Assembly: GCA_963775425.1 (NCBI GenBank)
Contig: CAVZJB010000016.1
Span: 1,120,001 to 1,184,000, forward strand
Source of the DNA: an uncultured delta proteobacterium
GTDB taxonomy: Bacteria; Myxococcota; UBA727; VGSZ01
Direction of reading: 5' to 3'
Length of the DNA stretch: 64,000 nt
A program made the position numbers and the translations under genes. This document shows, in pieces, positions 1 to 64,000 of this stretch (the first letter of the stretch is position 1; each line of letters begins with the position of its first letter). Under the pieces are notes generated by a model, which ran no database searches, had not been told where the DNA came from, and was given only the letters and a program-made list of their open reading frames with translations.

Positions 1-985
1 GGCGAGCATGCCCCGCGCCGACGGCGGCCTCTGCTTTTCGTTCGGGTCGACCAGGTCGTGTACGGCGTCGGCGACCGAGGCCGCGTCGACGAGCGGCGCG
101 CGGCCGGCGCCGTGCTTGCGCGCGAAAGCGACGACGCCGGCGTCGGCGCTGTCGAGGAAGAGGCCAGGCGCCCGATCTTGCGCCGTGGGCTCGCTCGCGG
201 CGCGGGGCGCTGCGGCAGCTCCTGCCGCCGTCGACGGCGAGGCGCCGTCGAGCATGACGACGGCGGCGACGCCCCCGCCCGCGCCCGCCCGGTGTTGGCC
301 GGGGCCGTCGAGGTCCATGCTTGTGAGCACGTCATCGACGCCGATGAGCCGGACGCCCGCGCGCCGGCCGCCGGCGACGGTGGGGGCGAGGGGCACGTCG
401 ACGGGCGCGACGTCGAGCCGGGGAACGCTGTCCCCTTCGAAGAACGCGCCTGGACCTGTCCGCGCGCCCTCGACGTTGGCGCGGGCGACGACGCCGCCGT
501 GCGCGTCGAGCGCGACGACCTCGGCGCCGCGGCGCTCCACGCGGCCGGCGACGACCTCTCCGCTCGAAAGAATCGACGAGCGCGGCGTCGGTGGGCCGCC
601 GCGGCTGGGCGTAGCGCAACAGATCGATGAGCAGCGCGCGCGGCCCGGCGGCGACGCGCGCGTCGCCGGACTCGACGACGGCGCCGTGGAGCGACACGTC
701 GCGCTCCTGGCCGCGACGGTAGCGAGCCGACAGCGCGAAGCCCTCGTCGTCGAGGACGGCGGACAGGCGCGTGCGCACGCCGGAGGTGAAGCGCTCGCGG
801 CGCTCCACGCGCGCGCCGTCGACGTCGTCGTCGACGAAGGCGACCCGCTCGCCGCGAAAGAACAACGTGGCGGTGTGCGTGGTGGCCGCGCGGTGACAAC
901 CCGCGAGCCCTGCCGTGAGACCGGCCGCGAGGCCGAGCCCGAGCAGCGCGCGCGCGACGCCGGCGCGCCCGCCCGCGGGGATCAC
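1..985 (-). CDS. Putative lipoprotein, possibly transglutaminase-like (runs off the left edge; +1 frameshift at 570-574)
   Basis: GTG at 985 overlaps the sfsA stop. Lipobox-like LAGC. Removing one base at GAATC 570-574 joins ...DAALVD to LSSGEVVAGRVERR...FLDSADAGVVAFARKHG...VADAVHDLVD...PPSARGMLA, which resembles the region preceding a transglutaminase catalytic Cys. The catalytic site lies outside the window. Confidence 0.5.
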
Positions 986-1692
986 GACAGCTCCACGGGC
1001 AGCCGGCCGGCAAACGAGAGCCCCCGCGCGTCGACGGCGCACGAGACGCACAGCACCTCGACGCCCGCGCGCGCCGCGCTCCTGAGCGCGCGCGCGTACG
1101 CCGGGTCGATGTGCCGGGCGGGGCCGAACGCCGAGACGCCGGAGCGCTTGTTCACGTAGAGCATCGCGGCGCGCCGGCCCGCGCGGGCGAGCCGCGCGAG
1201 CGCGTCGAGGTGCTTCTTGCCGCGCGTGGTCACGGCGTCGGGGAAGAGCGCCCGCCGCCCCTCCGCGAGCGTGACGCTCTTCACCTCGACGAAGCAGGCG
1301 CCCGGCTCGAGGCAGAGATCGAAGCGCGAGTGGGAGCGCGGCGACGGCGACACCTCCCGCCGCACCTCGTCGTAGCCGCGCAGCTCCTCGACGAGGCCCT
1401 GGGCGACGGCGCTCGCGGCGAACGCGTTGGCGGCGCCCGTGTTGACGCTCACCCAGTGGCCGCCGGCGCGGACCGCCTCGAGCTCGTACAGGAGCTTGCG
1501 CTTGGTGCCGTCGTGGCGCGTGAGCAGCACGGGCGCGCCCTCGTCGACGAGGCCGGTCATCGCGCCCGTGTTGGCGGTGTGGGCGACCACGGTGGCGCCG
1601 CCGTCGAGGGCGACGTCGACGAAGAACCGCTTGTACCGCCGGATGAGGCGGCCGGTGACGACGGGGCGCTCGAAGGGGACGAGGAGGGTCAT
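982..1692 (-). CDS. sfsA: DNA/RNA nuclease SfsA
   Basis: RYKRFFVDV, AHTANTGAMTGL, SRFDL, VEVKSVTL, FPDAVTTRGKKHL and IDPAYA motifs. Confidence 0.95.
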   Translation of the reverse strand: MTLLVPFERPVVTGRLIRRYKRFFVDVALDGGATVVAHTANTGAMTGLVDEGAPVLLTRHDGTKRKLLYELEAVRAGGHWVSVNTGAANAFAASAVAQGLVEELRGYDEVRREVSPSPRSHSRFDLCLEPGACFVEVKSVTLAEGRRALFPDAVTTRGKKHLDALARLARAGRRAAMLYVNKRSGVSAFGPARHIDPAYARALRSAARAGVEVLCVSCAVDARGLSFAGRLPVELS

Positions 1693-1718
1693 CGGCGTTC
1701 GGTGCTAGCCTCTACGCT

Positions 1719-2741
1719 ATGGCGACTCTCGCTCTGGACGTCCAGGGAGGCGATCTCGCGCCGGAGGCGCCCCTGTCCGCGGCGGCGCACTTCTCGACGC
1801 GCGCCGGCTGCCCCAGGCTGCTGCTCGTCGGTGACGCCGACCACATCCGCGGCGCGTTGGCGTCGCTGGAGCACGATCCGAGGCTCCTGGAGATCGTCCC
1901 CGCGTCGCAGGCGGTGGCCATGGACGCCGACCCGCGCGAGGCGCTCGACGCGATGCCGGACGCGAGCGTCCTGGTCGCCGCGCGCCTGGTGCGTGACGGC
2001 GAGGCCGACGCGCTCGTCTCCGCCGGCAACACCGGCGCCGTCGTGCTCGCGTGCGCGCGCACATGGAAGCGGCTGCCGGGTGTCAGCCGGTGCGCGCTCG
2101 GCGCCGTCTATCCCACCGAGTCGCGCCGCGGAGAGAAGCAGGACCCGTTCAGCCTCATCCTCGACGCCGGCCTCACGCTCGACGTCACGGCCGAGGACCT
2201 CGTGGGCTTCGCCGTCATGGGCTCCGCGTACGCGCAGCGCATCTCGAAGAACCACGAGCCGCGCGTGGCGCTGTTGAGCAACGGCACCGAGGCGGGCAAG
2301 GGCCTCGACTGCATCGTCGACGCCCACGCGCGCCTGAAGACGCTGCCGGGCATTCGCTTCATCGGCAACGTCGAGGGCATCGACATCGCCAAGGGCACGG
2401 CCGACGTCGTCGTCACCGGCGGCTTCACGGGCAACATCGTCATCAAGATGCTCGAAGGGGTCGCGGAGACGATGCAGTCGCTCCTGCGCTCCGCGTTCGA
2501 TCAGAGTCTGGTGAACAAGGCCGGGCTCGCGCTCCTCGCCCCGGCGTTGCGCGAGCTCAAGAAGACCACCGACTGGGAGCAGTACGGCGGCGCGCCCATC
2601 CTCGGCTTCGATCGCTTGTGCATCAAGGCGCATGGGCGGTCCTCGCCGCGCGCGATCAAGAACGCCCTCAAAGTGGCGGACCGCGCCGTCTCGACCGGGC
2701 TCGTCGACGCGATCGCGGCCGGCATCCGCTATTCTTCCTGA
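1719..2741 (+). CDS. plsX: Phosphate acyltransferase PlsX
   Basis: ALDVQGGDLAP, VSAGNTGA, FIGNVEG, GFTGNIVIKMLEG, YGGAPILG and KAHGRS motifs. Confidence 0.95.
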   Translation: MATLALDVQGGDLAPEAPLSAAAHFSTRAGCPRLLLVGDADHIRGALASLEHDPRLLEIVPASQAVAMDADPREALDAMPDASVLVAARLVRDGEADALVSAGNTGAVVLACARTWKRLPGVSRCALGAVYPTESRRGEKQDPFSLILDAGLTLDVTAEDLVGFAVMGSAYAQRISKNHEPRVALLSNGTEAGKGLDCIVDAHARLKTLPGIRFIGNVEGIDIAKGTADVVVTGGFTGNIVIKMLEGVAETMQSLLRSAFDQSLVNKAGLALLAPALRELKKTTDWEQYGGAPILGFDRLCIKAHGRSSPRAIKNALKVADRAVSTGLVDAIAAGIRYSS

Positions 2742-2742
2742 C

Positions 2743-3609
<867 letters not shown>

Positions 3610-3610
3610 G

Positions 3611-5176
3611 TCAATCGACGCCGCAGTCGCGCAGGCACTTGTCCACGAACGGGGCGATCAGCGTGCCCCCCGACGCGCGCACGTTGCGGACGGTGTCCGT
3701 ACACTTCTGGTGGCAGTGCGCGAGCGCCGCGACCTTTCGCTGCAACGACCAGTGGACCCACGAGGGCCGATGCGCGCGGTGGCGCGCCCGGTGGCGGACG
3801 GCGTGCGCGGGCGCCGCCTGACCTTCGCCGGCGTCCACGGTCCCCGCCCCGTCCGTCGCCCCGTCCGTCGCCCCGTCCGTCGCCCCGTCCGTCGCGTCGT
3901 CCGTCGCCCCGTCTGTCGCTGCCCGCGCGTCCCCCGCGTCCATCGCGCCCGGCGCGTCACGGGCCGCCGGCGCATCGACCGGCGCCGGCCGCTGGCCGAG
4001 CGCGGCGGGAGGCGCGCGGACCAGAGCGTGAATGGCGACGCCGCCGGCGACCGCGAGGAGCGCCGCGGCCGCGACGCCCGCGAGCAGCGCCGTGCGACGG
4101 CTCCGGTCGGGCTGCGCCGCGGCGTGCCGAGCGGTGACGCCGGTCTCCGCGTCGGCGCCGCCGTCCGCCACGAGCTCGGGCATGATCTTCAACGCGAGCT
4201 CGGCGAGCGCACGCACCGTCTTTTCCGATTGCTCGAGATCGTTCGCGAGCGACGAGCGCACGAAGGCGCGCAGCGTGCCGCGCGTGGCCTCGGGGTAGCG
4301 CTCCGCGAGCAGCGCGCGCAGCGACGCCGCCATCGCGGCGCAGGAGGCGAAGCGCGCGCCCGCGTGCGGCTGCAGCGCGCGCGCGACGACGGCGCGCAGG
4401 TCCGGATCGAGCGTGTCGAGCTTGTCCGGCTGAAAGCCCCTGCCCGCGACAGACCAGATCTCCGGCTGGGCTCGTGCGCCGTAGAAGCGGTCACCGGTGA
4501 GCATCTCGTACAGGAGGATCCCCACCGAGTATTGGTCGGAGGCGCCGTCGAGGGCGCTGCCCCGCGCCTGCTCCGGCGACATGTACGCGATCTTTCCGAG
4601 CACCACCTTGGTCTCGGTCTGCTCCACCTTCAGCTCGCTCTGGGCGAGGCCGAAGTCGATGAGCTTCACCTCGCCCTCGAGCGAGATCATCACGTTCTGC
4701 GGGGAGACATCCCGATGCACGACGCGCAGCGGGCGCCCCGTGAGCGCGTGCTTGTGATGATGCGCGCAGTCGAGCCCCTCGAGGACCTCGGCGGCGATGA
4801 AGAGCGCCGCCGACGCAGGCAGCGCCGTCTTGTTGTGCTTGAGCGCGGCCGCCAGCCGGCGGAGGTTGATGCCCTGGATGTGCTCCATGGCGAAGAAGTG
4901 CACGCCGTCGACGCAGCCCACCTTGAACACCTGGCAGATGTTCGGGTGCTGGAGCTGGATGACGATGCGCGCCTCGTCGAGGAAGCGGTTGATGTAGCCG
5001 GGGTCGGTGGCGAGGTCCTGCCGCAGCGTCTTCACGACGACGAGCCGCACCGCGCCCGACACGCCCATGGTGCTCGCAAGGAAGACGTCGCCCATGCCGC
5101 CCTGCGCGATGGGGCTCAGCAAGACGTACGACCCAAAACGGCGCGGAAACCCGGGGGGCGCGGGGCTCGTCTCCAC
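3611..5176 (-). CDS. Membrane Ser/Thr protein kinase
   Basis: IAQGGMGDVF, VVKT, HRDVSPQN, DFG and YMSPEQ motifs; TM helix LLAGVAAAALLAVAGGVAI. Start set at GTG 5176 (alternative 5188). The ORF track's 5962 start overlaps the opposite-strand gene. Confidence 0.9.
   Translation of the reverse strand: METSPAPPGFPRRFGSYVLLSPIAQGGMGDVFLASTMGVSGAVRLVVVKTLRQDLATDPGYINRFLDEARIVIQLQHPNICQVFKVGCVDGVHFFAMEHIQGINLRRLAAALKHNKTALPASAALFIAAEVLEGLDCAHHHKHALTGRPLRVVHRDVSPQNVMISLEGEVKLIDFGLAQSELKVEQTETKVVLGKIAYMSPEQARGSALDGASDQYSVGILLYEMLTGDRFYGARAQPEIWSVAGRGFQPDKLDTLDPDLRAVVARALQPHAGARFASCAAMAASLRALLAERYPEATRGTLRAFVRSSLANDLEQSEKTVRALAELALKIMPELVADGGADAETGVTARHAAAQPDRSRRTALLAGVAAAALLAVAGGVAIHALVRAPPAALGQRPAPVDAPAARDAPGAMDAGDARAATDGATDDATDGATDGATDGATDGAGTVDAGEGQAAPAHAVRHRARHRAHRPSWVHWSLQRKVAALAHCHQKCTDTVRNVRASGGTLIAPFVDKCLRDCGVD
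3849..3920 (-). repeat. 12-nt tandem repeat encoding (ATDG/ATDD)x6 in the kinase extracytoplasmic stalk
   Basis: CCGTCCGTCGCC units visible in the sequence. Confidence 0.85.
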
Positions 5177-5212
5177 GGTCGAGTACACTAGCGCGACGTG
5201 CGTGTCGGAGCG

Positions 5213-6275
5213 GTGGCCCTCGCAAGGAATCTCGTCGGGATTGCAGTGGCGCTCGTCGTCTGCGCCGGAGCCCGCGCCTCCGCCGAGGAGCGGATCGCGC
5301 TCTTGCCGCTCGTCGCCGAAGGGCTCGCCGCCGACGAGATCGGCGGCGTGGACGCCGTGGTGCAGCGCGCCGTCGAGGCGCACTTTGCGCGCCGCGCCAT
5401 CCCCCACGCCACCGTCGTGAAGCGGCTCGAGCGGGGGGGCGCGCGCGGCGTGCGCTGCGATCGTTCGGAATCCCACGTGCACCGCCCAGCTCGGTGCGCT
5501 GTGCGAGGCCGACGTCGTGCTCGTCGCCACCTTTAGCGCGCAGGGCGCCGGAGGCTCCCTCGCCATGCGGCTCGTCGACGTCGCCCACGCGAGCGAGCTC
5601 GCATCGGCACGCGCGCCGGTGGGCGATCGCTTCACCGTACGCGACGTCGACGCGGTGCTCACCGCGCTCGACGCGCCCGCCGCGCGCGCGACGCAACTGG
5701 AGGTGCGCGGGCCGGCGGGCGCGGCGCTCGTCGTCGACGGTGAGCCGAGCGGGACCCTCCCTGCGACGCTCACCGAGCTCTCGCCCGGAAAGCACGGCGT
5801 CACCGTAGGCAGCTTCGAGGCGTCGGTGGAGGTGCACCCGGGCGAGCGTCCCGTCGTCGACGTCCCCGCCACCGCGGTGCCCTCGACGAGCGCGGACCCG
5901 CCTGCGCTCAAGGAGGCCGCGCGAGCGCCGGGCCGGCCGGCGCCCGCGGCGGCGGACACCACGCCCCTCGGGTTCTACGCCGTCGGCGGAGGCGCCGGTG
6001 CCGGCGCGCTCGGCGCCGTCGCCGTGATGGTCGGCCTCGTCCCGCTCCTCACCGCGCAGAGCGCGGCGGCGAACCTGGCGCAGCTCGAGGGCGCCGCGCG
6101 CAGCGACGCCTCGAGCGCCGACGCCAACCGCGCGGCCATCGCCTCCGCGCACCGCGTCGCCGAGGAGAACCTCGCCGCGTGGCACGCCTGGGGCCTGCCG
6201 CTCACCGCGGTGGGCGTCCTCACCGCGAGCGCGGGCTTTGTCGCCGCGGGCGTCGGCCTCGTCGTCTGGGAGTGA
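5213..6275 (+). CDS. PEGA-domain membrane protein (+1 frameshift at 5468-5472)
   Basis: GGAG RBS with GTG 5213; signal peptide ending ARASA-EERIALLPL. Removing one A at GAATC gives CDRSDPTCTAQLGALCEADVVLV, joining ORFs 5198..5536 and 5517..6275. PEGA motif GPAGAALVVDG...LSPGKHGVTV; two C-terminal TM segments. Confidence 0.8.
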
Positions 6276-6277
6276 GC

Positions 6278-8014
6278 TCAGCGCGCGAGCGCGGGGTGTC
6301 CGTCGACGCGCATCTGCAGCACGAAGTAGGGCGGCAGGCACACGCCGCCGCCGGCGCAGATGTAGTCGGGGCGGCAGGGATCGTGCGGACCGCATGCGCG
6401 CAGCGCCGCGGGCGTGACGTGTTGGGCGCAGCTCGAGAACAGCTCGCCGCGGGCGAGGCAGGCGTTGAAGGGACCGAGGACGGCGATGCCGCCGCAGCGG
6501 GCGTGTGACGCGGAGTCGCCGCACGACGCCGCGCACATGCCACCGGGGAACCCGACGTCGACGCCCTCGCACACGCCGCCGCCGCAGGCGACGTTGGTGG
6601 AGCGCGCGATGCGATCGCGCGTGAAGGAGACGACGCCCGGGCGGCACGCGCTCCCCGGCGCGGGGGCGTCGGGCATGCACTGGCCGACGACGTCGTCGTC
6701 GACCGCCGTGCAATGAAGACCCGAGGCGCAGCTCCAGGCGGCGAAGCCGGCGTCGCCGAGCCCGCAACTGTCGCCGAAGCCGCCGCGGGCAAGCTCGTGC
6801 TCCGGCGGTGCGCGGCGCTCAAGGGCGGCGCCGCCGGCGGCGACGGCGTCCGCGTACGCGCGGCGCCGCGGGAGGTCCTCCTCGAGGTGCGGCGAGATGC
6901 CGACGGCGACGCCGTCGACGCTGCCGCCGGCGCGCTCCTCGCCGACGATGTGGAACCCGGCGAGCGAGCGGCTCTGGTGACAACCCATGCACGTGAGCCC
7001 GTCGAGCCTGCGCACGAGCGCGGCGGGCGTGGCGATGGTGGACGCCGCCGGGAGCGGCCCGAGCGCCTTGAGGGTCCGCGCGTCGAGGAGGCGGGTCCAC
7101 GGGCGGTTCTGCGGGCGGGCGAGGCCGCGCGGCGTGACGCTCACGGCGCGGCGCGCGAGGAACTTCTCGGGGACCACCAGCGTGCCGCGGTCGACGTCGT
7201 CGAGGTGCCCCCGCAGAAACGCCGTGAGCTCGGCCTTCAGCGCGGGGCTCTTCATCAGCTTGTCGACGTCGGGCGTGTCCTCGAGGGGAGCCTCGACGAG
7301 GCGGCCGCCCTTCGGGTGGAACACACGCAGCACGTAGTCCGCGTGGCCGCCGAGGTCGGGACGCACGGTGGAGGGCCAGCGCGCGGTCTGCGCGTTGATC
7401 TCGACGGCGAGGAGCGCGTCCTTCGACGCGAGCGCGCGCGCATCGTCGACGGCGAGCGGCGCGGCGAAGCGCGCGAGCACCTGGCGGCAGCCGGCGTGGT
7501 CGGCGGGGAGGCGGAACACCACGTTGAGGGTGGCGGGCAGCCGCGAGGAGAACGCGCCGCTCCTGGTGTGAGCCGTGTAGGCGAGGCGGTAGATGAAGCG
7601 CGCCTCGCCGCAGGTGCCCGGGAGGAACGCGCGGCGGTCGACGCGGTTGACGACGGCCGTGAGCTGCCAGCGCGTGTCCGGCGAGACCAGCCAGCGCCGG
7701 TCGAAGCCGCGATGCGTGAAGCGCATCCCGGGGCCCCAGGCGCGGTCCTTCCGGTACAGCTCGCGGAGGTCGCGGCCGAGCGTGTCGACGACGTCGAGGT
7801 AGGCGCGATCGTGGGAGAGCGCCGCGTTGTCGCGCGCGGCCGGGGTGGCGAAGGCGACGGCGCCGGCGCGCAGGCCGGCGTCCTCGAGCGCGGCGAGCGC
7901 GGCGGGCTCGGTGACGAGGAGGACGGGCGCCGGCGGCGACGGCGCGGCGACCGAGCGAGCGCCGTCGACGAGCGCGAGCGCCGCGCACACGAGGACGAGC
8001 GGGGCGCGCGTCAC
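6278..8014 (-). CDS. Secreted hypothetical protein with one CxxCH motif and a Cys-rich C-terminal domain
   Basis: Signal peptide; LTCMGCHQSRSLAGFH; many Cys in the last ~170 aa, ending CLPPYFVLQMRVDGHP. Confidence 0.75.
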   Translation of the reverse strand: MTRAPLVLVCAALALVDGARSVAAPSPPAPVLLVTEPAALAALEDAGLRAGAVAFATPAARDNAALSHDRAYLDVVDTLGRDLRELYRKDRAWGPGMRFTHRGFDRRWLVSPDTRWQLTAVVNRVDRRAFLPGTCGEARFIYRLAYTAHTRSGAFSSRLPATLNVVFRLPADHAGCRQVLARFAAPLAVDDARALASKDALLAVEINAQTARWPSTVRPDLGGHADYVLRVFHPKGGRLVEAPLEDTPDVDKLMKSPALKAELTAFLRGHLDDVDRGTLVVPEKFLARRAVSVTPRGLARPQNRPWTRLLDARTLKALGPLPAASTIATPAALVRRLDGLTCMGCHQSRSLAGFHIVGEERAGGSVDGVAVGISPHLEEDLPRRRAYADAVAAGGAALERRAPPEHELARGGFGDSCGLGDAGFAAWSCASGLHCTAVDDDVVGQCMPDAPAPGSACRPGVVSFTRDRIARSTNVACGGGVCEGVDVGFPGGMCAASCGDSASHARCGGIAVLGPFNACLARGELFSSCAQHVTPAALRACGPHDPCRPDYICAGGGVCLPPYFVLQMRVDGHPALAR

Positions 8015-9270
8015 CGAGCGAGCTCCGGGAGGACCTTGAGGACCTCGACGAAGGCCTCGGGGAAGCCCTGCTCGTCGACGGGCGGCGCGGCGCTCCAGGC
8101 CCGTGCGCTCGCGGCGAGATCGGCGCCGGAGAGCGTGCGCTGCGCGAGCGCGGGGGCGCGGAGCGACGCGATGAAGCGATCGACGACGACGCCGCCCTCG
8201 TCGGCGTGCAGGAAGACGCCGGCGCCGGGGACGATGTCCGCTGCGGGATCGAGGATGCGGCTGGCGAGGGCGTCGCGGGCGTCGGGGCCGGCGCCGTCGA
8301 GGACGGCGATGACGCCGAGCGCGTCACGGCGGACCTCGACGACGAGCGCGCGCCGCGCGGCGTCCGTGGCGAGGCCGGTGGCGGCGGCGGCGGACGCGAG
8401 GAAGACGGGGTCGGCGCTTTGGGCGGACGCGGCGCGGACGACGCGGAGCGCGCGCGCGGCGCGGGCGCGGCCGCCGTCGCGATCGGCGACGACGTCCGGC
8501 AGGAGCGTGACGTCGCTGGCGACGGGGCCGAGCAGCGGCGCGGTGGCGGCGAGGGCGGCGTCGACGAGCTTGCGCAGCGCGCGCTCGTCGAGGCCGACGC
8601 GGCGCGCGAGCAATTCGCCGCGCGACACGCCCGCGCGCTTGGCCGCGTCGACGACGACGGCGCGCTCCTCGGCGTCGACGCCGGCGGCGGCGGCGAGCGC
8701 CGGGCGCGCCGCGGCGAGCCACCGGCGGCGATCACCGCGCCTGGCGGAGGAGGCGAGGGCCTCGGCGTCGTCGAGCAGGAACACGCTGCCTCCTTCGACG
8801 AAGGTGAACGCGCGGCGGCGCGCGTCCCTCTCCGCGGCGCCGGCGGCGAGCGCGTCCTCGATCACGGCGCGCGCGAGGGAAGACTGCACCGCGCGCTCGG
8901 CGGGGGCGCGGGCGCGCGTGACGAGGGCCGCGGCGAGCGCCTCGTCGTCGACGGCGATGGGCGCCGGGCGCGCGCAGCGATGAGCGTCGGCGCAGGCGAG
9001 CGCGGCGCGAACGCGGGCGGCGTCGCGCGCCTGGACGGCGCCCGCGAAGCCGCTGACGTCGGCGCGCGCGACCGTCGTCTCTTCGACCGGCGCCGGGCCC
9101 GCGGCGCCCCGGGGGACGCCCGCGGGCTGCGGCGCGCGCGTCGCCACCGCCGCCGCGAGCTGGACGGGCGCGGCGACCCGAGGTGCCGCGCACGCGGCGA
9201 GGAGGCCGGCCGCGACGAGGCCGAGCGGCGGGAGCGCGGCGCACCACGACGGGGAGCGAGCGGCGGTCAC
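8011..9270 (-). CDS. Hypothetical lipoprotein (possible degenerate M3-peptidase-like helical fold)
   Basis: GTG 9270 in GTGA overlap with the upstream gene; lipobox LLAAC; Ala-rich helices; no HExxH. Confidence 0.55.
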   Translation of the reverse strand: MTAARSPSWCAALPPLGLVAAGLLAACAAPRVAAPVQLAAAVATRAPQPAGVPRGAAGPAPVEETTVARADVSGFAGAVQARDAARVRAALACADAHRCARPAPIAVDDEALAAALVTRARAPAERAVQSSLARAVIEDALAAGAAERDARRRAFTFVEGGSVFLLDDAEALASSARRGDRRRWLAAARPALAAAAGVDAEERAVVVDAAKRAGVSRGELLARRVGLDERALRKLVDAALAATAPLLGPVASDVTLLPDVVADRDGGRARAARALRVVRAASAQSADPVFLASAAAATGLATDAARRALVVEVRRDALGVIAVLDGAGPDARDALASRILDPAADIVPGAGVFLHADEGGVVVDRFIASLRAPALAQRTLSGADLAASARAWSAAPPVDEQGFPEAFVEVLKVLPELAR

Positions 9271-10094
9271 TGCGGCGCCCCGACATCGTCGACGTCGTCG
9301 ACGCCGTCGACGTCTGACTCGTTCGCCGCGGCCTCGGGGGGCACCAGAGCGACGACCGCGGCGTCCACGCGGCCGGCGAGCCAGCCGGCGCTCGCGAGCA
9401 GGTGGCGCGCGCCGCCGCCGCGCCGGCGCAGGACCGACAACACGCTCGATCCCGCGGTCACGAAGATCCGCCGCGCCCCTTGCGCGACCAGCGCCCGGGC
9501 GACGGCGACACCATCGGTGGCGTCGAGCCCGCCGGGAGCGAGCTCTTCGACCGTGAGCAGCACGTCGACCGCGCCGCACGCGCGGTGCACCGCCAGCACG
9601 CGCTCGACGCGCGCGGCGTCGTCGAGCTGCGGCGCCGTGCGCGGCGACAGCGTCGCCTGCAGCAGGCCGTCGTCCGCGATCGCCAGGGCGCACGGGACCC
9701 CTCGCAGCGCGCAGAGCGCGGCCGCCGCCCCGAAGCGCTCCTCGACGCGTCGCCAGCCTTCGTCGTCGAGCGCAAGCGGGCGCCGGCCGCTCTTGGCGTC
9801 CGGGACGTCGCTCGGCCCCACCGCGCGCTCCTCGCTCCACCATGACGCGGCCGGTCCCGCGTGCTCGAGCACCGCCACCGCGCCGACGCCTCCGGCCCGC
9901 AGCGCGGCCAGCGCGTCCGCGACGGCGTCGTCGAGCACCGGCGTGTCCGCGGTCCGCCGCCCCCGCGGCTCCACGGCGACCGGCACGAGGACCGAGCGCG
10001 CTCGCTGCGCACGCAAGCGAGACAGAGGGCCGGGGCGCAGCCGCACGACGTCCTGCCTCGGGGCTTGCGCTCCGGCGTTCACTGAGCGGACCAT
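9267..10094 (-). CDS. Degenerate NADH:flavin oxidoreductase / Old Yellow Enzyme-like protein
   Basis: LEHAG...GPS...PLAL...VEERFGAAAALC...DDGLLQATLSPRT...EELAPGGL...VAVARAL follows the OYE motif order, but the HxxH/N catalytic pair is absent. Confidence 0.6.
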   Translation of the reverse strand: MVRSVNAGAQAPRQDVVRLRPGPLSRLRAQRARSVLVPVAVEPRGRRTADTPVLDDAVADALAALRAGGVGAVAVLEHAGPAASWWSEERAVGPSDVPDAKSGRRPLALDDEGWRRVEERFGAAAALCALRGVPCALAIADDGLLQATLSPRTAPQLDDAARVERVLAVHRACGAVDVLLTVEELAPGGLDATDGVAVARALVAQGARRIFVTAGSSVLSVLRRRGGGARHLLASAGWLAGRVDAAVVALVPPEAAANESDVDGVDDVDDVGAPQ

Positions 10095-10112
10095 GGCCGC
10101 CGGAGGGCGACC

Positions 10113-11294
10113 TTGGCAAGAGTACGGACCGGTCTCGATGTCCTCGTCGCCGACGGCATGTCGCTCCTCGCGGGAAAGCGCGTCGCCCTCCTCGGCCACC
10201 CCGCCAGCGTCGACGCACGCCTCACCCACCTCCTCGACGCCTGCCGCGAAGGGGGCGTCGAGCTCGTCCGCCTCTTCGGCCCCGAGCACGGCCTCCTCGG
10301 CGACGCCCAGGACATGGCCCACGTCGGCGGCCACAAGGACAAGCGCACCGGCCTCGAGGTCGTCTCCCTGTACGGCCCCACCCGCGACTCGCTGTTCCTC
10401 AAGCCCGACATGCTCGACGGCGTCGACGTGCTCGTCTGCGACCTCCAGGACGTCGGCGCCCGCTACTACACCTTCGCCTACACGGTCGCGTTCGCGCTGC
10501 GCGCCTGCGCGGCCCGCGGCACCCGGTGTCTGGTCCTCGATCGACCGAACCCCATCGACGGCACGCACGTCGAGGGGAACGTCGTGGACCCCGCGTTCGG
10601 CTCGTTCGTCGGCGAGTACGCCCTCGCCAACCGCCACGGCATGACCCTCGGCGAGCTCTGCCGTTTCTTCGCCGCCGCCGACGGCGGCGCCGTCGATCTC
10701 GAGGTGGTCTGGATGGACGGCTGGCGGCGCTCCATGTCCTTCGACGACACGGGCCTGCCCTGGGTGCTCCCCTCGCCCAACATGCCCACGCCGGACACCG
10801 CGCTCGTGTATCCGGGGGGCTGCCTGTTCGAGGGCACCAACCTCTCCGAGGGGCGCGGCACCACGCGACCCTTCGAGCTCGTCGGCGCGCCCTACGTCGA
10901 CGACCCCCATCGCTTCGCGCAGCTCGCCACGGACCAGGGCCTGCCGGGCTGCGCGCTGCGCCCGTGTTTCTTCCGGCCCACGTTCCAGAAACACGCCGGC
11001 GCGCTCTGCGGCGGCGTGCAGATCCACCTCGTCGATCGCGGGCGCTTCGACTCGTTGAAGACGGGCGTCGCCCTCCTCGTGGCGGCGCGCGCGTTCGAGG
11101 GCTTCGACTGGCGGCGCTCCACCTACGAGTACGTCAGCGATCGCCTCGCCGTCGATCTGCTCTTCGGCGGCAACGGCGCGCGCAAGCTCATCGAGGGCGG
11201 CGCCCGCGCCGACGACGTCCTCGCCTCCTTCGCCCCCGACCACGCCCGCTTCCTCGAGGTGCGGCGAGGCTTCCTGCACCCGGGCTACGCGTGA
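10113..11294 (+). CDS. namZ: Exo-beta-N-acetylmuramidase NamZ (DUF1343)
   Basis: LFGPEHG, SLYG, DLQDVGARYYTF, LDRPNP, RHGMTLGEL, PSPNMP and TNLSEGRGTTRPFE motifs. Confidence 0.93.
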   Translation: MARVRTGLDVLVADGMSLLAGKRVALLGHPASVDARLTHLLDACREGGVELVRLFGPEHGLLGDAQDMAHVGGHKDKRTGLEVVSLYGPTRDSLFLKPDMLDGVDVLVCDLQDVGARYYTFAYTVAFALRACAARGTRCLVLDRPNPIDGTHVEGNVVDPAFGSFVGEYALANRHGMTLGELCRFFAAADGGAVDLEVVWMDGWRRSMSFDDTGLPWVLPSPNMPTPDTALVYPGGCLFEGTNLSEGRGTTRPFELVGAPYVDDPHRFAQLATDQGLPGCALRPCFFRPTFQKHAGALCGGVQIHLVDRGRFDSLKTGVALLVAARAFEGFDWRRSTYEYVSDRLAVDLLFGGNGARKLIEGGARADDVLASFAPDHARFLEVRRGFLHPGYA

Positions 11295-11899
11295 GGCTCG
11301 CGGCCGTCGACGCCGGCGCCGGAGACGCGCGCACCGAGCGCGCCATCGCCGTCGCCCTCGGGAGCGCGCCGGACCGGCTGCTGCTCTTCGGCGAGGCCGC
11401 CGCCGTCGCGGCGCGCGCTGCCGCCCGCGACGTCGCCCGCCGCGATGAGCGCTTCCTCGACGCGGCCGCGGCGTGGCTCCTCGACGCGCCCGCCTCCGGC
11501 GACGTCGACGGCGTCCCCTCGCGCGCGCGCCTCCCGGTCCCCCTCGTCGAGATCGCCGTCGCCGTCGGCGCCGAGCACCCGCCGCTGTCGTCGACGCCGC
11601 GGGCGCTCGAGATGCTCGGCGCGCGGCTGTGCATGGCCGTCCCCGACGGGGCGTCGCTCGACCCCGACGAGATCGACAACGCCGCGCTCTGGATCTGCGG
11701 CGGCGGCGGCCCCTTCCGCGTGGAGAGCGTGAAGGGGCGCACCATCCTGTCGCCCGGGGACGTCGGCGCCGAGGGCTACGTCGCCCTCGTCGACACCGCC
11801 GGCGGCGAGCTGCGCATCACGCGCGTCGACCTCGACGGCAACGCGTTCGAGGCCGGGGCCGCGGCGCCGGCGGGGCCGCGGCTCCAGGTGCAGGGATGA
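11291..11899 (+). CDS. Hypothetical protein, possibly a degenerate metallophosphoesterase fold
   Basis: GTGA/ATGA overlaps with namZ and nadD; begins VRLAAVD..., contains DRLLLFGE and LSPGD; metal ligands not evident. Confidence 0.55.
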   Translation: MRLAAVDAGAGDARTERAIAVALGSAPDRLLLFGEAAAVAARAAARDVARRDERFLDAAAAWLLDAPASGDVDGVPSRARLPVPLVEIAVAVGAEHPPLSSTPRALEMLGARLCMAVPDGASLDPDEIDNAALWICGGGGPFRVESVKGRTILSPGDVGAEGYVALVDTAGGELRITRVDLDGNAFEAGAAAPAGPRLQVQG

Positions 11900-12522
11900 C
11901 CGCGCTTTCGCCCGAGGAGCTCGAGCGGCTGTCGACGTGGGTGCCGCCGCTGCGCGGCCTCGGGCGCATCGGCATCCTCGGCGGCAGCTTCAACCCGCCG
12001 CACCTTGGGCACGTGCTGATGGCGGTGGCGGTGTACGCCACCGAGGAGATCGATCACCTCTGGGTGGTGCCCACCGCCGACCACGCCTTCGGCAAGGCGC
12101 TCGCGCCGTTCGCCGATCGCGTGCGCATGTGCCACCTGGCCTTTCGGCACCTCGCCGGCGGCGCCGCCGTGCTCGACCTCGAGGATCGCCTGCCGCGGAC
12201 GGCGGGGACGCCGACGTACACCGTCGACACCTTGCGCGCGCTGCACGCGGTCCGGCCCGGCATCAAGCCCGTGTGGATCGCGGGGAGCGACATCCTGCCC
12301 GACCTGCCCCGCTGGAAGGAGCCGGAGGAGGTCCAGCGGCTCTGCCGCATGGTGATCGTCCCGCGCCGCGGCTACGACGGCGGCGCCCGCTTGCAGATCG
12401 ATCTGCCGCTGTTGTCGTCCACCGACGTCCGCGACCTGATCGCGGACAAGCAGGACGTCTCCGGCGTCCTCGATCGCGAAGTGGTCCACTACATCGACAA
12501 GCGTGGGCTGTACGGCGCGTGA
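11896..12522 (+). CDS. nadD: Nicotinate-nucleotide adenylyltransferase
   Basis: IGILGGSFNPPHLGH, TYTVDTL, IAGSD, LSSTDVR and YIDKRGLY motifs; ATG 11896. Confidence 0.95.
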   Translation: MTALSPEELERLSTWVPPLRGLGRIGILGGSFNPPHLGHVLMAVAVYATEEIDHLWVVPTADHAFGKALAPFADRVRMCHLAFRHLAGGAAVLDLEDRLPRTAGTPTYTVDTLRALHAVRPGIKPVWIAGSDILPDLPRWKEPEEVQRLCRMVIVPRRGYDGGARLQIDLPLLSSTDVRDLIADKQDVSGVLDREVVHYIDKRGLYGA

Positions 12523-13040
12523 GCGCCTCGGCTACACTGCGCCCCGTCGAGGTCAACGTGGCGCGTGCGGTTTTTCTCCTGTCCCTCCTGTTCGCCTTCA
12601 TCGGCGGCGTGGTGTTCATCTCCTGCCGCACCGACGCGGAGACACCCAACGCGTACTTCAACCACGACGGCGGGCCCGGCGACGTCGGGCAGCTCTGCCG
12701 CTCGTCCAACGAGTGCAACGACGCCGCGCTCGTGTGCGTCGACGAGGACGGCTCGCAAGGGCCGCTGCCTCCGTTCTGCCGCTCGCAGTGCGACACCACC
12801 GCCAACGACCCCTGCGGCGCCGGCTTCGTCTGCGTCCCGATCCAGAACGCCGGCACCGCGGGCGCCTGCCTGCCCGCCCCCGGCGACGGCGAGGCCTGCA
12901 CCGGCCGCTGCGACGACGGCCTCGCGTGCGTCGAGAGCAGCGCCGACGCCGGTGACGGCATCTGCCAGAGCGGCGGTGGCGAAGGTGAAGGCGAAGGCGA
13001 AGGCGAAGGTGAAGGCGAAGGTGAAGGCGAGGGCGAGTGA
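12519..13040 (+). CDS. Cys-rich lipoprotein ending in (GE)10
   Basis: Hydrophobic N-terminus ending VFISC; repeated Cys modules; C-terminal GE tract 12978-13037 directly before TGA. Start may instead be GTG 12558. Confidence 0.75.
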   Translation: MSASATLRPVEVNVARAVFLLSLLFAFIGGVVFISCRTDAETPNAYFNHDGGPGDVGQLCRSSNECNDAALVCVDEDGSQGPLPPFCRSQCDTTANDPCGAGFVCVPIQNAGTAGACLPAPGDGEACTGRCDDGLACVESSADAGDGICQSGGGEGEGEGEGEGEGEGEGEGE

Positions 13041-13099
13041 CCGCGATCGCCGCGCCGCGCGAATCCCGGGGGCCCCGAGGGAGTTGAGCTTCTAAAGAC

Positions 13100-15784
13100 A
13101 TGAGACCGAACGTCGCCACCCCTGGCTTTCGCATTCCCCCCGCCGCTGATCTTTCCCGCGCGCTCACGGAGGCGCGCGCCATCGCGGACGGCGTCGGTCA
13201 GGAGCTGCAGAGCCAACACCTGCTGCTCGCGCTCTTCACGGTGCCGAACCCCGCCGAGGTGCTGCTCCTCGAGTACGCCGTGAACGAGGACGCGCTGCTC
13301 GCGCTCATCGACGCCGAGCAGAAGGAGGGCGCCAGCGCCTTCCGCCAGCTCCTCGACGTCGCCGAGGAGACCGCGCTCGTCTGCGACGCGCGCCAGACCA
13401 ACACGCTGCACCTGCTGGTGGCGCTGTTGAAGGTGCGGGAGACGGTGGCCTTCGGGCTGCTCGATCGCGCGCTCGGCGGTGTCACCCCGCTGAGAAACCG
13501 GGTGATGTCGTTCGTCACCGGGGTCCTGCCGCGTCGCCTGATGCAGCCCATCCAGGACGCCAAGGCGAGCGAGCCGCCCCCGCCGCCGCCGCGGCGCCGC
13601 CCCCACCGGCAGGGGCGCGGCGACGACTGGGTGGTGCCCAAAAAGACCATGCTCGACGACACGTCGCCCGTGCCCGAGAGCGCCGTCAGCCAGGTGAGCG
13701 TCGTCGAGCCGCTGGACAACGACGACAAGCCGCGGCCCGCCGCCGACGAGGCCCGCCGCAGCGACGAGGCCCGCCGCAGCGACGAGGCCCGCCGCAGCGA
13801 CGAGGCCCGCCGCAGCGACGAGGCACGGGGCGACGAGCGCCGGCTCGACGCCACGCCCCCCGCCCCGCGCCCGGAGTCGAAGCGGCGCGTGGAGCCGGAG
13901 ATGGCGCCGGCGCCGACGATGCCGCCCACGGCGTACGACCTCGACCCCGAGCGCTTCCCCTGGCTGGCGGCGCTCGGCAGGAACCTCACCGCCGTCGCCG
14001 CCAACGGCGGCCTCGACCCCTCCATCGGCCGCGCCCGCGAGCTCGAGCAGCTCATCGACGTCCTCGGGAAGCGGCGCGCCAACAACCCCTGCCTCGTGGG
14101 CGAGCCCGGCGTGGGAAAGACCGCCATCGTCGAGGGGCTCGCGGTGCGCCTCGTCCGCGGCGACGACGACGTCGCGCCGCTGCACGGCAAGGTGCTCGTC
14201 GAGCTCGACATGGGCCGCATCGTCGCCGGCACCTCGCTGCGCGGCTCGTTCTCGGAGCGCATGCAGGGCCTCAAGCGGGACGTGCAGAAGGCGCACGGCA
14301 AGGTCATCGTCTTCATCGACGAGATCCACACGCTGATGGGCGCCGGCTCCAGCGGCGACGGCCCGCAGGACGCGGCCAACGAGCTCAAGGCCGCCCTCGC
14401 CCGCGGCGACTTCCCCTGCATCGGCAGCACCACCCACGACGAGTTCCGCAAGCACGTGGAGCAGGACCCGGCCCTCGAGCGCCGCTTCGTCAAGATCGTC
14501 GTCGAGGAGCCGGACGACGCCGCCGCCATCGAGATCCTTCGTGGCGCCGCGCCGCTGTACGCCAAGCACCACAAGGTCGACGCCGCCGACGACGCCGTCT
14601 GCGCCGCCGTCCAGCTCTCGTCGCGCTTCCTCCACGAAAAGCGCCTGCCCGCCAAGGCCATCGACCTGCTCGATCTCGCGATGTCGCGCGCGCGGCGCGC
14701 CGGCAAGAAGAAGATCGGGCGCGAGGACGTCGCGCGCGTCTGCGCCGACGTCGCCAAGATCCCCGTCGATCGCGTGCTCCTCGAGGACAAGAAGCGCTTC
14801 ATGGAGCTGGAGCGCTTCCTCGAAGATCGCGTCGTGGGACACGCGCAGGTCATCGGGCGCGTGGCCAACAGCATCCGCCGCAACTACGCCGGCTTCACAA
14901 CGCACCGGCCCTTGGGCAGCTTCCTGTTCCTCGGCTCCTCCGGCGTCGGCAAGACCGAGCTCGCCAAGGCGCTCGCCGACTTCCTCTTCGGCTCGCAAAA
15001 GGCGCTCGTGCGCCTCGACATGAGCGAGTACGCGGAGCCCCACACCGTGGCCCGGCTCGTGGGCGCGCCGCCCGGCTACGTCGGGCACCAGGAGGGCGGC
15101 CAGCTCACCGAGGCCGTGCGCGCGCGGCCGCACTGCGTGGTGCTCCTCGACGAGATCGAGAAGGCGCACCCCGACGTGCTGCCGGTGCTCTTGCAGATCC
15201 TCGACGAGGGGCGGCTCACCGACGCCCGCGGCCGCACCGTCACCTTCCGCCACGCCGTCTTGGTGTTGACCTCGAACCTCGGCGCCGCCGCCGCCATCGC
15301 GCCCCGGGCGCGCGGCATCGGCTTCGGCGCGCCGTCCATCCTGCCGGGCGCGGCGGCGTTCACCCAGAAGCAACACGACGGCGTGCTCGAGGCCGCGCGC
15401 AAGCACCTGCCGCCGGAGCTGTGGGGCCGCATCGAGGACAAGCTCGTGTTCGCGCCGCTCGGCCGCCCCGAGCTGATGAAGATCGCCGGGCTCTTGCTCG
15501 AAGCGTCGGCCAAGGCGCTGTTGACCACGCGCAACATCGCGCTCCACTTCGACGACAGCGTGCTCAACCACCTCGTCGACCAGGGCGCCTTCGACGCGTC
15601 CACCGGCGCGCGCCCGATGCGCCAGGTGGTGCAGCGGCTCGTGGAGACGCCGGTGTCGGAGGCCATCTTGAAGGGCGAGGTGCAAGAAGGCGCGCGCATC
15701 CGCCTGCACGTCGCCGACGGAAACCTCATCGCGCGCGCGGCGCGCCCGAGCAAGGCGCAGCCGGGCACCCCGCGGCCGGCGTGA
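13100..15784 (+). CDS. ATP-dependent Clp protease ATP-binding subunit (ClpA/ClpC type)
   Basis: Clp-N repeats (HLLLAL, HLLVALL); GEPGVGKT, FIDEIH, GSSGVGKT and LLDEIEKAH motifs; IGF ClpP-docking loop; no ClpB coiled-coil M domain. Confidence 0.93.
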   Translation: MRPNVATPGFRIPPAADLSRALTEARAIADGVGQELQSQHLLLALFTVPNPAEVLLLEYAVNEDALLALIDAEQKEGASAFRQLLDVAEETALVCDARQTNTLHLLVALLKVRETVAFGLLDRALGGVTPLRNRVMSFVTGVLPRRLMQPIQDAKASEPPPPPPRRRPHRQGRGDDWVVPKKTMLDDTSPVPESAVSQVSVVEPLDNDDKPRPAADEARRSDEARRSDEARRSDEARRSDEARGDERRLDATPPAPRPESKRRVEPEMAPAPTMPPTAYDLDPERFPWLAALGRNLTAVAANGGLDPSIGRARELEQLIDVLGKRRANNPCLVGEPGVGKTAIVEGLAVRLVRGDDDVAPLHGKVLVELDMGRIVAGTSLRGSFSERMQGLKRDVQKAHGKVIVFIDEIHTLMGAGSSGDGPQDAANELKAALARGDFPCIGSTTHDEFRKHVEQDPALERRFVKIVVEEPDDAAAIEILRGAAPLYAKHHKVDAADDAVCAAVQLSSRFLHEKRLPAKAIDLLDLAMSRARRAGKKKIGREDVARVCADVAKIPVDRVLLEDKKRFMELERFLEDRVVGHAQVIGRVANSIRRNYAGFTTHRPLGSFLFLGSSGVGKTELAKALADFLFGSQKALVRLDMSEYAEPHTVARLVGAPPGYVGHQEGGQLTEAVRARPHCVVLLDEIEKAHPDVLPVLLQILDEGRLTDARGRTVTFRHAVLVLTSNLGAAAAIAPRARGIGFGAPSILPGAAAFTQKQHDGVLEAARKHLPPELWGRIEDKLVFAPLGRPELMKIAGLLLEASAKALLTTRNIALHFDDSVLNHLVDQGAFDASTGARPMRQVVQRLVETPVSEAILKGEVQEGARIRLHVADGNLIARAARPSKAQPGTPRPA
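13745..13816 (+). repeat. 18-nt perfect tandem repeat x4 (DEARRS) in the Clp N-domain/NBD1 linker
   Basis: GACGAGGCCCGCCGCAGC x4 plus a degenerate fifth copy. Confidence 0.95.
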
Positions 15785-15801
15785 CGCGCGGCGAGGCCGG
15801 C

Positions 15802-16698
15802 ATGAACGCTCCCTTGCGCAGGCGCACCGATCGGCCCGGCTTCGCGGTCGCCGTGCTCGGCAAGGGAAAGGCCGGCGGGTCGCTCGCGGCGTCGCTCAAG
15901 CACGCAGGCGTCGACGTGCTCGTGCACGCGCGCCGGCTGCCGGAGATGTTGCGCACCGCGCGCTGGCGGCGGGCGCGCGTGGTGTTCCTCGCCGTGCCGG
16001 ACGACACCATCGAGCGGATCGCCATCACGCTGGCGCCGACGCTCGACGACCCGCACGCGCCGTCTCCGCACGGCGAGCCGCCGGCGCCGCCGCTCGTGGT
16101 GCACATGTCGGGCGCCAAGGGGCCGTCGGCGTTGGCGGCGCTCGAAGCGCACGGCGCCGTCGTCGGCTGCTTTCACCCGCTGGCGTCCCTGGACGGAAAG
16201 AGCCCGATCCCGGCAGAGGCGCTCGTCGCCGTCGACGCGCGCGCCGGGAAGGCGCCCCAACGCGCGACGCTGGCGGCCATCGCCACGCTGACGCTCCTCG
16301 CCAAGCGCTTCGGCTGCAAGCCCGCGCGCGTGCTCGAGGACAAGCGCGCGCTCTATCACGCCGGCGCCGTCGTCGCCGGCAACCTCCCCGTCGCGCTCCT
16401 CTCCATGGGCGCGCAGCTCCTCGAGGCCGCCGGCGTGCCCGCGGCCCTCGCCCGCGAGTCGCTCGCGCGCCTGCTGGCTTCGCAGGCCGAAAACGCCGTG
16501 CACCACCCGCTCGCCAAAGCGCTCTCCGGCCCCGTCGCGCGCGGCGACGCCGGCACGCTCGCGCGCCACCTCGCCGTGCTCGCCAAGGAGCACCGCGACA
16601 TCGCCCGCGTCTACCGCGAGCTGTCGCGCGCGCTCGTCGACGACGTCGCCGCGCAGGGACCGAAGACCAGGGCGAAGCTGCGGCGGGCGCTGCGCTGA
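15802..16698 (+). CDS. Rossmann-like DUF2520 oxidoreductase (PanG-like)
   Basis: VLGKGKAGGSLA, FLAVPDD, VHMSGA, FHPL, YHAGAVVAGN and LSGPVARGD motifs; ATG 15802. Confidence 0.85.
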   Translation: MNAPLRRRTDRPGFAVAVLGKGKAGGSLAASLKHAGVDVLVHARRLPEMLRTARWRRARVVFLAVPDDTIERIAITLAPTLDDPHAPSPHGEPPAPPLVVHMSGAKGPSALAALEAHGAVVGCFHPLASLDGKSPIPAEALVAVDARAGKAPQRATLAAIATLTLLAKRFGCKPARVLEDKRALYHAGAVVAGNLPVALLSMGAQLLEAAGVPAALARESLARLLASQAENAVHHPLAKALSGPVARGDAGTLARHLAVLAKEHRDIARVYRELSRALVDDVAAQGPKTRAKLRRALR

Positions 16699-16767
16699 GA
16701 CCGGAGGGGTGCCTCGGTGCCGGCGTTCGAGCTACGCTGGCTGCGTTCCGTCGCCGCCGTCATGCCG

Positions 16768-17319
16768 TCAAGCCCTCCGCGCAGCCGTCTTTGCTTCGGG
16801 CCGCTCCACATCCCGTCGGACGTGGACCTCGTGCTCCGTGGCGACGAGGCGCTCGCGCTTCAGCCGCGTGGAGCCTGCGCGCGGGCCGAGGTGGCCCTGG
16901 TTGCCGATGGCCGTCCAGGTCGCGTGGCTGTTGCCGTCGCGAACGAGCGGGGAGGGGAGGTTGCCGTCGAGGCTGTCGTCGAGCTGCTGCTCGATATCGT
17001 GCTCGACGAAGTGCCTGTCGACGAACGCGCTCATGGGCGTCGACAGCGGCGTCTCGGAGCTGCCGTCGGCGAACGACTGCCACATGTTCTCGTAGTTGAC
17101 CGGGAAGAACAGGGAATCATAGTCGGCGCGGTAAGCGATGCGCGGGTCGTTCGCTGACACCGCCACGTCAGCGTGCGTGAGCGTCCGGTCACCGACGAAC
17201 TGATCGAGGTTGACGTCAAGGCACGGCACGGTGTCGTCAGGACCGGCGTCGACCTGATCCGCCAGCGAGGGCGGCACTCCGCCGCAGAGCTGGCCGTCTT
17301 CGACGTGCAGTGGAGGCAC
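16768..17319 (-). CDS. Orphan hypothetical ORF (possible gene remnant)
   Basis: Fills the gap between convergent genes; acidic, protein-like composition; codon usage less GC3-biased than its neighbours. Confidence 0.35.
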   Translation of the reverse strand: MPPLHVEDGQLCGGVPPSLADQVDAGPDDTVPCLDVNLDQFVGDRTLTHADVAVSANDPRIAYRADYDSLFFPVNYENMWQSFADGSSETPLSTPMSAFVDRHFVEHDIEQQLDDSLDGNLPSPLVRDGNSHATWTAIGNQGHLGPRAGSTRLKRERLVATEHEVHVRRDVERPEAKTAARRA

Positions 17320-17383
17320 CGTAGGCGAGGCCCCCGCTCGGGACCTGACCCCAAGGTGACCCTTTGGTGACCTTTGAGCGGTC

Positions 17384-18813
<1,430 letters not shown>

Positions 18814-18817
<4 letters not shown>

Positions 18818-21800
18818 GGGCTCGCTCGCAGGTCGAAGAAATATCGGGCCACGCCCTTCACGGGCACTTGCACCGTATACGTCATCGCGGCGCCGAGCGC
18901 TTTCAGTGTGATGTCGTGGGCGCCGGCGGGGCAGGAGCGCTCGGCGTCGCCCGTCTTGCCCCAGGGCTGCCCGTCCATGAAGAGCTCCGCCGGCGGGCTC
19001 GACGCAAACACGGCGCGGCCGTCGGCCGCGGTCGACGTGAGGGAGAGGAGCGCGTGATAGACGTCGCCGCGGTCGATGGGGACCTCGGTGGTGACGGGCG
19101 CGTAGCCGTCGAGCCGCGCCTCGAGCACGTGCGTCTTGTCGGTGGAGACGCGATCGAGGGTGATGGGGCTGCGGCCGATCTCCGCGCCGTCGACGAACAC
19201 GCGCGCGCCCGCGGGCCGCGTCTCGATGACGACCTTGCCCGCCGCCGTGAGGTTCTCGCTCACGACGACGAAGCGTTGGCCCTTCTTGAGCGAGAGCTTT
19301 CGCTTGGTCGACGGGCCGTCTGCGACGTCGATCTTCACCTCGTGCGCGCCGTCGGCGAGGCGCACGTCGTCGACGAGCGGCGTGGTGCCGATACGATTCC
19401 CGTCGAGGAAGACCGCGGCGCCGGCAGGGTTGGAGCGCACGAGCAACGTGCGCGCGTCGCCGGGCGCGCCGCCGAGGGCCGCGCGCGCCGTCGACGCGGA
19501 GAAGAACCCGCCCGCGAGCGCGACGACGAAGACCGCTGCCGCGGCGACGCGCGCGCCCGTCCCGGGGAGCAGACCCCGGCGCGGGGCGCGGGGCGCGGGC
19601 GCCGCAGCCGGTCTCCCCGAGGGGCTCGGCGACGCCTGCATCGACGGCGGCGCGGTCACCGGGATCGGCTGCGGCCCCGCGGGCGGCAGCGCCGGCGACG
19701 CGGCGGCCGGCGCGGGTGGAGCAGGCGCGGCCAGGCTCGGCGGAGGCGGCGGCACGAGCGCGGCGGGCGGCGGCGGCGGCGCGGCCAACGCGGGCGGCGG
19801 CGGCGGCGCCGGCGCGAGGGCGGCGGGCGGGGGCGGCGGCGGCGCGAGCGCGGCGGGCGGGGGCGGCGCCGGCGCGGGCGGAGCCGCCGGATACGGCGCC
19901 GCGGGATACGGCGCCGCGGGATACGGCGCCTGCGACGCCGCGGGCGGATACGCGGGCTGTGCCGCCGGCGGGTACGGCGCCTGCGGGGCCGGCGGCTGCG
20001 ACGGGTACGCCGCCGCCGGCTGCGACGGGTACGCCGCCGCCGGCTGCGACGGGTACGGCGGCGGGACCGGCGCGGGCGGTTGCGGGACCGCCGGCTGTTG
20101 CGGCGACGGGTACGCGGTCGACGGCGGCGGGACCGGCGCCGGCGGCTGCGCATACGGCGCCGGCTGCGCGACCGGCGCGGGCGGTTGCGGCACCGGCGCC
20201 GGCGGGTGCGGGGCCGGCGCTTGCGGGACCGCCGGCGCGACGCTCGACGCGGGTGGAGGGGCCAACGCGGCCGGCGGCGGCGGCGCCGGGGCCACGCCGG
20301 ACGGGGGCGGCGGCGCGATCGCGGAGGCGCCGAGCGCGGGCGGCGGCGGCGCCGACGCCGACGCGCCGGGCTGCGTAAACGCCTCCGGCGGCGGTGGCCG
20401 GCGCACGCGCTGCGACGAGCGCTGCGACGACGGCGTCGACGTGCGCGGCAGCGCCGCGGACGAACCGCTCGCGTCGAGGGGCAACGCGCGCACCGACGGT
20501 GACGCAGCGACGACGCCGACCTTGTCGGACCTCGAGCGCGCGTCGGGCTCCGCGCGCCGCTCGCTCGGCCGCGACATCGGGCTCGCCTCCACGCGCGTCG
20601 GGTTCGGCCCGAAAGCTTCGGAGGGCGCTCGCCTGGATGCGTCGGGCAACGCGGCCACGCGCTTTTGCTCCGCCTGCGCGCCGACGCCGACGGCGTCCGG
20701 CCCCGCGTCGAGCGCGCGCGCGCCGCCGCCGGCCTTCACGGCGCGGACGTCCATCTGCGGCGCGCGCGCCGGCTCCGCGTCCGGCAACGGCCGCGCCCGC
20801 TGCCCTGCGCTGCGCGGCGGGGACGCGAGAATCCGCGCGCTGCGCCGGCTTCGGCCCCGACGGCTCGCGCACGCGCGACGACGGCGGCCGCGCCCGGCGC
20901 GCCGACGACGCCTCCTTCGCGGGCGGCGACGGCGGCGGCGACGCGAGCTCGCGCATCTCGTCCGGCTTGAAGATCTGGCTCTTCAGCTCGACTTGCCTGG
21001 TCTGGCGCGGCTCCGCGTCGCGCGTCTTCAGCTCTTCCTTGAAGACGTCGCGCATGAGCGCCGCGACCTCGGCGGGCTTCGGGTGCAGCGCGTGCCGATC
21101 GGCGATCTGCAACAGCTCGCGCTCGAACGCGAGCGCGTCCTGTGGCCGCGCGGCCGGGTCCTTTTCGAGGCTCCTCCGGATGAGCGCCTCGAGGTCGGCG
21201 GGCACGCCGAGCGTCGCGGGCAGCCGCGGCACCTGCGCCGCGCGCATGCGATCGAGCGTGGACAGGTCGGAGCTGCCGGCGAACAGCCGCTCCGCCGTGA
21301 TGGCCTCGAACAGCACGATGCCGACGTTGAACAGGTCGCTCCTGTGATCGAGCTGGCGCCCGCGGGCCTGCTCCGGCGACATGTAGCCGAACTTGCCCTT
21401 GATGACCCCGGCCATGGTCTTGTTCGCCGACGCCTGCACCTTGGCGATGCCGAAGTCGGTGAGCTTCACCTTGCCGTCGAAGGTGACGATGATGTTGTGC
21501 GGCGAGATGTCTCTGTGGATGAGCCGCAGCGCCCGGCCCTCGGCGTCGGTGGCCTTGTGCGCGTAGTCGAGCGCGCGCAACGTATCGACGGCGACCATCA
21601 TCGCCATCGACACCGGCAGGATCCGCTTCTTCTGGCTCGCGTAATAGATGACGTCGGCGAGGTCCTTGCCGTCCGCGAACTCCATCACGATGAAGTATTC
21701 GCCCTTGTCCGACATCACGAGGTCGAAGACCTGCACGATGTTCGGGTGGTTCAGGCACGCGGCCACGCGCGCCTCCTCCACGAACATCCGCACGAGCTCC

Positions 21801-21943
21801 TGATCGCGCGTGAAGTGCGGGAGGATCTTCTTCACCGCGTAGATCTTCTCGCTGCCGTCGGCGCCGACGACACGAGCGCGATAGACCTCCGCCATCCCGC
21901 CCTGGGCGTGGAGGTTCAAGACCTCGAGCTCCGAGAGCTTCAT
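18814..21943 (-). CDS. Ser/Thr kinase with long Pro/Ala-rich linker, TM helix and PEGA repeats (+1 frameshift at 20829-20833)
   Basis: AQGGMAEVY, AVKK, HRDISPHN, DFG and YMSPEQ motifs. Removing one base at GAATC gives ...QRADLASPPRSAGQRARPLPDAEP..., which joins ORF 18814..20787 (PEGA motifs SNPAGAAVFLDG, TRPAGARVFVDG). Confidence 0.88.
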
Positions 21944-22061
21944 CGAGGACGACACTACCATGCGCGTCGGGCTGGGCGCGTCGGCACATCCGCCGAGCGG
22001 CACCCCTCGGGCGCTTGCCGCCCGTGCTACGGTCGGCGGCACCGAGGAGCGGAGCGAGGGT

Positions 22062-24278
22062 ATGGCGAAACGGCGGCGGCGCGTCCCGCCACGGAGACCG
22101 GGACAGCCTGCGCTCGCGCCGGCACCGCCTTCGGGCTCGGCCAAGCGGGTCGTGCTCGTGCTCGCCGTCCTGTTCGCCGTCGGCCTGGCCGTGGGCGCAG
22201 GCGTGTCGTTCCTCGTCGACGTGCCCCCGCTCTTCGCCGCCGACCGCGCCCGCTTCGACCTCGCCCGCGACACCGGCGGCGCGCTCGCCGACGCGGCCTC
22301 CCTCGCCGACGGCGGCGATCCCGCGCTCTTCGCCCCCGCGGCGCTCGCCGGCGCTCTCCTCGTGAGCGATCACGTGGGCGGCGCCGACGAGGAGAAGCGG
22401 GCGGACGCGCGTTTGAGGACCACCCTCACCTTCGTGCGTGAAGCGCCCGAGGCCCTCTACGCGCGCGCGCTCCTCGCGCGGCTCGGCGTCGCCGACGCGG
22501 CCGTCGACGACGACATCGGCAAGCGCGCCGACAAGCTCGCAGACAACGCCTGGTGCTTGCTCGCCAGGAGCACGCGCGCGTGGGACCGCGGCGACCGCGA
22601 CGAGGCCGTCCGGCTCGCGCGGCGCGCCGCGCTCGGACCGGGGGCGCCGGTGCGGGCGCAGGTGGAGCTCGCGCGCGAGTCCATCGCGCAAGGCGCTGTC
22701 GACGAGGCTGGAGCGCTCGCCGCGCACGTCGAGCGCGAGCACCCCGGGCACGTGCAAGCGCGCATCGCCGGCATCCTCGCCGCCGTGATCGACGACGCGC
22801 GCGAGGAGACGCCGCAGGAGCGCTCCCTCAAGCTGCGGCGGGTGAAGCACCGCGCGGCAGAGCGGGGTGCGGCGCCGCGGCCAGGCCAGGCCCACGACGA
22901 CGACAGCGCGGCGCTCGCCCTGTGGCACACCGCGCCCGAGCAGGCGGCCATCGACGCGCTCGACAGCGTCGACGCCCGCGACGCCCCCGTGCTCGCGCTC
23001 GTCCTCGAGGTCTTCGCCGCCGGCCGCGGCGACGACGCGCTCGCCTCCGAGATGAAGAGCCGCGTGATCCCGGGCGCCGCCTCGTCGGCGGTGCTGGCGG
23101 CGCGACAGGCGGAGCTGTCGATCGCCCTGGGGGACACCGCGGCCGCCGAAGAGCTCCTCACGCGGGCGCTCGAGGAGAACCCCGACAACACCGCGCTGCT
23201 CCTCGACCGCGCCCGCCTGAGGTCGCTCACCGCGCTCAGCGACGAGGAGATCCACCGCCGCGCGGGGGCGTTCAAGAAATCCATCGGCACCGACGCCGTC
23301 GCCCTGCCCTTCGCCCGCGCGGTCATCAATCCGTTCGGCCTCGGTGGCGTCCCCTTTCGCTTCGAGCCCGACCCGGGCGTCATCCCGGAGGCCGAGTTGG
23401 CGGCGGCGCTGTCGTCGAAGGACGTGCAGAAGAAGCTCGACGTCGCGGTCTTCGTCCACAAGGGCTCGACGGCGCTTGGCCGCGGCGACGTTCCGGGCGC
23501 CGCCGACGCCGTCGCTCGCGCGAGAGAGAAGGCCGCCGGCGACCCCGACGTGTTGCTCCTCGACGCGCGCGTGAAGCAGCGGCAGGGTGATCGCGACGGC
23601 GCGCGCCAGGCGGTCGACGCCGCCGTCGAACGCGGCAAGGACGACGCGCACGTATTGCTGGCGGCGGCGCGCATTCACTACGACAACGAGGACTTCATCC
23701 CCGCGCGCAAGGTGCTCGCGCGGCTGCGTGCCCTCGGCTTCAAGAGCCCGGCGGCGCTCGCGCTCGGCGCCATGCTCGAGGCGCGCAGCGGCGACGCCCG
23801 GGCGGCGCAGGCGCTCCTGGCCGAGGCCAAGGACATCGGCGCCGGCAACGTCGAGATCGTGAAGGCCGAGGTCCTCATCCTCCGCGACGGCGACAATCTC
23901 GGCGCAGTCCGCGCGGCGGCGGATCACCTCCTCGCCGTCGACGGCCTGCGCACGAGCGACCCCATCCTCCGCTCATGGGAGGCCGACTCCGCCGCCCGCG
24001 CCGGCGACACGCTGCGCGCGCAGGCGGTGCTCGAGGACGTCATCGCTTCACGCGAAAACCTCGCCGACGCACATCTGTTGCTCGGCTCCATCCAGGCCGG
24101 CACCGACGAGAGCGCGGCCCGCGCCAGCTTCGAGCGCGCGGAGAAGCTGGCGCCGGGGAGCGCCGTCGCCTCGGAGGCCTCACGCCGTCGCGCGACGCTC
24201 AAGGGCGGCGGCGAGGCGGAGCGGCAGCCACCGCCGAAGCAGCGGCCGCGCCGACTGCCGCGAAAGCGAGGACGCTGA
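22062..24278 (+). CDS. Membrane-anchored TPR-repeat protein
   Basis: Basic N-terminus, TM VVLVLAVLFAVGLAVG, TPR-like helices (AEELLTRALEENP, AHLLLG, FERAEKLAP). Confidence 0.75.
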   Translation: MAKRRRRVPPRRPGQPALAPAPPSGSAKRVVLVLAVLFAVGLAVGAGVSFLVDVPPLFAADRARFDLARDTGGALADAASLADGGDPALFAPAALAGALLVSDHVGGADEEKRADARLRTTLTFVREAPEALYARALLARLGVADAAVDDDIGKRADKLADNAWCLLARSTRAWDRGDRDEAVRLARRAALGPGAPVRAQVELARESIAQGAVDEAGALAAHVEREHPGHVQARIAGILAAVIDDAREETPQERSLKLRRVKHRAAERGAAPRPGQAHDDDSAALALWHTAPEQAAIDALDSVDARDAPVLALVLEVFAAGRGDDALASEMKSRVIPGAASSAVLAARQAELSIALGDTAAAEELLTRALEENPDNTALLLDRARLRSLTALSDEEIHRRAGAFKKSIGTDAVALPFARAVINPFGLGGVPFRFEPDPGVIPEAELAAALSSKDVQKKLDVAVFVHKGSTALGRGDVPGAADAVARAREKAAGDPDVLLLDARVKQRQGDRDGARQAVDAAVERGKDDAHVLLAAARIHYDNEDFIPARKVLARLRALGFKSPAALALGAMLEARSGDARAAQALLAEAKDIGAGNVEIVKAEVLILRDGDNLGAVRAAADHLLAVDGLRTSDPILRSWEADSAARAGDTLRAQAVLEDVIASRENLADAHLLLGSIQAGTDESAARASFERAEKLAPGSAVASEASRRRATLKGGGEAERQPPPKQRPRRLPRKRGR

Positions 24279-26687
24279 ATGGCGCACGACTTCAACGACC
24301 GCATCCTGCGCGCGTTCGTGGAGCGGACGTTCGACCTCGTCACGCTCACGGACGCCGAATCCGCGCCTGTGTTCGTGAGCCCCTCGAGCAGCACCATCCT
24401 CGGCTACACGCCCGACGAGGTGGTCGCGGTCGGCCTCCGCCAGCTCGTTCACCCAGACGAGCGCTCTCAGCTCGCCGACTTGTACAAGCGCCTCCTCGCG
24501 GAGCCCGAGCGGCCCGTCTCGTTCATGTATCGCATGCGTCACAAGCAGGGCGGCTTCCGCGTGCTCGAGGCCGTCGCGCAAAACCTCCTCGACGCTCCCG
24601 GGCTGAACGCGGTGGTGGTCCAGGCGCGCGACGTCACCGCCACCGCGGAGAACGCCGACGCGCTCATCATGAGCGAGGCGCGCTTCCGCGCCCTCGCCGA
24701 GCGCGGCGGCGACGGCTTCTCCATCTGCGACCCGAGCGGCTCCGTCCTCTACCGCAACGACGGCGCGCGCATCGTCCTCGGCTACAGCGACACCGACGTC
24801 TCCGCGCGCATCACGATGTCGCGCCTGCACCCCGAGGACGTCGAGGTGTGGAACGCCGCGTGGGAGCGCACCGTCGCCGAGCCGGGCCACGTCGAGCGCG
24901 TCGAGTACCGCATGCGGCATCGCGACGGCCGCTACCGGACCCTGCAGGCCATCTTCACCAACCGCAACGACGACGCCGCCGTCGGCGGCATCGTCATCAA
25001 CTACCGCGACGTCACCGACCTCGCCACCGCGCGGCGCGACGCCGAGACCAGGGCGGCTCGGCAAAAGGCGTTGGCGGAGCTCGGCATCTTCGCCGTGTCC
25101 GCGTCCACGGTGAAAGACGTCGACGAAAAGGCGGTGGACCGGGTCCTCGAGATGCTCCACCTCGACGCCATCGACGTCGTGGAGCGCAACGACGGCTCCG
25201 ACGAGCTCGCCGTGGTCGCCGCGCGCGCCACCGCCGGCGGCGCCCGCACCTACGCGCCCGGCCTCGACAGCCCCGTCGGCTACGCGCTGCTCCACGGCGG
25301 TGCGTTCTTCGTCGACGACCTCACCGCCGAGACGCGCTTCCGCGCGCTCCCGCTCATCGCCGACGGGTACACGCGCTGCGTCGCCGCGCTCATCCACGGG
25401 ACGCCGGCACCGTGCGGCGTGCTCGTCGGGTACCGCAAGCGGGGCAAGCCGTTCACCGACGACGACGCGCACATGCTCCAGGCCGTCGCCAACCTCGTCG
25501 GGGCCAAGCGCCGCGAGGCGGGCGCCCGCGCCGACCTCGAGCGCGCCGAGCAGCAGCTCCGCGTATCCCAGAAGATGGACGCGGTGGGGCGCCTCGCCGC
25601 CGGCGTGGCCCACGACTTCAACAACCTGCTCGTCGGCGTGCTCGGCTACACGTCGCTGCTCGCCGAGCGGCTCAAGGACGATGCGGACGGCCTCGCCGAC
25701 GTCGAGGAGATCCGCCAGGCGGGCGAGCGCGCCGCCGCGCTCACCAAGCAGATCCTGGCGTTCTCCCGACAGCAGGTGCTCAAGCGCGAGCACGTCGACA
25801 TGAACGCGCTCGTCCAGGGGCTGACCAACCTGCTGCGCCGGGTGATGCGCGACGACGTGGCCCTCGACTTCATCCCCGGTCACCAGCTCGGGCTCATCTA
25901 CGGCGACGCGCGCCAGCTCGAGCAGGTCCTGATGAACCTCGCCGTCAACGCCGGCGACGCCATGCCCGGCGGAGGGCGCTTCACCGTCGAGACCACCAAC
26001 GTCGTCATCAACGGCGAGTACGTGCGCGCGCACCCCGACGCCAAGCCCGGCCGCTACGTCCTGCTCACGGTGAGCGACACCGGCTCGGGCATGCCCTCGG
26101 ACGTGGCGGAGAAGGTCTTCGAGCCGTTCTTCACCACCAAGGAGGTCGGGCGCGGCACCGGCCTCGGCCTCGCCACGGTGCACGGCATCGTCTTGCAGCA
26201 CGGCGGCATGATCAACGTGTACTCCGAGGTCGCGCGCGGCACGGTGTTCAAGATCTACCTGCCCATCGTCGAGCGGCGCGCGAGCGTCATCGAGCGCTCC
26301 GCGCCCGCCATCGCCGGCAAGGGCCACGAGACCGTGCTGCTCGCCGACGACGACGACCTCGTCCGCCGCGTCACCAAGGCCGTCCTCGAGCGCGCGGGCT
26401 ATCGCGTGCTCGCCGCCGAGGACGGCGCCCGCGCGCTCGCCCTGTGGAACGACATGAAGGCCGAGATCGATCTCGTGCTGCTCGACGTCGTCATGCCCGA
26501 GCTGTCTGGCCCCGCCGTCCTCGAGCGCATCCGCGCGGAGAGGCCCGGGGTGCGCTTCCTGCTCGCGTCGGGCTACAGCTCCTGGGCGGTGAGCCAGAGC
26601 GACCCCGAGATCGCCGCCCGCGCCATCCAGAAGCCCTACGACCCCGACGAGCTCATGCGCCGCGTGCGCGCCGCGCTCGACGAATGA
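24279..26687 (+). CDS. Hybrid sensor histidine kinase (PAS-PAS-GAF-HisKA-HATPase-REC)
   Basis: PAS motifs VHPDE and LHPED; AHDFNNLL; NLAVNA; DTGSGM; FFTTK; GTGLGL; receiver LLDVVMP...KPY. Confidence 0.95.
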   Translation: MAHDFNDRILRAFVERTFDLVTLTDAESAPVFVSPSSSTILGYTPDEVVAVGLRQLVHPDERSQLADLYKRLLAEPERPVSFMYRMRHKQGGFRVLEAVAQNLLDAPGLNAVVVQARDVTATAENADALIMSEARFRALAERGGDGFSICDPSGSVLYRNDGARIVLGYSDTDVSARITMSRLHPEDVEVWNAAWERTVAEPGHVERVEYRMRHRDGRYRTLQAIFTNRNDDAAVGGIVINYRDVTDLATARRDAETRAARQKALAELGIFAVSASTVKDVDEKAVDRVLEMLHLDAIDVVERNDGSDELAVVAARATAGGARTYAPGLDSPVGYALLHGGAFFVDDLTAETRFRALPLIADGYTRCVAALIHGTPAPCGVLVGYRKRGKPFTDDDAHMLQAVANLVGAKRREAGARADLERAEQQLRVSQKMDAVGRLAAGVAHDFNNLLVGVLGYTSLLAERLKDDADGLADVEEIRQAGERAAALTKQILAFSRQQVLKREHVDMNALVQGLTNLLRRVMRDDVALDFIPGHQLGLIYGDARQLEQVLMNLAVNAGDAMPGGGRFTVETTNVVINGEYVRAHPDAKPGRYVLLTVSDTGSGMPSDVAEKVFEPFFTTKEVGRGTGLGLATVHGIVLQHGGMINVYSEVARGTVFKIYLPIVERRASVIERSAPAIAGKGHETVLLADDDDLVRRVTKAVLERAGYRVLAAEDGARALALWNDMKAEIDLVLLDVVMPELSGPAVLERIRAERPGVRFLLASGYSSWAVSQSDPEIAARAIQKPYDPDELMRRVRAALDE

Positions 26688-26706
26688 CGCCGCGCGCGCC
26701 GCGCGC

Positions 26707-28374
<1,668 letters not shown>

Positions 28375-28442
28375 GGGCGCGGTCATAGCGGCAAGCCGAC
28401 CGCCGCGCCAGAGCAGGCTCCGGGGCTCAGCGACCGAGCGGC

Positions 28443-28853
28443 TCAGGTCTCGTCGTCGGTGGTGATGATGCTCGACGTCGGCCGCGGGCGACGCTCGGTG
28501 TGCTCTTCCCGCGTCTCGGACTCCACCAGGCTGGTTCCCACCGACGGCGGCGGCGGCGGCTTCGGCACCCGCCGCTCCACCTCCTGGAGCGCCCGCACCG
28601 CCGCGGTGAGGAAGGTGATGGCGCGGCCCGCCCAGGTCTTCCCGTATCCGCCGACGTCGGCCTCGGCCGCTTTGCGCGCGGCGTAGAAGTCGGGCTCTTC
28701 GAGGAGTGACTGTGCGGCGGTCGCGTCGTCGGCCTCGGCGATCTCGCGGGCGCGGACGGCGAGCCAAGACAGCTTGCGCGGGAACGACCCCTGGTCGTCG
28801 AGCCACTCGATCTCGTCGGCGAGCCGGCGGAATGCGTCGGCCAAGACGCTCAT
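28443..28853 (-). CDS. Hypothetical protein
   Basis: ATG 28853 in ATGA overlap with the upstream gene; helical N-terminal part, disordered tail. Confidence 0.6.
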
Positions 28854-29480
28854 GACGGCGATTGTAGCGCGTCGATGCGCAGCTTGCGGAAGTGCACGAC
28901 GGAGCCGGGGTAGTGCGCCTGCAAGCCGAACAGCGGCCCGTCGGCGGGGGCGTCGTCGACGGACGCCGAGGGGACGCCGTCGATGGCGGCGCCCACGTGG
29001 GAGCCGCGGGCGACGGCGTCGATGGTGAACCATGCGCCGAAGGGCGGGATGGGCGCCTTGCCGCGGGCGCGGCCGTACAGGGAGCCTGTGGGGTTCCTCG
29101 GGTCGCTGGGATCGATCTGCACCTCGACGCCGTCCGGAAAGAAGATGCCCGCCTTGGCCCGCAGGAAAACGCCGCTGTTGCCGCCGTCTTCGACGTTGGC
29201 CTCGACGTGAACGCGGTAGTCGGCGCCGGCGAGGGCGACGACGATGGCGCCGGGGCCGCCGACGAGGGTGACGCCGTCGTCCTCCCAGCGCGCCTCGCAG
29301 CCGCCGCCCTCCACGCGCCACCAGGTCTTCAGAATCGGCGAAGGTGAGCGGCGCGTCGCCGTGGAGCGGCACGCGATCGTCGGGGACGGCCACGCACCCC
29401 CCGCACACGGCGGCGGCCCAGACGGCGGCGCAGGCGGCGCTGGCGGCGGCGCTGACGGGGGTGGGCGACGACGAGCGCAT
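28850..29480 (-). CDS. DUF1080 (3-keto-disaccharide hydrolase-like) lipoprotein (+1 frameshift at 29332-29336)
   Basis: [25 protein letters not shown] and VHFRKLRI motifs. Removing one base gives LTFADLKTWWRV, attaching a signal peptide ending GGC. Confidence 0.8.
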
Positions 29481-29644
29481 GCCCGCGCGTCGCACGCCCT
29501 CCCGCCCGCGGCAAGCCGGCGCAGGGCCGCGACCACGGGGCTCCGCCCCGTCCAGGCGGCGATCCGGACGACGGCCGCGACGGCGCCGGTCGCGTCGTGG
29601 ACTCCCTCCTCGCGCGCGACCCGCGTTGAAACTAGATTCGAGGG

Positions 29645-30739
29645 ATGAGCCCCCTCGACGAGCTGAAGCTCTTGTTGAAGCCCGCCGGCGGCGGGCTTTA
29701 CCTCGTCTCCACGGGGAAAGCGGAACAGCAGGCGCTGCAGCGGCGCTTCTACGACGCCGCCACCGACGAAGACGTCACCGCCCGCTTCCACGCCACGCTC
29801 GACAAGATCCCCGACGCGCGCGCGGTGATCCTCGGGGTGCCCTCCGACGTCGGCGCGGGCTTTCGCCGCGGCGCCAACCTCGGGCCACAGTCCATCCGGC
29901 TGCGCCTCCTGCAAGACGAGCCGCGCTGGGCGCAGCTCCTCGCCGAGCGCGGCGTGGTCGACATCGGCGACGTGTTCGTTGTCCCGCAGCTCCTCTCCGA
30001 CAATCTGCTCTCGCCCCCGGCGCTCGCCCGGGTCCAGCGCGCGCTGTACCCCGACGTCGACGACGCCGTCCGCGCGGCGCTGCCGGCGTCGCCGCTGTCC
30101 ATCGCCGAGCGCGCGGTGGCCCTCGTGAAGAAGCTCAACCCGCGCGCCCGGGTGCTGATGCTCGGCGGCGACCACTCCACGGCGTGGCCGGTGGTGAAGG
30201 CGCTCCACGACGCCGGCGACCGCTTCTGCATCGTGCAGATCGACGCCCACACGGACCTCATGGCGGAGCGGCTCGGCATCCCCATCTGCTTCGCGACGTG
30301 GACGTTCCACGCCAACGAGCTCCTCGGCAGGAACAAGCGGGTCATCCAGCTCGGCATCCGCGCCACGCGCTTCGACAAGGCCCACTGGGAGAGCACGTGC
30401 GACGTCGTGCAAATCTGGGCCGCGGACGCCCTCGCCGACCCCGACAAGGCGCTCGACGACGTCGTGTCCGCCGCCAAGGCGACGGGGCTGCCGGTCTATT
30501 TCAGCAACGACATCGACGGCACCGACTCCGCCGACGCCGACGCCACCGGCACGCCTGAGCCCGCGGGACTCCCCGTCGACATGGTGCGCAAGCTCATCGG
30601 GCGGCTCGGGCGCGAGGTCGGCCTCGTGGGCGGCGACGTCGTCGAGGTGGCCCCGCTCCTGGGGCGGGACGGCGGCCGCCGCACCCTCGAGGTCGCGAGC
30701 CTCTATCTTCGCGACACCCTCGCGGCCGTCGTCGAGTAG
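29645..30739 (+). CDS. Arginase/agmatinase (ureohydrolase) family protein
   Basis: GANLGPQSIR, GGDHS, DAHTD, DIDGTD, TGTPEPAGL and DVVEVAP motifs. Confidence 0.9.
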   Translation: MSPLDELKLLLKPAGGGLYLVSTGKAEQQALQRRFYDAATDEDVTARFHATLDKIPDARAVILGVPSDVGAGFRRGANLGPQSIRLRLLQDEPRWAQLLAERGVVDIGDVFVVPQLLSDNLLSPPALARVQRALYPDVDDAVRAALPASPLSIAERAVALVKKLNPRARVLMLGGDHSTAWPVVKALHDAGDRFCIVQIDAHTDLMAERLGIPICFATWTFHANELLGRNKRVIQLGIRATRFDKAHWESTCDVVQIWAADALADPDKALDDVVSAAKATGLPVYFSNDIDGTDSADADATGTPEPAGLPVDMVRKLIGRLGREVGLVGGDVVEVAPLLGRDGGRRTLEVASLYLRDTLAAVVE

Positions 30740-30748
30740 ACTCGAAGG

Positions 30749-31423
30749 ATGGCCCCGAAACGCCCGATCGACTCCGACTCGACGGTGCTCGCCCCACGTC
30801 CCGAGATGACGGACGACGCGGGCCACGTCGAGGAAGTCGACTCGGGGATGGTCTTCGAGGACGCCAGCGAGGAGCTCACCACGTCGGGGGGCCGCGCGCG
30901 GCGCGAGCGGCGCGACAACACCTCCGACGTCTCGCTCATCGAAGCCAGGAGCGAGATGGCGCCGGCGCCGTCCCTCGAGGGCTTCGATGCGCCCCCGACC
31001 AACGCGTTCGGCGACGGCCCCCTCGGCGACGACGCGTACAACCCTCCCACCGAGGTGCTCCGGCTCGCCTTCTCCGACCCCGGATCCGATCCCATCGAGG
31101 ACGAGGACGAGGAGCCGGTGGAGGTGAAGAAGTGGAAGATGGGCGCCGACGACGCCCGCGGCCCCGGCGGCGGGCGCCCGGACGTCTTCACGCTCCCGCG
31201 AGCCGACCTGGCCGGCACCCGCGTCGACGAGGCGGCGCAGCCGGGCGCGCCGCCGCGGCTCGATCTGGACGAGCTGCGCCGCACCATCGAGGAGGCGGAG
31301 AAGCTCATGCGCACCCTCAAGAGCCAGCTCGCGGGGATGGATCTCGAGGCGCGGGGCACGAACGCGCAGGTGGCGGCGGTCCTGCATCGCCTCGGTGAGG
31401 CGCTCGCGATGCTCAAGAGGTAG
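30749..31423 (+). CDS. Acidic disordered protein with C-terminal coiled coil
   Basis: D/E/P/T-rich N-terminal two-thirds; heptad-like LDELRRTIEEAEKLMRTLKSQL. Confidence 0.7.
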   Translation: MAPKRPIDSDSTVLAPRPEMTDDAGHVEEVDSGMVFEDASEELTTSGGRARRERRDNTSDVSLIEARSEMAPAPSLEGFDAPPTNAFGDGPLGDDAYNPPTEVLRLAFSDPGSDPIEDEDEEPVEVKKWKMGADDARGPGGGRPDVFTLPRADLAGTRVDEAAQPGAPPRLDLDELRRTIEEAEKLMRTLKSQLAGMDLEARGTNAQVAAVLHRLGEALAMLKR

Positions 31424-31432
31424 TGTGCGGCC

Positions 31433-34400
31433 GTGCCGTCGATGCCCCAGCAAATCGGCAAGTTCCACGTCCTCGCCGAGCTCGGCCGGGGCGGAATGGG
31501 CATCGTCTACAAGGTGAAGGACGGCAGGTCGGGGCAGCTCTCCGCGCTGAAGATGATTCCGCCGGAGGCGCTCGTGCGCCCGGACAGCGCGCTGCGCTTC
31601 AAGCGCGAGTTCCGCGCGATGCAGCGCGTGGAGCACCCGAACGTCATCCGCGTCTTCGAGGCCGGCACCCACGAGAGCTGTCCGTTCTTCACCATGGAGC
31701 TCGTCGAAGGGAAGGACATCCGCCACTACCTCGACGGCGACGACCCCGTCGTCTCCAGCGGCAAGGATCCGCCGCCCGCCGGCACCCTCACCGACCGACA
31801 ACGCGCGCGCCTCAACGATCCGGTGCGCATCAAGAAGCTCGCCGACGCCATGGTGCAGGTGGCGTACGCGCTGGCGGAGATCCACTCGCACCGCATCGTC
31901 CACCGCGACCTCAAGCCGGACAACATCATGGTGTCCAAGGCGGGCGTCGTGAAGCTGATGGACTTCGGCATCGCCAAACAGCTCTCGGGTCCGTCGGAGC
32001 ACTCGAGCGGCGGCATGGTCGTCGGCACGTTCAAGTACCTCTCGCCGGAGCAGGCGCTCGGCGCCGACGTCGACGGCCGCGCCGACCTCTACTGCCTCGG
32101 CATCATCCTGTACGAGCTCCTGGCCGGGCGGCACCCGTTCTACTCGGAGAACTCCGTCGGCTACGCCTACCACCACGCGCGCAAGCAACCGCCGGACGTC
32201 GCGCGCTTCAACCCCGAGGTGCACAAGGGGCTGAAGGCGGTGTGCGAACGCCTGATCAAGAAGGACCCTCGCGAGCGGTTCCCCACGGCCGACGACGTCA
32301 TCGTCGCCATCCGCGAGGCGATGGACGGCTTCGTCGAGGAGATGAGCCAGAAGCTGCGGCCGATGCCCAAGGGCAAGGAGCTGCCCTTCGAGCTCGCCAA
32401 GGACCAGCTCTTCGCGCCGTCGCTGGTCGGGCGGGCGGCGGAGCAAAAGACGCTGTTGTCGGCGGCGGAGCAGTTGCTCGCCGGACGCGGCGCCGTCGTC
32501 GCCGTCACCGGCAAGAAGGGCATCGGCAAGACGCGGCTGGTGCGCGAGGTGGGCGGCCAGGCAAAGGCGCGCAACATCGACTTCCTCTGGGGCGCGTGCC
32601 CGCAGCAGGGCGGGCTGCCGTACCAGCCGTACGTCGACGTCCTCGACCAGCTCATCCAGACCGCCGCCGACAACTACGCCTCCGACGAGCTCAAGCGCCT
32701 GCTCGGCGACGAGGGGCGCGTGCTCGCGCGCTATGTGCCGGCCATCGACAGGCTCGAGGCCGACGTGCGGCCGCGGCCGGCGCCGGCGCTCAATCCGCAG
32801 GGCGAGAAGGTGCGCTTCCTGTCCGCGGTCACCGCGTTCCTCGGCCGATGCGCGGCCGCGCAGCCTCGTGTCATCGTCATCGACGACCTGCACCACGCCG
32901 ACGAGCTGTCGCTGCAGCTCACGCGTTACCTCACGGAGACGCTCGCGCGCAGCGAGCCGGCGAGCGAGGGGCCGGCCACGCGCTTCTCGCCGCTGGCGCT
33001 CGTCTTCACCCTCGATCCCGCGGACACGCAGGCGGAGGAGGCGCGGGCGCTCCTGTCCAAGCTTTCGCAGGAGCGCGCGTTTTCGAGCCTCGCCCTGCCC
33101 GCGCTGTCGCCCGTCGAGGTGCAGGAGATGCTCGCCTCGATGATCGGCGGCGGCGAGGTCGCCCAGGCGCTCGCCGACTACCTCCACCACGAGACGGAGG
33201 GCGTGCCCGGACAAGTCGAAGAGCGCGTGCGCGCCTGGGCGGAGTCCGGCGAGCTGCGCCGCAAGGGACGCCAGTGGGTGCTCATCAAGCCCAACGCAAA
33301 GCCGAAGAGGCCGCCCGTTGCAGCCGCGGCCGTGGCGCCGGCGCCCGGCCGTCCCGATCCGTTCGACGACGCGCCTTTGAGCTCTCCCGTCGAGGTCGTC
33401 GAGGTGCGCGCGGCCACCCGCGCCGACATCCCCATCCCCGTCATCGGGGAGAGCCCCAACGACAAGCGCATCGCGCGCCTGTCACCCATCGCGCGCGACG
33501 TCGCCGAGCGCATGGCGGTGGCCGGCGACCGCGTGCCGGGCTCGTTGCTCGAGCGGGTCGCCCTGCGCACCGAGGATGAGCTGCTCGACGCGCTCGACGA
33601 GCTCATCAAGCGCGAGATCATCGCCGAGGACAAGGGCGAGGCGTACTTCAGCTTCGCCGACGTCGATGACCGCGACGCCCTCATGCGCGCGCTGCCGGCG
33701 GATCGCCGCCAACACCTGCACCTGCTCGTGGCCCGCGCCATCGAGGAGGACGCCAAGCGTCACAAGCGCAAGGTGAACCCCGAGGAGCAGGCGCACCACT
33801 ACCTCGAGGGCGGCGACACAGTGAGCGCGCTCGAGCAGCTCATGCAGGCCGCGCGCGTCTCGCTCGCCGCGAGCGCCACGCAGTCCGCCGCGCAGCGCGT
33901 GGGCGAGGCGCAGGAGCTCGTGCAAAAGGAGCTGAAGGCGCGGCCGCTCGACGCCGCCCTCATCCGCTGCGACGTCGAGCTCGTGCTCCTGCGCCTCGAC
34001 GTGCTCGCGGCGGTGAACATCCACACCGACTGCGTGTCGCTGGCCAAGCGCCGCCTGCCCAAGCTGCGCGGCGCCGTGGACACGCGCCTGGTGTGCGAGT
34101 GCCTTCTGCGGCTCGCCGCGAGCGAGCGCATCCTCGGCGACCTCGACGCCGCCCTCGAGCACGTCGGCGAGGTCCTCGCCACCACCGAGCGCGGCGGGAA
34201 CCACGCGCTGCGCTGCCGCGCCAAGAGCCTGTGCGGGATGATCTACGAGCAGCGCGGTCAGTTCGACCTCAGCGAGCGCTACTACGCCGACGCGCTCGAG
34301 CTCGCCCGCGCCATCGGCGACGAGCTCGAGGAGGAGCGCGCCCGCGGCGCCGTCGCCAACCGCCACCTGCTCGCCGGCGATCTGCGCGCGGCGCGCGCGG

Positions 34401-35119
34401 ACTTCGAGCGCCTGCTGAAGCAGGCGGAGCTGCGCGGCGAGAAGCTGCGGATCCTCGGCTACGTCAACTCGCTCGGCATCATCTCGCACGAGGAGGCGCG
34501 CTTCGACGAGGCCGAGGTCGCCTACCGGCGCATGCTCGAGCTGGCCAAGCCCACCGGCGACCGCAGGAGCCTCGCCATCGCGCACGGCAACATCGGCGTG
34601 GTCCGTCGTGACCAGGGGCGCTTCGGCGACGCGCTCTCGCAGTGCGAGCGTGCCGCGCGCATCTTGAAGGACCTCAACCAGCTCGAGGGCCTCGCCTACG
34701 TCCGCATCGTCGAAGCGCAGACGCTGCTCGACCGCGCCCTCACGGCAAAGGACGGCGGCGACGACGACCGTGCGGCGTTCGACAAGGCCGAAGAGGCGTT
34801 CGACCTCGCCGAGCGGGCGTCGGCGGCCATGCGGCTCGCCGAGGCGTGCATCTGCCGTGGCCAGGCGCTGGCGCGCCTCGGCAAGATCGAGGACGGCACC
34901 GCCGACATCGAGCGCGGCCTCGAGGCCGCCCGCTCCATCGGCGCCAACCGCATCATGCTGTTCGGCATGGGCGCCGCGGCCGAGGCCGCCGCGCTCGGGG
35001 GCAACACCGCGGAGGCGAAGAAGGTGCTCGCCGCCGCGCTCCGCCGCGCGCACGACACGGGCTTCCTGCGCTTCGTGCGGCGCCTCGAGGAGCTCGGCAA
35101 CGCCCGCTCCCTCCTGTGA
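31433..35119 (+). CDS. Ser/Thr kinase - AAA/STAND ATPase - TPR fusion
   Basis: LGRGGMGIVY, HRDLKPDN and DFG; LVGR...GKKGIGKT Walker A; IDDLHHAD Walker B; C-terminal TPR helices. Confidence 0.92.
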   Translation: MPSMPQQIGKFHVLAELGRGGMGIVYKVKDGRSGQLSALKMIPPEALVRPDSALRFKREFRAMQRVEHPNVIRVFEAGTHESCPFFTMELVEGKDIRHYLDGDDPVVSSGKDPPPAGTLTDRQRARLNDPVRIKKLADAMVQVAYALAEIHSHRIVHRDLKPDNIMVSKAGVVKLMDFGIAKQLSGPSEHSSGGMVVGTFKYLSPEQALGADVDGRADLYCLGIILYELLAGRHPFYSENSVGYAYHHARKQPPDVARFNPEVHKGLKAVCERLIKKDPRERFPTADDVIVAIREAMDGFVEEMSQKLRPMPKGKELPFELAKDQLFAPSLVGRAAEQKTLLSAAEQLLAGRGAVVAVTGKKGIGKTRLVREVGGQAKARNIDFLWGACPQQGGLPYQPYVDVLDQLIQTAADNYASDELKRLLGDEGRVLARYVPAIDRLEADVRPRPAPALNPQGEKVRFLSAVTAFLGRCAAAQPRVIVIDDLHHADELSLQLTRYLTETLARSEPASEGPATRFSPLALVFTLDPADTQAEEARALLSKLSQERAFSSLALPALSPVEVQEMLASMIGGGEVAQALADYLHHETEGVPGQVEERVRAWAESGELRRKGRQWVLIKPNAKPKRPPVAAAAVAPAPGRPDPFDDAPLSSPVEVVEVRAATRADIPIPVIGESPNDKRIARLSPIARDVAERMAVAGDRVPGSLLERVALRTEDELLDALDELIKREIIAEDKGEAYFSFADVDDRDALMRALPADRRQHLHLLVARAIEEDAKRHKRKVNPEEQAHHYLEGGDTVSALEQLMQAARVSLAASATQSAAQRVGEAQELVQKELKARPLDAALIRCDVELVLLRLDVLAAVNIHTDCVSLAKRRLPKLRGAVDTRLVCECLLRLAASERILGDLDAALEHVGEVLATTERGGNHALRCRAKSLCGMIYEQRGQFDLSERYYADALELARAIGDELEEERARGAVANRHLLAGDLRAARADFERLLKQAELRGEKLRILGYVNSLGIISHEEARFDEAEVAYRRMLELAKPTGDRRSLAIAHGNIGVVRRDQGRFGDALSQCERAARILKDLNQLEGLAYVRIVEAQTLLDRALTAKDGGDDDRAAFDKAEEAFDLAERASAAMRLAEACICRGQALARLGKIEDGTADIERGLEAARSIGANRIMLFGMGAAAEAAALGGNTAEAKKVLAAALRRAHDTGFLRFVRRLEELGNARSLL

Positions 35120-35272
35120 CGTCGCGCGACCGGCCGGGACGCGCGCGCAGGGTTTGCCGCTTGCGATGGCGCGGGAGCGCGAGCGGGCGCAACCGTTGCG
35201 CGCCCGAAAACCAAAGAGCGCGAGCGCGCGCACGCTGCCGCGTGGCGCGGAGAGTGCAGACGGGCGAGGCCC

Positions 35273-36049
35273 ATGATGACCCCTGACTTCGCGCCCGAGA
35301 AGGCGCGCCTCGCCGTCGTCGTCGACGGAGATCCCGGCGTCCGGCGCCTGACCGTGCGCGCCCTGGAGAGCGCCGGCTTTCGCTGCGCCGCGTTTCGCGA
35401 CGGAGAGAGCGCGCTGTCGTGGCTGAGCAGCAGCCGCGCGCCACGCGTCATCACCGTCGACGTCGATCTCCCGGGCATGAGCGGGCTCCAGCTCGTGCGC
35501 GCGCTGCGCGCGAGGCCGCGGCTCGAGCGCGTCCCGACGGTGGTGCTCGCCGAGGAGCGCGCCCTCGGCGACGCGCTCGCCGCCGGCAACCTCGGCGCCC
35601 TCTTCGTGAAGAAGCCGTTTCGCACGCGCGACCTCGTCGACGCGGTGCTGCGCCTCGTGGCCGCGGCGCCGCCGCCGCGGATCCTCATCGTCGACGACGA
35701 CAGCGACATCCGCGAGGCGATCGACTGCGTCGTGCGCGAGCAGGGCTACGACGCCGTCTGTGCCCGCGACGGCCTCGACGCCCTCCGCGTCATCGACGAC
35801 CCCGTGGCGCCGCCCCACCTCGTGATCCTGGACGTCCTCATGCCGCGCCTCGACGGCATCGGCCTCGCCCAGGTGCTGCGCGCACGGGAAGCGACGCTCC
35901 CGGTGGTGTTGGTGTCGGCGCACGAGGACGTCGCCAAGCACGCGGAGGTCCTCGGTGTGGCCGGGCACCTGCGAAAGCCCGTCACCCTCGACGATCTCCT
36001 GGACGTCATCCGCACGGTGACGACGGCGCCGGTCACACGCGCGATTTGA
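35273..36049 (+). CDS. Response regulator with two receiver domains and no output domain
   Basis: VDVDLPGMSG...KPF and ILIVDDD...LDVLMPRLDG...KPV. Confidence 0.88.
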   Translation: MMTPDFAPEKARLAVVVDGDPGVRRLTVRALESAGFRCAAFRDGESALSWLSSSRAPRVITVDVDLPGMSGLQLVRALRARPRLERVPTVVLAEERALGDALAAGNLGALFVKKPFRTRDLVDAVLRLVAAAPPPRILIVDDDSDIREAIDCVVREQGYDAVCARDGLDALRVIDDPVAPPHLVILDVLMPRLDGIGLAQVLRAREATLPVVLVSAHEDVAKHAEVLGVAGHLRKPVTLDDLLDVIRTVTTAPVTRAI

Positions 36050-36431
36050 CCTTGGTGAGCCCCGCCTCTTCGAGCTGCCGCGCGCGCTCCCGCGTGACGT
36101 TCAGCAGGCGGCCAATCTCCTCGAGCGTGAGCCCGCCGCGCTCGGCGATATCGAGGGCGCAGGTCTCCGGCAGCTCCCACGGCTCGACGCCCGGGAAGTT
36201 CAGCTTGATGGAGCCGGTGGCCTCGTTGACGTCGAGATAGAGGTGAAAGCGGCACGACACGTACAGGCAGGGGCGCGGACCCGAGCGGCACTCGGCGCGC
36301 GTCCTGGGCCGCGCGTCATCGATGACATGCAGCAGGCCGGCCGCCGGCGACGACCCGCGCTCGCGCTTCAACCTGCGCGGCGAGAGCGTCCGGGGACGGC
36401 GCCGCGCGCGAACGAGATCAATGGTCACCAC
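36033..36431 (-). CDS. Small DNA-binding protein with Cys/His motif and sigma70 region-4 HTH
   Basis: RPRTRAEC..GPRPCLYVSCRFHLYLDV...TCALDIAERGGLTLEEIG..LNVTRERARQLE. Confidence 0.85.
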   Translation of the reverse strand: MVTIDLVRARRRPRTLSPRRLKRERGSSPAAGLLHVIDDARPRTRAECRSGPRPCLYVSCRFHLYLDVNEATGSIKLNFPGVEPWELPETCALDIAERGGLTLEEIGRLLNVTRERARQLEEAGLTKVKSRV

Positions 36432-36445
36432 GGTCCACCTCGTCG

Positions 36446-37381
36446 TCAGCGCCCGAGGCGCGCGAACAGGCCGTTTTCGGGCTCGAAGTAGCCGACCACC
36501 GTCGCGGTGGCCTCGGAGTCCGTCTGCGCGTCCTCGACCGCCTCGCGCATCCCTTCGAAGTGCAAAACCAGCACGTAGTCCGTCCCCGGCTCGAGGAACG
36601 GCGCGTCCGTCCCGACCGAAGCCAGCACCTCGCGGCCGGTATCGACGCTCACGTTGTGCAGGACCTCGGCGTGCAGCCCCTCGGAGCGCTGGACGTCCTC
36701 CTGGAACTGCGGCCGCCGGCCGTTGTTCGTGCGATCCATCGTCTCGGAGCGTGTGGTCGTCGTCCTTCGCGGCCCGACGGGCACAAAGCCTCCCTCGGCC
36801 ATCACCCTGGTCTCGGCGATGTCGAGCGCGCGCAAGCTCCCGACGGTGCGCCCGCTCTTGGGGGAGCCGCGCATGACGACGAGCTTGCCGGCGTACTCGT
36901 CGGGCTCCGTGAGCGCCGCCTTCAACGAAAACAGCGGCAGCTTCGCGCGCCGGCACAGCCGCAGGTCATGCTCGACGTCGCCGCCGCGCACGGCCATCAC
37001 GTGCCCCACGAGCTCCGCGTAGTGGGGGCTCTTCTTCATGTCCTCGAGCCACGGCGGAGCCAGCAGAGTCTCGAGGTCGGTGTAGTCGGGGCGGAGGACA
37101 CACTGTTGCATCACGGCCCAGCCCCGCTGCTTGTCCTTGGCGCGCAGCGCGCGCGCCGTGATCTCGCAGGTGTGGGCGGCGTCGTGGGCGAGGGCGACGC
37201 TGCGCGCCTCGTCGACGGTCATGGGCGGGGTGCGGGCGCGCGGCGGCTCCGGCGCGGCGTCCTCCCACACGACGGTGGGCGACTCACCGACGAGCCGTGG
37301 CGCCTCGGGCGTGGCGCAGCCGGCGGCGAGCCCCAACACGAGGGGCGCGAAGGACGCGAAGGACGAGAGAGCTGACGTCAT
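36446..37381 (-). CDS. Hypothetical lipoprotein
   Basis: ATG 37381 with GAGGA RBS; lipobox LAAGC. Confidence 0.75.
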   Translation of the reverse strand: MTSALSSFASFAPLVLGLAAGCATPEAPRLVGESPTVVWEDAAPEPPRARTPPMTVDEARSVALAHDAAHTCEITARALRAKDKQRGWAVMQQCVLRPDYTDLETLLAPPWLEDMKKSPHYAELVGHVMAVRGGDVEHDLRLCRRAKLPLFSLKAALTEPDEYAGKLVVMRGSPKSGRTVGSLRALDIAETRVMAEGGFVPVGPRRTTTTRSETMDRTNNGRRPQFQEDVQRSEGLHAEVLHNVSVDTGREVLASVGTDAPFLEPGTDYVLVLHFEGMREAVEDAQTDSEATATVVGYFEPENGLFARLGR

Positions 37382-38061
37382 GGTTTCCTCGACGAGGGGC
37401 GAGCGGAGGGGGCGGTGGCGTTCGACCGCGGCGGCGCCAGGGAGAACAGCCGCGCCTGCGCGCACGCCGCGCCGCAGACGCCGGAGAGGCACGCGGCCGA
37501 CACCGCGGGCGCCTGCTCGTCGGCCATCCGGGCGACACACTGCTGCTCGTCGCCGTTGCAGGCGTCGTGGACGCAGGCGCAGCAACCCTGGGCGCTGCCG
37601 ACGACGGCGCCGATGTCCCTCACCAACGCGGCGAGCCCCGCATAGCAGGCGGCGTGGCCGGGGTTGAAGCGGCCGGCGTCGTCGGTGAGGCGGCGGGAGC
37701 CGTCACCGCCGCAGCGACGTGTGGCGGCGGCGACGCGGGCGGTGCAGACGGCGAGGATGCCCGCGTCGGGCGCGGCTGCCTCGCCGCTGGCGAGCGCGGT
37801 GCACAGCTCGCCGGCGAGGACCTCCGCGGCGCGCTGGTTCTCCTGCGCGCGCACCCTGGACGGCGACGCCGGCTCCGTGCGGCCCTCGACGGTGCACGGG
37901 AGCTCGTCGAGGAGCGTCTTGCGGGTGCAGGCCCACGCGCTCGCCTGCGGGGCGGTGCCGTCCCTGGCGGGAGCGGGCGGCGGCACCTGCGCGCCGGCGA
38001 CGCCGGCGACCATGAGGGCCGACAGGATCGGAACCAGACGCATCATCGGGGCCAGGCGCAT
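37378..38061 (-). CDS. Secreted Cys-rich hypothetical protein
   Basis: Signal peptide ending AGA-Q; numerous Cys including CCACVHDAC; ATGA overlap with the downstream gene. Confidence 0.7.
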   Translation of the reverse strand: MRLAPMMRLVPILSALMVAGVAGAQVPPPAPARDGTAPQASAWACTRKTLLDELPCTVEGRTEPASPSRVRAQENQRAAEVLAGELCTALASGEAAAPDAGILAVCTARVAAATRRCGGDGSRRLTDDAGRFNPGHAACYAGLAALVRDIGAVVGSAQGCCACVHDACNGDEQQCVARMADEQAPAVSAACLSGVCGAACAQARLFSLAPPRSNATAPSARPSSRKP

Positions 38062-38211
38062 GGCGGGAACCTCCCGCGCCCATCGTGCAGCCACCGTGCC
38101 TCCCTGACCAGCGCCCTCGCGCTGCGCCCCCCGGCCGCTGGGGAGCGCCCGCGCTGCGACCGGAGGGAGCGGCCGCGCGTCAATTGAGCGGCGTACCGCC
38201 CAATCTGAGCA

Positions 38212-38961
38212 TTACGCGAGGCGGTCGGGGTCCGCGTGGGTGACCGCGTGCTCCAACAGCGCGGGGTCGGCGATCGCTTCCTGGATGAGCCGGGCGACGA
38301 CGCGGAGCGCGCCGCGGGTGCCGAGCGCGACGAACATGCCCGCCTCGGAGTCGTAGCCGAGCTCGAGCTCGAGCTCGGGGCGCCGCAAGCGCACCAGCGA
38401 CTCGACCACGGCCTGCCAGGTGTAGCCGGTGCCCTGCAGCCCGCGCGCCTCGAAGAGCGGCAGGCGCGGCATGCGAAAGTCGTCGAGGCAGAGGCTGTAG
38501 CGCCCCTCGCCGTGCTCGACGAGGCGGCAGGGCGCGATCTCCTTCTCCTCGACGCTCACAATCTCGCCGTCGGAGCGAAGCCCCTCGTGCGCCACCTCGT
38601 CCATCTCGCGCAGCGAGAGCGCGTGGTGCGACAGCGCGGGCAGCCGCGTGCCCCGCCCGAGGCCCGCGTCGCGCGGCGCGCGCTTGGCCGCGTGCGCCGG
38701 TGCCTCCTTCGGCGCGCGCGCGGGCTTCGCCGCCGAGGCCTTCTTCTTCGTCGAGGCCTTCTTCTTCGTCGAGGCCGTCTTCTTCGTCGAGGCCTTCTTC
38801 TTCGTCGAGGCCTTCTTCTTCGTCGAGGCCTTCTTCTTCGTCGAGGCCGGCTTCCTCGTCGAGGCCGGCTTCTTCTTCGCGGCGGGCTTCGCTGCCTTCT
38901 TCGCCGCGCGTTGCCCGGCGCGGCTCATGGCGGCGGCGCGCTTCTTCTTCTTCGCGGGCAT
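38212..38961 (-). CDS. Histone-H1-like Lys/Ala-rich region fused to an Imm51-like immunity domain
   Basis: N-terminal (ASTKKK)n repeats; C-terminal GTGYTWQAVV...P.L...YDSEAGMFVA resembles Imm51 (GNGYDW...FDPEAGMF). Confidence 0.75.
   Translation of the reverse strand: MPAKKKKRAAAMSRAGQRAAKKAAKPAAKKKPASTRKPASTKKKASTKKKASTKKKASTKKTASTKKKASTKKKASAAKPARAPKEAPAHAAKRAPRDAGLGRGTRLPALSHHALSLREMDEVAHEGLRSDGEIVSVEEKEIAPCRLVEHGEGRYSLCLDDFRMPRLPLFEARGLQGTGYTWQAVVESLVRLRRPELELELGYDSEAGMFVALGTRGALRVVARLIQEAIADPALLEHAVTHADPDRLA
38734..38877 (-). repeat. 18-nt tandem repeat x8 encoding TKKKAS-like units
   Basis: CGAGGCCTTCTTCTTCGT units on the + strand, with variants. Confidence 0.92.
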
Positions 38962-38979
38962 GCGGACTCCTGTCCCCGG

Positions 38980-39543
38980 CTACTCTGCGGCCTCGAGGGT
39001 ATCGTCGATGTCACCCTCGGCGAGGGCTTCTGCCTCGGCGGCCACGAGCCCGGTCCTGACGAGGTGGGGGTTTTCGAGCGGCGCGGTGGCGACGACGGCG
39101 CGCTCGAGCGATTCGAAGACGTCGCGGACGGCGCCTTCGCCGAGGTGCTCGAGCAGGATCTGGAGGTTGCGCTCGGCGTTCTTCCGGTAGCGCTGCACCA
39201 TGCGCAGGCCCTTGGGCATAGGCACCACGGCCGCCACGCGGTGATCACGGCGATCGCGCCGCTTCTCCACGAGGCCCATGCGCATGAGCTTCTCTACGAG
39301 CACCGACGTCGTCGACTGCGCGAAGCCCAGCATGTCCTTGAGCTCGGTGACGGACGCCTTCCCGCGCGACGCGAGGAAGGAGAGCGCGTGGTACTGCGTG
39401 AGCGTGAGCTCGCTGCGCGGGCCGCCGCGGCTCATGGGCTTGATCAGCCGCCGCTGGAGCAACGCCACGCACTGTTCCGCTCGCACGAAGAGATCACCGT
39501 TGATCTGCGGACCTTCGGGATCGACGTGGAGCGGTGTGGCCAT
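38980..39543 (-). CDS. MarR-family transcriptional regulator
   Basis: LTLTQYHAL, SVTELK, QSTTSVLVEKL..MGLVEK..DRRDHR motifs; GGAGG RBS. Confidence 0.9.
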   Translation of the reverse strand: MATPLHVDPEGPQINGDLFVRAEQCVALLQRRLIKPMSRGGPRSELTLTQYHALSFLASRGKASVTELKDMLGFAQSTTSVLVEKLMRMGLVEKRRDRRDHRVAAVVPMPKGLRMVQRYRKNAERNLQILLEHLGEGAVRDVFESLERAVVATAPLENPHLVRTGLVAAEAEALAEGDIDDTLEAAE

Positions 39544-39660
39544 CGGTCCTCCTGCGCAGGGGCCGCATCAAGACCCCCTTCGCCCATTCGTGTCAACCGC
39601 GCTCTTGCGTAGACGTGAAACTCTTGACGGAACCCGTGACGCGGGCCGACCCTGCCTGCG

Positions 39661-40731
39661 ATGTTCGTCATCCGCAGCGCCACCTCCGACGACCTGAAGG
39701 GCGTGCAGCGGCTCGCATCCGTCCTGAACACGGTCAATCTTCCGAACGATCCGGGAGCGCTGAAGGCCCTCATCGATGTTTCGGAGCGGTCCTTCAACGG
39801 AAAGATCGAGGCACCGCTCGAGCGTGAGTACCTCTTCGTGATGGAGCACAAGAAGAAGATCATCGGGACCAGCCAGATCATTGCGCAACACGGCACACGC
39901 GAGGCCCCGCACATCTACTTCGACGTCTTCGAGGAAGAGCGCTACAGCCAGACCATCGACAAGCACTTTCGCCACAAGGTGCTGCGCATCGGCTTCGACT
40001 ACGAGGGGCCGACGGAGATCGGCGGCCTCGTCCTCGACCCCGACTTCCGCGGCGCCCCGGGCAAGCTCGGCAAGCAGCTCAGCTTCGTCCGCTTCGTCTT
40101 CATGGCCATGCACCGGGACGCGTTCCGCAACCGCATCCTCGCCGAGCTCCTGCCGCCGCTCGGCAAGGAGGGGCGCAGCGCGCTGTGGGAAGCGCTCGGG
40201 CGCCGCTTCACGGGCATGGACTACAGCGAAGCGGACCGCATTTCGCGCACCAACAAGGAATTCATCCAGAACCTCTTCCCCTCGGGGCTCATCTACGCGT
40301 CGCTGTTCGACGAGGAAGCGCAGGACGTGCTCGGCAAGGTGGGCCCCGCCACCGAAGGCGTGAAGAAGATGCTCACGGCCGTCGGCTTCGAGCAGCTCGC
40401 CCGCATCGATCCCTTCGACGGCGGCCCCCACTTCGAGGCGCAGGTGGACGACGTCTGGCCGGTGACGCAGACGCAACGCGGCAAGGTCGCCGTCGTCGAC
40501 AAGAAGGAGATCGTCGACACCGCCGGCGAGAGCGCCGACGGCCTCGTGGCCTTCGAGCCCGACAAGAAGCGCGCGAGGAAGGACGGCCACCTGCGCTGCG
40601 CGCACACCGAGTTCCGCTGGCACAACGGCGGCAAGCGCATCGACATCCCCGCCGACGCCGCCAAGGCGCTCCACGTCGAGGACGGCGACCGCGTCTGGGC
40701 CCTCGCCTTCGCCACGCACACCCGCAAGTAG
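39661..40731 (+). CDS. astA: Arginine N-succinyltransferase
   Basis: MFVIRSA, NLP, YLFVME, TEIGGLVLDPDFR, LSFVRFVFM, FTGMDYSEAD and DPFDGGP motifs. Confidence 0.88.
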   Translation: MFVIRSATSDDLKGVQRLASVLNTVNLPNDPGALKALIDVSERSFNGKIEAPLEREYLFVMEHKKKIIGTSQIIAQHGTREAPHIYFDVFEEERYSQTIDKHFRHKVLRIGFDYEGPTEIGGLVLDPDFRGAPGKLGKQLSFVRFVFMAMHRDAFRNRILAELLPPLGKEGRSALWEALGRRFTGMDYSEADRISRTNKEFIQNLFPSGLIYASLFDEEAQDVLGKVGPATEGVKKMLTAVGFEQLARIDPFDGGPHFEAQVDDVWPVTQTQRGKVAVVDKKEIVDTAGESADGLVAFEPDKKRARKDGHLRCAHTEFRWHNGGKRIDIPADAAKALHVEDGDRVWALAFATHTRK

Positions 40732-40771
40732 TACGCGGGCTCCCGAACGAGCACCGGCGCTCTTCGCGGCG

Positions 40772-41236
40772 TCACCGGCGCCGCAGCGCGCGCAGCGTCG
40801 CCTGCTGCGCTTCCGTCAACCGCCCCTTGAGGCGCACGAGCAGCCCGAGGTGCGCGCGCTTCATGTCGTGCTCGAGCGACATGACCTTGTCGGCCTGCGC
40901 CAGCACCTTCGCCTCGTTCGGGTGGACGTCGTCGAGGAGGCGCGCGAGCTGGTCGCCCTGGACGTTCATGTCCCACTGGATCTTCACCGCTTGCGCCTGG
41001 AAGCGCTGGATGTCCTCGACCATGGCCGCCCGCGTCTTGTCGTCGAGGCCGATCTCCTGCTGGTGGCTCATGATGAGCTCCGGCGGAAACAGCCGATCCC
41101 CGATGGGGTCGTGCGGCTGCATCGGCGGCGGCGGCGGCTGCGGCGGCGGCGGCGGCGGCGGCGGCTGCTGGGCGCGCGCGACGCCGGCGTACGCGAGGAA
41201 GGCGGCGAACAAGAAGAGCGAGGACAAGGGCTTCAC
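40772..41236 (-). CDS. Periplasmic Spy/CpxP/heavy-metal-sensor-like protein
   Basis: Signal peptide, poly-Pro, LFPPELIM..QQEIGL and LTEAQQATL (LTxxQ) motifs. Confidence 0.82.
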   Translation of the reverse strand: MKPLSSLFLFAAFLAYAGVARAQQPPPPPPPPQPPPPPMQPHDPIGDRLFPPELIMSHQQEIGLDDKTRAAMVEDIQRFQAQAVKIQWDMNVQGDQLARLLDDVHPNEAKVLAQADKVMSLEHDMKRAHLGLLVRLKGRLTEAQQATLRALRRR

Positions 41237-41553
41237 GGCAGATCTCCGTTGACGAGGTTGGGGGTGGTCCCGAGCACGTCAAGGCCGGGGACGTCGAGGA
41301 GGGAGTCGAGCGGCGTCTCGATCGACGCCGACGACAGCGCGGGGGAAGACAGATCGAGGGGCGCGGGCGGCGGCGGGCGGCTCACGACGAACACCGCCGC
41401 CGCGGCCGCCGCCAGAGGGACGAGCACGAGGCCGAGCCGCTGCGCCGGTCCCAGGCGCGGAGGCGCCACAGCGCGCGCCCGCACCGCCGCGAAGGACGGG
41501 GCGGGCTCGTGGGCGCGCGCGAGGGCCGCGCGGATGTCGTCATCGTCGTTCAT
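41233..41553 (-). CDS. Putative anti-sigma factor (small single-TM protein)
   Basis: Directly downstream of the ECF sigma gene; one TM segment; TPLDSLL motif. Confidence 0.65.
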   Translation of the reverse strand: MNDDDDIRAALARAHEPAPSFAAVRARAVAPPRLGPAQRLGLVLVPLAAAAAAVFVVSRPPPPAPLDLSSPALSSASIETPLDSLLDVPGLDVLGTTPNLVNGDLP

Positions 41554-42112
41554 GTTTCCCTCCCAACGCGGCGCGCAGCGCGACCTTGCCCCGCTCGTAG
41601 TGCTTGCGCGCCGTGCCCGGGGCTATCCCGAGGACGCCGGCGGCCTCGTCGAGCGTGAGCCCCTGGTGCGCGACGAGCTCGAGCACCGCGCGCTGGCGTC
41701 CGGGCAGCGCGAGCAGCGCGCGGCGCACGTGAGCCCGCTCGCGCTGCGTCGCCACCGCTGCGTCGGGCGGCGCGACCGGCTCGGCAGGCGCGCCCAGGAG
41801 GAGACGGCCGCCGAGGATCCGGCGCGCGAGCTCCCGCCGGCGCGCCTCGAGCGCGGTGAGGCGGATGACGCCGAACAGCCACGTGCGAAACGCCGAGCGG
41901 CCCCCGAAGCGCGCGCGCCCCTCGAGGACCTTGACGTACGCGAGCTGCAGCACGTCCTCGGCGTCGGCGCGCACGAAGCGGCAACAGCACATCGCCCACG
42001 CGAAGCTCGCGTCGTGATGCTCCTCGAGCGCGGCGGCGAGGTCGCGCGCGCTCGCGGGCGTCGCCGTCTGTGACGAGCGCGGGGGATCGCTCGGGTCGCG
42101 CGCGACGTCCAT
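41540..42112 (-). CDS. ECF RNA polymerase sigma factor
   Basis: AEDVLQLAYVK, FRTWLFGVIR and LPGRQRAVLEL...LTLDEAAGVLGIAPGT motifs; ATG 42112. Confidence 0.92.
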   Translation of the reverse strand: MDVARDPSDPPRSSQTATPASARDLAAALEEHHDASFAWAMCCCRFVRADAEDVLQLAYVKVLEGRARFGGRSAFRTWLFGVIRLTALEARRRELARRILGGRLLLGAPAEPVAPPDAAVATQRERAHVRRALLALPGRQRAVLELVAHQGLTLDEAAGVLGIAPGTARKHYERGKVALRAALGGKHERR

Positions 42113-42138
42113 GGCGAAGGCAGGATAGGTCAGCGCGA

Positions 42139-43419
42139 TCACGGCGCGCCGAGCTCCTCGGTGGCGGCGGCGCCCCGGCGGGAGACGAAGTCGTGCATGG
42201 ACTGCACGATGCCGTCCCACGAGCTGTCCTCGGGGTTTGTCAGGCGCGCCGCCGGCCACGGCTCGCGCGCGAGGTCGTCCTTCACCTGCGCGTAGAGCGC
42301 GTCGAGCCGCGGGTCGAAGTCGGCGACGTCGAGCGTGGTGCGCGCCTCTTGCAGGTACTCGGCGTCGAGCGCTTCGTCGTCGAGGATGCGTGACAGGAGC
42401 GGCCGCGGAGGCTCGGGCAGCGGGGCGCCGGCGTCCCAGCCGTCGATGACCTCGATCTGGCCGAACGCATGATCGGCGAAGCCCACGTCGAGGTCGTGCG
42501 GCAGGTACGTCCACACGCCGTCCTTGCCGTGGTGCAGGTAGTAGTTGTGCGCGTTGAAGCCGGTGAGCTGGTCGAAGGCGCCGGAGAGGACCATGACGCC
42601 CATCAGCTTGATGAAGCCGTGCACGTCGAAGCCGCTCTCGAGGTCGCCGTCGTTCACGAGGCGGAGGAAGTCGACAATCTCGCCGGTGTCGTCGCGGCTT
42701 TCGTGGTTCTTCTTGTCGAACGTGCCGGCGTAGGTGGCGGGGTCGTCGTCGATGAGGGCGAAGTCGGAGCCGGGGCCGGCGTAGTCGACCTTGTACAACG
42801 AGCCGTCGTGGCCGCCGAAGTGCGCGTCGAGGAAGACGTTGTCGATCCGCTCTTCGTTGACGAAGACACCCTGATAGGCGCCGTTGACCGTGACGCGGAC
42901 GAAGTTGGCGCGCGGGGTGAGGACGCCGCGCTCCGCGAGCAGGTCGGTGATGATGCGTTGCGAGAACACGGCGCCGAGCTGGCAGCCGTTGTCGAACGCG
43001 ATGTGCTTGAGCCCGAGGAAGGTCTGCCCGTCGACGTACTCGTTGGTGTGGATGAGCATGCTGCGCTGCATGTCGACGCCGGGGATGGACGAGCTGTCGC
43101 CCTTGTAGCGGACGCCGACGTCGTCGACGACGACGCCGTTCCACGACAACGTGGCGGGGACGTAGACCCGCGCCGGGAGCGCGGCGTTCATGGCGTCGAT
43201 GTCGGCGGGGTCGATGGTGACGGCGACGTCCTGCACGACGTCGGGATCGTAGAACGCGTCGGCGTCCTGCCCCGCCCCGGCGGCGGCGCCGGCGGGATCG
43301 CGGGCGCCGCCGGCGGGAGCGCCCCCGGGCCGGCAGCCGCTCTGGGACATCACGGCGACGGCGACGAGCGCGAGCAGGAAGGGCACCCAGGCGAGCGGCG
43401 CCAAGCGCGTGGTCTTCAT
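42139..43419 (-). CDS. CotH-family kinase lipoprotein
   Basis: VGVRYKGDSS, GAYQGVFVNEERID, HNYYL and YLPHDLD motifs; signal peptide ending SGC. Confidence 0.88.
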   Translation of the reverse strand: MKTTRLAPLAWVPFLLALVAVAVMSQSGCRPGGAPAGGARDPAGAAAGAGQDADAFYDPDVVQDVAVTIDPADIDAMNAALPARVYVPATLSWNGVVVDDVGVRYKGDSSSIPGVDMQRSMLIHTNEYVDGQTFLGLKHIAFDNGCQLGAVFSQRIITDLLAERGVLTPRANFVRVTVNGAYQGVFVNEERIDNVFLDAHFGGHDGSLYKVDYAGPGSDFALIDDDPATYAGTFDKKNHESRDDTGEIVDFLRLVNDGDLESGFDVHGFIKLMGVMVLSGAFDQLTGFNAHNYYLHHGKDGVWTYLPHDLDVGFADHAFGQIEVIDGWDAGAPLPEPPRPLLSRILDDEALDAEYLQEARTTLDVADFDPRLDALYAQVKDDLAREPWPAARLTNPEDSSWDGIVQSMHDFVSRRGAAATEELGAP

Positions 43420-43528
43420 GCCGGTGCGTGCCCCGGGCGCGCCCGCCGTGGGACACGGATCCGCGCGACGCGTGACCCGGGCCACGCGCGCCGCCGGCCC
43501 GGCGCGCCGCAGGCCCGGCGGGCGGGCG

Positions 43529-44002
43529 TCAGCGACGGCGGAGGGCGCGCTCCATCTCGCGGTCGGCCTCGCGGCGGCGGATGGTCTGGCGCTTGTCCTC
43601 GTGGCTCTTGCCGCGCCCGACGCCGACGAGCACCTTGACCCACGGTCCCTTGAAGTAGAGCCGCAGCGGAACCAGCGTCGCGCCGCGCTGCTGCACCGCC
43701 GCCTTCAGCTCGTCGATCTCGTCCTTCTTGGCGAGCAGGCGGCGGGTTCGGTCCGGAGCGAGCTCGACGTGGGTCGACTGGTTCTTGAAGCGATCGATCT
43801 TGAGCCCGAGCAGCAGGAGCTCGCCGTCCTTCACGATGGCGTACGCGTCCGAGAAGCTCACGGCCTTCGCCCGCAGCGACTTCACCTCGGCGCCCTGCAG
43901 CTCGAGGCCGCACTCGAGGGTGTCGAGGATCTCGTAGTCGTGCCGCGCGCGCCGGTTCTCGGCGACGAGTCCTTCGTCGGTCTTCTTCTTCTTGCCGGCC
44001 AT
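43529..44002 (-). CDS. smpB: SsrA-binding protein SmpB
   Basis: NRRARHDY, GAEVKSLR, RTRRLL, LVPLRLY and GKSHEDKR motifs. Confidence 0.97.
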   Translation of the reverse strand: MAGKKKKTDEGLVAENRRARHDYEILDTLECGLELQGAEVKSLRAKAVSFSDAYAIVKDGELLLLGLKIDRFKNQSTHVELAPDRTRRLLAKKDEIDELKAAVQQRGATLVPLRLYFKGPWVKVLVGVGRGKSHEDKRQTIRRREADREMERALRRR

Positions 44003-44104
44003 GCGGCGCCGACCCTAGAGAGCCCGCGGCGTTCCGGGAAGGCACATCGCACGGCCCACCGTCGCCCGGCCGGCACGACGGCCTCGTCGTCGTCGAGGCC
44101 CCCG

Positions 44105-44617
44105 TCACAACGTGGTGCCCACCTCGAACAGCGACAGCGACGCCATGAACGCAGGCGCGCCGCCGCGGAAGAGCGTGGGCCCGGCCCGCAACGAGAGGAA
44201 CGACACCCAGCTGTCGTCGAGGCGAAAGCGCAGCGGGCTCGCCCCGAGCTCGAGCGCGATCGGGTCGGAGGCGAGCACGCCGTGGGCGTCGATGGTCCGG
44301 ATGAGCTTGCCGCCGAGGGTGGCGGCATAGGCTCCGACGTCGGGCTCCCAGCGCCCGAACAGGCGCGCCCGCCACGCGGCGCCGAGCTCCGCGCTCCACG
44401 CGAGCCCCGCGCCCATGAGCACGCCCACGCGTCCGCGCAGCTCGTCCAGCGTGTCGTCGAAGAACGCCGACGAGACCGCGAGCGCGAACGACACGTCGCT
44501 GGGCGTGGAGAACAGCGCGGGGGCGAAGGCGAGCTCGCCGCTGACGCGCGGGGGCGAGCCCTGCGCCTGTACGGCGAGCACGACGACGACGGCGGCGAGC
44601 ACAGCTACGTGTAGCAC
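44105..44617 (-). CDS. Hypothetical secreted / outer-membrane beta protein
   Basis: Signal peptide; amphipathic beta-strand pattern; start uncertain. Confidence 0.6.
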   Translation of the reverse strand: MLHVAVLAAVVVVLAVQAQGSPPRVSGELAFAPALFSTPSDVSFALAVSSAFFDDTLDELRGRVGVLMGAGLAWSAELGAAWRARLFGRWEPDVGAYAATLGGKLIRTIDAHGVLASDPIALELGASPLRFRLDDSWVSFLSLRAGPTLFRGGAPAFMASLSLFEVGTTL

Positions 44618-44651
44618 GCCCCCCGACGACGGCGCGCCGCGCGGCCGGCGC

Positions 44652-45551
44652 TCAGCGCGCCGCGCTCGCCGCCGGCGGCGCGTCCGCCCGCGCCGGCGCC
44701 TCCGCCGGCTTCGGCGCCTCCGGGGGCTTCGCGGCGCCGAAGGTGTGCTCCTGCGCCGGGAACGCGCCCTCGCGGACCTCGCCGACGTACGCCTGCACGG
44801 CCTCGCCGACGACGCGCGCGCCGTCGAGGAACTTCTTCACGAAGCGCGGCTGGAACTCGGGGTTGAGCCCGAGCATGTCGGTGATAACGAGGACCTGGCC
44901 GTCGCAGGCGGGGCCGGCGCCGATGCCGATGGTGGGGATGCGGAGCTGCGCGGTGATCTCGGCGGCGAGATCGGCGGGGATGCCCTCGAGGACCACGGCG
45001 TAGGCGCCCGCGCGCTCGAGCGCCAGCGCGTCGTCGAGGATGCGCCGGCGGGACGCCGCGTCCCTGCCCTGCACCACGAAGCCGCCCATGGCGTTCACGC
45101 TCTGGGGCTGCAGGCCGACGTGGCCCATCACCGGGATGCCCGCCTCGACCATGCGCGCGACGGTGGGCGCGACGCTCTCCCCGCCCTCGAGCTTCACGCT
45201 CGACGCCCCCGCCCGCAAAAGCGCGGCGGCGTTGTGCATGGCCTCCTCGGGCGACGCCTGGTAGCTCATGAACGGCATGTCGCCGACGACGTGGGCGCGC
45301 CGGACGCCACGCGCCACCGCCGCCGTGTGATAGGCGGTCTGCTCGATGGTGACCGACAGGGTGTTGGGCTCGCCCTTGACGACCATCCCCAGCGAGTCGC
45401 CCACGAGGAGCATGTCCACGCCGGCCGCGTCGAGCAGACGCGCGAAGGTGACGTCGTAGCAGGTGAGCATGGTGATCTTCGTCCCCTCCCGCTTCATCTG
45501 GGCGAGGGTGCGAAGGGTGACGTTTTTGAGGGGAGCGGTATGGGCAGACAC
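44652..45551 (-). CDS. panB: 3-methyl-2-oxobutanoate hydroxymethyltransferase
   Basis: [37 protein letters not shown] and TIGIGAG..CDGQVLV motifs; GTG 45551 with GGAGG RBS. Confidence 0.97.
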
Positions 45552-45600
45552 GGTCTGCCTCCGGGTGCAACGAACCGCGCTGGCCTCTCGAGGAGGAGGT

Positions 45601-45642
45601 GCCCGCCGGAGGATTCCGGTCGAGCCCTGTGACCAAGCGGGC
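45601..45642 (-). promoter_or_regulatory. Candidate pan-motif-like stem-loop in the panB 5' leader
   Basis: Minus strand GCCCGC-TTGGTC-(9 nt loop)-GACCGG-(bulge)-GCGGGC, about 50 nt upstream of panB. Confidence 0.45.
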
Positions 45643-45744
45643 GCTGCTCCCACATCCTAACCAGCCGGACGCGTGTGTGAAGTGATCCAACGCGCCACGG
45701 AACGGGCCGCGTCATGCCAATCTCCGCAAAGGAGTGGCCACCGC

Positions 45745-47172
45745 TTGCAGAAAAAGGCACACAACCATCTACATAAGCGAACGCGGGGCGCCGCGGTCGC
45801 CGGCGGCCTGGCGCTCGCCCTCCTCTCCGCCCGCGCCGCAAACGCTGACGACTCGGTCGCGCTTGGCACCGCGGGCTCCCTCGAGCGCACGGCGCAGACG
45901 CAAGACGCGCTGAAGAACGGGACCGCCGCCTCGTTCGGCGCCCCGGTCACGGACGACCGGCGCCTGTTCAAGCTGCGCTGGCGCCTGCCCTGGCTCATCG
46001 CCGGCGGCGCCGGCCTCGGCCCGTCGCCCTTCGTCTCCGGCTTCACCGCGACGTCCTTCGAGGTCCCCGGCGGCCTCGCCCTCGCGGCCGAGCCCATGGA
46101 CGGCCTGTCCGCGCTCATCCCGTCGATGGCCATCGGCGAGCCGCACAAGCTCGGCCAGGTGCAGGTCGGCGCGCTGTCGACCTCGCTCGGCCACGGCACC
46201 CTCGTCGACCGCTACACCAACAGCCCCGACGGCGCCCCGCGCGCGCCCGGCCTCCTCCTCGAGGGCAACCTCGCCGGGCTCGGGGCGCAGGCGCTGACGG
46301 CCAACGCGTTCCACCCGCTGTCGTCGCTGGCGGCGGCGCGCATCTACGGCCGCCCCATCATGTGGTTCCTCGCGCCAGACGCGACCTTTCAGCCCAACGA
46401 GCTCGACATCGATCCGCGCACCGAGGTGCTCGGCATCTGGGTCACCGGCTTGTCGGCGGTGATCGATCCGGGTGCGCCTTCCCTGCGAGGACCGCAGAAC
46501 GTCTGGGCCGCCGGCTGGGACAACGAGGCCGCGCTCCTCGACAACCAGATCGTGAAGACCATCGCGTACCTCGACCTGAACGCGCTCGGCGCCGGCGACG
46601 TCGTCGGCGGCGGCGCGCACCCCGGCGCGCTCTTCATGCTCGACGCCGCCGGCTTCCGTCTCGACGCCAACGCCGAGATGAATTTCGGTACCGACGGCTA
46701 CGTGCCCCGCTACTTCGACCGCCTCTACGCGCTCGAGCGCGACGGCGTGATCGGCGGGGACAAGAGCAAGCTCGACATCGACAGGCCCGCGTCGTGGGGC
46801 TGGCAGGGCCGCTTGAGCGCCGGCTACATGGAGGCGCTCACCGCGTTCGTCGAGACCAAAGACCAGCTCCCCTTCGACGGCGCCCGCGGCCGCCACAGCG
46901 GGACGGTGACGGCGGGGGTGTCGGCGTTCGTGTTCTTCCTCGGCGGCGCAGTGACGGCGTCACAGACGGGCATCACCGACTACGCAAACCCCCACGTCGG
47001 CGGGCCCGGCTTCGTCGTCACCGCCGAGGGCCGCATCGCGCTCCTCGTCAACACCGTCCATCTCGTCGGCCGCTGGTGGCACGCCAACGTCCCCGCCGGC
47101 GACAGCCCCGACGACTACGTCATCGACGAGGGCAGCACCGTCGGCGTCGAGATGAACCTCGATTTCCTCTGA
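45745..47172 (+). CDS. Hypothetical outer-membrane beta-barrel-like protein
   Basis: AAGGAG RBS with TTG 45745; signal peptide ending AANA; beta-strand periodicity; YVPRYFDRLY motif; terminal NLDFL. Confidence 0.65.
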   Translation: MQKKAHNHLHKRTRGAAVAGGLALALLSARAANADDSVALGTAGSLERTAQTQDALKNGTAASFGAPVTDDRRLFKLRWRLPWLIAGGAGLGPSPFVSGFTATSFEVPGGLALAAEPMDGLSALIPSMAIGEPHKLGQVQVGALSTSLGHGTLVDRYTNSPDGAPRAPGLLLEGNLAGLGAQALTANAFHPLSSLAAARIYGRPIMWFLAPDATFQPNELDIDPRTEVLGIWVTGLSAVIDPGAPSLRGPQNVWAAGWDNEAALLDNQIVKTIAYLDLNALGAGDVVGGGAHPGALFMLDAAGFRLDANAEMNFGTDGYVPRYFDRLYALERDGVIGGDKSKLDIDRPASWGWQGRLSAGYMEALTAFVETKDQLPFDGARGRHSGTVTAGVSAFVFFLGGAVTASQTGITDYANPHVGGPGFVVTAEGRIALLVNTVHLVGRWWHANVPAGDSPDDYVIDEGSTVGVEMNLDFL

Positions 47173-47178
47173 CGCGCT

Positions 47179-48010
47179 TCAGTGGACGTAGCCCGCGAAC
47201 AAGAGCGCCGAGAAGGCGTTGGACATGCCGTGGTAGAGGACGGCGCCGGTGATGGACTTCCCCTTGCGCGTGAGCCCCGAGAACACGAACGCGGGGAAGA
47301 ACGGCCCGAAGCGCGCGGGGTTGTACTCCCCGACGAAGTGGCCGAGCGCGAACATGGCCGACGCGAGGAACACCGTGCGGCCGAGAGGGATGATCCACAC
47401 GTAGCGCGTGGTGGGCCAGAGCTTCTCGAGGCGGTGCTCGAGGAACCCGCGATAGAACATCTCCTCGGGCAGCGCGATCAAGAACGTATTCTTCAACAGC
47501 GTGGACACGATGTCGGGGGGGACGGTGAAATGGTAGCCGGGGGCGCCGAAGTGCATTTGCCAGTAGTGGTGGCCGACGGCGAAGGGCGGGAAGGTGACGG
47601 CGGCGATCAGGAGCGCGAGGCCGACGTCCTTGAACAACGCCCTCGGGCGAAAGCGCGCCCCGCGTCCGTACGTCGCCAACAGCTCCGCGAGCTTCCCCGG
47701 CCGCCGACCGCGCCCCGGCCGCCGGCGCCGCGCGAGCACCAGGTGCCGGCGCAGCGCGGCCACGGGACCGAGGAGGAGACCGTGGGCGTTGATGCCGTAC
47801 GCCTCCGGCGCCTCGCCGCGGCGCTGCGTGAGCCACAGCGGGACGTAGATTCTGAAAGCCGGCCACGGCGGTGAAGAAGGCCGGGCCGATGAAGCCGACG
47901 GCGGCGACGAGGTGCTTGCCCGCGCCGAGCAAGACCAGCAGCCCGAGGCCCGCGAGCAGCGCCTCCTTCGCGCCGGCCCGTGCGTCCAGGCGCGGCAGCG
48001 GTGCGCTCAC
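47179..48010 (-). CDS. CPBP/CAAX (Rce1-like) glutamic intramembrane protease, myxosortase-like (+1 frameshift at 47848-47852)
   Basis: PEEMFYRG, FALGH and YHGMSN motifs. Removing one base gives AGFQIYVPLWLTQ, attaching the N-terminal TM segments that start at GTG 48010. Confidence 0.82.
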
Positions 48011-48963
48011 ACGAAGATCTCGTCGAGCTTCTTGGCGAGGTCGTCGGTGATCTTCACGGTGAGCGCGCCGAGGTTCTCCTCGAGCTGCGCGAGCGTGGTG
48101 GCGCCGGTGATGACGCTCGAGATGCCCGGGCGCGACAGACACCAGGCGAGGGCGAGCTGGGTGCGCGACACGCCCGCCTCGTTGGCGACGGCGCCGAAGC
48201 GCTTCACGCGCGCCTGGTTTTCGTCGTTGAGGAAGGTGCCGCGCAGCCAATCGATGCGATCGAGGCGCGAGCCGGCGGGGATGCCGTCGTCGTACTTGCC
48301 GGTGAGGACGCCGGACGCGAGCGGGCTCCACACCACGAGGCCCATGCCGGTCTCGCGGGCGGCGGGGGCGATCTCGTCGTCGACCCGCTTGCGCGCGAGC
48401 AGGCTGTACTGCGGCTGCTCCACCGCCGGCGCCGCGAAGCTCCTGCGGTCGGCGATGGCGTGGGCGGCCTTGAGCTGCGCGCCGCTCCACTCGCTCGTGC
48501 CCCAGTAGAGGATCTTGCCGGCGCGCACGAGGTCCTCCATGGCGCGCGCGGTCTCTTCGAGCGGGGTGTCGTCGTCGTAGCGGTGGCAGAAGTAGACGTC
48601 GAGGTACTCGGTGCCGATGCGCTTGAGGCTCTTGTCGATGGACTCCATGATGTGCTTGCGTGACAGACCGCGGTCGTTCACGTCGTCGCTCATGGGCCAG
48701 AAGACCTTGGAGGAGATGACGAGCTCGTGGCGCGGGAACTGACGCAGCACGGCGCCCATCACGCGCTCGGCCTCGCCGCGCGCGTAGACGTCGGCGATGT
48801 CGAAGAAGCTCACGCCGGCCTCGAAGGCCGCGCGCAGGATGCTCGAGACCTGCTCCTGCTCCTTGACGCTGCTGCCGAAGGTGGTCCAGCCACCGAGGCT
48901 CAGGGCGCTGACCTTGACGCCGGCCTGACCCAGGCGGCGGTAGAGCATCGACTCACGGCTCAT
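48007..48963 (-). CDS. Aldo/keto reductase (Kv-beta-like)
   Basis: YRRLG, FFDIADVY, SSKVFW, GLSRKHI, YWGTSEW and WSPLASGVLTGKY motifs. Confidence 0.95.
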   Translation of the reverse strand: MSRESMLYRRLGQAGVKVSALSLGGWTTFGSSVKEQEQVSSILRAAFEAGVSFFDIADVYARGEAERVMGAVLRQFPRHELVISSKVFWPMSDDVNDRGLSRKHIMESIDKSLKRIGTEYLDVYFCHRYDDDTPLEETARAMEDLVRAGKILYWGTSEWSGAQLKAAHAIADRRSFAAPAVEQPQYSLLARKRVDDEIAPAARETGMGLVVWSPLASGVLTGKYDDGIPAGSRLDRIDWLRGTFLNDENQARVKRFGAVANEAGVSRTQLALAWCLSRPGISSVITGATTLAQLEENLGALTVKITDDLAKKLDEIFV

Positions 48964-49027
48964 GGCGACTTCCTCCCGCTCGAAGCACAGGAGTTACGCC
49001 GGCGCAGCCCCGCTCGCAACGTCAGCC

Positions 49028-49684
49028 TCAGGGGATGTCGTCGTCGCTGGGCCACGCGTTCTTGTAGCTCGGCCGCTCGCGCAGGCGATCGCGCCACGAG
49101 CGCACGCGCGGGAAGGCGTCGAGATCGACCTTGAGCTGGTCGAGCAGGTCCAAAAGCGGCGTGGAGAGGGTGTCGGCGACGGAGTAGTCGCCCGCGAGGA
49201 ACGCGCGCCGCGCCAGGTGGCGGTCGAGCACGTCCAGGTGCCGATCGAGCTCCGCGCGGGCGCGCCCGAGGACCTTGACGCTCTTGTCGCCCTCGCCGAA
49301 GACGTGGGTCTCGCAAAAGACGGTCCAGAACTCCTCGGCGAAGCCCGTGCTGATGTAGCTGAGCCACGAGTACGCCTCGCCGCGGGCCGTGAGATCGGTG
49401 AAGCCGAGCGGGGACTGCGGGAAACGCTCCGCCAGGAACAGCAGGATGGCGGGGGACTCGAAGATGGCCAGCTCGCCGCCGGGGCGGTGCTCCACCAGGG
49501 CCGGGAGGCGTCCGAACGGGCTCCGCTTGAGGAAGGCCGCCGTCCGCGGCTTGGTCAGGTCGACCTCGCGGGGGGTGAAGGGGACCTCACACTCGTTCAG
49601 GCCGACGCGCACGGCGACGCAAAAGGGCGACGGCCGGTATTCATAGAGAGTGAACGGGGGGGCCTTGGACTGGGCCATGGTCAT
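49028..49684 (-). CDS. Glutathione S-transferase family protein
   Basis: SPFC, SPFGRLPAL, FESPAILLFLAE, FLAGDYSVAD and RPSY motifs. Confidence 0.92.
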   Translation of the reverse strand: MTMAQSKAPPFTLYEYRPSPFCVAVRVGLNECEVPFTPREVDLTKPRTAAFLKRSPFGRLPALVEHRPGGELAIFESPAILLFLAERFPQSPLGFTDLTARGEAYSWLSYISTGFAEEFWTVFCETHVFGEGDKSVKVLGRARAELDRHLDVLDRHLARRAFLAGDYSVADTLSTPLLDLLDQLKVDLDAFPRVRSWRDRLRERPSYKNAWPSDDDIP

Positions 49685-49815
49685 GAGCGTGGGGGTCCGG
49701 AGAGCAGAGCAGGAAAGGGCTTCATGTGGGGGGGCAGTGTATGCCGAACCCCGACCCGAGCGCGAGAACTCAATCGTTTCGAAACGGACGGCGGGGGGCT
49801 TCGACTTTCGCTCGC

Positions 49816-49831
49816 TGGCCCGTCTGCTGCA
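49816..49831 (+). promoter_or_regulatory. Sigma54-like promoter for pilin 1
   Basis: TGGCCC-GTCTG-CTGCA: GG-N10-GC spacing, 27 nt before the ATG. Confidence 0.5.
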
Positions 49832-49858
49832 GCATGGAGCGATTTTCGAGGTCAAGCC

Positions 49859-50260
49859 ATGCGTCGCCTCCTGCCCGCGTTCACGCTGATCGAGCTGATG
49901 ATCGTCCTGGCGATCATCGGCATCCTCGCCGCCATCGCCCTGCCGAACTTCATCAAGTTCTCGTGCAGGGCCAAGCAGAGCGAGGCCAAGACGCTCTTGA
50001 AGGCCATCGTCGTCGCCGAGCAGTCCTACAGAGGCGAGTTCGACACCTACCTGAACGGACCTCCAGCGGACGACATCATCATCGGTGTGGTCATCAACGG
50101 CCGCGTGCGCCGCTACGAGTACTCGGTGTCCGGGGCCGACGCGACGTCGTTTACGGCGGAAGCCGACGGCAAGGTTGGCGAGGGCATGGACGGGGACATC
50201 TGGACCGTCACGCAGGAAGTCGACATCACCAACAGCACCAACTTGTGCGCCTCGAGGTGA
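49859..50260 (+). CDS. Type IVa pilin (PilA paralogue 1)
   Basis: [37 protein letters not shown]; Ala rather than Gly at position -1. Confidence 0.92.
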   Translation: MRRLLPAFTLIELMIVLAIIGILAAIALPNFIKFSCRAKQSEAKTLLKAIVVAEQSYRGEFDTYLNGPPADDIIIGVVINGRVRRYEYSVSGADATSFTAEADGKVGEGMDGDIWTVTQEVDITNSTNLCASR

Positions 50261-50352
50261 GCCGTGACGTTTTTCGGTCCGGCGCCTCGCGCGAGTGACG
50301 AGAAACGGCACACGAGCCGCGTCCGGTCGGGCCGGACGGACGCAAAGCTTGC

Positions 50353-50368
50353 TGGTACGGCTCGTGCT
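50353..50368 (+). promoter_or_regulatory. Sigma54 promoter for pilA
   Basis: TGGTAC-GGCTC-GTGCT, GG-N10-GC; myxobacterial and pseudomonad pilA genes are known to be sigma54-dependent. Confidence 0.65.
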
Positions 50369-50421
50369 GGTCTAGCGTCGCCGCACCTGCGAGACGCACA
50401 CAACACCGTAGAGGAGATCTG

Positions 50422-50847
50422 ATGTCCACATTGAGGAAGCTTGCCAAGGGGTTCACGCTCATCGAGCTGATGATCGTGGTCGCGATCATCGGCATTCTGG
50501 CCGCCATCGCCATCCCGAACTTCGTGAAGTTCCAGTGCCGCTCCAAGCAGTCGGAGGCGAAGACCAACCTCAAGGCGCTGTACGAGTGCGAGGACAGCTA
50601 TCGCGCCGAGTACGACACCTACCTCGACTGCACCACCACCCAGTGCGGCAAGGGCGCGGTCTACGACCTCGGCTATGAGCCCAAGGGCGCCCGCATCCGC
50701 TACGACTACTCCGTGAGCGGCTCCGACTCGACCGCGTTCTCCGGCGGCGCCGCCGTCAACGCCACGTTCGTGGGCGAGCTGAGCAACGACCAGTGGACGG
50801 TCTCCCAGCTCAACGACGTCGCGAACATCTCGAACGGCTGCAGCTGA
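50422..50847 (+). CDS. pilA: Type IVa major pilin PilA
   Basis: [39 protein letters not shown]; GAGGAG RBS; followed by a terminator and pilGHI. Confidence 0.93.
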
Positions 50848-50869
50848 CCTTTCGCTCCTGCCGGGAAGA

Positions 50870-50897
50870 GCGCGGCCTCGTGCCGCGTTTTTCTTTT
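50870..50897 (+). terminator. Rho-independent terminator after pilA
   Basis: GCGCGGC-CTCGT-GCCGCGT followed by TTTTCTTTT. Confidence 0.85.
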
Positions 50898-50923
50898 CCC
50901 ACGCCTGAAAAGGGAGGGTCGCG

Positions 50924-51757
50924 GTGGTGAAGCTCGCCGTTGCGGTCGCGGCTGCGGCGCTGGCGGTGGCGGTGTCTCCATCTCCTCCGGCGGCCGAGGC
51001 GTCGCCGGAGGCCATGGTCGCGTGGCCGGAGCCCGTCGTCCGGGTGGTGGACCTCGGGCGGCGCTTCGCGGCGGTGGACGTGGCGTGGCTGAGGACCGTG
51101 CAGATGATCGGCGACGACGACGCCGCGCGCGCGCACTATCCGCACCTCGAGGACTGGATCGACCTCGAGACACGGCTCGACGAGAAGTTCGCGGTCGCAT
51201 ACGCCTTCGGCGCCATCCTGTTGACCACGGACGCGGCGCGCGCCGACAAGGTCGACGAGATGCTCGCGCGAGGCGAGCGGGCCATGCCCGAGGACTTCAC
51301 CCTCTCGCAGTATCGCGGCTTCCTCGCGTACTTCGGCCGCCTCGACCCCATCGCGGCCGCCGAGCACTATGAAAAGGCGGCCCAGAAGGGCGGGCCCCGG
51401 TGGTACGCGCAGTTCGCCGCGCGCTTGCGCAAGCAGGGCGTCGAGTGCGAGGCCGTGCTCGCGAACCTCCAGGAGGTCTACAACGAGAGCAACGAGAGCA
51501 ACGAGAGCAAGTCGTCGTATCAAGCCGAAGCGATGAAGAGCGAGCGCGCGCATATCTTCGAGGCCTGTTGGAAAAAGACCATCGAGCTGGCCGCCACCAA
51601 GTTCCGGATGCAGAAGAGCGCCAACGCCACCGACGTCAAACAGCTCGTCGACGGGGGCTACCTCGGGCAGGTGTGGCAGCCGCACGGGATGTGCTGGCAG
51701 TTGTCCCACGAGCGCGCCACCCTCGCCCCCTGCCCCACGAACGGGGGCGGCCCGTGA
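50924..51757 (+). CDS. pilG: PilG-like pilus accessory protein (myxobacterial type)
   Basis: Lies between pilA and the ABC genes; DVAWLRTVQ...LDEKF..AY.FG...RGERAMP and TPR-like AAEHYEKAA. Confidence 0.7.
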   Translation: MVKLAVAVAAAALAVAVSPSPPAAEASPEAMVAWPEPVVRVVDLGRRFAAVDVAWLRTVQMIGDDDAARAHYPHLEDWIDLETRLDEKFAVAYAFGAILLTTDAARADKVDEMLARGERAMPEDFTLSQYRGFLAYFGRLDPIAAAEHYEKAAQKGGPRWYAQFAARLRKQGVECEAVLANLQEVYNESNESNESKSSYQAEAMKSERAHIFEACWKKTIELAATKFRMQKSANATDVKQLVDGGYLGQVWQPHGMCWQLSHERATLAPCPTNGGGP

Positions 51758-52656
51758 GCGACAACGCCATCGAGGTCCGGGACCTGCAGAAGAGCATCGC
51801 CGTCGGCTTCTGGGGCACCAAGAAGTCCCTCCTCGACGGCGTGAGCCTCACCGTCGCCCGCGGCGCCACCGTCGGCTTCGTCGGCCCGAACGGCGCGGGG
51901 AAGTCCACGACCATCAAGCACCTCATCGGCGGCGCGCGCCCGACGCGCGGCTCGGTCGAGGTCTTCGGCGGCGATCCCCGCTCACCCGCGGTGCGGCGAC
52001 GCTTCGGCTACATGCCCGAGCTCCCGTCGCTGCCGCCGACGCTGACGCCGCGCGAGATGATGAACCTGCACGCCTCCCTCTGCGGCGCCGGCCGCGACCG
52101 CGTGGGCGCGCTCCTGGAGCGCGTCGATCTCGCGGCGCGCGCGCGCGATCGCCTCGGAAGCTTCTCGAAGGGCATGCAGACCCGCCTGAGCCTGGCGCTC
52201 GCGTTGCTGCACCAGCCCGACCTGCTCATCCTCGACGAGCCGATGAGCGGCCTCGACCCCGTCGGGCGCCACCTCGTGCGGGAGATCCTGCGCGAGCACG
52301 CGGCCGCGGGGCGCACCATCTTCTTCTCGTCACACGTGCTCTCCGACGTCGAAGCCCTCTGCGACCACGTGGTGGCCATCCGGCAGGGTCGCGTCGTCTA
52401 CACGGGCAGCGCGGCGCAGGCGCTCGGCGAGGAGATCGACGCCTGGACCGTGCGCGTGCGCATGGACAAGGAGCCCTCCGGTGTACGCGAGGCGCGCCGC
52501 GAGGGTGACACGTGGCTCGCCGTCGTCGACGGCAAAGACGGTCTCGCGGCCGCGTCTTCCCTCAAGGACCAGGGCGGCGTGGTGCTCTCGCTCGAGCCGC
52601 GGCGCGCGAGCCTGGAGGAGCGGCTGATGGAGCTCCTCGGCGGGGGTGCGTCGTGA
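51754..52656 (+). CDS. pilH: ABC transporter ATP-binding protein (PilH-like)
   Basis: GPNGAGKST, FSKGMQ, LDEPMSGLDP and FFSSH motifs; GTG 51754; synteny with Myxococcus pilA-G-H-I. Confidence 0.85.
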   Translation: MSDNAIEVRDLQKSIAVGFWGTKKSLLDGVSLTVARGATVGFVGPNGAGKSTTIKHLIGGARPTRGSVEVFGGDPRSPAVRRRFGYMPELPSLPPTLTPREMMNLHASLCGAGRDRVGALLERVDLAARARDRLGSFSKGMQTRLSLALALLHQPDLLILDEPMSGLDPVGRHLVREILREHAAAGRTIFFSSHVLSDVEALCDHVVAIRQGRVVYTGSAAQALGEEIDAWTVRVRMDKEPSGVREARREGDTWLAVVDGKDGLAAASSLKDQGGVVLSLEPRRASLEERLMELLGGGAS

Positions 52657-53444
52657 GCGAGCGCGGCCGCTCCTTCCAGTCGCTGATCGGACGCGTGCTC
52701 GTGGTGGCATGGACCGGCTTTTTGCAGCTCGTGCGGACGCGCGTGTACCTCAACATCCTCGTCGCCGGCATCGCGCTCGTCGGCGCCGCCTTCGTGTTCG
52801 ACCGCCTCTCCGCGGGCGAGGGCGGGCGCGTGCTGATGGACGTCGGCTGCGCCTTCATCTCCCTCGTGGTCGCCGCGCTCGCCGCCACCATTGCCATCAC
52901 CGGCGTCACCCGCGAGATCGAGACCAAGCAGGCGCACCTCATGTTGGCGCGCCCGGTGGGGCGCGCGGAATTCGTGGTGGGCCGCTTCCTGACCACCGCC
53001 ATGCTCGTGGTGCTCACCAACGCGGTCCTCGGGCTCCTCTTGACCGGCCTGATCGTGGGGGTGGCCGGGCCGCAGCCGTGGCTCGCGGTGGGCGCTTGCC
53101 TGTTCGCGAGCTTCGAGGGCTTCATCGTCGCCGCCGTCGCGACGTTCTTCGGCGTGGGCTCCTCGTCGACGATGAGCGCGGTGTTCACCGTCACCATCTT
53201 CGTGCTCGGCCGGCTCACGGGCGAGATGCAGCTCCTCGTCGACCACGGCACGTTCAAGGTGGCGACGCCGCTTTTGCGGGTGGTGCACGCGGTGCTGCCT
53301 CACCTGACCGCGTTCGACCTCACCCCGCTGTACCACGGAGCGCCCACGGCGCCGCTGCTCACGAGCGCGCTCTACGGGTGCCTCTATGCCGTCGCGTTCC
53401 TCGCTGCGGCGGCCTTCCGGTTCTCCCGCCGCGACCTTCTCTGA
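52653..53444 (+). CDS. pilI: ABC-2 permease (PilI-like)
   Basis: Six TM segments; REIETK...LARPVGRAEFVVGRF; ends FSRRDLL. Confidence 0.82.
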   Translation: MSERGRSFQSLIGRVLVVAWTGFLQLVRTRVYLNILVAGIALVGAAFVFDRLSAGEGGRVLMDVGCAFISLVVAALAATIAITGVTREIETKQAHLMLARPVGRAEFVVGRFLTTAMLVVLTNAVLGLLLTGLIVGVAGPQPWLAVGACLFASFEGFIVAAVATFFGVGSSSTMSAVFTVTIFVLGRLTGEMQLLVDHGTFKVATPLLRVVHAVLPHLTAFDLTPLYHGAPTAPLLTSALYGCLYAVAFLAAAAFRFSRRDLL

Positions 53445-56319
53445 CGGTGGTGTTCGCCAGGCTGCGCTCGGCGCCCATGGCCGCGCGGTGCGCGCCCGGC
53501 GCGGGGACGAGCGACGCGAGGCTCGGCGGCGCCTCCACCAGCTCCTGCAGCGCGGGGAGCACGATGCGATCCGTCGGCCACGGGTCCCGCGAGCTCGCGT
53601 CCATGGCCTTGTCGAGGAGGCCCGCGAGCTCCGCGTCGCGCCCGTCCGAGAGCGCCGCGCGCACGCGCACCCAGGCGGCGTCGGCGACGAAGCCGGCGGC
53701 GGTGGCGTGATCGGCGAGGTCGTTGAACGCCGTGCGATCGTCCTCGTGGATCTCGGAGCGCGCGGCGGCGAACGCGAGGGTCTCGACGTCGTCGAGCGGC
53801 TCCTGCATCGCCGAGAACGCCGCCACGCTCTCGCGGGCGCGGCCCGCAGACCAGAGCATGAGCGGCGTGGGCAGCGCGGCCGTGAGCGGGTCGGGCGGCA
53901 CCTGGTTGCGCCACACGAAGGGCCGCCCGCGCTGCGCGTCGACCTTGCGCCAGTCGATGGCGCCGCGCACCGTGGGCCGATCGCGCAGGTTGGCGTCGGC
54001 GAGCGCCTGCAGGTCCGCGCGCGCGTCGGACCGTCGCGTCGCTCGCGCGAAGAGGAACTCGAGGCGCGGGAGGTCGTCGGTGTTGAGGTCGTCGCCGTCA
54101 CCGCGCGCGAGGCGCGTGAGCGTGACGTCCGACGCGATGTGCAGCGCGAGCACGCCCTCGGCGCCGGTGACGCCGAAGAGCCGACGGAAGGCGGTGCGGT
54201 ACGGCTCGGTCTGCACGAGGGCGTCGAGGGCGGCCGTGTCCCAGACCTGCGGCGCCTTGGTGGCGACGATGAGCATGTCGCCCGCGCCGAGCTGCCACGC
54301 CGACAGGCTCGGGAAGACGCTCTTGAGCGTGGCGAGCACGAGGCGCATGGCCGCCGGGTCGATCTCGTCGCTTTGGAGGCGCTGGCCGAACACGCCGCCG
54401 TCGTGGAGCTTGTCGTAGACCGACGCGTAGAACTCACGCGAGGTGAAGCTCGCGACCCCTGCGTTCTCGTTGCCTGACGGCTCGGAGAGCACCAGGTCGT
54501 AGCGCTCGTGCGTGACCGCGAGCAGCTCGCGGCCGTCGGCGATGTGCACCCGCACCTTGGGATTTTCGAGCGCGCGCTGGTTGGTCGGGTCGCACCGTTG
54601 CGCGAAGCGCCGCATCGCGGGCTCCACCTCGGCGACGTCGACGCGCTCCATGCTCGGCAGCGCGCCGAGCCACCCGGCGGTCTGCCCGCTGCCGAGCCCG
54701 ATGACGAACGCGGTGCGCGGCGCTCCGAAGAGCGCCGCGGGGATGAGGCCGACGCCGACGCCCGCGGGCGCGTCGACGACCGCCTCGTCCTCGTCCGCGC
54801 CGTCGACGGCGACCGTCGCGCCGCGGCCGCGCGCGGCCGGGCCGTGCGCCATCAGGCACACGAGGGTGCAGGCGGTGAGCACGGAGACGAGCGCGAGGCG
54901 TGGGCGCTCCGACGTCGCGCGGCCGGGATCCTGCGAGCGGAGGGAGCGGCCGCGCTGGAACACCGCGACGACGGCGACGACGCCGGCGAGCGCGACGAGG
55001 GCCGCGGCGCTCGCGCGCCACAGGCCCACGGCGTCCACCACGGGGAGGAGCGCGAAGCCGCCGGAGAGCGAGCCCGCGATGGAGCCCAACGTGTTGGCGG
55101 CGTAGACCTCGCCGCTGTCCTTGCCCACCTCGCGCGCCGCCCGGCCCTTCAGCGACAAGAGCATCGGGAATTGGTAGCCGGCGACGACGGCCGCCGGCAT
55201 GACGAGCAACGCCGTGACCATCGTCCAGCTCAGGATGAGGAGCGGGAAGCTCCCGCGGCCCCACGTGGTCGCGAGCACGGCGAAGCGCGACAGCTCGTCG
55301 CCGGCGGCGTAGGGCACCAGCAGCACGAGGGCCTCGAGCGCGCAGGTGACCGCGAAACGCGAAGGCGTCGGCTCGCGCGGACCGGCGAACGCGTAGAGCA
55401 CGCCGCCGATACCGACGCCGAACAGGGCGCAGGCGAGCACGAGGCCGAACGTGTACGTGGAGCCGCCGAGGAGCGGAGCGGCGACGCGGTACCACACGAG
55501 CTCGGCGAGCAGGAACACGAAGCCCGTGAGGAACGCGGCCGCCAGCACCCACCGCGACGAGAACGCAAACCTGCGCTTCTCCTCGGGCGGCGCCGGCGCG
55601 GGCGCGATGACGGGATCGAGCGCCTTGCCACACGCGCGCGCGAGCAGACCGATCACGGCGTTGACGAGGCACGCGAGCCACAGGGTCTTGCGCGCGCCGT
55701 AGATCTCGAGGAGCGCGAACGTCGACAACAGCGCGCCGGCGACGGCGCCGAGCGTGTTGGTGCCGTACAGGAGCGAGAGGCCCTTGCGCCCGACGTCGGA
55801 CTCCGCGGTGACCGCGCGCGCAGCGGCCGGCAGCGTGCCGCCCATGAGGACGACGGGGACGCCGAGCACGAGCACCGACAGCAGCAGCCGCACGACGGTG
55901 GACGCGGCGCCGAGGCCCTCACTCCCGCCGGCGACGACGTAGGCCGCGCGCGCGGCGTCGAGGAGGAACGGCGTCACGGCCGCACCCGCGGCGACGCCGA
56001 GCTCGAGGTTGCCGTAGGTGACGAGAGGGCGCGCGGACCGCTCGACGCGACGGCCGAGCAGGAGCCCGCCGACGCCGAGGCCGCCCATGAAGATGGCGAG
56101 CACCGCCGCCGTCGACGGCGTCGACGCGCCGAAGATCAAACGAAACGCGCGCAGCCACACCGTCTGGTAGACGAGGCCGCACATGCCGCTCGCGAACAGA
56201 CACGCGGCGGCGATGGTGAGCGAACGCGAAGAGTTGCTCGGCGGTCGGCCGAAGCCTGAGGCGGGGGGCGACCAAGGACGCGACAAGCTCGCTTTGAATA
56301 TCCCATCCGGCGTCGACAA
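53359..56319 (-). CDS. Fused MFS-like membrane / spermidine-synthase-like (SAM-binding) protein
   Basis: ASGMCGLVYQTVW, LYGTNTLG, VIGLGSGQT, AEVEP, DGRE and YDLVLSEPS motifs; start uncertain; 3' end overlaps pilI by about 85 nt. Confidence 0.85.
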   Translation of the reverse strand: MSTPDGIFKASLSRPWSPPASGFGRPPSNSSRSLTIAAACLFASGMCGLVYQTVWLRAFRLIFGASTPSTAAVLAIFMGGLGVGGLLLGRRVERSARPLVTYGNLELGVAAGAAVTPFLLDAARAAYVVAGGSEGLGAASTVVRLLLSVLVLGVPVVLMGGTLPAAARAVTAESDVGRKGLSLLYGTNTLGAVAGALLSTFALLEIYGARKTLWLACLVNAVIGLLARACGKALDPVIAPAPAPPEEKRRFAFSSRWVLAAAFLTGFVFLLAELVWYRVAAPLLGGSTYTFGLVLACALFGVGIGGVLYAFAGPREPTPSRFAVTCALEALVLLVPYAAGDELSRFAVLATTWGRGSFPLLILSWTMVTALLVMPAAVVAGYQFPMLLSLKGRAAREVGKDSGEVYAANTLGSIAGSLSGGFALLPVVDAVGLWRASAAALVALAGVVAVVAVFQRGRSLRSQDPGRATSERPRLALVSVLTACTLVCLMAHGPAARGRGATVAVDGADEDEAVVDAPAGVGVGLIPAALFGAPRTAFVIGLGSGQTAGWLGALPSMERVDVAEVEPAMRRFAQRCDPTNQRALENPKVRVHIADGRELLAVTHERYDLVLSEPSGNENAGVASFTSREFYASVYDKLHDGGVFGQRLQSDEIDPAAMRLVLATLKSVFPSLSAWQLGAGDMLIVATKAPQVWDTAALDALVQTEPYRTAFRRLFGVTGAEGVLALHIASDVTLTRLARGDGDDLNTDDLPRLEFLFARATRRSDARADLQALADANLRDRPTVRGAIDWRKVDAQRGRPFVWRNQVPPDPLTAALPTPLMLWSAGRARESVAAFSAMQEPLDDVETLAFAAARSEIHEDDRTAFNDLADHATAAGFVADAAWVRVRAALSDGRDAELAGLLDKAMDASSRDPWPTDRIVLPALQELVEAPPSLASLVPAPGAHRAAMGAERSLANTTVREGRGGRTGRPPQRGTRRHRGTRRARS

Positions 56320-56352
56320 TCACGAAACCAACGCCGGCGGACACCGGGCGAG

Positions 56353-59300
56353 TCACCCGCCGATGGGGACGCAGGCACAGGTGCCCGGGTTGCAGGTGGT
56401 GGCGCCGGTGCACCCGTCGTTGCAGTTGGGGCCGCCGCAGTCGCAGCGGCAGTCGTCGAGGTTGGGGACGTGCGTGGCCGGACACGCCAGCGCGCCCGCA
56501 TCACACACGCAACCACACACCGACGGATCGTTGTCGAAGACGAAGCCGGGCGCGCAGGTGGCGCTCTCGACGCACTGGCAGGCGCAGACGGCGGGGTCGC
56601 TGTTGCACGTCGAGAACCCGCCGCACTGCCCGTTGCAGTCGGCGGCGCAGGTGGGCTCGCAGGTGGTGGTGTTGCAGGTCTGGGTGGGCGACAGGCTGCC
56701 CCCGCAGTCGGCCGGGCACTGGTAGGTGCAGTCCGAGCCGCAGACGAAGCTCGGGCCCGGCGGCGCGCCGGTGCACCCCCCGGGGGCGCAGGTCGGCGTG
56801 CACGTGGCCGGGTCGCAGACCTGGTTTCCGGCCAGCGGCGCGCCGGTGTTGCAGTCCGCGGGGCACGTGCAACTGCAGTCGGCGCTGTTGGTGTCGCAGA
56901 CGGCGCCGTTGGCGCAGCCGCCGCAGTCGGGGAGGCACTCCACCTGGCACTGCGCGTTGCAGGTCTGGCCCGGGGCGAGGCCGCCGGCGACGCCGCAGTC
57001 CGCCGGGCACTGGCACTGGTTGTTGGCGCCGCACACGAACGGCGGCTGGCAGTTGCAGGTGTTGTTGTTGCCGTCGGGGTCGGGGCTGTCCTCGATCCAG
57101 AAGCGGTACGAGACCGAGAAGGGCTGACCGACCTGGCTGTTGTCGAGCTTGGGACGGCAGGTGCCGAAGAACGTGATGCTGTTGGTGGCGCCGTCGTAGT
57201 CGAAGCCGTTGACGCGCGAGCGCGGGACGTCGTCGGTGTTGCAGGCCCCCTGCGTGGAGCCCGCCGGCAACGCCACCTTGATGGTGGCCGAGATGGGCGG
57301 CTTCTCGAGGACGTACGGCGACGACTGCGCGATGGACGCCTGGAGGATCTGCGCGATGGCGGCCTGGATCTTGGCCTGGTTGTCCGGGTCGTTGTTGTCC
57401 GGCAGCGCCGCCTCGATGCCGCCCATGGCGGACAGGAAGGTCTGCCAGCGGGTGTTCATGTAGTTGCCGTTTTCGTCGGTGCAGCCGGTGCCGGCCGGGC
57501 AGACGAGCCCACCGACGATGGCGCGGGACAACAGCGGGTCTCCCGCGCCGTCGAAGTTCTGGAAGTAGTTGACCCACGTGGGCACGGAGTGCGTGGCCAC
57601 CGCCTCGGTCTGGTTGCCCGCGACGTAGCGGCCGTCGCTCTGCTCGTTGGCGTCGGTGATGAAGATGACGACGAGCTGCGCGCCGGTGCGAAGCTTGTGC
57701 GCGTCGTTGGCGGCGCGCGGCAGGAGCGTGAACGGCGCAGGCGCCGCCGCGTACGTGACGTTCGCCGGGTACGGCGCGCGGTTGCCGTCGCGGCCGCATT
57801 GCTCGCCGTCGGCGGCGCCGCCGAGCTCACCGGTGCCGGTGAGGTTCTGATCGATGCCCGGACCGGAGACCGTGCGACCCGACAGACAGGCGAGCTGGCG
57901 GAAGAAGTTCTCCTCGCCGCTGCCGCCGGTGTTGAGCTGGTTGACGCACGTGGAGACGGTGGCGGCGTTGGTGGTGAACGGGCAGTACGTCTTCTGTCCG
58001 CCGCCGATGGAGCAACTGCCGGCGGCGCCGAGCTCGCAGGCCGCCCACGCGGCGGCGTTGTTGGTGAGCGAGTCTTGATCGCTCGACACCACGCCGATGC
58101 GGAAGTCCACGGAGGAGTTGGACAACTGCGAGCCGATCTGGGTGCCGGAGTTGGCGACCGCGGTCTGCTCGTTGTCCATGGAGCCGGAGTTGTCGATGAC
58201 GAGGAGGAAGTCGACCTTCTGCACGGGCTGCACCGTGAAGCGGTCGCACTGCACGCCGGTGTCGTCGCCGAACTGCGCGACCGCCGTGCCGTTGGCCATG
58301 TCGTCGACCTTGAAGCCCGCGCGCTCGACGGAGCCCACGCGCGACGTGGCGGCGAGCGAGACGACGACGATGGTGCTCGTGGCGGAGCGATCGAGGACCT
58401 CGACCTCCATGGTGTAGGGCCCGTGATCGGTGGAGCCGTTGGCGTCGAGGGTGCCGGTGGCGCCCGCCGAGAGCGCGTTGACGATGCGGTTGAGCGACGC
58501 CGCGGTGACGCCGTTTTGGCCGTCTGTCCAGGTGATGCGGCCGAGCGCGGCGTTGTTGCCTCCCGGCGAGTCCCACGACGGGAACGACTGGCTGGCGAAG
58601 GAGCCCACCGCGCCCACCGTGTTGAGGCGCGCTTCGATGGTGGCCATCTGCGCGGTGGCGTTGGCGCCCGCGACGTTGATCTTCATGGCCACGCCGGCGA
58701 CCTGATCGGTGGGATCGAACACCATGGCGCCGATCTGGTTGCCGCCCGCGTCCTTGAGCTCGGTGATGCGGTTCTGCGGGAAGTCGAGCGGGACCGCGAG
58801 GATGAGGTCGGCGGTCTGATCGGGGCGCGTGACGAGCGTGACGTCGCGGAGGTTCTCGATGCCGCACGCGGCGACGTCGGTGACGCCGACGTCGCCGGGG
58901 TCGTTGGGGTCGAGCTCGCCGGCGTCGACGGCGCCGTTCTGGTTGGCGTCCTCCGCGCCGTCGGGGAGGGTGTCGCCGTCGGTGTCGGCGTTGGTGGGGT
59001 CCGTGGTGGTGGACGGATCGGCGTCGACGACGCACGGCAGCGGCGCCCCTTGCGCGACGCACGCCGCGGCGGTCTGCGGATCGGTCCCGCCGACGCGACA
59101 GGTGGTGCCGGCCTCGACGCCGTCGAGGATGCCGTCGCCGTCGGTGTCGCGCTCGAGCGGGTTGGTGCCGTTGGCGACCTCCGCGCCGTCGGGGATGCCG
59201 TCGCAGTCGGTGTCGACGCTCAGGGGATCGGTCCCGTGCTGCACCTCGTCGCCGTCGTCGAGGCCATCGCCGTCGGTGTCGGCCTTGTTGGGGTCGGTGC

Positions 59301-60711
59301 CGAGCTGCGCCTCGACGTCGTCGCTGAGGCCGTCGCCGTCGGTGTCGACGTCGGGGATGCGCGGGTCGGTCTCGCCCGCGTCGACGATGCCGTTCCTGTT
59401 CAGGTCCTCGCCCGCGGTGCAGATGCCCGCGACGCTGGCGGGGCCGTCACAGATGCCGTCGAGGTCGGTGTCGGCGGCGCCGGGGTCCGTCTCCTGCACG
59501 CCGCCGCGGTTCGGCGGCGCGAGCGCGCCGTCCTGGTTCCTGTCCTCGGTGCCGTCGTTGATGCCGTCGCCGTCGGTGTCCGCGCGCAGCGGGTTGGTGG
59601 TGGTGCTCGGGTCCGCGTCGACGGGGACGCCGGTGCACGCGCTCCCGGGCACAGGGCCCGTCTTTCCGAGCTCGACGCCGTCGGTGAGCAAGTCGCCGTC
59701 GCTGTCACGCACGCGCGGGTTGGTGTGCGAGACGGTGATCTCCTCGAGGTCGGAGACGCCGTCGCAGTCGGTGTCGGGCTTGTTGGGATCGGTCTCGCCG
59801 GGATCGAGGACGCCGTTGATGTTGAGGTCCTCGCCGGCGACGCACACGCCCTGCACGGTGCCCGGACCGTCGCACAGGCCGTCGCCGTCGCTGTCGGGGT
59901 TGTTCGGGTCGGTGACGCCGTGGGCGGTCTCGAGGTCGTCGGGGATGCCGTCGCAATCGCTGTCGGGGTTGGGCGTGAACGGATCGGGGTCGACGCCGTC
60001 GGGGATGCCGTCGCCGTCGCTGTCCGGGTTGAGCGGATCGAGCTCGCCCGGGTCGACGACGCCGTTGTGGTTGACGTCCTCGGCGCCGTCGGAGAGGCCG
60101 TCGCCGTCGGTGTCCGCGGTGGCGGGGTCGGTCTCGCCGTTGTCGACGACGCCGTCGCAGCTCGCGTCCTCGGTGCCGTCGGGGATGCCGTCATGGTCGG
60201 AGTCGGTGGCGGCGGGATCGGTCTCACCGGGGTCGACGCGCCCGTTGACGTTTTTGTCCTCGACGCCGTCGGGGATGCAGTCGCCGTCGGTGTCGGCGGA
60301 GACGGGGCTCGTCGTGGTGCTCGGATCGGCGTCCGCCCACGTCGCCGGGCACTCGGCGTCGATGGCCGCAGTGCGCCCGGCTTCGACACCGTCGGCGATG
60401 CCGTCGCCGTCGCTGTCGTAGTTGCCCGGGTCGGTCCTTTGGCCGCCGGCGTAGACGGTGGTGAACTCCTCGAGGTCGGAGAGGCCGTCGCAATCGGAGT
60501 CGCGGGTGGCGTTGTCGGGGCTGTTGGGATCGGGGTCGCGGATGGGTTCGGTGGGCGGCGTCACATCGCCCTCACCTTCTCCCTCGCCCTCGCCTTCCCC
60601 TTCGCCGGTGTCGCCCTCGCCCTCGCCTTCACCCGGACCGTGGTTCGAACAATCGCAACTTGCGAACGGGATCACACCGAGCAACGCGGTGAGCAGAAAG
60701 AGGCGGGTCAT
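56353..60711 (-). CDS. cglD: CglD-like gliding-motility lipoprotein: GE linker, TSP3-type Ca-binding repeats, vWA domain, Cys-rich tail
   Basis: Lipobox FASC; many DxDxDGxxDxxE repeats; MIDAS VIDNSGSM and ITDANEQS; C-terminal CxC repeats. Confidence 0.75.
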   Translation of the reverse strand: MTRLFLLTALLGVIPFASCDCSNHGPGEGEGEGDTGEGEGEGEGEGEGDVTPPTEPIRDPDPNSPDNATRDSDCDGLSDLEEFTTVYAGGQRTDPGNYDSDGDGIADGVEAGRTAAIDAECPATWADADPSTTTSPVSADTDGDCIPDGVEDKNVNGRVDPGETDPAATDSDHDGIPDGTEDASCDGVVDNGETDPATADTDGDGLSDGAEDVNHNGVVDPGELDPLNPDSDGDGIPDGVDPDPFTPNPDSDCDGIPDDLETAHGVTDPNNPDSDGDGLCDGPGTVQGVCVAGEDLNINGVLDPGETDPNKPDTDCDGVSDLEEITVSHTNPRVRDSDGDLLTDGVELGKTGPVPGSACTGVPVDADPSTTTNPLRADTDGDGINDGTEDRNQDGALAPPNRGGVQETDPGAADTDLDGICDGPASVAGICTAGEDLNRNGIVDAGETDPRIPDVDTDGDGLSDDVEAQLGTDPNKADTDGDGLDDGDEVQHGTDPLSVDTDCDGIPDGAEVANGTNPLERDTDGDGILDGVEAGTTCRVGGTDPQTAAACVAQGAPLPCVVDADPSTTTDPTNADTDGDTLPDGAEDANQNGAVDAGELDPNDPGDVGVTDVAACGIENLRDVTLVTRPDQTADLILAVPLDFPQNRITELKDAGGNQIGAMVFDPTDQVAGVAMKINVAGANATAQMATIEARLNTVGAVGSFASQSFPSWDSPGGNNAALGRITWTDGQNGVTAASLNRIVNALSAGATGTLDANGSTDHGPYTMEVEVLDRSATSTIVVVSLAATSRVGSVERAGFKVDDMANGTAVAQFGDDTGVQCDRFTVQPVQKVDFLLVIDNSGSMDNEQTAVANSGTQIGSQLSNSSVDFRIGVVSSDQDSLTNNAAAWAACELGAAGSCSIGGGQKTYCPFTTNAATVSTCVNQLNTGGSGEENFFRQLACLSGRTVSGPGIDQNLTGTGELGGAADGEQCGRDGNRAPYPANVTYAAAPAPFTLLPRAANDAHKLRTGAQLVVIFITDANEQSDGRYVAGNQTEAVATHSVPTWVNYFQNFDGAGDPLLSRAIVGGLVCPAGTGCTDENGNYMNTRWQTFLSAMGGIEAALPDNNDPDNQAKIQAAIAQILQASIAQSSPYVLEKPPISATIKVALPAGSTQGACNTDDVPRSRVNGFDYDGATNSITFFGTCRPKLDNSQVGQPFSVSYRFWIEDSPDPDGNNNTCNCQPPFVCGANNQCQCPADCGVAGGLAPGQTCNAQCQVECLPDCGGCANGAVCDTNSADCSCTCPADCNTGAPLAGNQVCDPATCTPTCAPGGCTGAPPGPSFVCGSDCTYQCPADCGGSLSPTQTCNTTTCEPTCAADCNGQCGGFSTCNSDPAVCACQCVESATCAPGFVFDNDPSVCGCVCDAGALACPATHVPNLDDCRCDCGGPNCNDGCTGATTCNPGTCACVPIGG

Positions 60712-60785
60712 GTTTGGCTCCGCAACAAGGCCTTCAGTCTAGCCGCACGGCGAAACCCCGTCTCGCGAATCACGGGACGTGTCGG

Positions 60786-60808
60786 CGAGGGGGGGCAGCC
60801 CCCCCTCG
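60786..60808. promoter_or_regulatory. Perfect 10-bp inverted repeat in the divergent cglD/antiporter intergenic region
   Basis: CGAGGGGGGG-CAG-CCCCCCCTCG. Confidence 0.5.
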
Positions 60809-60845
60809 GGTACCGCGCAGCCGGGAATCGGGGTATTCGGCCACC

Positions 60846-62385
60846 ATGTCCGCCGAGCTCGCCATCGTCGGCCTCTTCGCCGTCGCGACCACCGTCGCGG
60901 TGCTGGCCCGACGTCTGCGCGTGCCCTACACCGTCGCACTCGTCCTCGCCGGCGTCGTCCTGGGCGGAAACGGCGTCCTCACGCCGCCGCACCTCACCAA
61001 GGAGCTGCTGTTCGCGGTGTTCCTGCCCGGGCTCATCTTCGAGGCCGCCTTCGCCATCGACGCCCGCGACCTCTTCCGCAACAAGCTCGCCGTCTCCTCC
61101 CTCGCCTTCCCCGGCGTCGTGGTCGCCACCGTCGCCACCGCCGCGGCCATCGTCGGCCTGGAGGGCGTCGGCAGCGGCTTTCCCTGGGGCCTCGCCTTCC
61201 TCTTCGCCGCCCTCGTGTCGGCCACCGACCCCATCGCCGTGATCTCCGTGTTCAAGGCGGTGGGCGCCCCGCACCGCCTGCGCCTGCTGGTGGAGGGAGA
61301 GAGCCTGCTCAACGACGGCACGGGCATCGTGCTGTTCGGCATCGTGCTCGAGGCCATCACCTCGGGGCACGTCTCCTTCGCCGGCGCCACCGTCGACTTC
61401 TTCCGCATCGTCGGCACCGGCGTCGCCGTCGGCCTCGGCGTCGGCCTCGCCATCTCCGAGGTCATCAAGCGCATCGACGACCCGATGCTCGAGACCACGC
61501 TCACCACGGTGGCGGCGTACGGATCGTTCCTCGTGGCGGAGCACTTCGAGGGCTCCGGCGTCATCGCCACCGTCGTCGCGGGCCTGTTTTGCGGCAACTA
61601 CGCGGCGCGCTCGGGGATGAGTGCGCCGACGCGCCTCGTCGTCGCGACCTTCTGGGAGTACACGGCGTTCGCCCTCAACTCCATCGTCTTCCTGCTCATC
61701 GGCTTCTCCGTGAGCTTCCACGCGCTGCTCGACGCGTGGCTGCCCATCGTGCTCGCGTTCGTCGCCATGACGTGCGGTCGGGCGCTCGTCGTCGTCGCCG
61801 TCACCATGGCGCTCAAGCGCACCCGCGAGGCCGTCCCGGCCAAGTGGGCCGCGGTGCTCACGTGGGGCGGCATGCGCGGCGGCCTCTCCATGGTGCTCGC
61901 GCTGGCGCTGCCGGACGAGGTCCCGCAGCGGGAGATGATCGTCGTCGTCACGTTCGGCGTGGTGCTGCTGTCCATCCTCCTTCAGGGCTCCACCATGGCG
62001 CTCCTGCTCAAGCGCCTGGGCCTCGCCCACGCGGCCACGGAGGAGGTCCGCGAGATTCGAGAAGCTGCGCGCGGCGTCGCGCGCGGCCCACGCCGCCATC
62101 GACGAGATCCACGCCGCGGTGTCGCGACGCGAGATCCTCCCCGCGTCCGGCGACGAAGCCAAGCGCCCGTACCTCGAGCGGCTGCACGACGCCGAGGAGA
62201 AGATCGAGGAGCTCGGCGCCGATCGCGTCCTCGAGGTCGAGCGCGCGGAGGCGGAGCGCATCGCCATCTTCGCCGAGCGCGCCGCCCTGCTCGACGCCGC
62301 CCGCGCCGGCACGCTCAGCGAGGAGGCGCTGCGGGAGCTGTCCGCCGACGTCGACGAACGGCTCATGCGCCTGCGCGAGAAATAG
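60846..62385 (+). CDS. CPA1 Na+/H+ antiporter (+1 frameshift at 62054-62058)
   Basis: FLPGLIFEAA, SATDPIAV, EGESLLNDG and WGGMRG motifs. Removing one T gives EEVREIEKLRAA..., joining ORF 62119..62385. Confidence 0.9.
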
Positions 62386-62461
62386 CCTCAAAGGGGTACA
62401 TTCGCGACGTCGGCTTCGTCGATGACCCGGCGGGGCTTGACGTCGGCTGCGTCGACGCCCC

Positions 62462-62547
62462 GGAGGGCGGGGGCTTGTCCCCCGCGTCGGAGAGGCCAGG
62501 CGGACGTAGCCGGTGCGTCCGACGCGCCCCACAAGGGGGCGCCCTAC
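62462..62547. repeat. Inverted pair of 30-nt REP-like palindromes (REPIN-like)
   Basis: 62462-62491 (+) GGAGGGCG-GGGG-CTTGT-CCCC-CGCGTCGGA versus 62518-62547 (-) GTAGGGCG-CCCC-CTTGT-GGGG-CGCGTCGGA. Confidence 0.7.
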
Positions 62548-62666
62548 TCCTCGATGCCGTGCGTGCCGTGTCGACGCCGAAGGCGCGCGGCGCAGACATT
62601 CGCGGCGGGCACGACGTCGTCGTCGGCCAACGCTGTCCCGCCGAGAGTGTCGTCACGCCGCTGAGC

Positions 62667-63623
62667 TCAGCGCAAGAACAGCACGTACGCGAGCAGGTAC
62701 GCCGCGATGAGGACGGCGCCGGTCATCTTGTCGTGCCGTCCGCGCACGGCGATCAGCGCCACGAGCATCATGGCGGCGAGCGCGATGACGGCGCCGCGCA
62801 CCGCCAGCTCCTCGTCGACGGCGGTGGGGAACAACATCGGCCCGATGCCCACGGAGAGCGACGCGTCGATCAGGCACGAGCCGACGAGGTCGCCGACGGC
62901 GAGCTGGCGCTGGCCGCGGCGAACGGCGGTGATCTCCACTGCGAGCTCCGGCAGGGACGTGCCCACCGACGCGCCGAAGAAGCTCAGGACGTACTCGGGG
63001 ATCCCGGCCCACGCAGCCACCGACGACACCGCGTTGACGAGGACCGAGGCCGCCGCCCCCACGGCCGCGAGCGCGAGCAGGGCCGCCATCGCGTGGAAGA
63101 GCACCGGCCGGTGCTTGTCGTGCGTCGGGGCGCCCTGCTCGTCGTCGTTGTGGCCGCGGCGCTGGAGGCGCCAGGCCATGAGCGTGGCGGCGACCCAGAT
63201 GCCGACGAGGACCGCGCCGTCGGTGTGCGAGACGAAGCCGTCGGAGAACAGCCACAGCCCCGCGAGCAGCGCCGCCGCGGTCAACGCCGTCGTCAAGAGC
63301 GCGTCGCGCTTGTGAAGCGGCAGCGCCTTGTTGGCGATGAACGGGAACAGCCCGAGGATCAGCGCGCCCTGCGTGAACACGGAGCCGATGGAGTCGCCGA
63401 CGTTGATGTCGCCGTGCCCGAGGCGCGACGAGATCACCGAGTTCACGATCTCCGGCATGTCGGTGCCGAGCGCGACCAGCGTGATGCCGACGATGAACGG
63501 CGGCAGGTGCAGCCCCTCGGCGACGATCACCGCGTGCCGCACCGCGAACCGGCTCGCCAGGAGCATCGCCACCGCGGCGACGACGCCGAGGGCGATGAAG
63601 GCCAGGGCCGGCAGCTCGCTCAT
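62667..63623 (-). CDS. Sodium/calcium exchanger (CaCA) family protein
   Basis: Alpha repeats ALGTDMPE...GDSIGS and SVGTSLPEL...GDLVGS; ATG 63623. Confidence 0.9.
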   Translation of the reverse strand: MSELPALAFIALGVVAAVAMLLASRFAVRHAVIVAEGLHLPPFIVGITLVALGTDMPEIVNSVISSRLGHGDINVGDSIGSVFTQGALILGLFPFIANKALPLHKRDALLTTALTAAALLAGLWLFSDGFVSHTDGAVLVGIWVAATLMAWRLQRRGHNDDEQGAPTHDKHRPVLFHAMAALLALAAVGAAASVLVNAVSSVAAWAGIPEYVLSFFGASVGTSLPELAVEITAVRRGQRQLAVGDLVGSCLIDASLSVGIGPMLFPTAVDEELAVRGAVIALAAMMLVALIAVRGRHDKMTGAVLIAAYLLAYVLFLR

Positions 63624-63757
63624 CGCGCTCGCGCATTGCACCGCGCGGGCCAAAAGCGCTCAGGCAGCGCGCGATTCGCACGCGCTCCGCGGGCGCGCCT
63701 CGCCTGCCCACGGGCGCGAGCGCGCCCGCTCGGGGGCGCGAGATCACACACGTCGCC

Positions 63758-64000
63758 TCAGCCCCCGACGGGGATGCAGGAGCACAGGCTCGGCTGGCAG
63801 AGCTCGCCCGCGGGGCAGCCGCCGCAGTCGGGGCTGCCGGTGGCGTCTTCATGGCAGACGCACGAGCACGTCGACGGATCGAGGACGCGGGTGGCGCCGC
63901 AGGCCTGACCGGTGTCGCAGACGCACTGGCAGCTCGCGTCGTCGAAGACGAAGCCGGCGGCGCAGGTGGCGGTCTGCTGACATGTGCAGGCGCACGCTGC
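63758..64000 (-). CDS. 3' end of a second CglD-like Cys-rich protein (partial; missing from the ORF track)
   Basis: Translates as AACACTCQQTATCAAGFVFDDASCQCVCD...CQPSLCSCIPVGG*, colinear with the C-terminus of 56353..60711. Confidence 0.85.
   Translation of the reverse strand, partial: AACACTCQQTATCAAGFVFDDASCQCVCDTGQACGATRVLDPSTCSCVCHEDATGSPDCGGCPAGELCQPSLCSCIPVGG

Follow-up and report, generated by a model that had tools for sequence, protein, structure and literature searches.

Recurrent one-base insertions inside GATC break reading frames throughout a bacterial genome assembly and are probably a consensus artefact

Results

Broken genes in the 64-kb window

The window, which is the whole 64,000-nt stretch of DNA analysed here, contains 288 intact GATC and 19 GAWTC (11 GAATC and 8 GATTC) by motif count. 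GAATC at 570, 5468, 20829 and 29332 and GATTC at 47848 and 62054 each coincide with a +1 frame break. A preliminary description of the sequence had located six broken genes at these positions, and both its coordinates and the sense of each break were right. The sites are the following:

570 to 574, minus strand: AGAATCG; +1 break in a gene without a Pfam family, which extends past the window start
5468 to 5472, plus strand: GGAATCC; +1 break in a gene without a Pfam family, located at about 5192 to 6275
20829 to 20833, minus strand: AGAATCC; Ser/Thr kinase, shifted +1 in its low-complexity linker, with Pkinase upstream and two PEGA domains downstream
29332 to 29336, minus strand: CAGAATCG; 3-keto-disaccharide hydrolase (DUF1080-type) protein, shifted +1 close to its N-terminus
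47848 to 47852, minus strand: AGATTCT (underlying AGATCT); Rce1/CPBP-like membrane protease, shifted +1 after about 50 codons
62054 to 62058, plus strand: AGATTCG; Na+/H+ exchanger, shifted +1 just past its transmembrane domain

Since GAWTC makes up about 0.15% of the window, the position of all six breaks at this motif is not due to chance. The GC3 phase makes a +1 move at 570, 20829 and 62054, and a codon-likelihood scan of the window finds +1 switches near 570, 5468, 20829, 29332 and 62054. When the +1 test is applied at the exact site, 5468, 20829, 29332 and 62054 pass and 570 and 47848 fail, the latter being missed because merely some 50 codons precede it. The remaining 13 GAWTC of the window fail the same test. 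Upstream and downstream of the breaks the coding signal stays strong, with no decay and no secondary lesions. GAATC at 60767 and 60825 (scan candidate near 60815) and GATTC at 63673 (candidate near 63617) were considered as further breaks and rejected, being intergenic. The rest of the switch candidates in the window, judged collectively, run into a stop inside the test window or within some 60 nt, which is how normal gene boundaries look.

DNA identity to relatives is only about 70%, too low for the ancestral base to be read at the sites; the junctions were therefore compared with those of relatives at the protein level, using homologue queries with an X placed at the junction residue. Five of the six breaks were confirmed in this way, the protein being continuous over the junction in relatives; the sixth is 29332. 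At 570, the corrected reading is ...AALV-D-LSSGEVV... (GAT CTT), and all three relatives' loci are continuous with D as the junction residue. The gene broken at 5468 has a paralogue at C5:65097-65933, and the five homologous loci (four from relatives and this paralogue) are all continuous, the nearest homologue reading RCDRL-D-PACSAQLG with D at the junction. An assignment of this site to the adjacent minus-strand Ser/Thr kinase was rejected, as its Pkinase domain does not begin until 117 residues downstream and the frames of the plus strand give the better fit. For 20829, three relatives' loci are single ORFs running from Pkinase to the C-terminal part with a poorly conserved linker, and the exact base of the break is fixed by codon statistics only. 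The fused reading at 47848, AGFQ-IYVPLW, is uninterrupted in 7/7 relatives' loci. The gene at 62054 starts with an ATG at about 60845 and gives the fused reading EVRE-I-EKLR; three of four relatives' loci can be aligned for 100 residues to either side, with a single junction residue (I in one relative), and in the fourth the alignment has a 4-residue gap at the junction.

The fused reading at 29332 is LTFA-D-LKTWW. No homologue from a relative was found among the 12 genomes searched, and support for this break comes from the codon test and from the 3keto-disac_hyd profile (27-186), which begins 17 residues past it. The 17-mer context of this site also holds the dnaJ break at C6:130801 described below. 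The earlier claim that the two ORFs at each site fuse into one coherent protein is borne out by continuity in relatives at five sites, and supported by codon statistics together with a Pfam domain at 29332.

Genome-wide enrichment of GAWTC at frame breaks

A genome-wide count of frameshift-causing indels by motif had been proposed in the preliminary description, and it reveals a marked excess at GAWTC. The +1 codon-likelihood test is passed by 76 of the 2007 GAWTC (3.8%), where about 15 would be expected; the other AA/TT-centred pentamers pass in 4474 of 603,202 cases (0.74%). The passing sites are spread over 17 of the 18 contigs. They exceed the background by about 60; about 15 of the 76 are expected to be false positives, and four or five resemble ordinary gene boundaries (Hpt/HrcA, kinase/Pyr_redox, kinase-receiver/AdoMet synthase and hexapeptide/FabA). 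The previous statement that most GATC are intact and that some GAWTC are genuine sequence was also right. We estimate the total number of errors at roughly 100 among about 37,900 GATC, or about 0.2-0.3% of sites.

The excess is specific. Among pentamers without stop triplets, z exceeds 5 only in words derived from GAWTC (z 5.8-15.4). In the -1 class no z lies above 3.5, and homopolymers are barely raised, GGGGG/CCCCC reaching only about 2.5. GASTC behaves as background (GACTC 0.5% and GAGTC 0.8% passing); CcrM-type methylation at GANTC was therefore rejected as the source of the motif, although a CcrM-like methylase is encoded at C9:221113-221766. An independent peak-based scan places GAWTC within 30 nt of 86 of 553 +1 candidates (1.5% expected) and near 17 of 508 shift-2 candidates. 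No other motif emerged from the non-GAWTC frameshift candidates of the genome, which are mostly gene starts, intergenic regions and low-complexity repeats. At least one exception exists, namely the BREX pglX gene, with a +1 break away from GATC at AAGGAACC. Frame-breaking indels are thus concentrated at a single motif, far above background, which is the behaviour of a motif-specific long-read consensus artefact.

Housekeeping genes interrupted

The sites passing genome-wide include +1 breaks at GAWTC in the following genes:

C18:113269: gatB
C3:719868: carA-like gene
C5:594099: mnmG
C6:130801: dnaJ

Several cuts fall within one Pfam domain, and the profile matches on the two sides then meet at the break: GATase 83/85 (carA-like), GIDA 313/316, DnaJ_C 82/87, 5_nucleotid_C 75/77 and GatB_N 87/89. 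Others separate canonical domains, as in Mur ligase, MetH, GlmS, RelA/SpoT and MutS2. The break in gatB reads CAG AAT CTC, and the GatB junction is YFYPDLPKGYQ-I-SQ in 9/9 relatives' loci, with one residue (Ile). A 7.5-kb duplication, the copies of which are 99.4% identical, carries the identical error in both.

Sequence context of the error

The flanks of GATC have a strong effect on the error rate. An A, and especially CA, directly 5' of GATC is favoured on the strand with the doubled A: CA-GATC has 37 errors per 4130 intact orientations (9 per 1000), whereas T-GATC has 1 error per 12,688 (0.08 per 1000), a contrast of roughly 100-fold. Overall, about 0.2% of GATC orientations are hit. With an A downstream of GATC there are zero errors where 13 would be expected. 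The rate peaks where two GATC stand 5 nt apart (GATCAGATC), with 10 errors against 83 intact cases for GATCA-GATC; of the 18 occurrences of GATCAGAATC in the genome, 10 pass the +1 test. The extra base is in every case a copy of a neighbour. GATC had been put forward as the determinant. This stands in so far as the error falls inside GATC, whereas the context required is wider and asymmetric (YCA-GATC) and acts most strongly in GATCAGATC.

A palindromic mark would be expected to hit most instances of the motif symmetrically, and no such pattern was found. A palindromic mark alone does not predict strong flank asymmetry, which speaks against a link with methylation. At several sites the same protein results whether the doubled W or the adjacent G/C is removed, and homology is therefore blind to which base is extra; that GATC was the original sequence at the sites is the probable reading on grounds of parsimony.

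Discussion

Nature of the extra bases

We consider that the extra bases are most probably, with a probability of about 0.9, an artefact of the sequencing or assembly consensus and that the cell itself has intact genes. In a small minority of its GATC sites the assembly would have acquired an erroneous A or T in the middle of the motif, which then reads GAATC or GATTC and moves the frame by +1. Real inactivation of gatB, the carA-like gene, mnmG, dnaJ, Mur ligase, glmS, metH, relA/spoT and mutS2 is implausible, and this argues for a consensus artefact. Conserved or essential genes are broken here, yet they are continuous in relatives and their coding signal is undecayed, as an artefact would have it. 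True pseudogenes would present heterogeneous lesions, a relaxed coding signal and mostly dispensable genes, whereas a single type of lesion was found and housekeeping genes are hit. The warning that the six genes of the window should not be called pseudogenes appears justified, given the same +1 event on nearly all contigs, its occurrence within single Pfam domains of housekeeping genes and the continuity of gatB in relatives. The assembly consists of 18 contigs for 8.26 Mb and has little sign of homopolymer indels, which suggests that the data come from a long-read platform.

Systematic errors of a related kind are known. In nanopore-only bacterial assemblies, the errors induced by modification are strand-specific C2T/G2A substitutions, which a comparison of native and amplified DNA attributed to base modification, with GATC among the motifs, as far as the accessible part of the source goes (PMC11610603). 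The errors described here resemble those in being motif-specific, surviving into the consensus and recurring genome-wide. They differ from the substitutions set out in that part of the study in being +1 duplications of A/T inside GATC that depend strongly and asymmetrically on the flanks. In the main texts covered by a full-text literature search, no description of a +1 insertion converting GATC to GAWTC was found. Long-read homopolymer indels are likewise one-base events that make genes look like pseudogenes even though the coding signal is good on either side; unlike them, the true site here is no homopolymer, and the excess at GGGGG/CCCCC is small (z about 2.5 in the -1 class).

What triggers the error

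In Escherichia coli, m6A at GATC directs mismatch repair through Dam and MutH. The present genome similarly has genes for a full-length MutH homologue and for an N6-adenine methylase of the D12 class, and relatives widely share the two. The methylase, the only one of its class (C5:46415-47422; 113 bits on PF02086), is present in 24 of 30 relatives, and the MutH homologue in 14 of 30. Unlike the E. coli system, the methylase scores 20.6 bits against the Dam subfamily model TIGR00571 (cut-off 114.85) and is not a canonical Dam, MutH reaches 174.6 against an equivalog cut-off of 243, and GATC methylation is a prediction from gene content. The methylase has no PDB relative at E<=0.01, and the genome has no match to C5 methylase (PF00145) or to N6_Mtase (PF02384). 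A search for dam and other GATC methyltransferases, suggested in the preliminary description, was answered in part: an adenine methylase of the D12 class is present, but it falls below the Dam cut-off, and no C5 methylase was found. Nothing points to the unusual modification that had been envisaged. This gene content is compatible with Dam-type m6A, and the methylase and MutH homologue together would make GATC methylation likely in the lineage. The conservation of the methylase across the order, with MutH pointing to GATC, makes a link between the modification and the errors plausible. On balance we lean slightly towards a contribution of Dam-type m6A at GATC to the miscall.

The strongest competitor, which we regard as a serious though somewhat less probable reading, keeps the artefact and dispenses with modification: the base-caller or consensus step would simply be weak at YCAGATC, especially in the 5-nt periodic GATCAGATC. 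The strong flank asymmetry and the small proportion of GATC affected both speak for it, the methylase of the genome is not canonical, and the modification-induced errors reported in the accessible part of PMC11610603 are substitutions. Such a weakness accounts less well for the absence of a comparable excess in any other AT-containing k-mer and for a rate that is highest where pairs of GATC lie close, a pattern consistent with two marks acting additively; the conserved D12 methylase and MutH homologue, which make GATC methylation likely, also weigh against it.

As a symmetric GATC mark alone leaves the flank asymmetry and the GATCAGATC peak unexplained, something beyond ordinary Dam may also be envisaged, either a second non-palindromic or bulky mark at YCAGATC (for example from a BREX PglX-type or other adenine methylase) or a real MutH-linked insertion of one base at GATC. 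We think this improbable.

Still less credit can be given to the idea that the insertions are real, a GATC-specific mutational process such as nicking or cutting followed by error-prone repair inactivating or phase-varying the genes. A MutH-family GATC endonuclease is indeed encoded, and the change shared by both copies of the 7.5-kb duplication could be inherited. However, this scenario requires the simultaneous loss of the gatB, carA-like, mnmG, dnaJ, glmS, Mur ligase, metH, relA/spoT and other functions, in genes whose coding signal is intact on each side, where secondary lesions are absent, the added base always copies its neighbour and relatives are in frame. Phase-variable loci carry simple-sequence repeat tracts, and none is present at the GAWTC sites. 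That the frameshifts are real but decoded, through programmed +1 ribosomal frameshifting or transcriptional slippage with the proteins still being made, is scarcely conceivable: every event is +1 and a short context is common to them, but the sites lack a stop codon, a slippery homopolymer and any obviously rare codon (CAG AAT CTC in gatB), orthologues are in frame with a shift at the same place in none of the relatives examined, and to our knowledge there is no precedent for a free-living bacterium of 8 Mb with some 100 recoded genes.

Implications

If the extra bases are a consensus artefact, annotation of this 8.26-Mb genome would list as pseudogenes or split ORFs some 100 genes, including gatB, carA-like, mnmG, dnaJ, glmS, metH, relA/spoT and the six genes of the window. 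With such false breaks the genome would be scored as less complete than it is, and pathway and pangenome calls would be skewed. The signature is simple to search for, as a +1 frame switch at GAWTC, chiefly at CAGAATC and GATCAGAATC. It could be used to flag and correct this assembly, and possibly others produced with the same chemistry. For the biology of the organism its bearing is indirect: it offers a hint, short of proof, of GATC methylation and maybe of Dam/MutH-type repair in this lineage.

Frame breaks in the window

The window, G000:C16:1120001-1184000 of a genome of 8.26 Mb (18 contigs, 72% G+C), carries the six pentamers of the preliminary description at the positions given there, together with 288 intact GATC and 13 other GAWTC (GAATC or GATTC). 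As claimed there, each lies at a +1 break between two ORFs of one protein, here compared with homologous loci of related genomes:

570, GAATC: uninterrupted in 3/3 relatives' loci, with D at the junction
5468, GAATC: gene at ~5192-6275, + strand; uninterrupted in 5/5 homologous loci, the nearest with D at the junction
20829, GAATC: linker poorly conserved; in three loci the kinase domain and the C-terminal part share a single ORF
29332, GAATC: no homologue among the 12 genomes searched
47848, GATTC: uninterrupted in 7/7 relatives' loci (...AGFQ-IYVPLW...)
62054, GATTC: Na+/H+ exchanger; three of four loci align across the junction, the remaining one with a 4-residue gap

As ORF lists are uninformative at 72% G+C, we used instead third-position G+C, codon likelihoods from a model fitted to 2091 long ORFs of the same genome, Pfam and the relatives' genomes, whose loci were queried with both unaltered half-translations separated by X. 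In the window, the GC3 phase moved by +1 at 570, 20829 and 62054, and an unbiased same-strand scan found +1 frame switches near 570, 5468, 20829, 29332 and 62054; two more switch candidates beside GAWTC (60767/60825 and 63673) were intergenic. Site 29332 is supported by the codon test and by a 3keto-disac_hyd match from profile position 27, 17 residues past the break.

A break at 5468 in the neighbouring minus-strand kinase was ruled out, the Pkinase domain starting 117 residues away. The plus-strand gene belongs to a small family without Pfam match, with a paralogue at G000:C5:65097-65933; one relative (G006) carries multiple copies. Downstream of the exchanger gene lies a repeat of ~270 nt (62396-62670), whose copies, full or partial, number over 20 and are found, at 75-94% identity, on six contigs or more.

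Genome-wide distribution of frame switches

Every pentamer position was tested, and the +1 and -1 classes were compared. A site passed when, of six coding hypotheses, the one that scored best across the 80 codons to its left gave way on the right to the frame shifted by +1 on the same strand, with both margins at least 25 nats, no stops and both frames open 10 codons beyond the site. This count of frame-breaking indels by motif, proposed in the preliminary description, revealed an excess at GAWTC: 76 of 2007 passed (3.8%) in the whole genome, against 4474 of 603,202 other AA/TT-centred pentamers (0.74%), 0.5% of GACTC, 0.8% of GAGTC and ~1% of GAATT, AATTC, CAATG and CATTG. Among +1-class pentamers without stop triplets, z exceeded 5 only for GAWTC-derived words (5.8-15.4); in the -1 class no z was above 3.5, GGGGG/CCCCC reaching only ~2.5. 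In a separate peak-based scan, GAWTC lay within 30 nt of 86 of 553 +1 candidates (1.5% expected) and of 17 of 508 shift-2 candidates.

The 76 passing sites, ~15 of them expected to be false positives, are spread over 17 of the 18 contigs. At four or five, two neighbouring genes seem to meet, and these sites are probably false positives. With four of the six window sites detected, the sensitivity would be about two thirds and the number of events in the genome roughly 100.

Both halves of all 76 sites were compared with Pfam.

Pfam domains split at passing sites (contig and position; domain; profile positions flanking the break)
C3:719868; GATase (carbamoyl-phosphate synthase small chain); 83, 85
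C5:594099; GIDA; 313, 316
C6:130801; DnaJ_C; 82, 87
C11:1058177; 5_nucleotid_C; 75, 77
C18:113269; GatB_N; 87, 89
cyclophilin; 63, 86

Five further breaks, in Mur ligase, MetH, GlmS, RelA/SpoT and MutS2, fall between the usual domains. For GatB the sequence is YFYPDLPKGYQ-I-SQ in 9/9 relatives' loci, a single residue filling the junction. Joint loss of all these functions through one type of lesion is implausible, and codon bias is undecayed on both sides of the breaks; the errors thus lie in the sequence and not in the genome itself. We therefore consider the frame breaks at GAWTC a genome-wide sequencing and assembly artefact (probability about 0.9). That the insertions are real in the DNA of the organism is, on the same evidence, very unlikely, and recoding is more improbable still.

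Probable original sequence and context of the error

Removing either copy of the doubled A or T restores the conserved residue wherever this can be judged (Ile in GatB, Asp at 570 and 5468). The protein is often identical, too, when the neighbouring G or C is removed, so that GATC as the original is the parsimonious reading rather than a proven one. Other junctions, in CarA, GlmS, DnaJ and RelA/SpoT, match motifs of these proteins, consistent with GATC.

Error rates by context, on the strand with the doubled A, relative to all intact GATC counted both ways round (errors detected; intact orientations; errors per 1000)
all GATC; 76; 75,624; 1.0
A-GATC; 48; 17,134; 2.8
CA-GATC; 37; 4,130; 9.0
A-GATC-T; 19; 2,476; 7.7
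GATCA-GATC; 10; 83; 120
T-GATC; 1; 12,688; 0.08
A downstream of GATC; 0 (13 expected); rate 0

Less than 1% of GATC sites are affected. The GAWTC specificity of the footprint described initially holds, but these rates (0.08 per 1000 for T-GATC, 9.0 for CA-GATC) indicate that the determinant is a wider, asymmetric, heptamer-like YCA-GATC, not GATC alone. Ten of the 18 genomic occurrences of GATCAGAATC pass the +1 test, which is near its ceiling, so that most GATCAGAATC are probably errors. An identical 17-mer is common to the 29332 site and the dnaJ break. In both copies of a ~7.5-kb duplication (G000:C11:~109500-117100 and G000:C12:~56100-63650; 99.4% identity, 45 mismatches, 3 gaps), a CarboxypepD_reg-domain gene has its frame broken at the same GAATC.

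DNA methylation as a possible trigger

A modification behind the insertions is a link that we slightly favour. The gene content gives circumstantial support to ordinary Dam-type m6A as the putative trigger:

G000:C5:46415-47422 (-), one D12-class adenine methylase; 113 bits on PF02086
G000:C17:271104-271385 (-), full-length MutH homologue; 174.6 bits on NF003458 (equivalog cut-off 243)
G000:C9:221113-221766 (-), CcrM-like beta-class adenine methylase; 163 bits on PF01555, 219 bits on NF050803 (cut-off 830)

The search for a GATC methyltransferase thus yielded a D12-class candidate, found in 24/30 relatives (48-68% identity), some of them small genomes from the same order, but it fails the Dam subfamily model (20.6 bits, cut-off 114.85) and has no solved structural relative at E<=0.01; no C5 methylase was found in the genome. 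MutH occurs in 14/30 relatives and, in a control set of 14 genomes, was matched in E. coli only. Together the two genes suggest a Dam/MutH-type system in the lineage. Nothing found calls for the unusual modification once proposed. The spurious GAWTC fit the CcrM-type motif GANTC by chance; GACTC and GAGTC have no excess of frame breaks.

The genome also encodes a BREX PglX. It lies in a BREX-1 island (G000:C9:36000-52000, locus L134; BrxC, PglX, PglZ, BrxL) of 61.7% G+C, against 72% for the genome, with several frame breaks: in PglZ at GGGAATCG (L134:9905), probably in BrxL at GGAATCT (L134:10847), and in PglX at AAGGAACC (~L134:5215-5225), outside any GATC site, with a second frame change near L134:6840.

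Two marks acting additively could account for the peak where two GATC lie 5 nt apart. The flank asymmetry is what a base-caller or consensus model with a plain k-mer weakness, and no modification, could produce. Modification-induced nanopore assembly errors are described as substitutions in PMC11610603, whereas the errors in this genome are +1 insertions; the literature searched yielded no account of a +1 signature at GATC.

Whatever the trigger, the six genes should, as advised at the outset, not be called pseudogenes, and the same applies to about 100 others.
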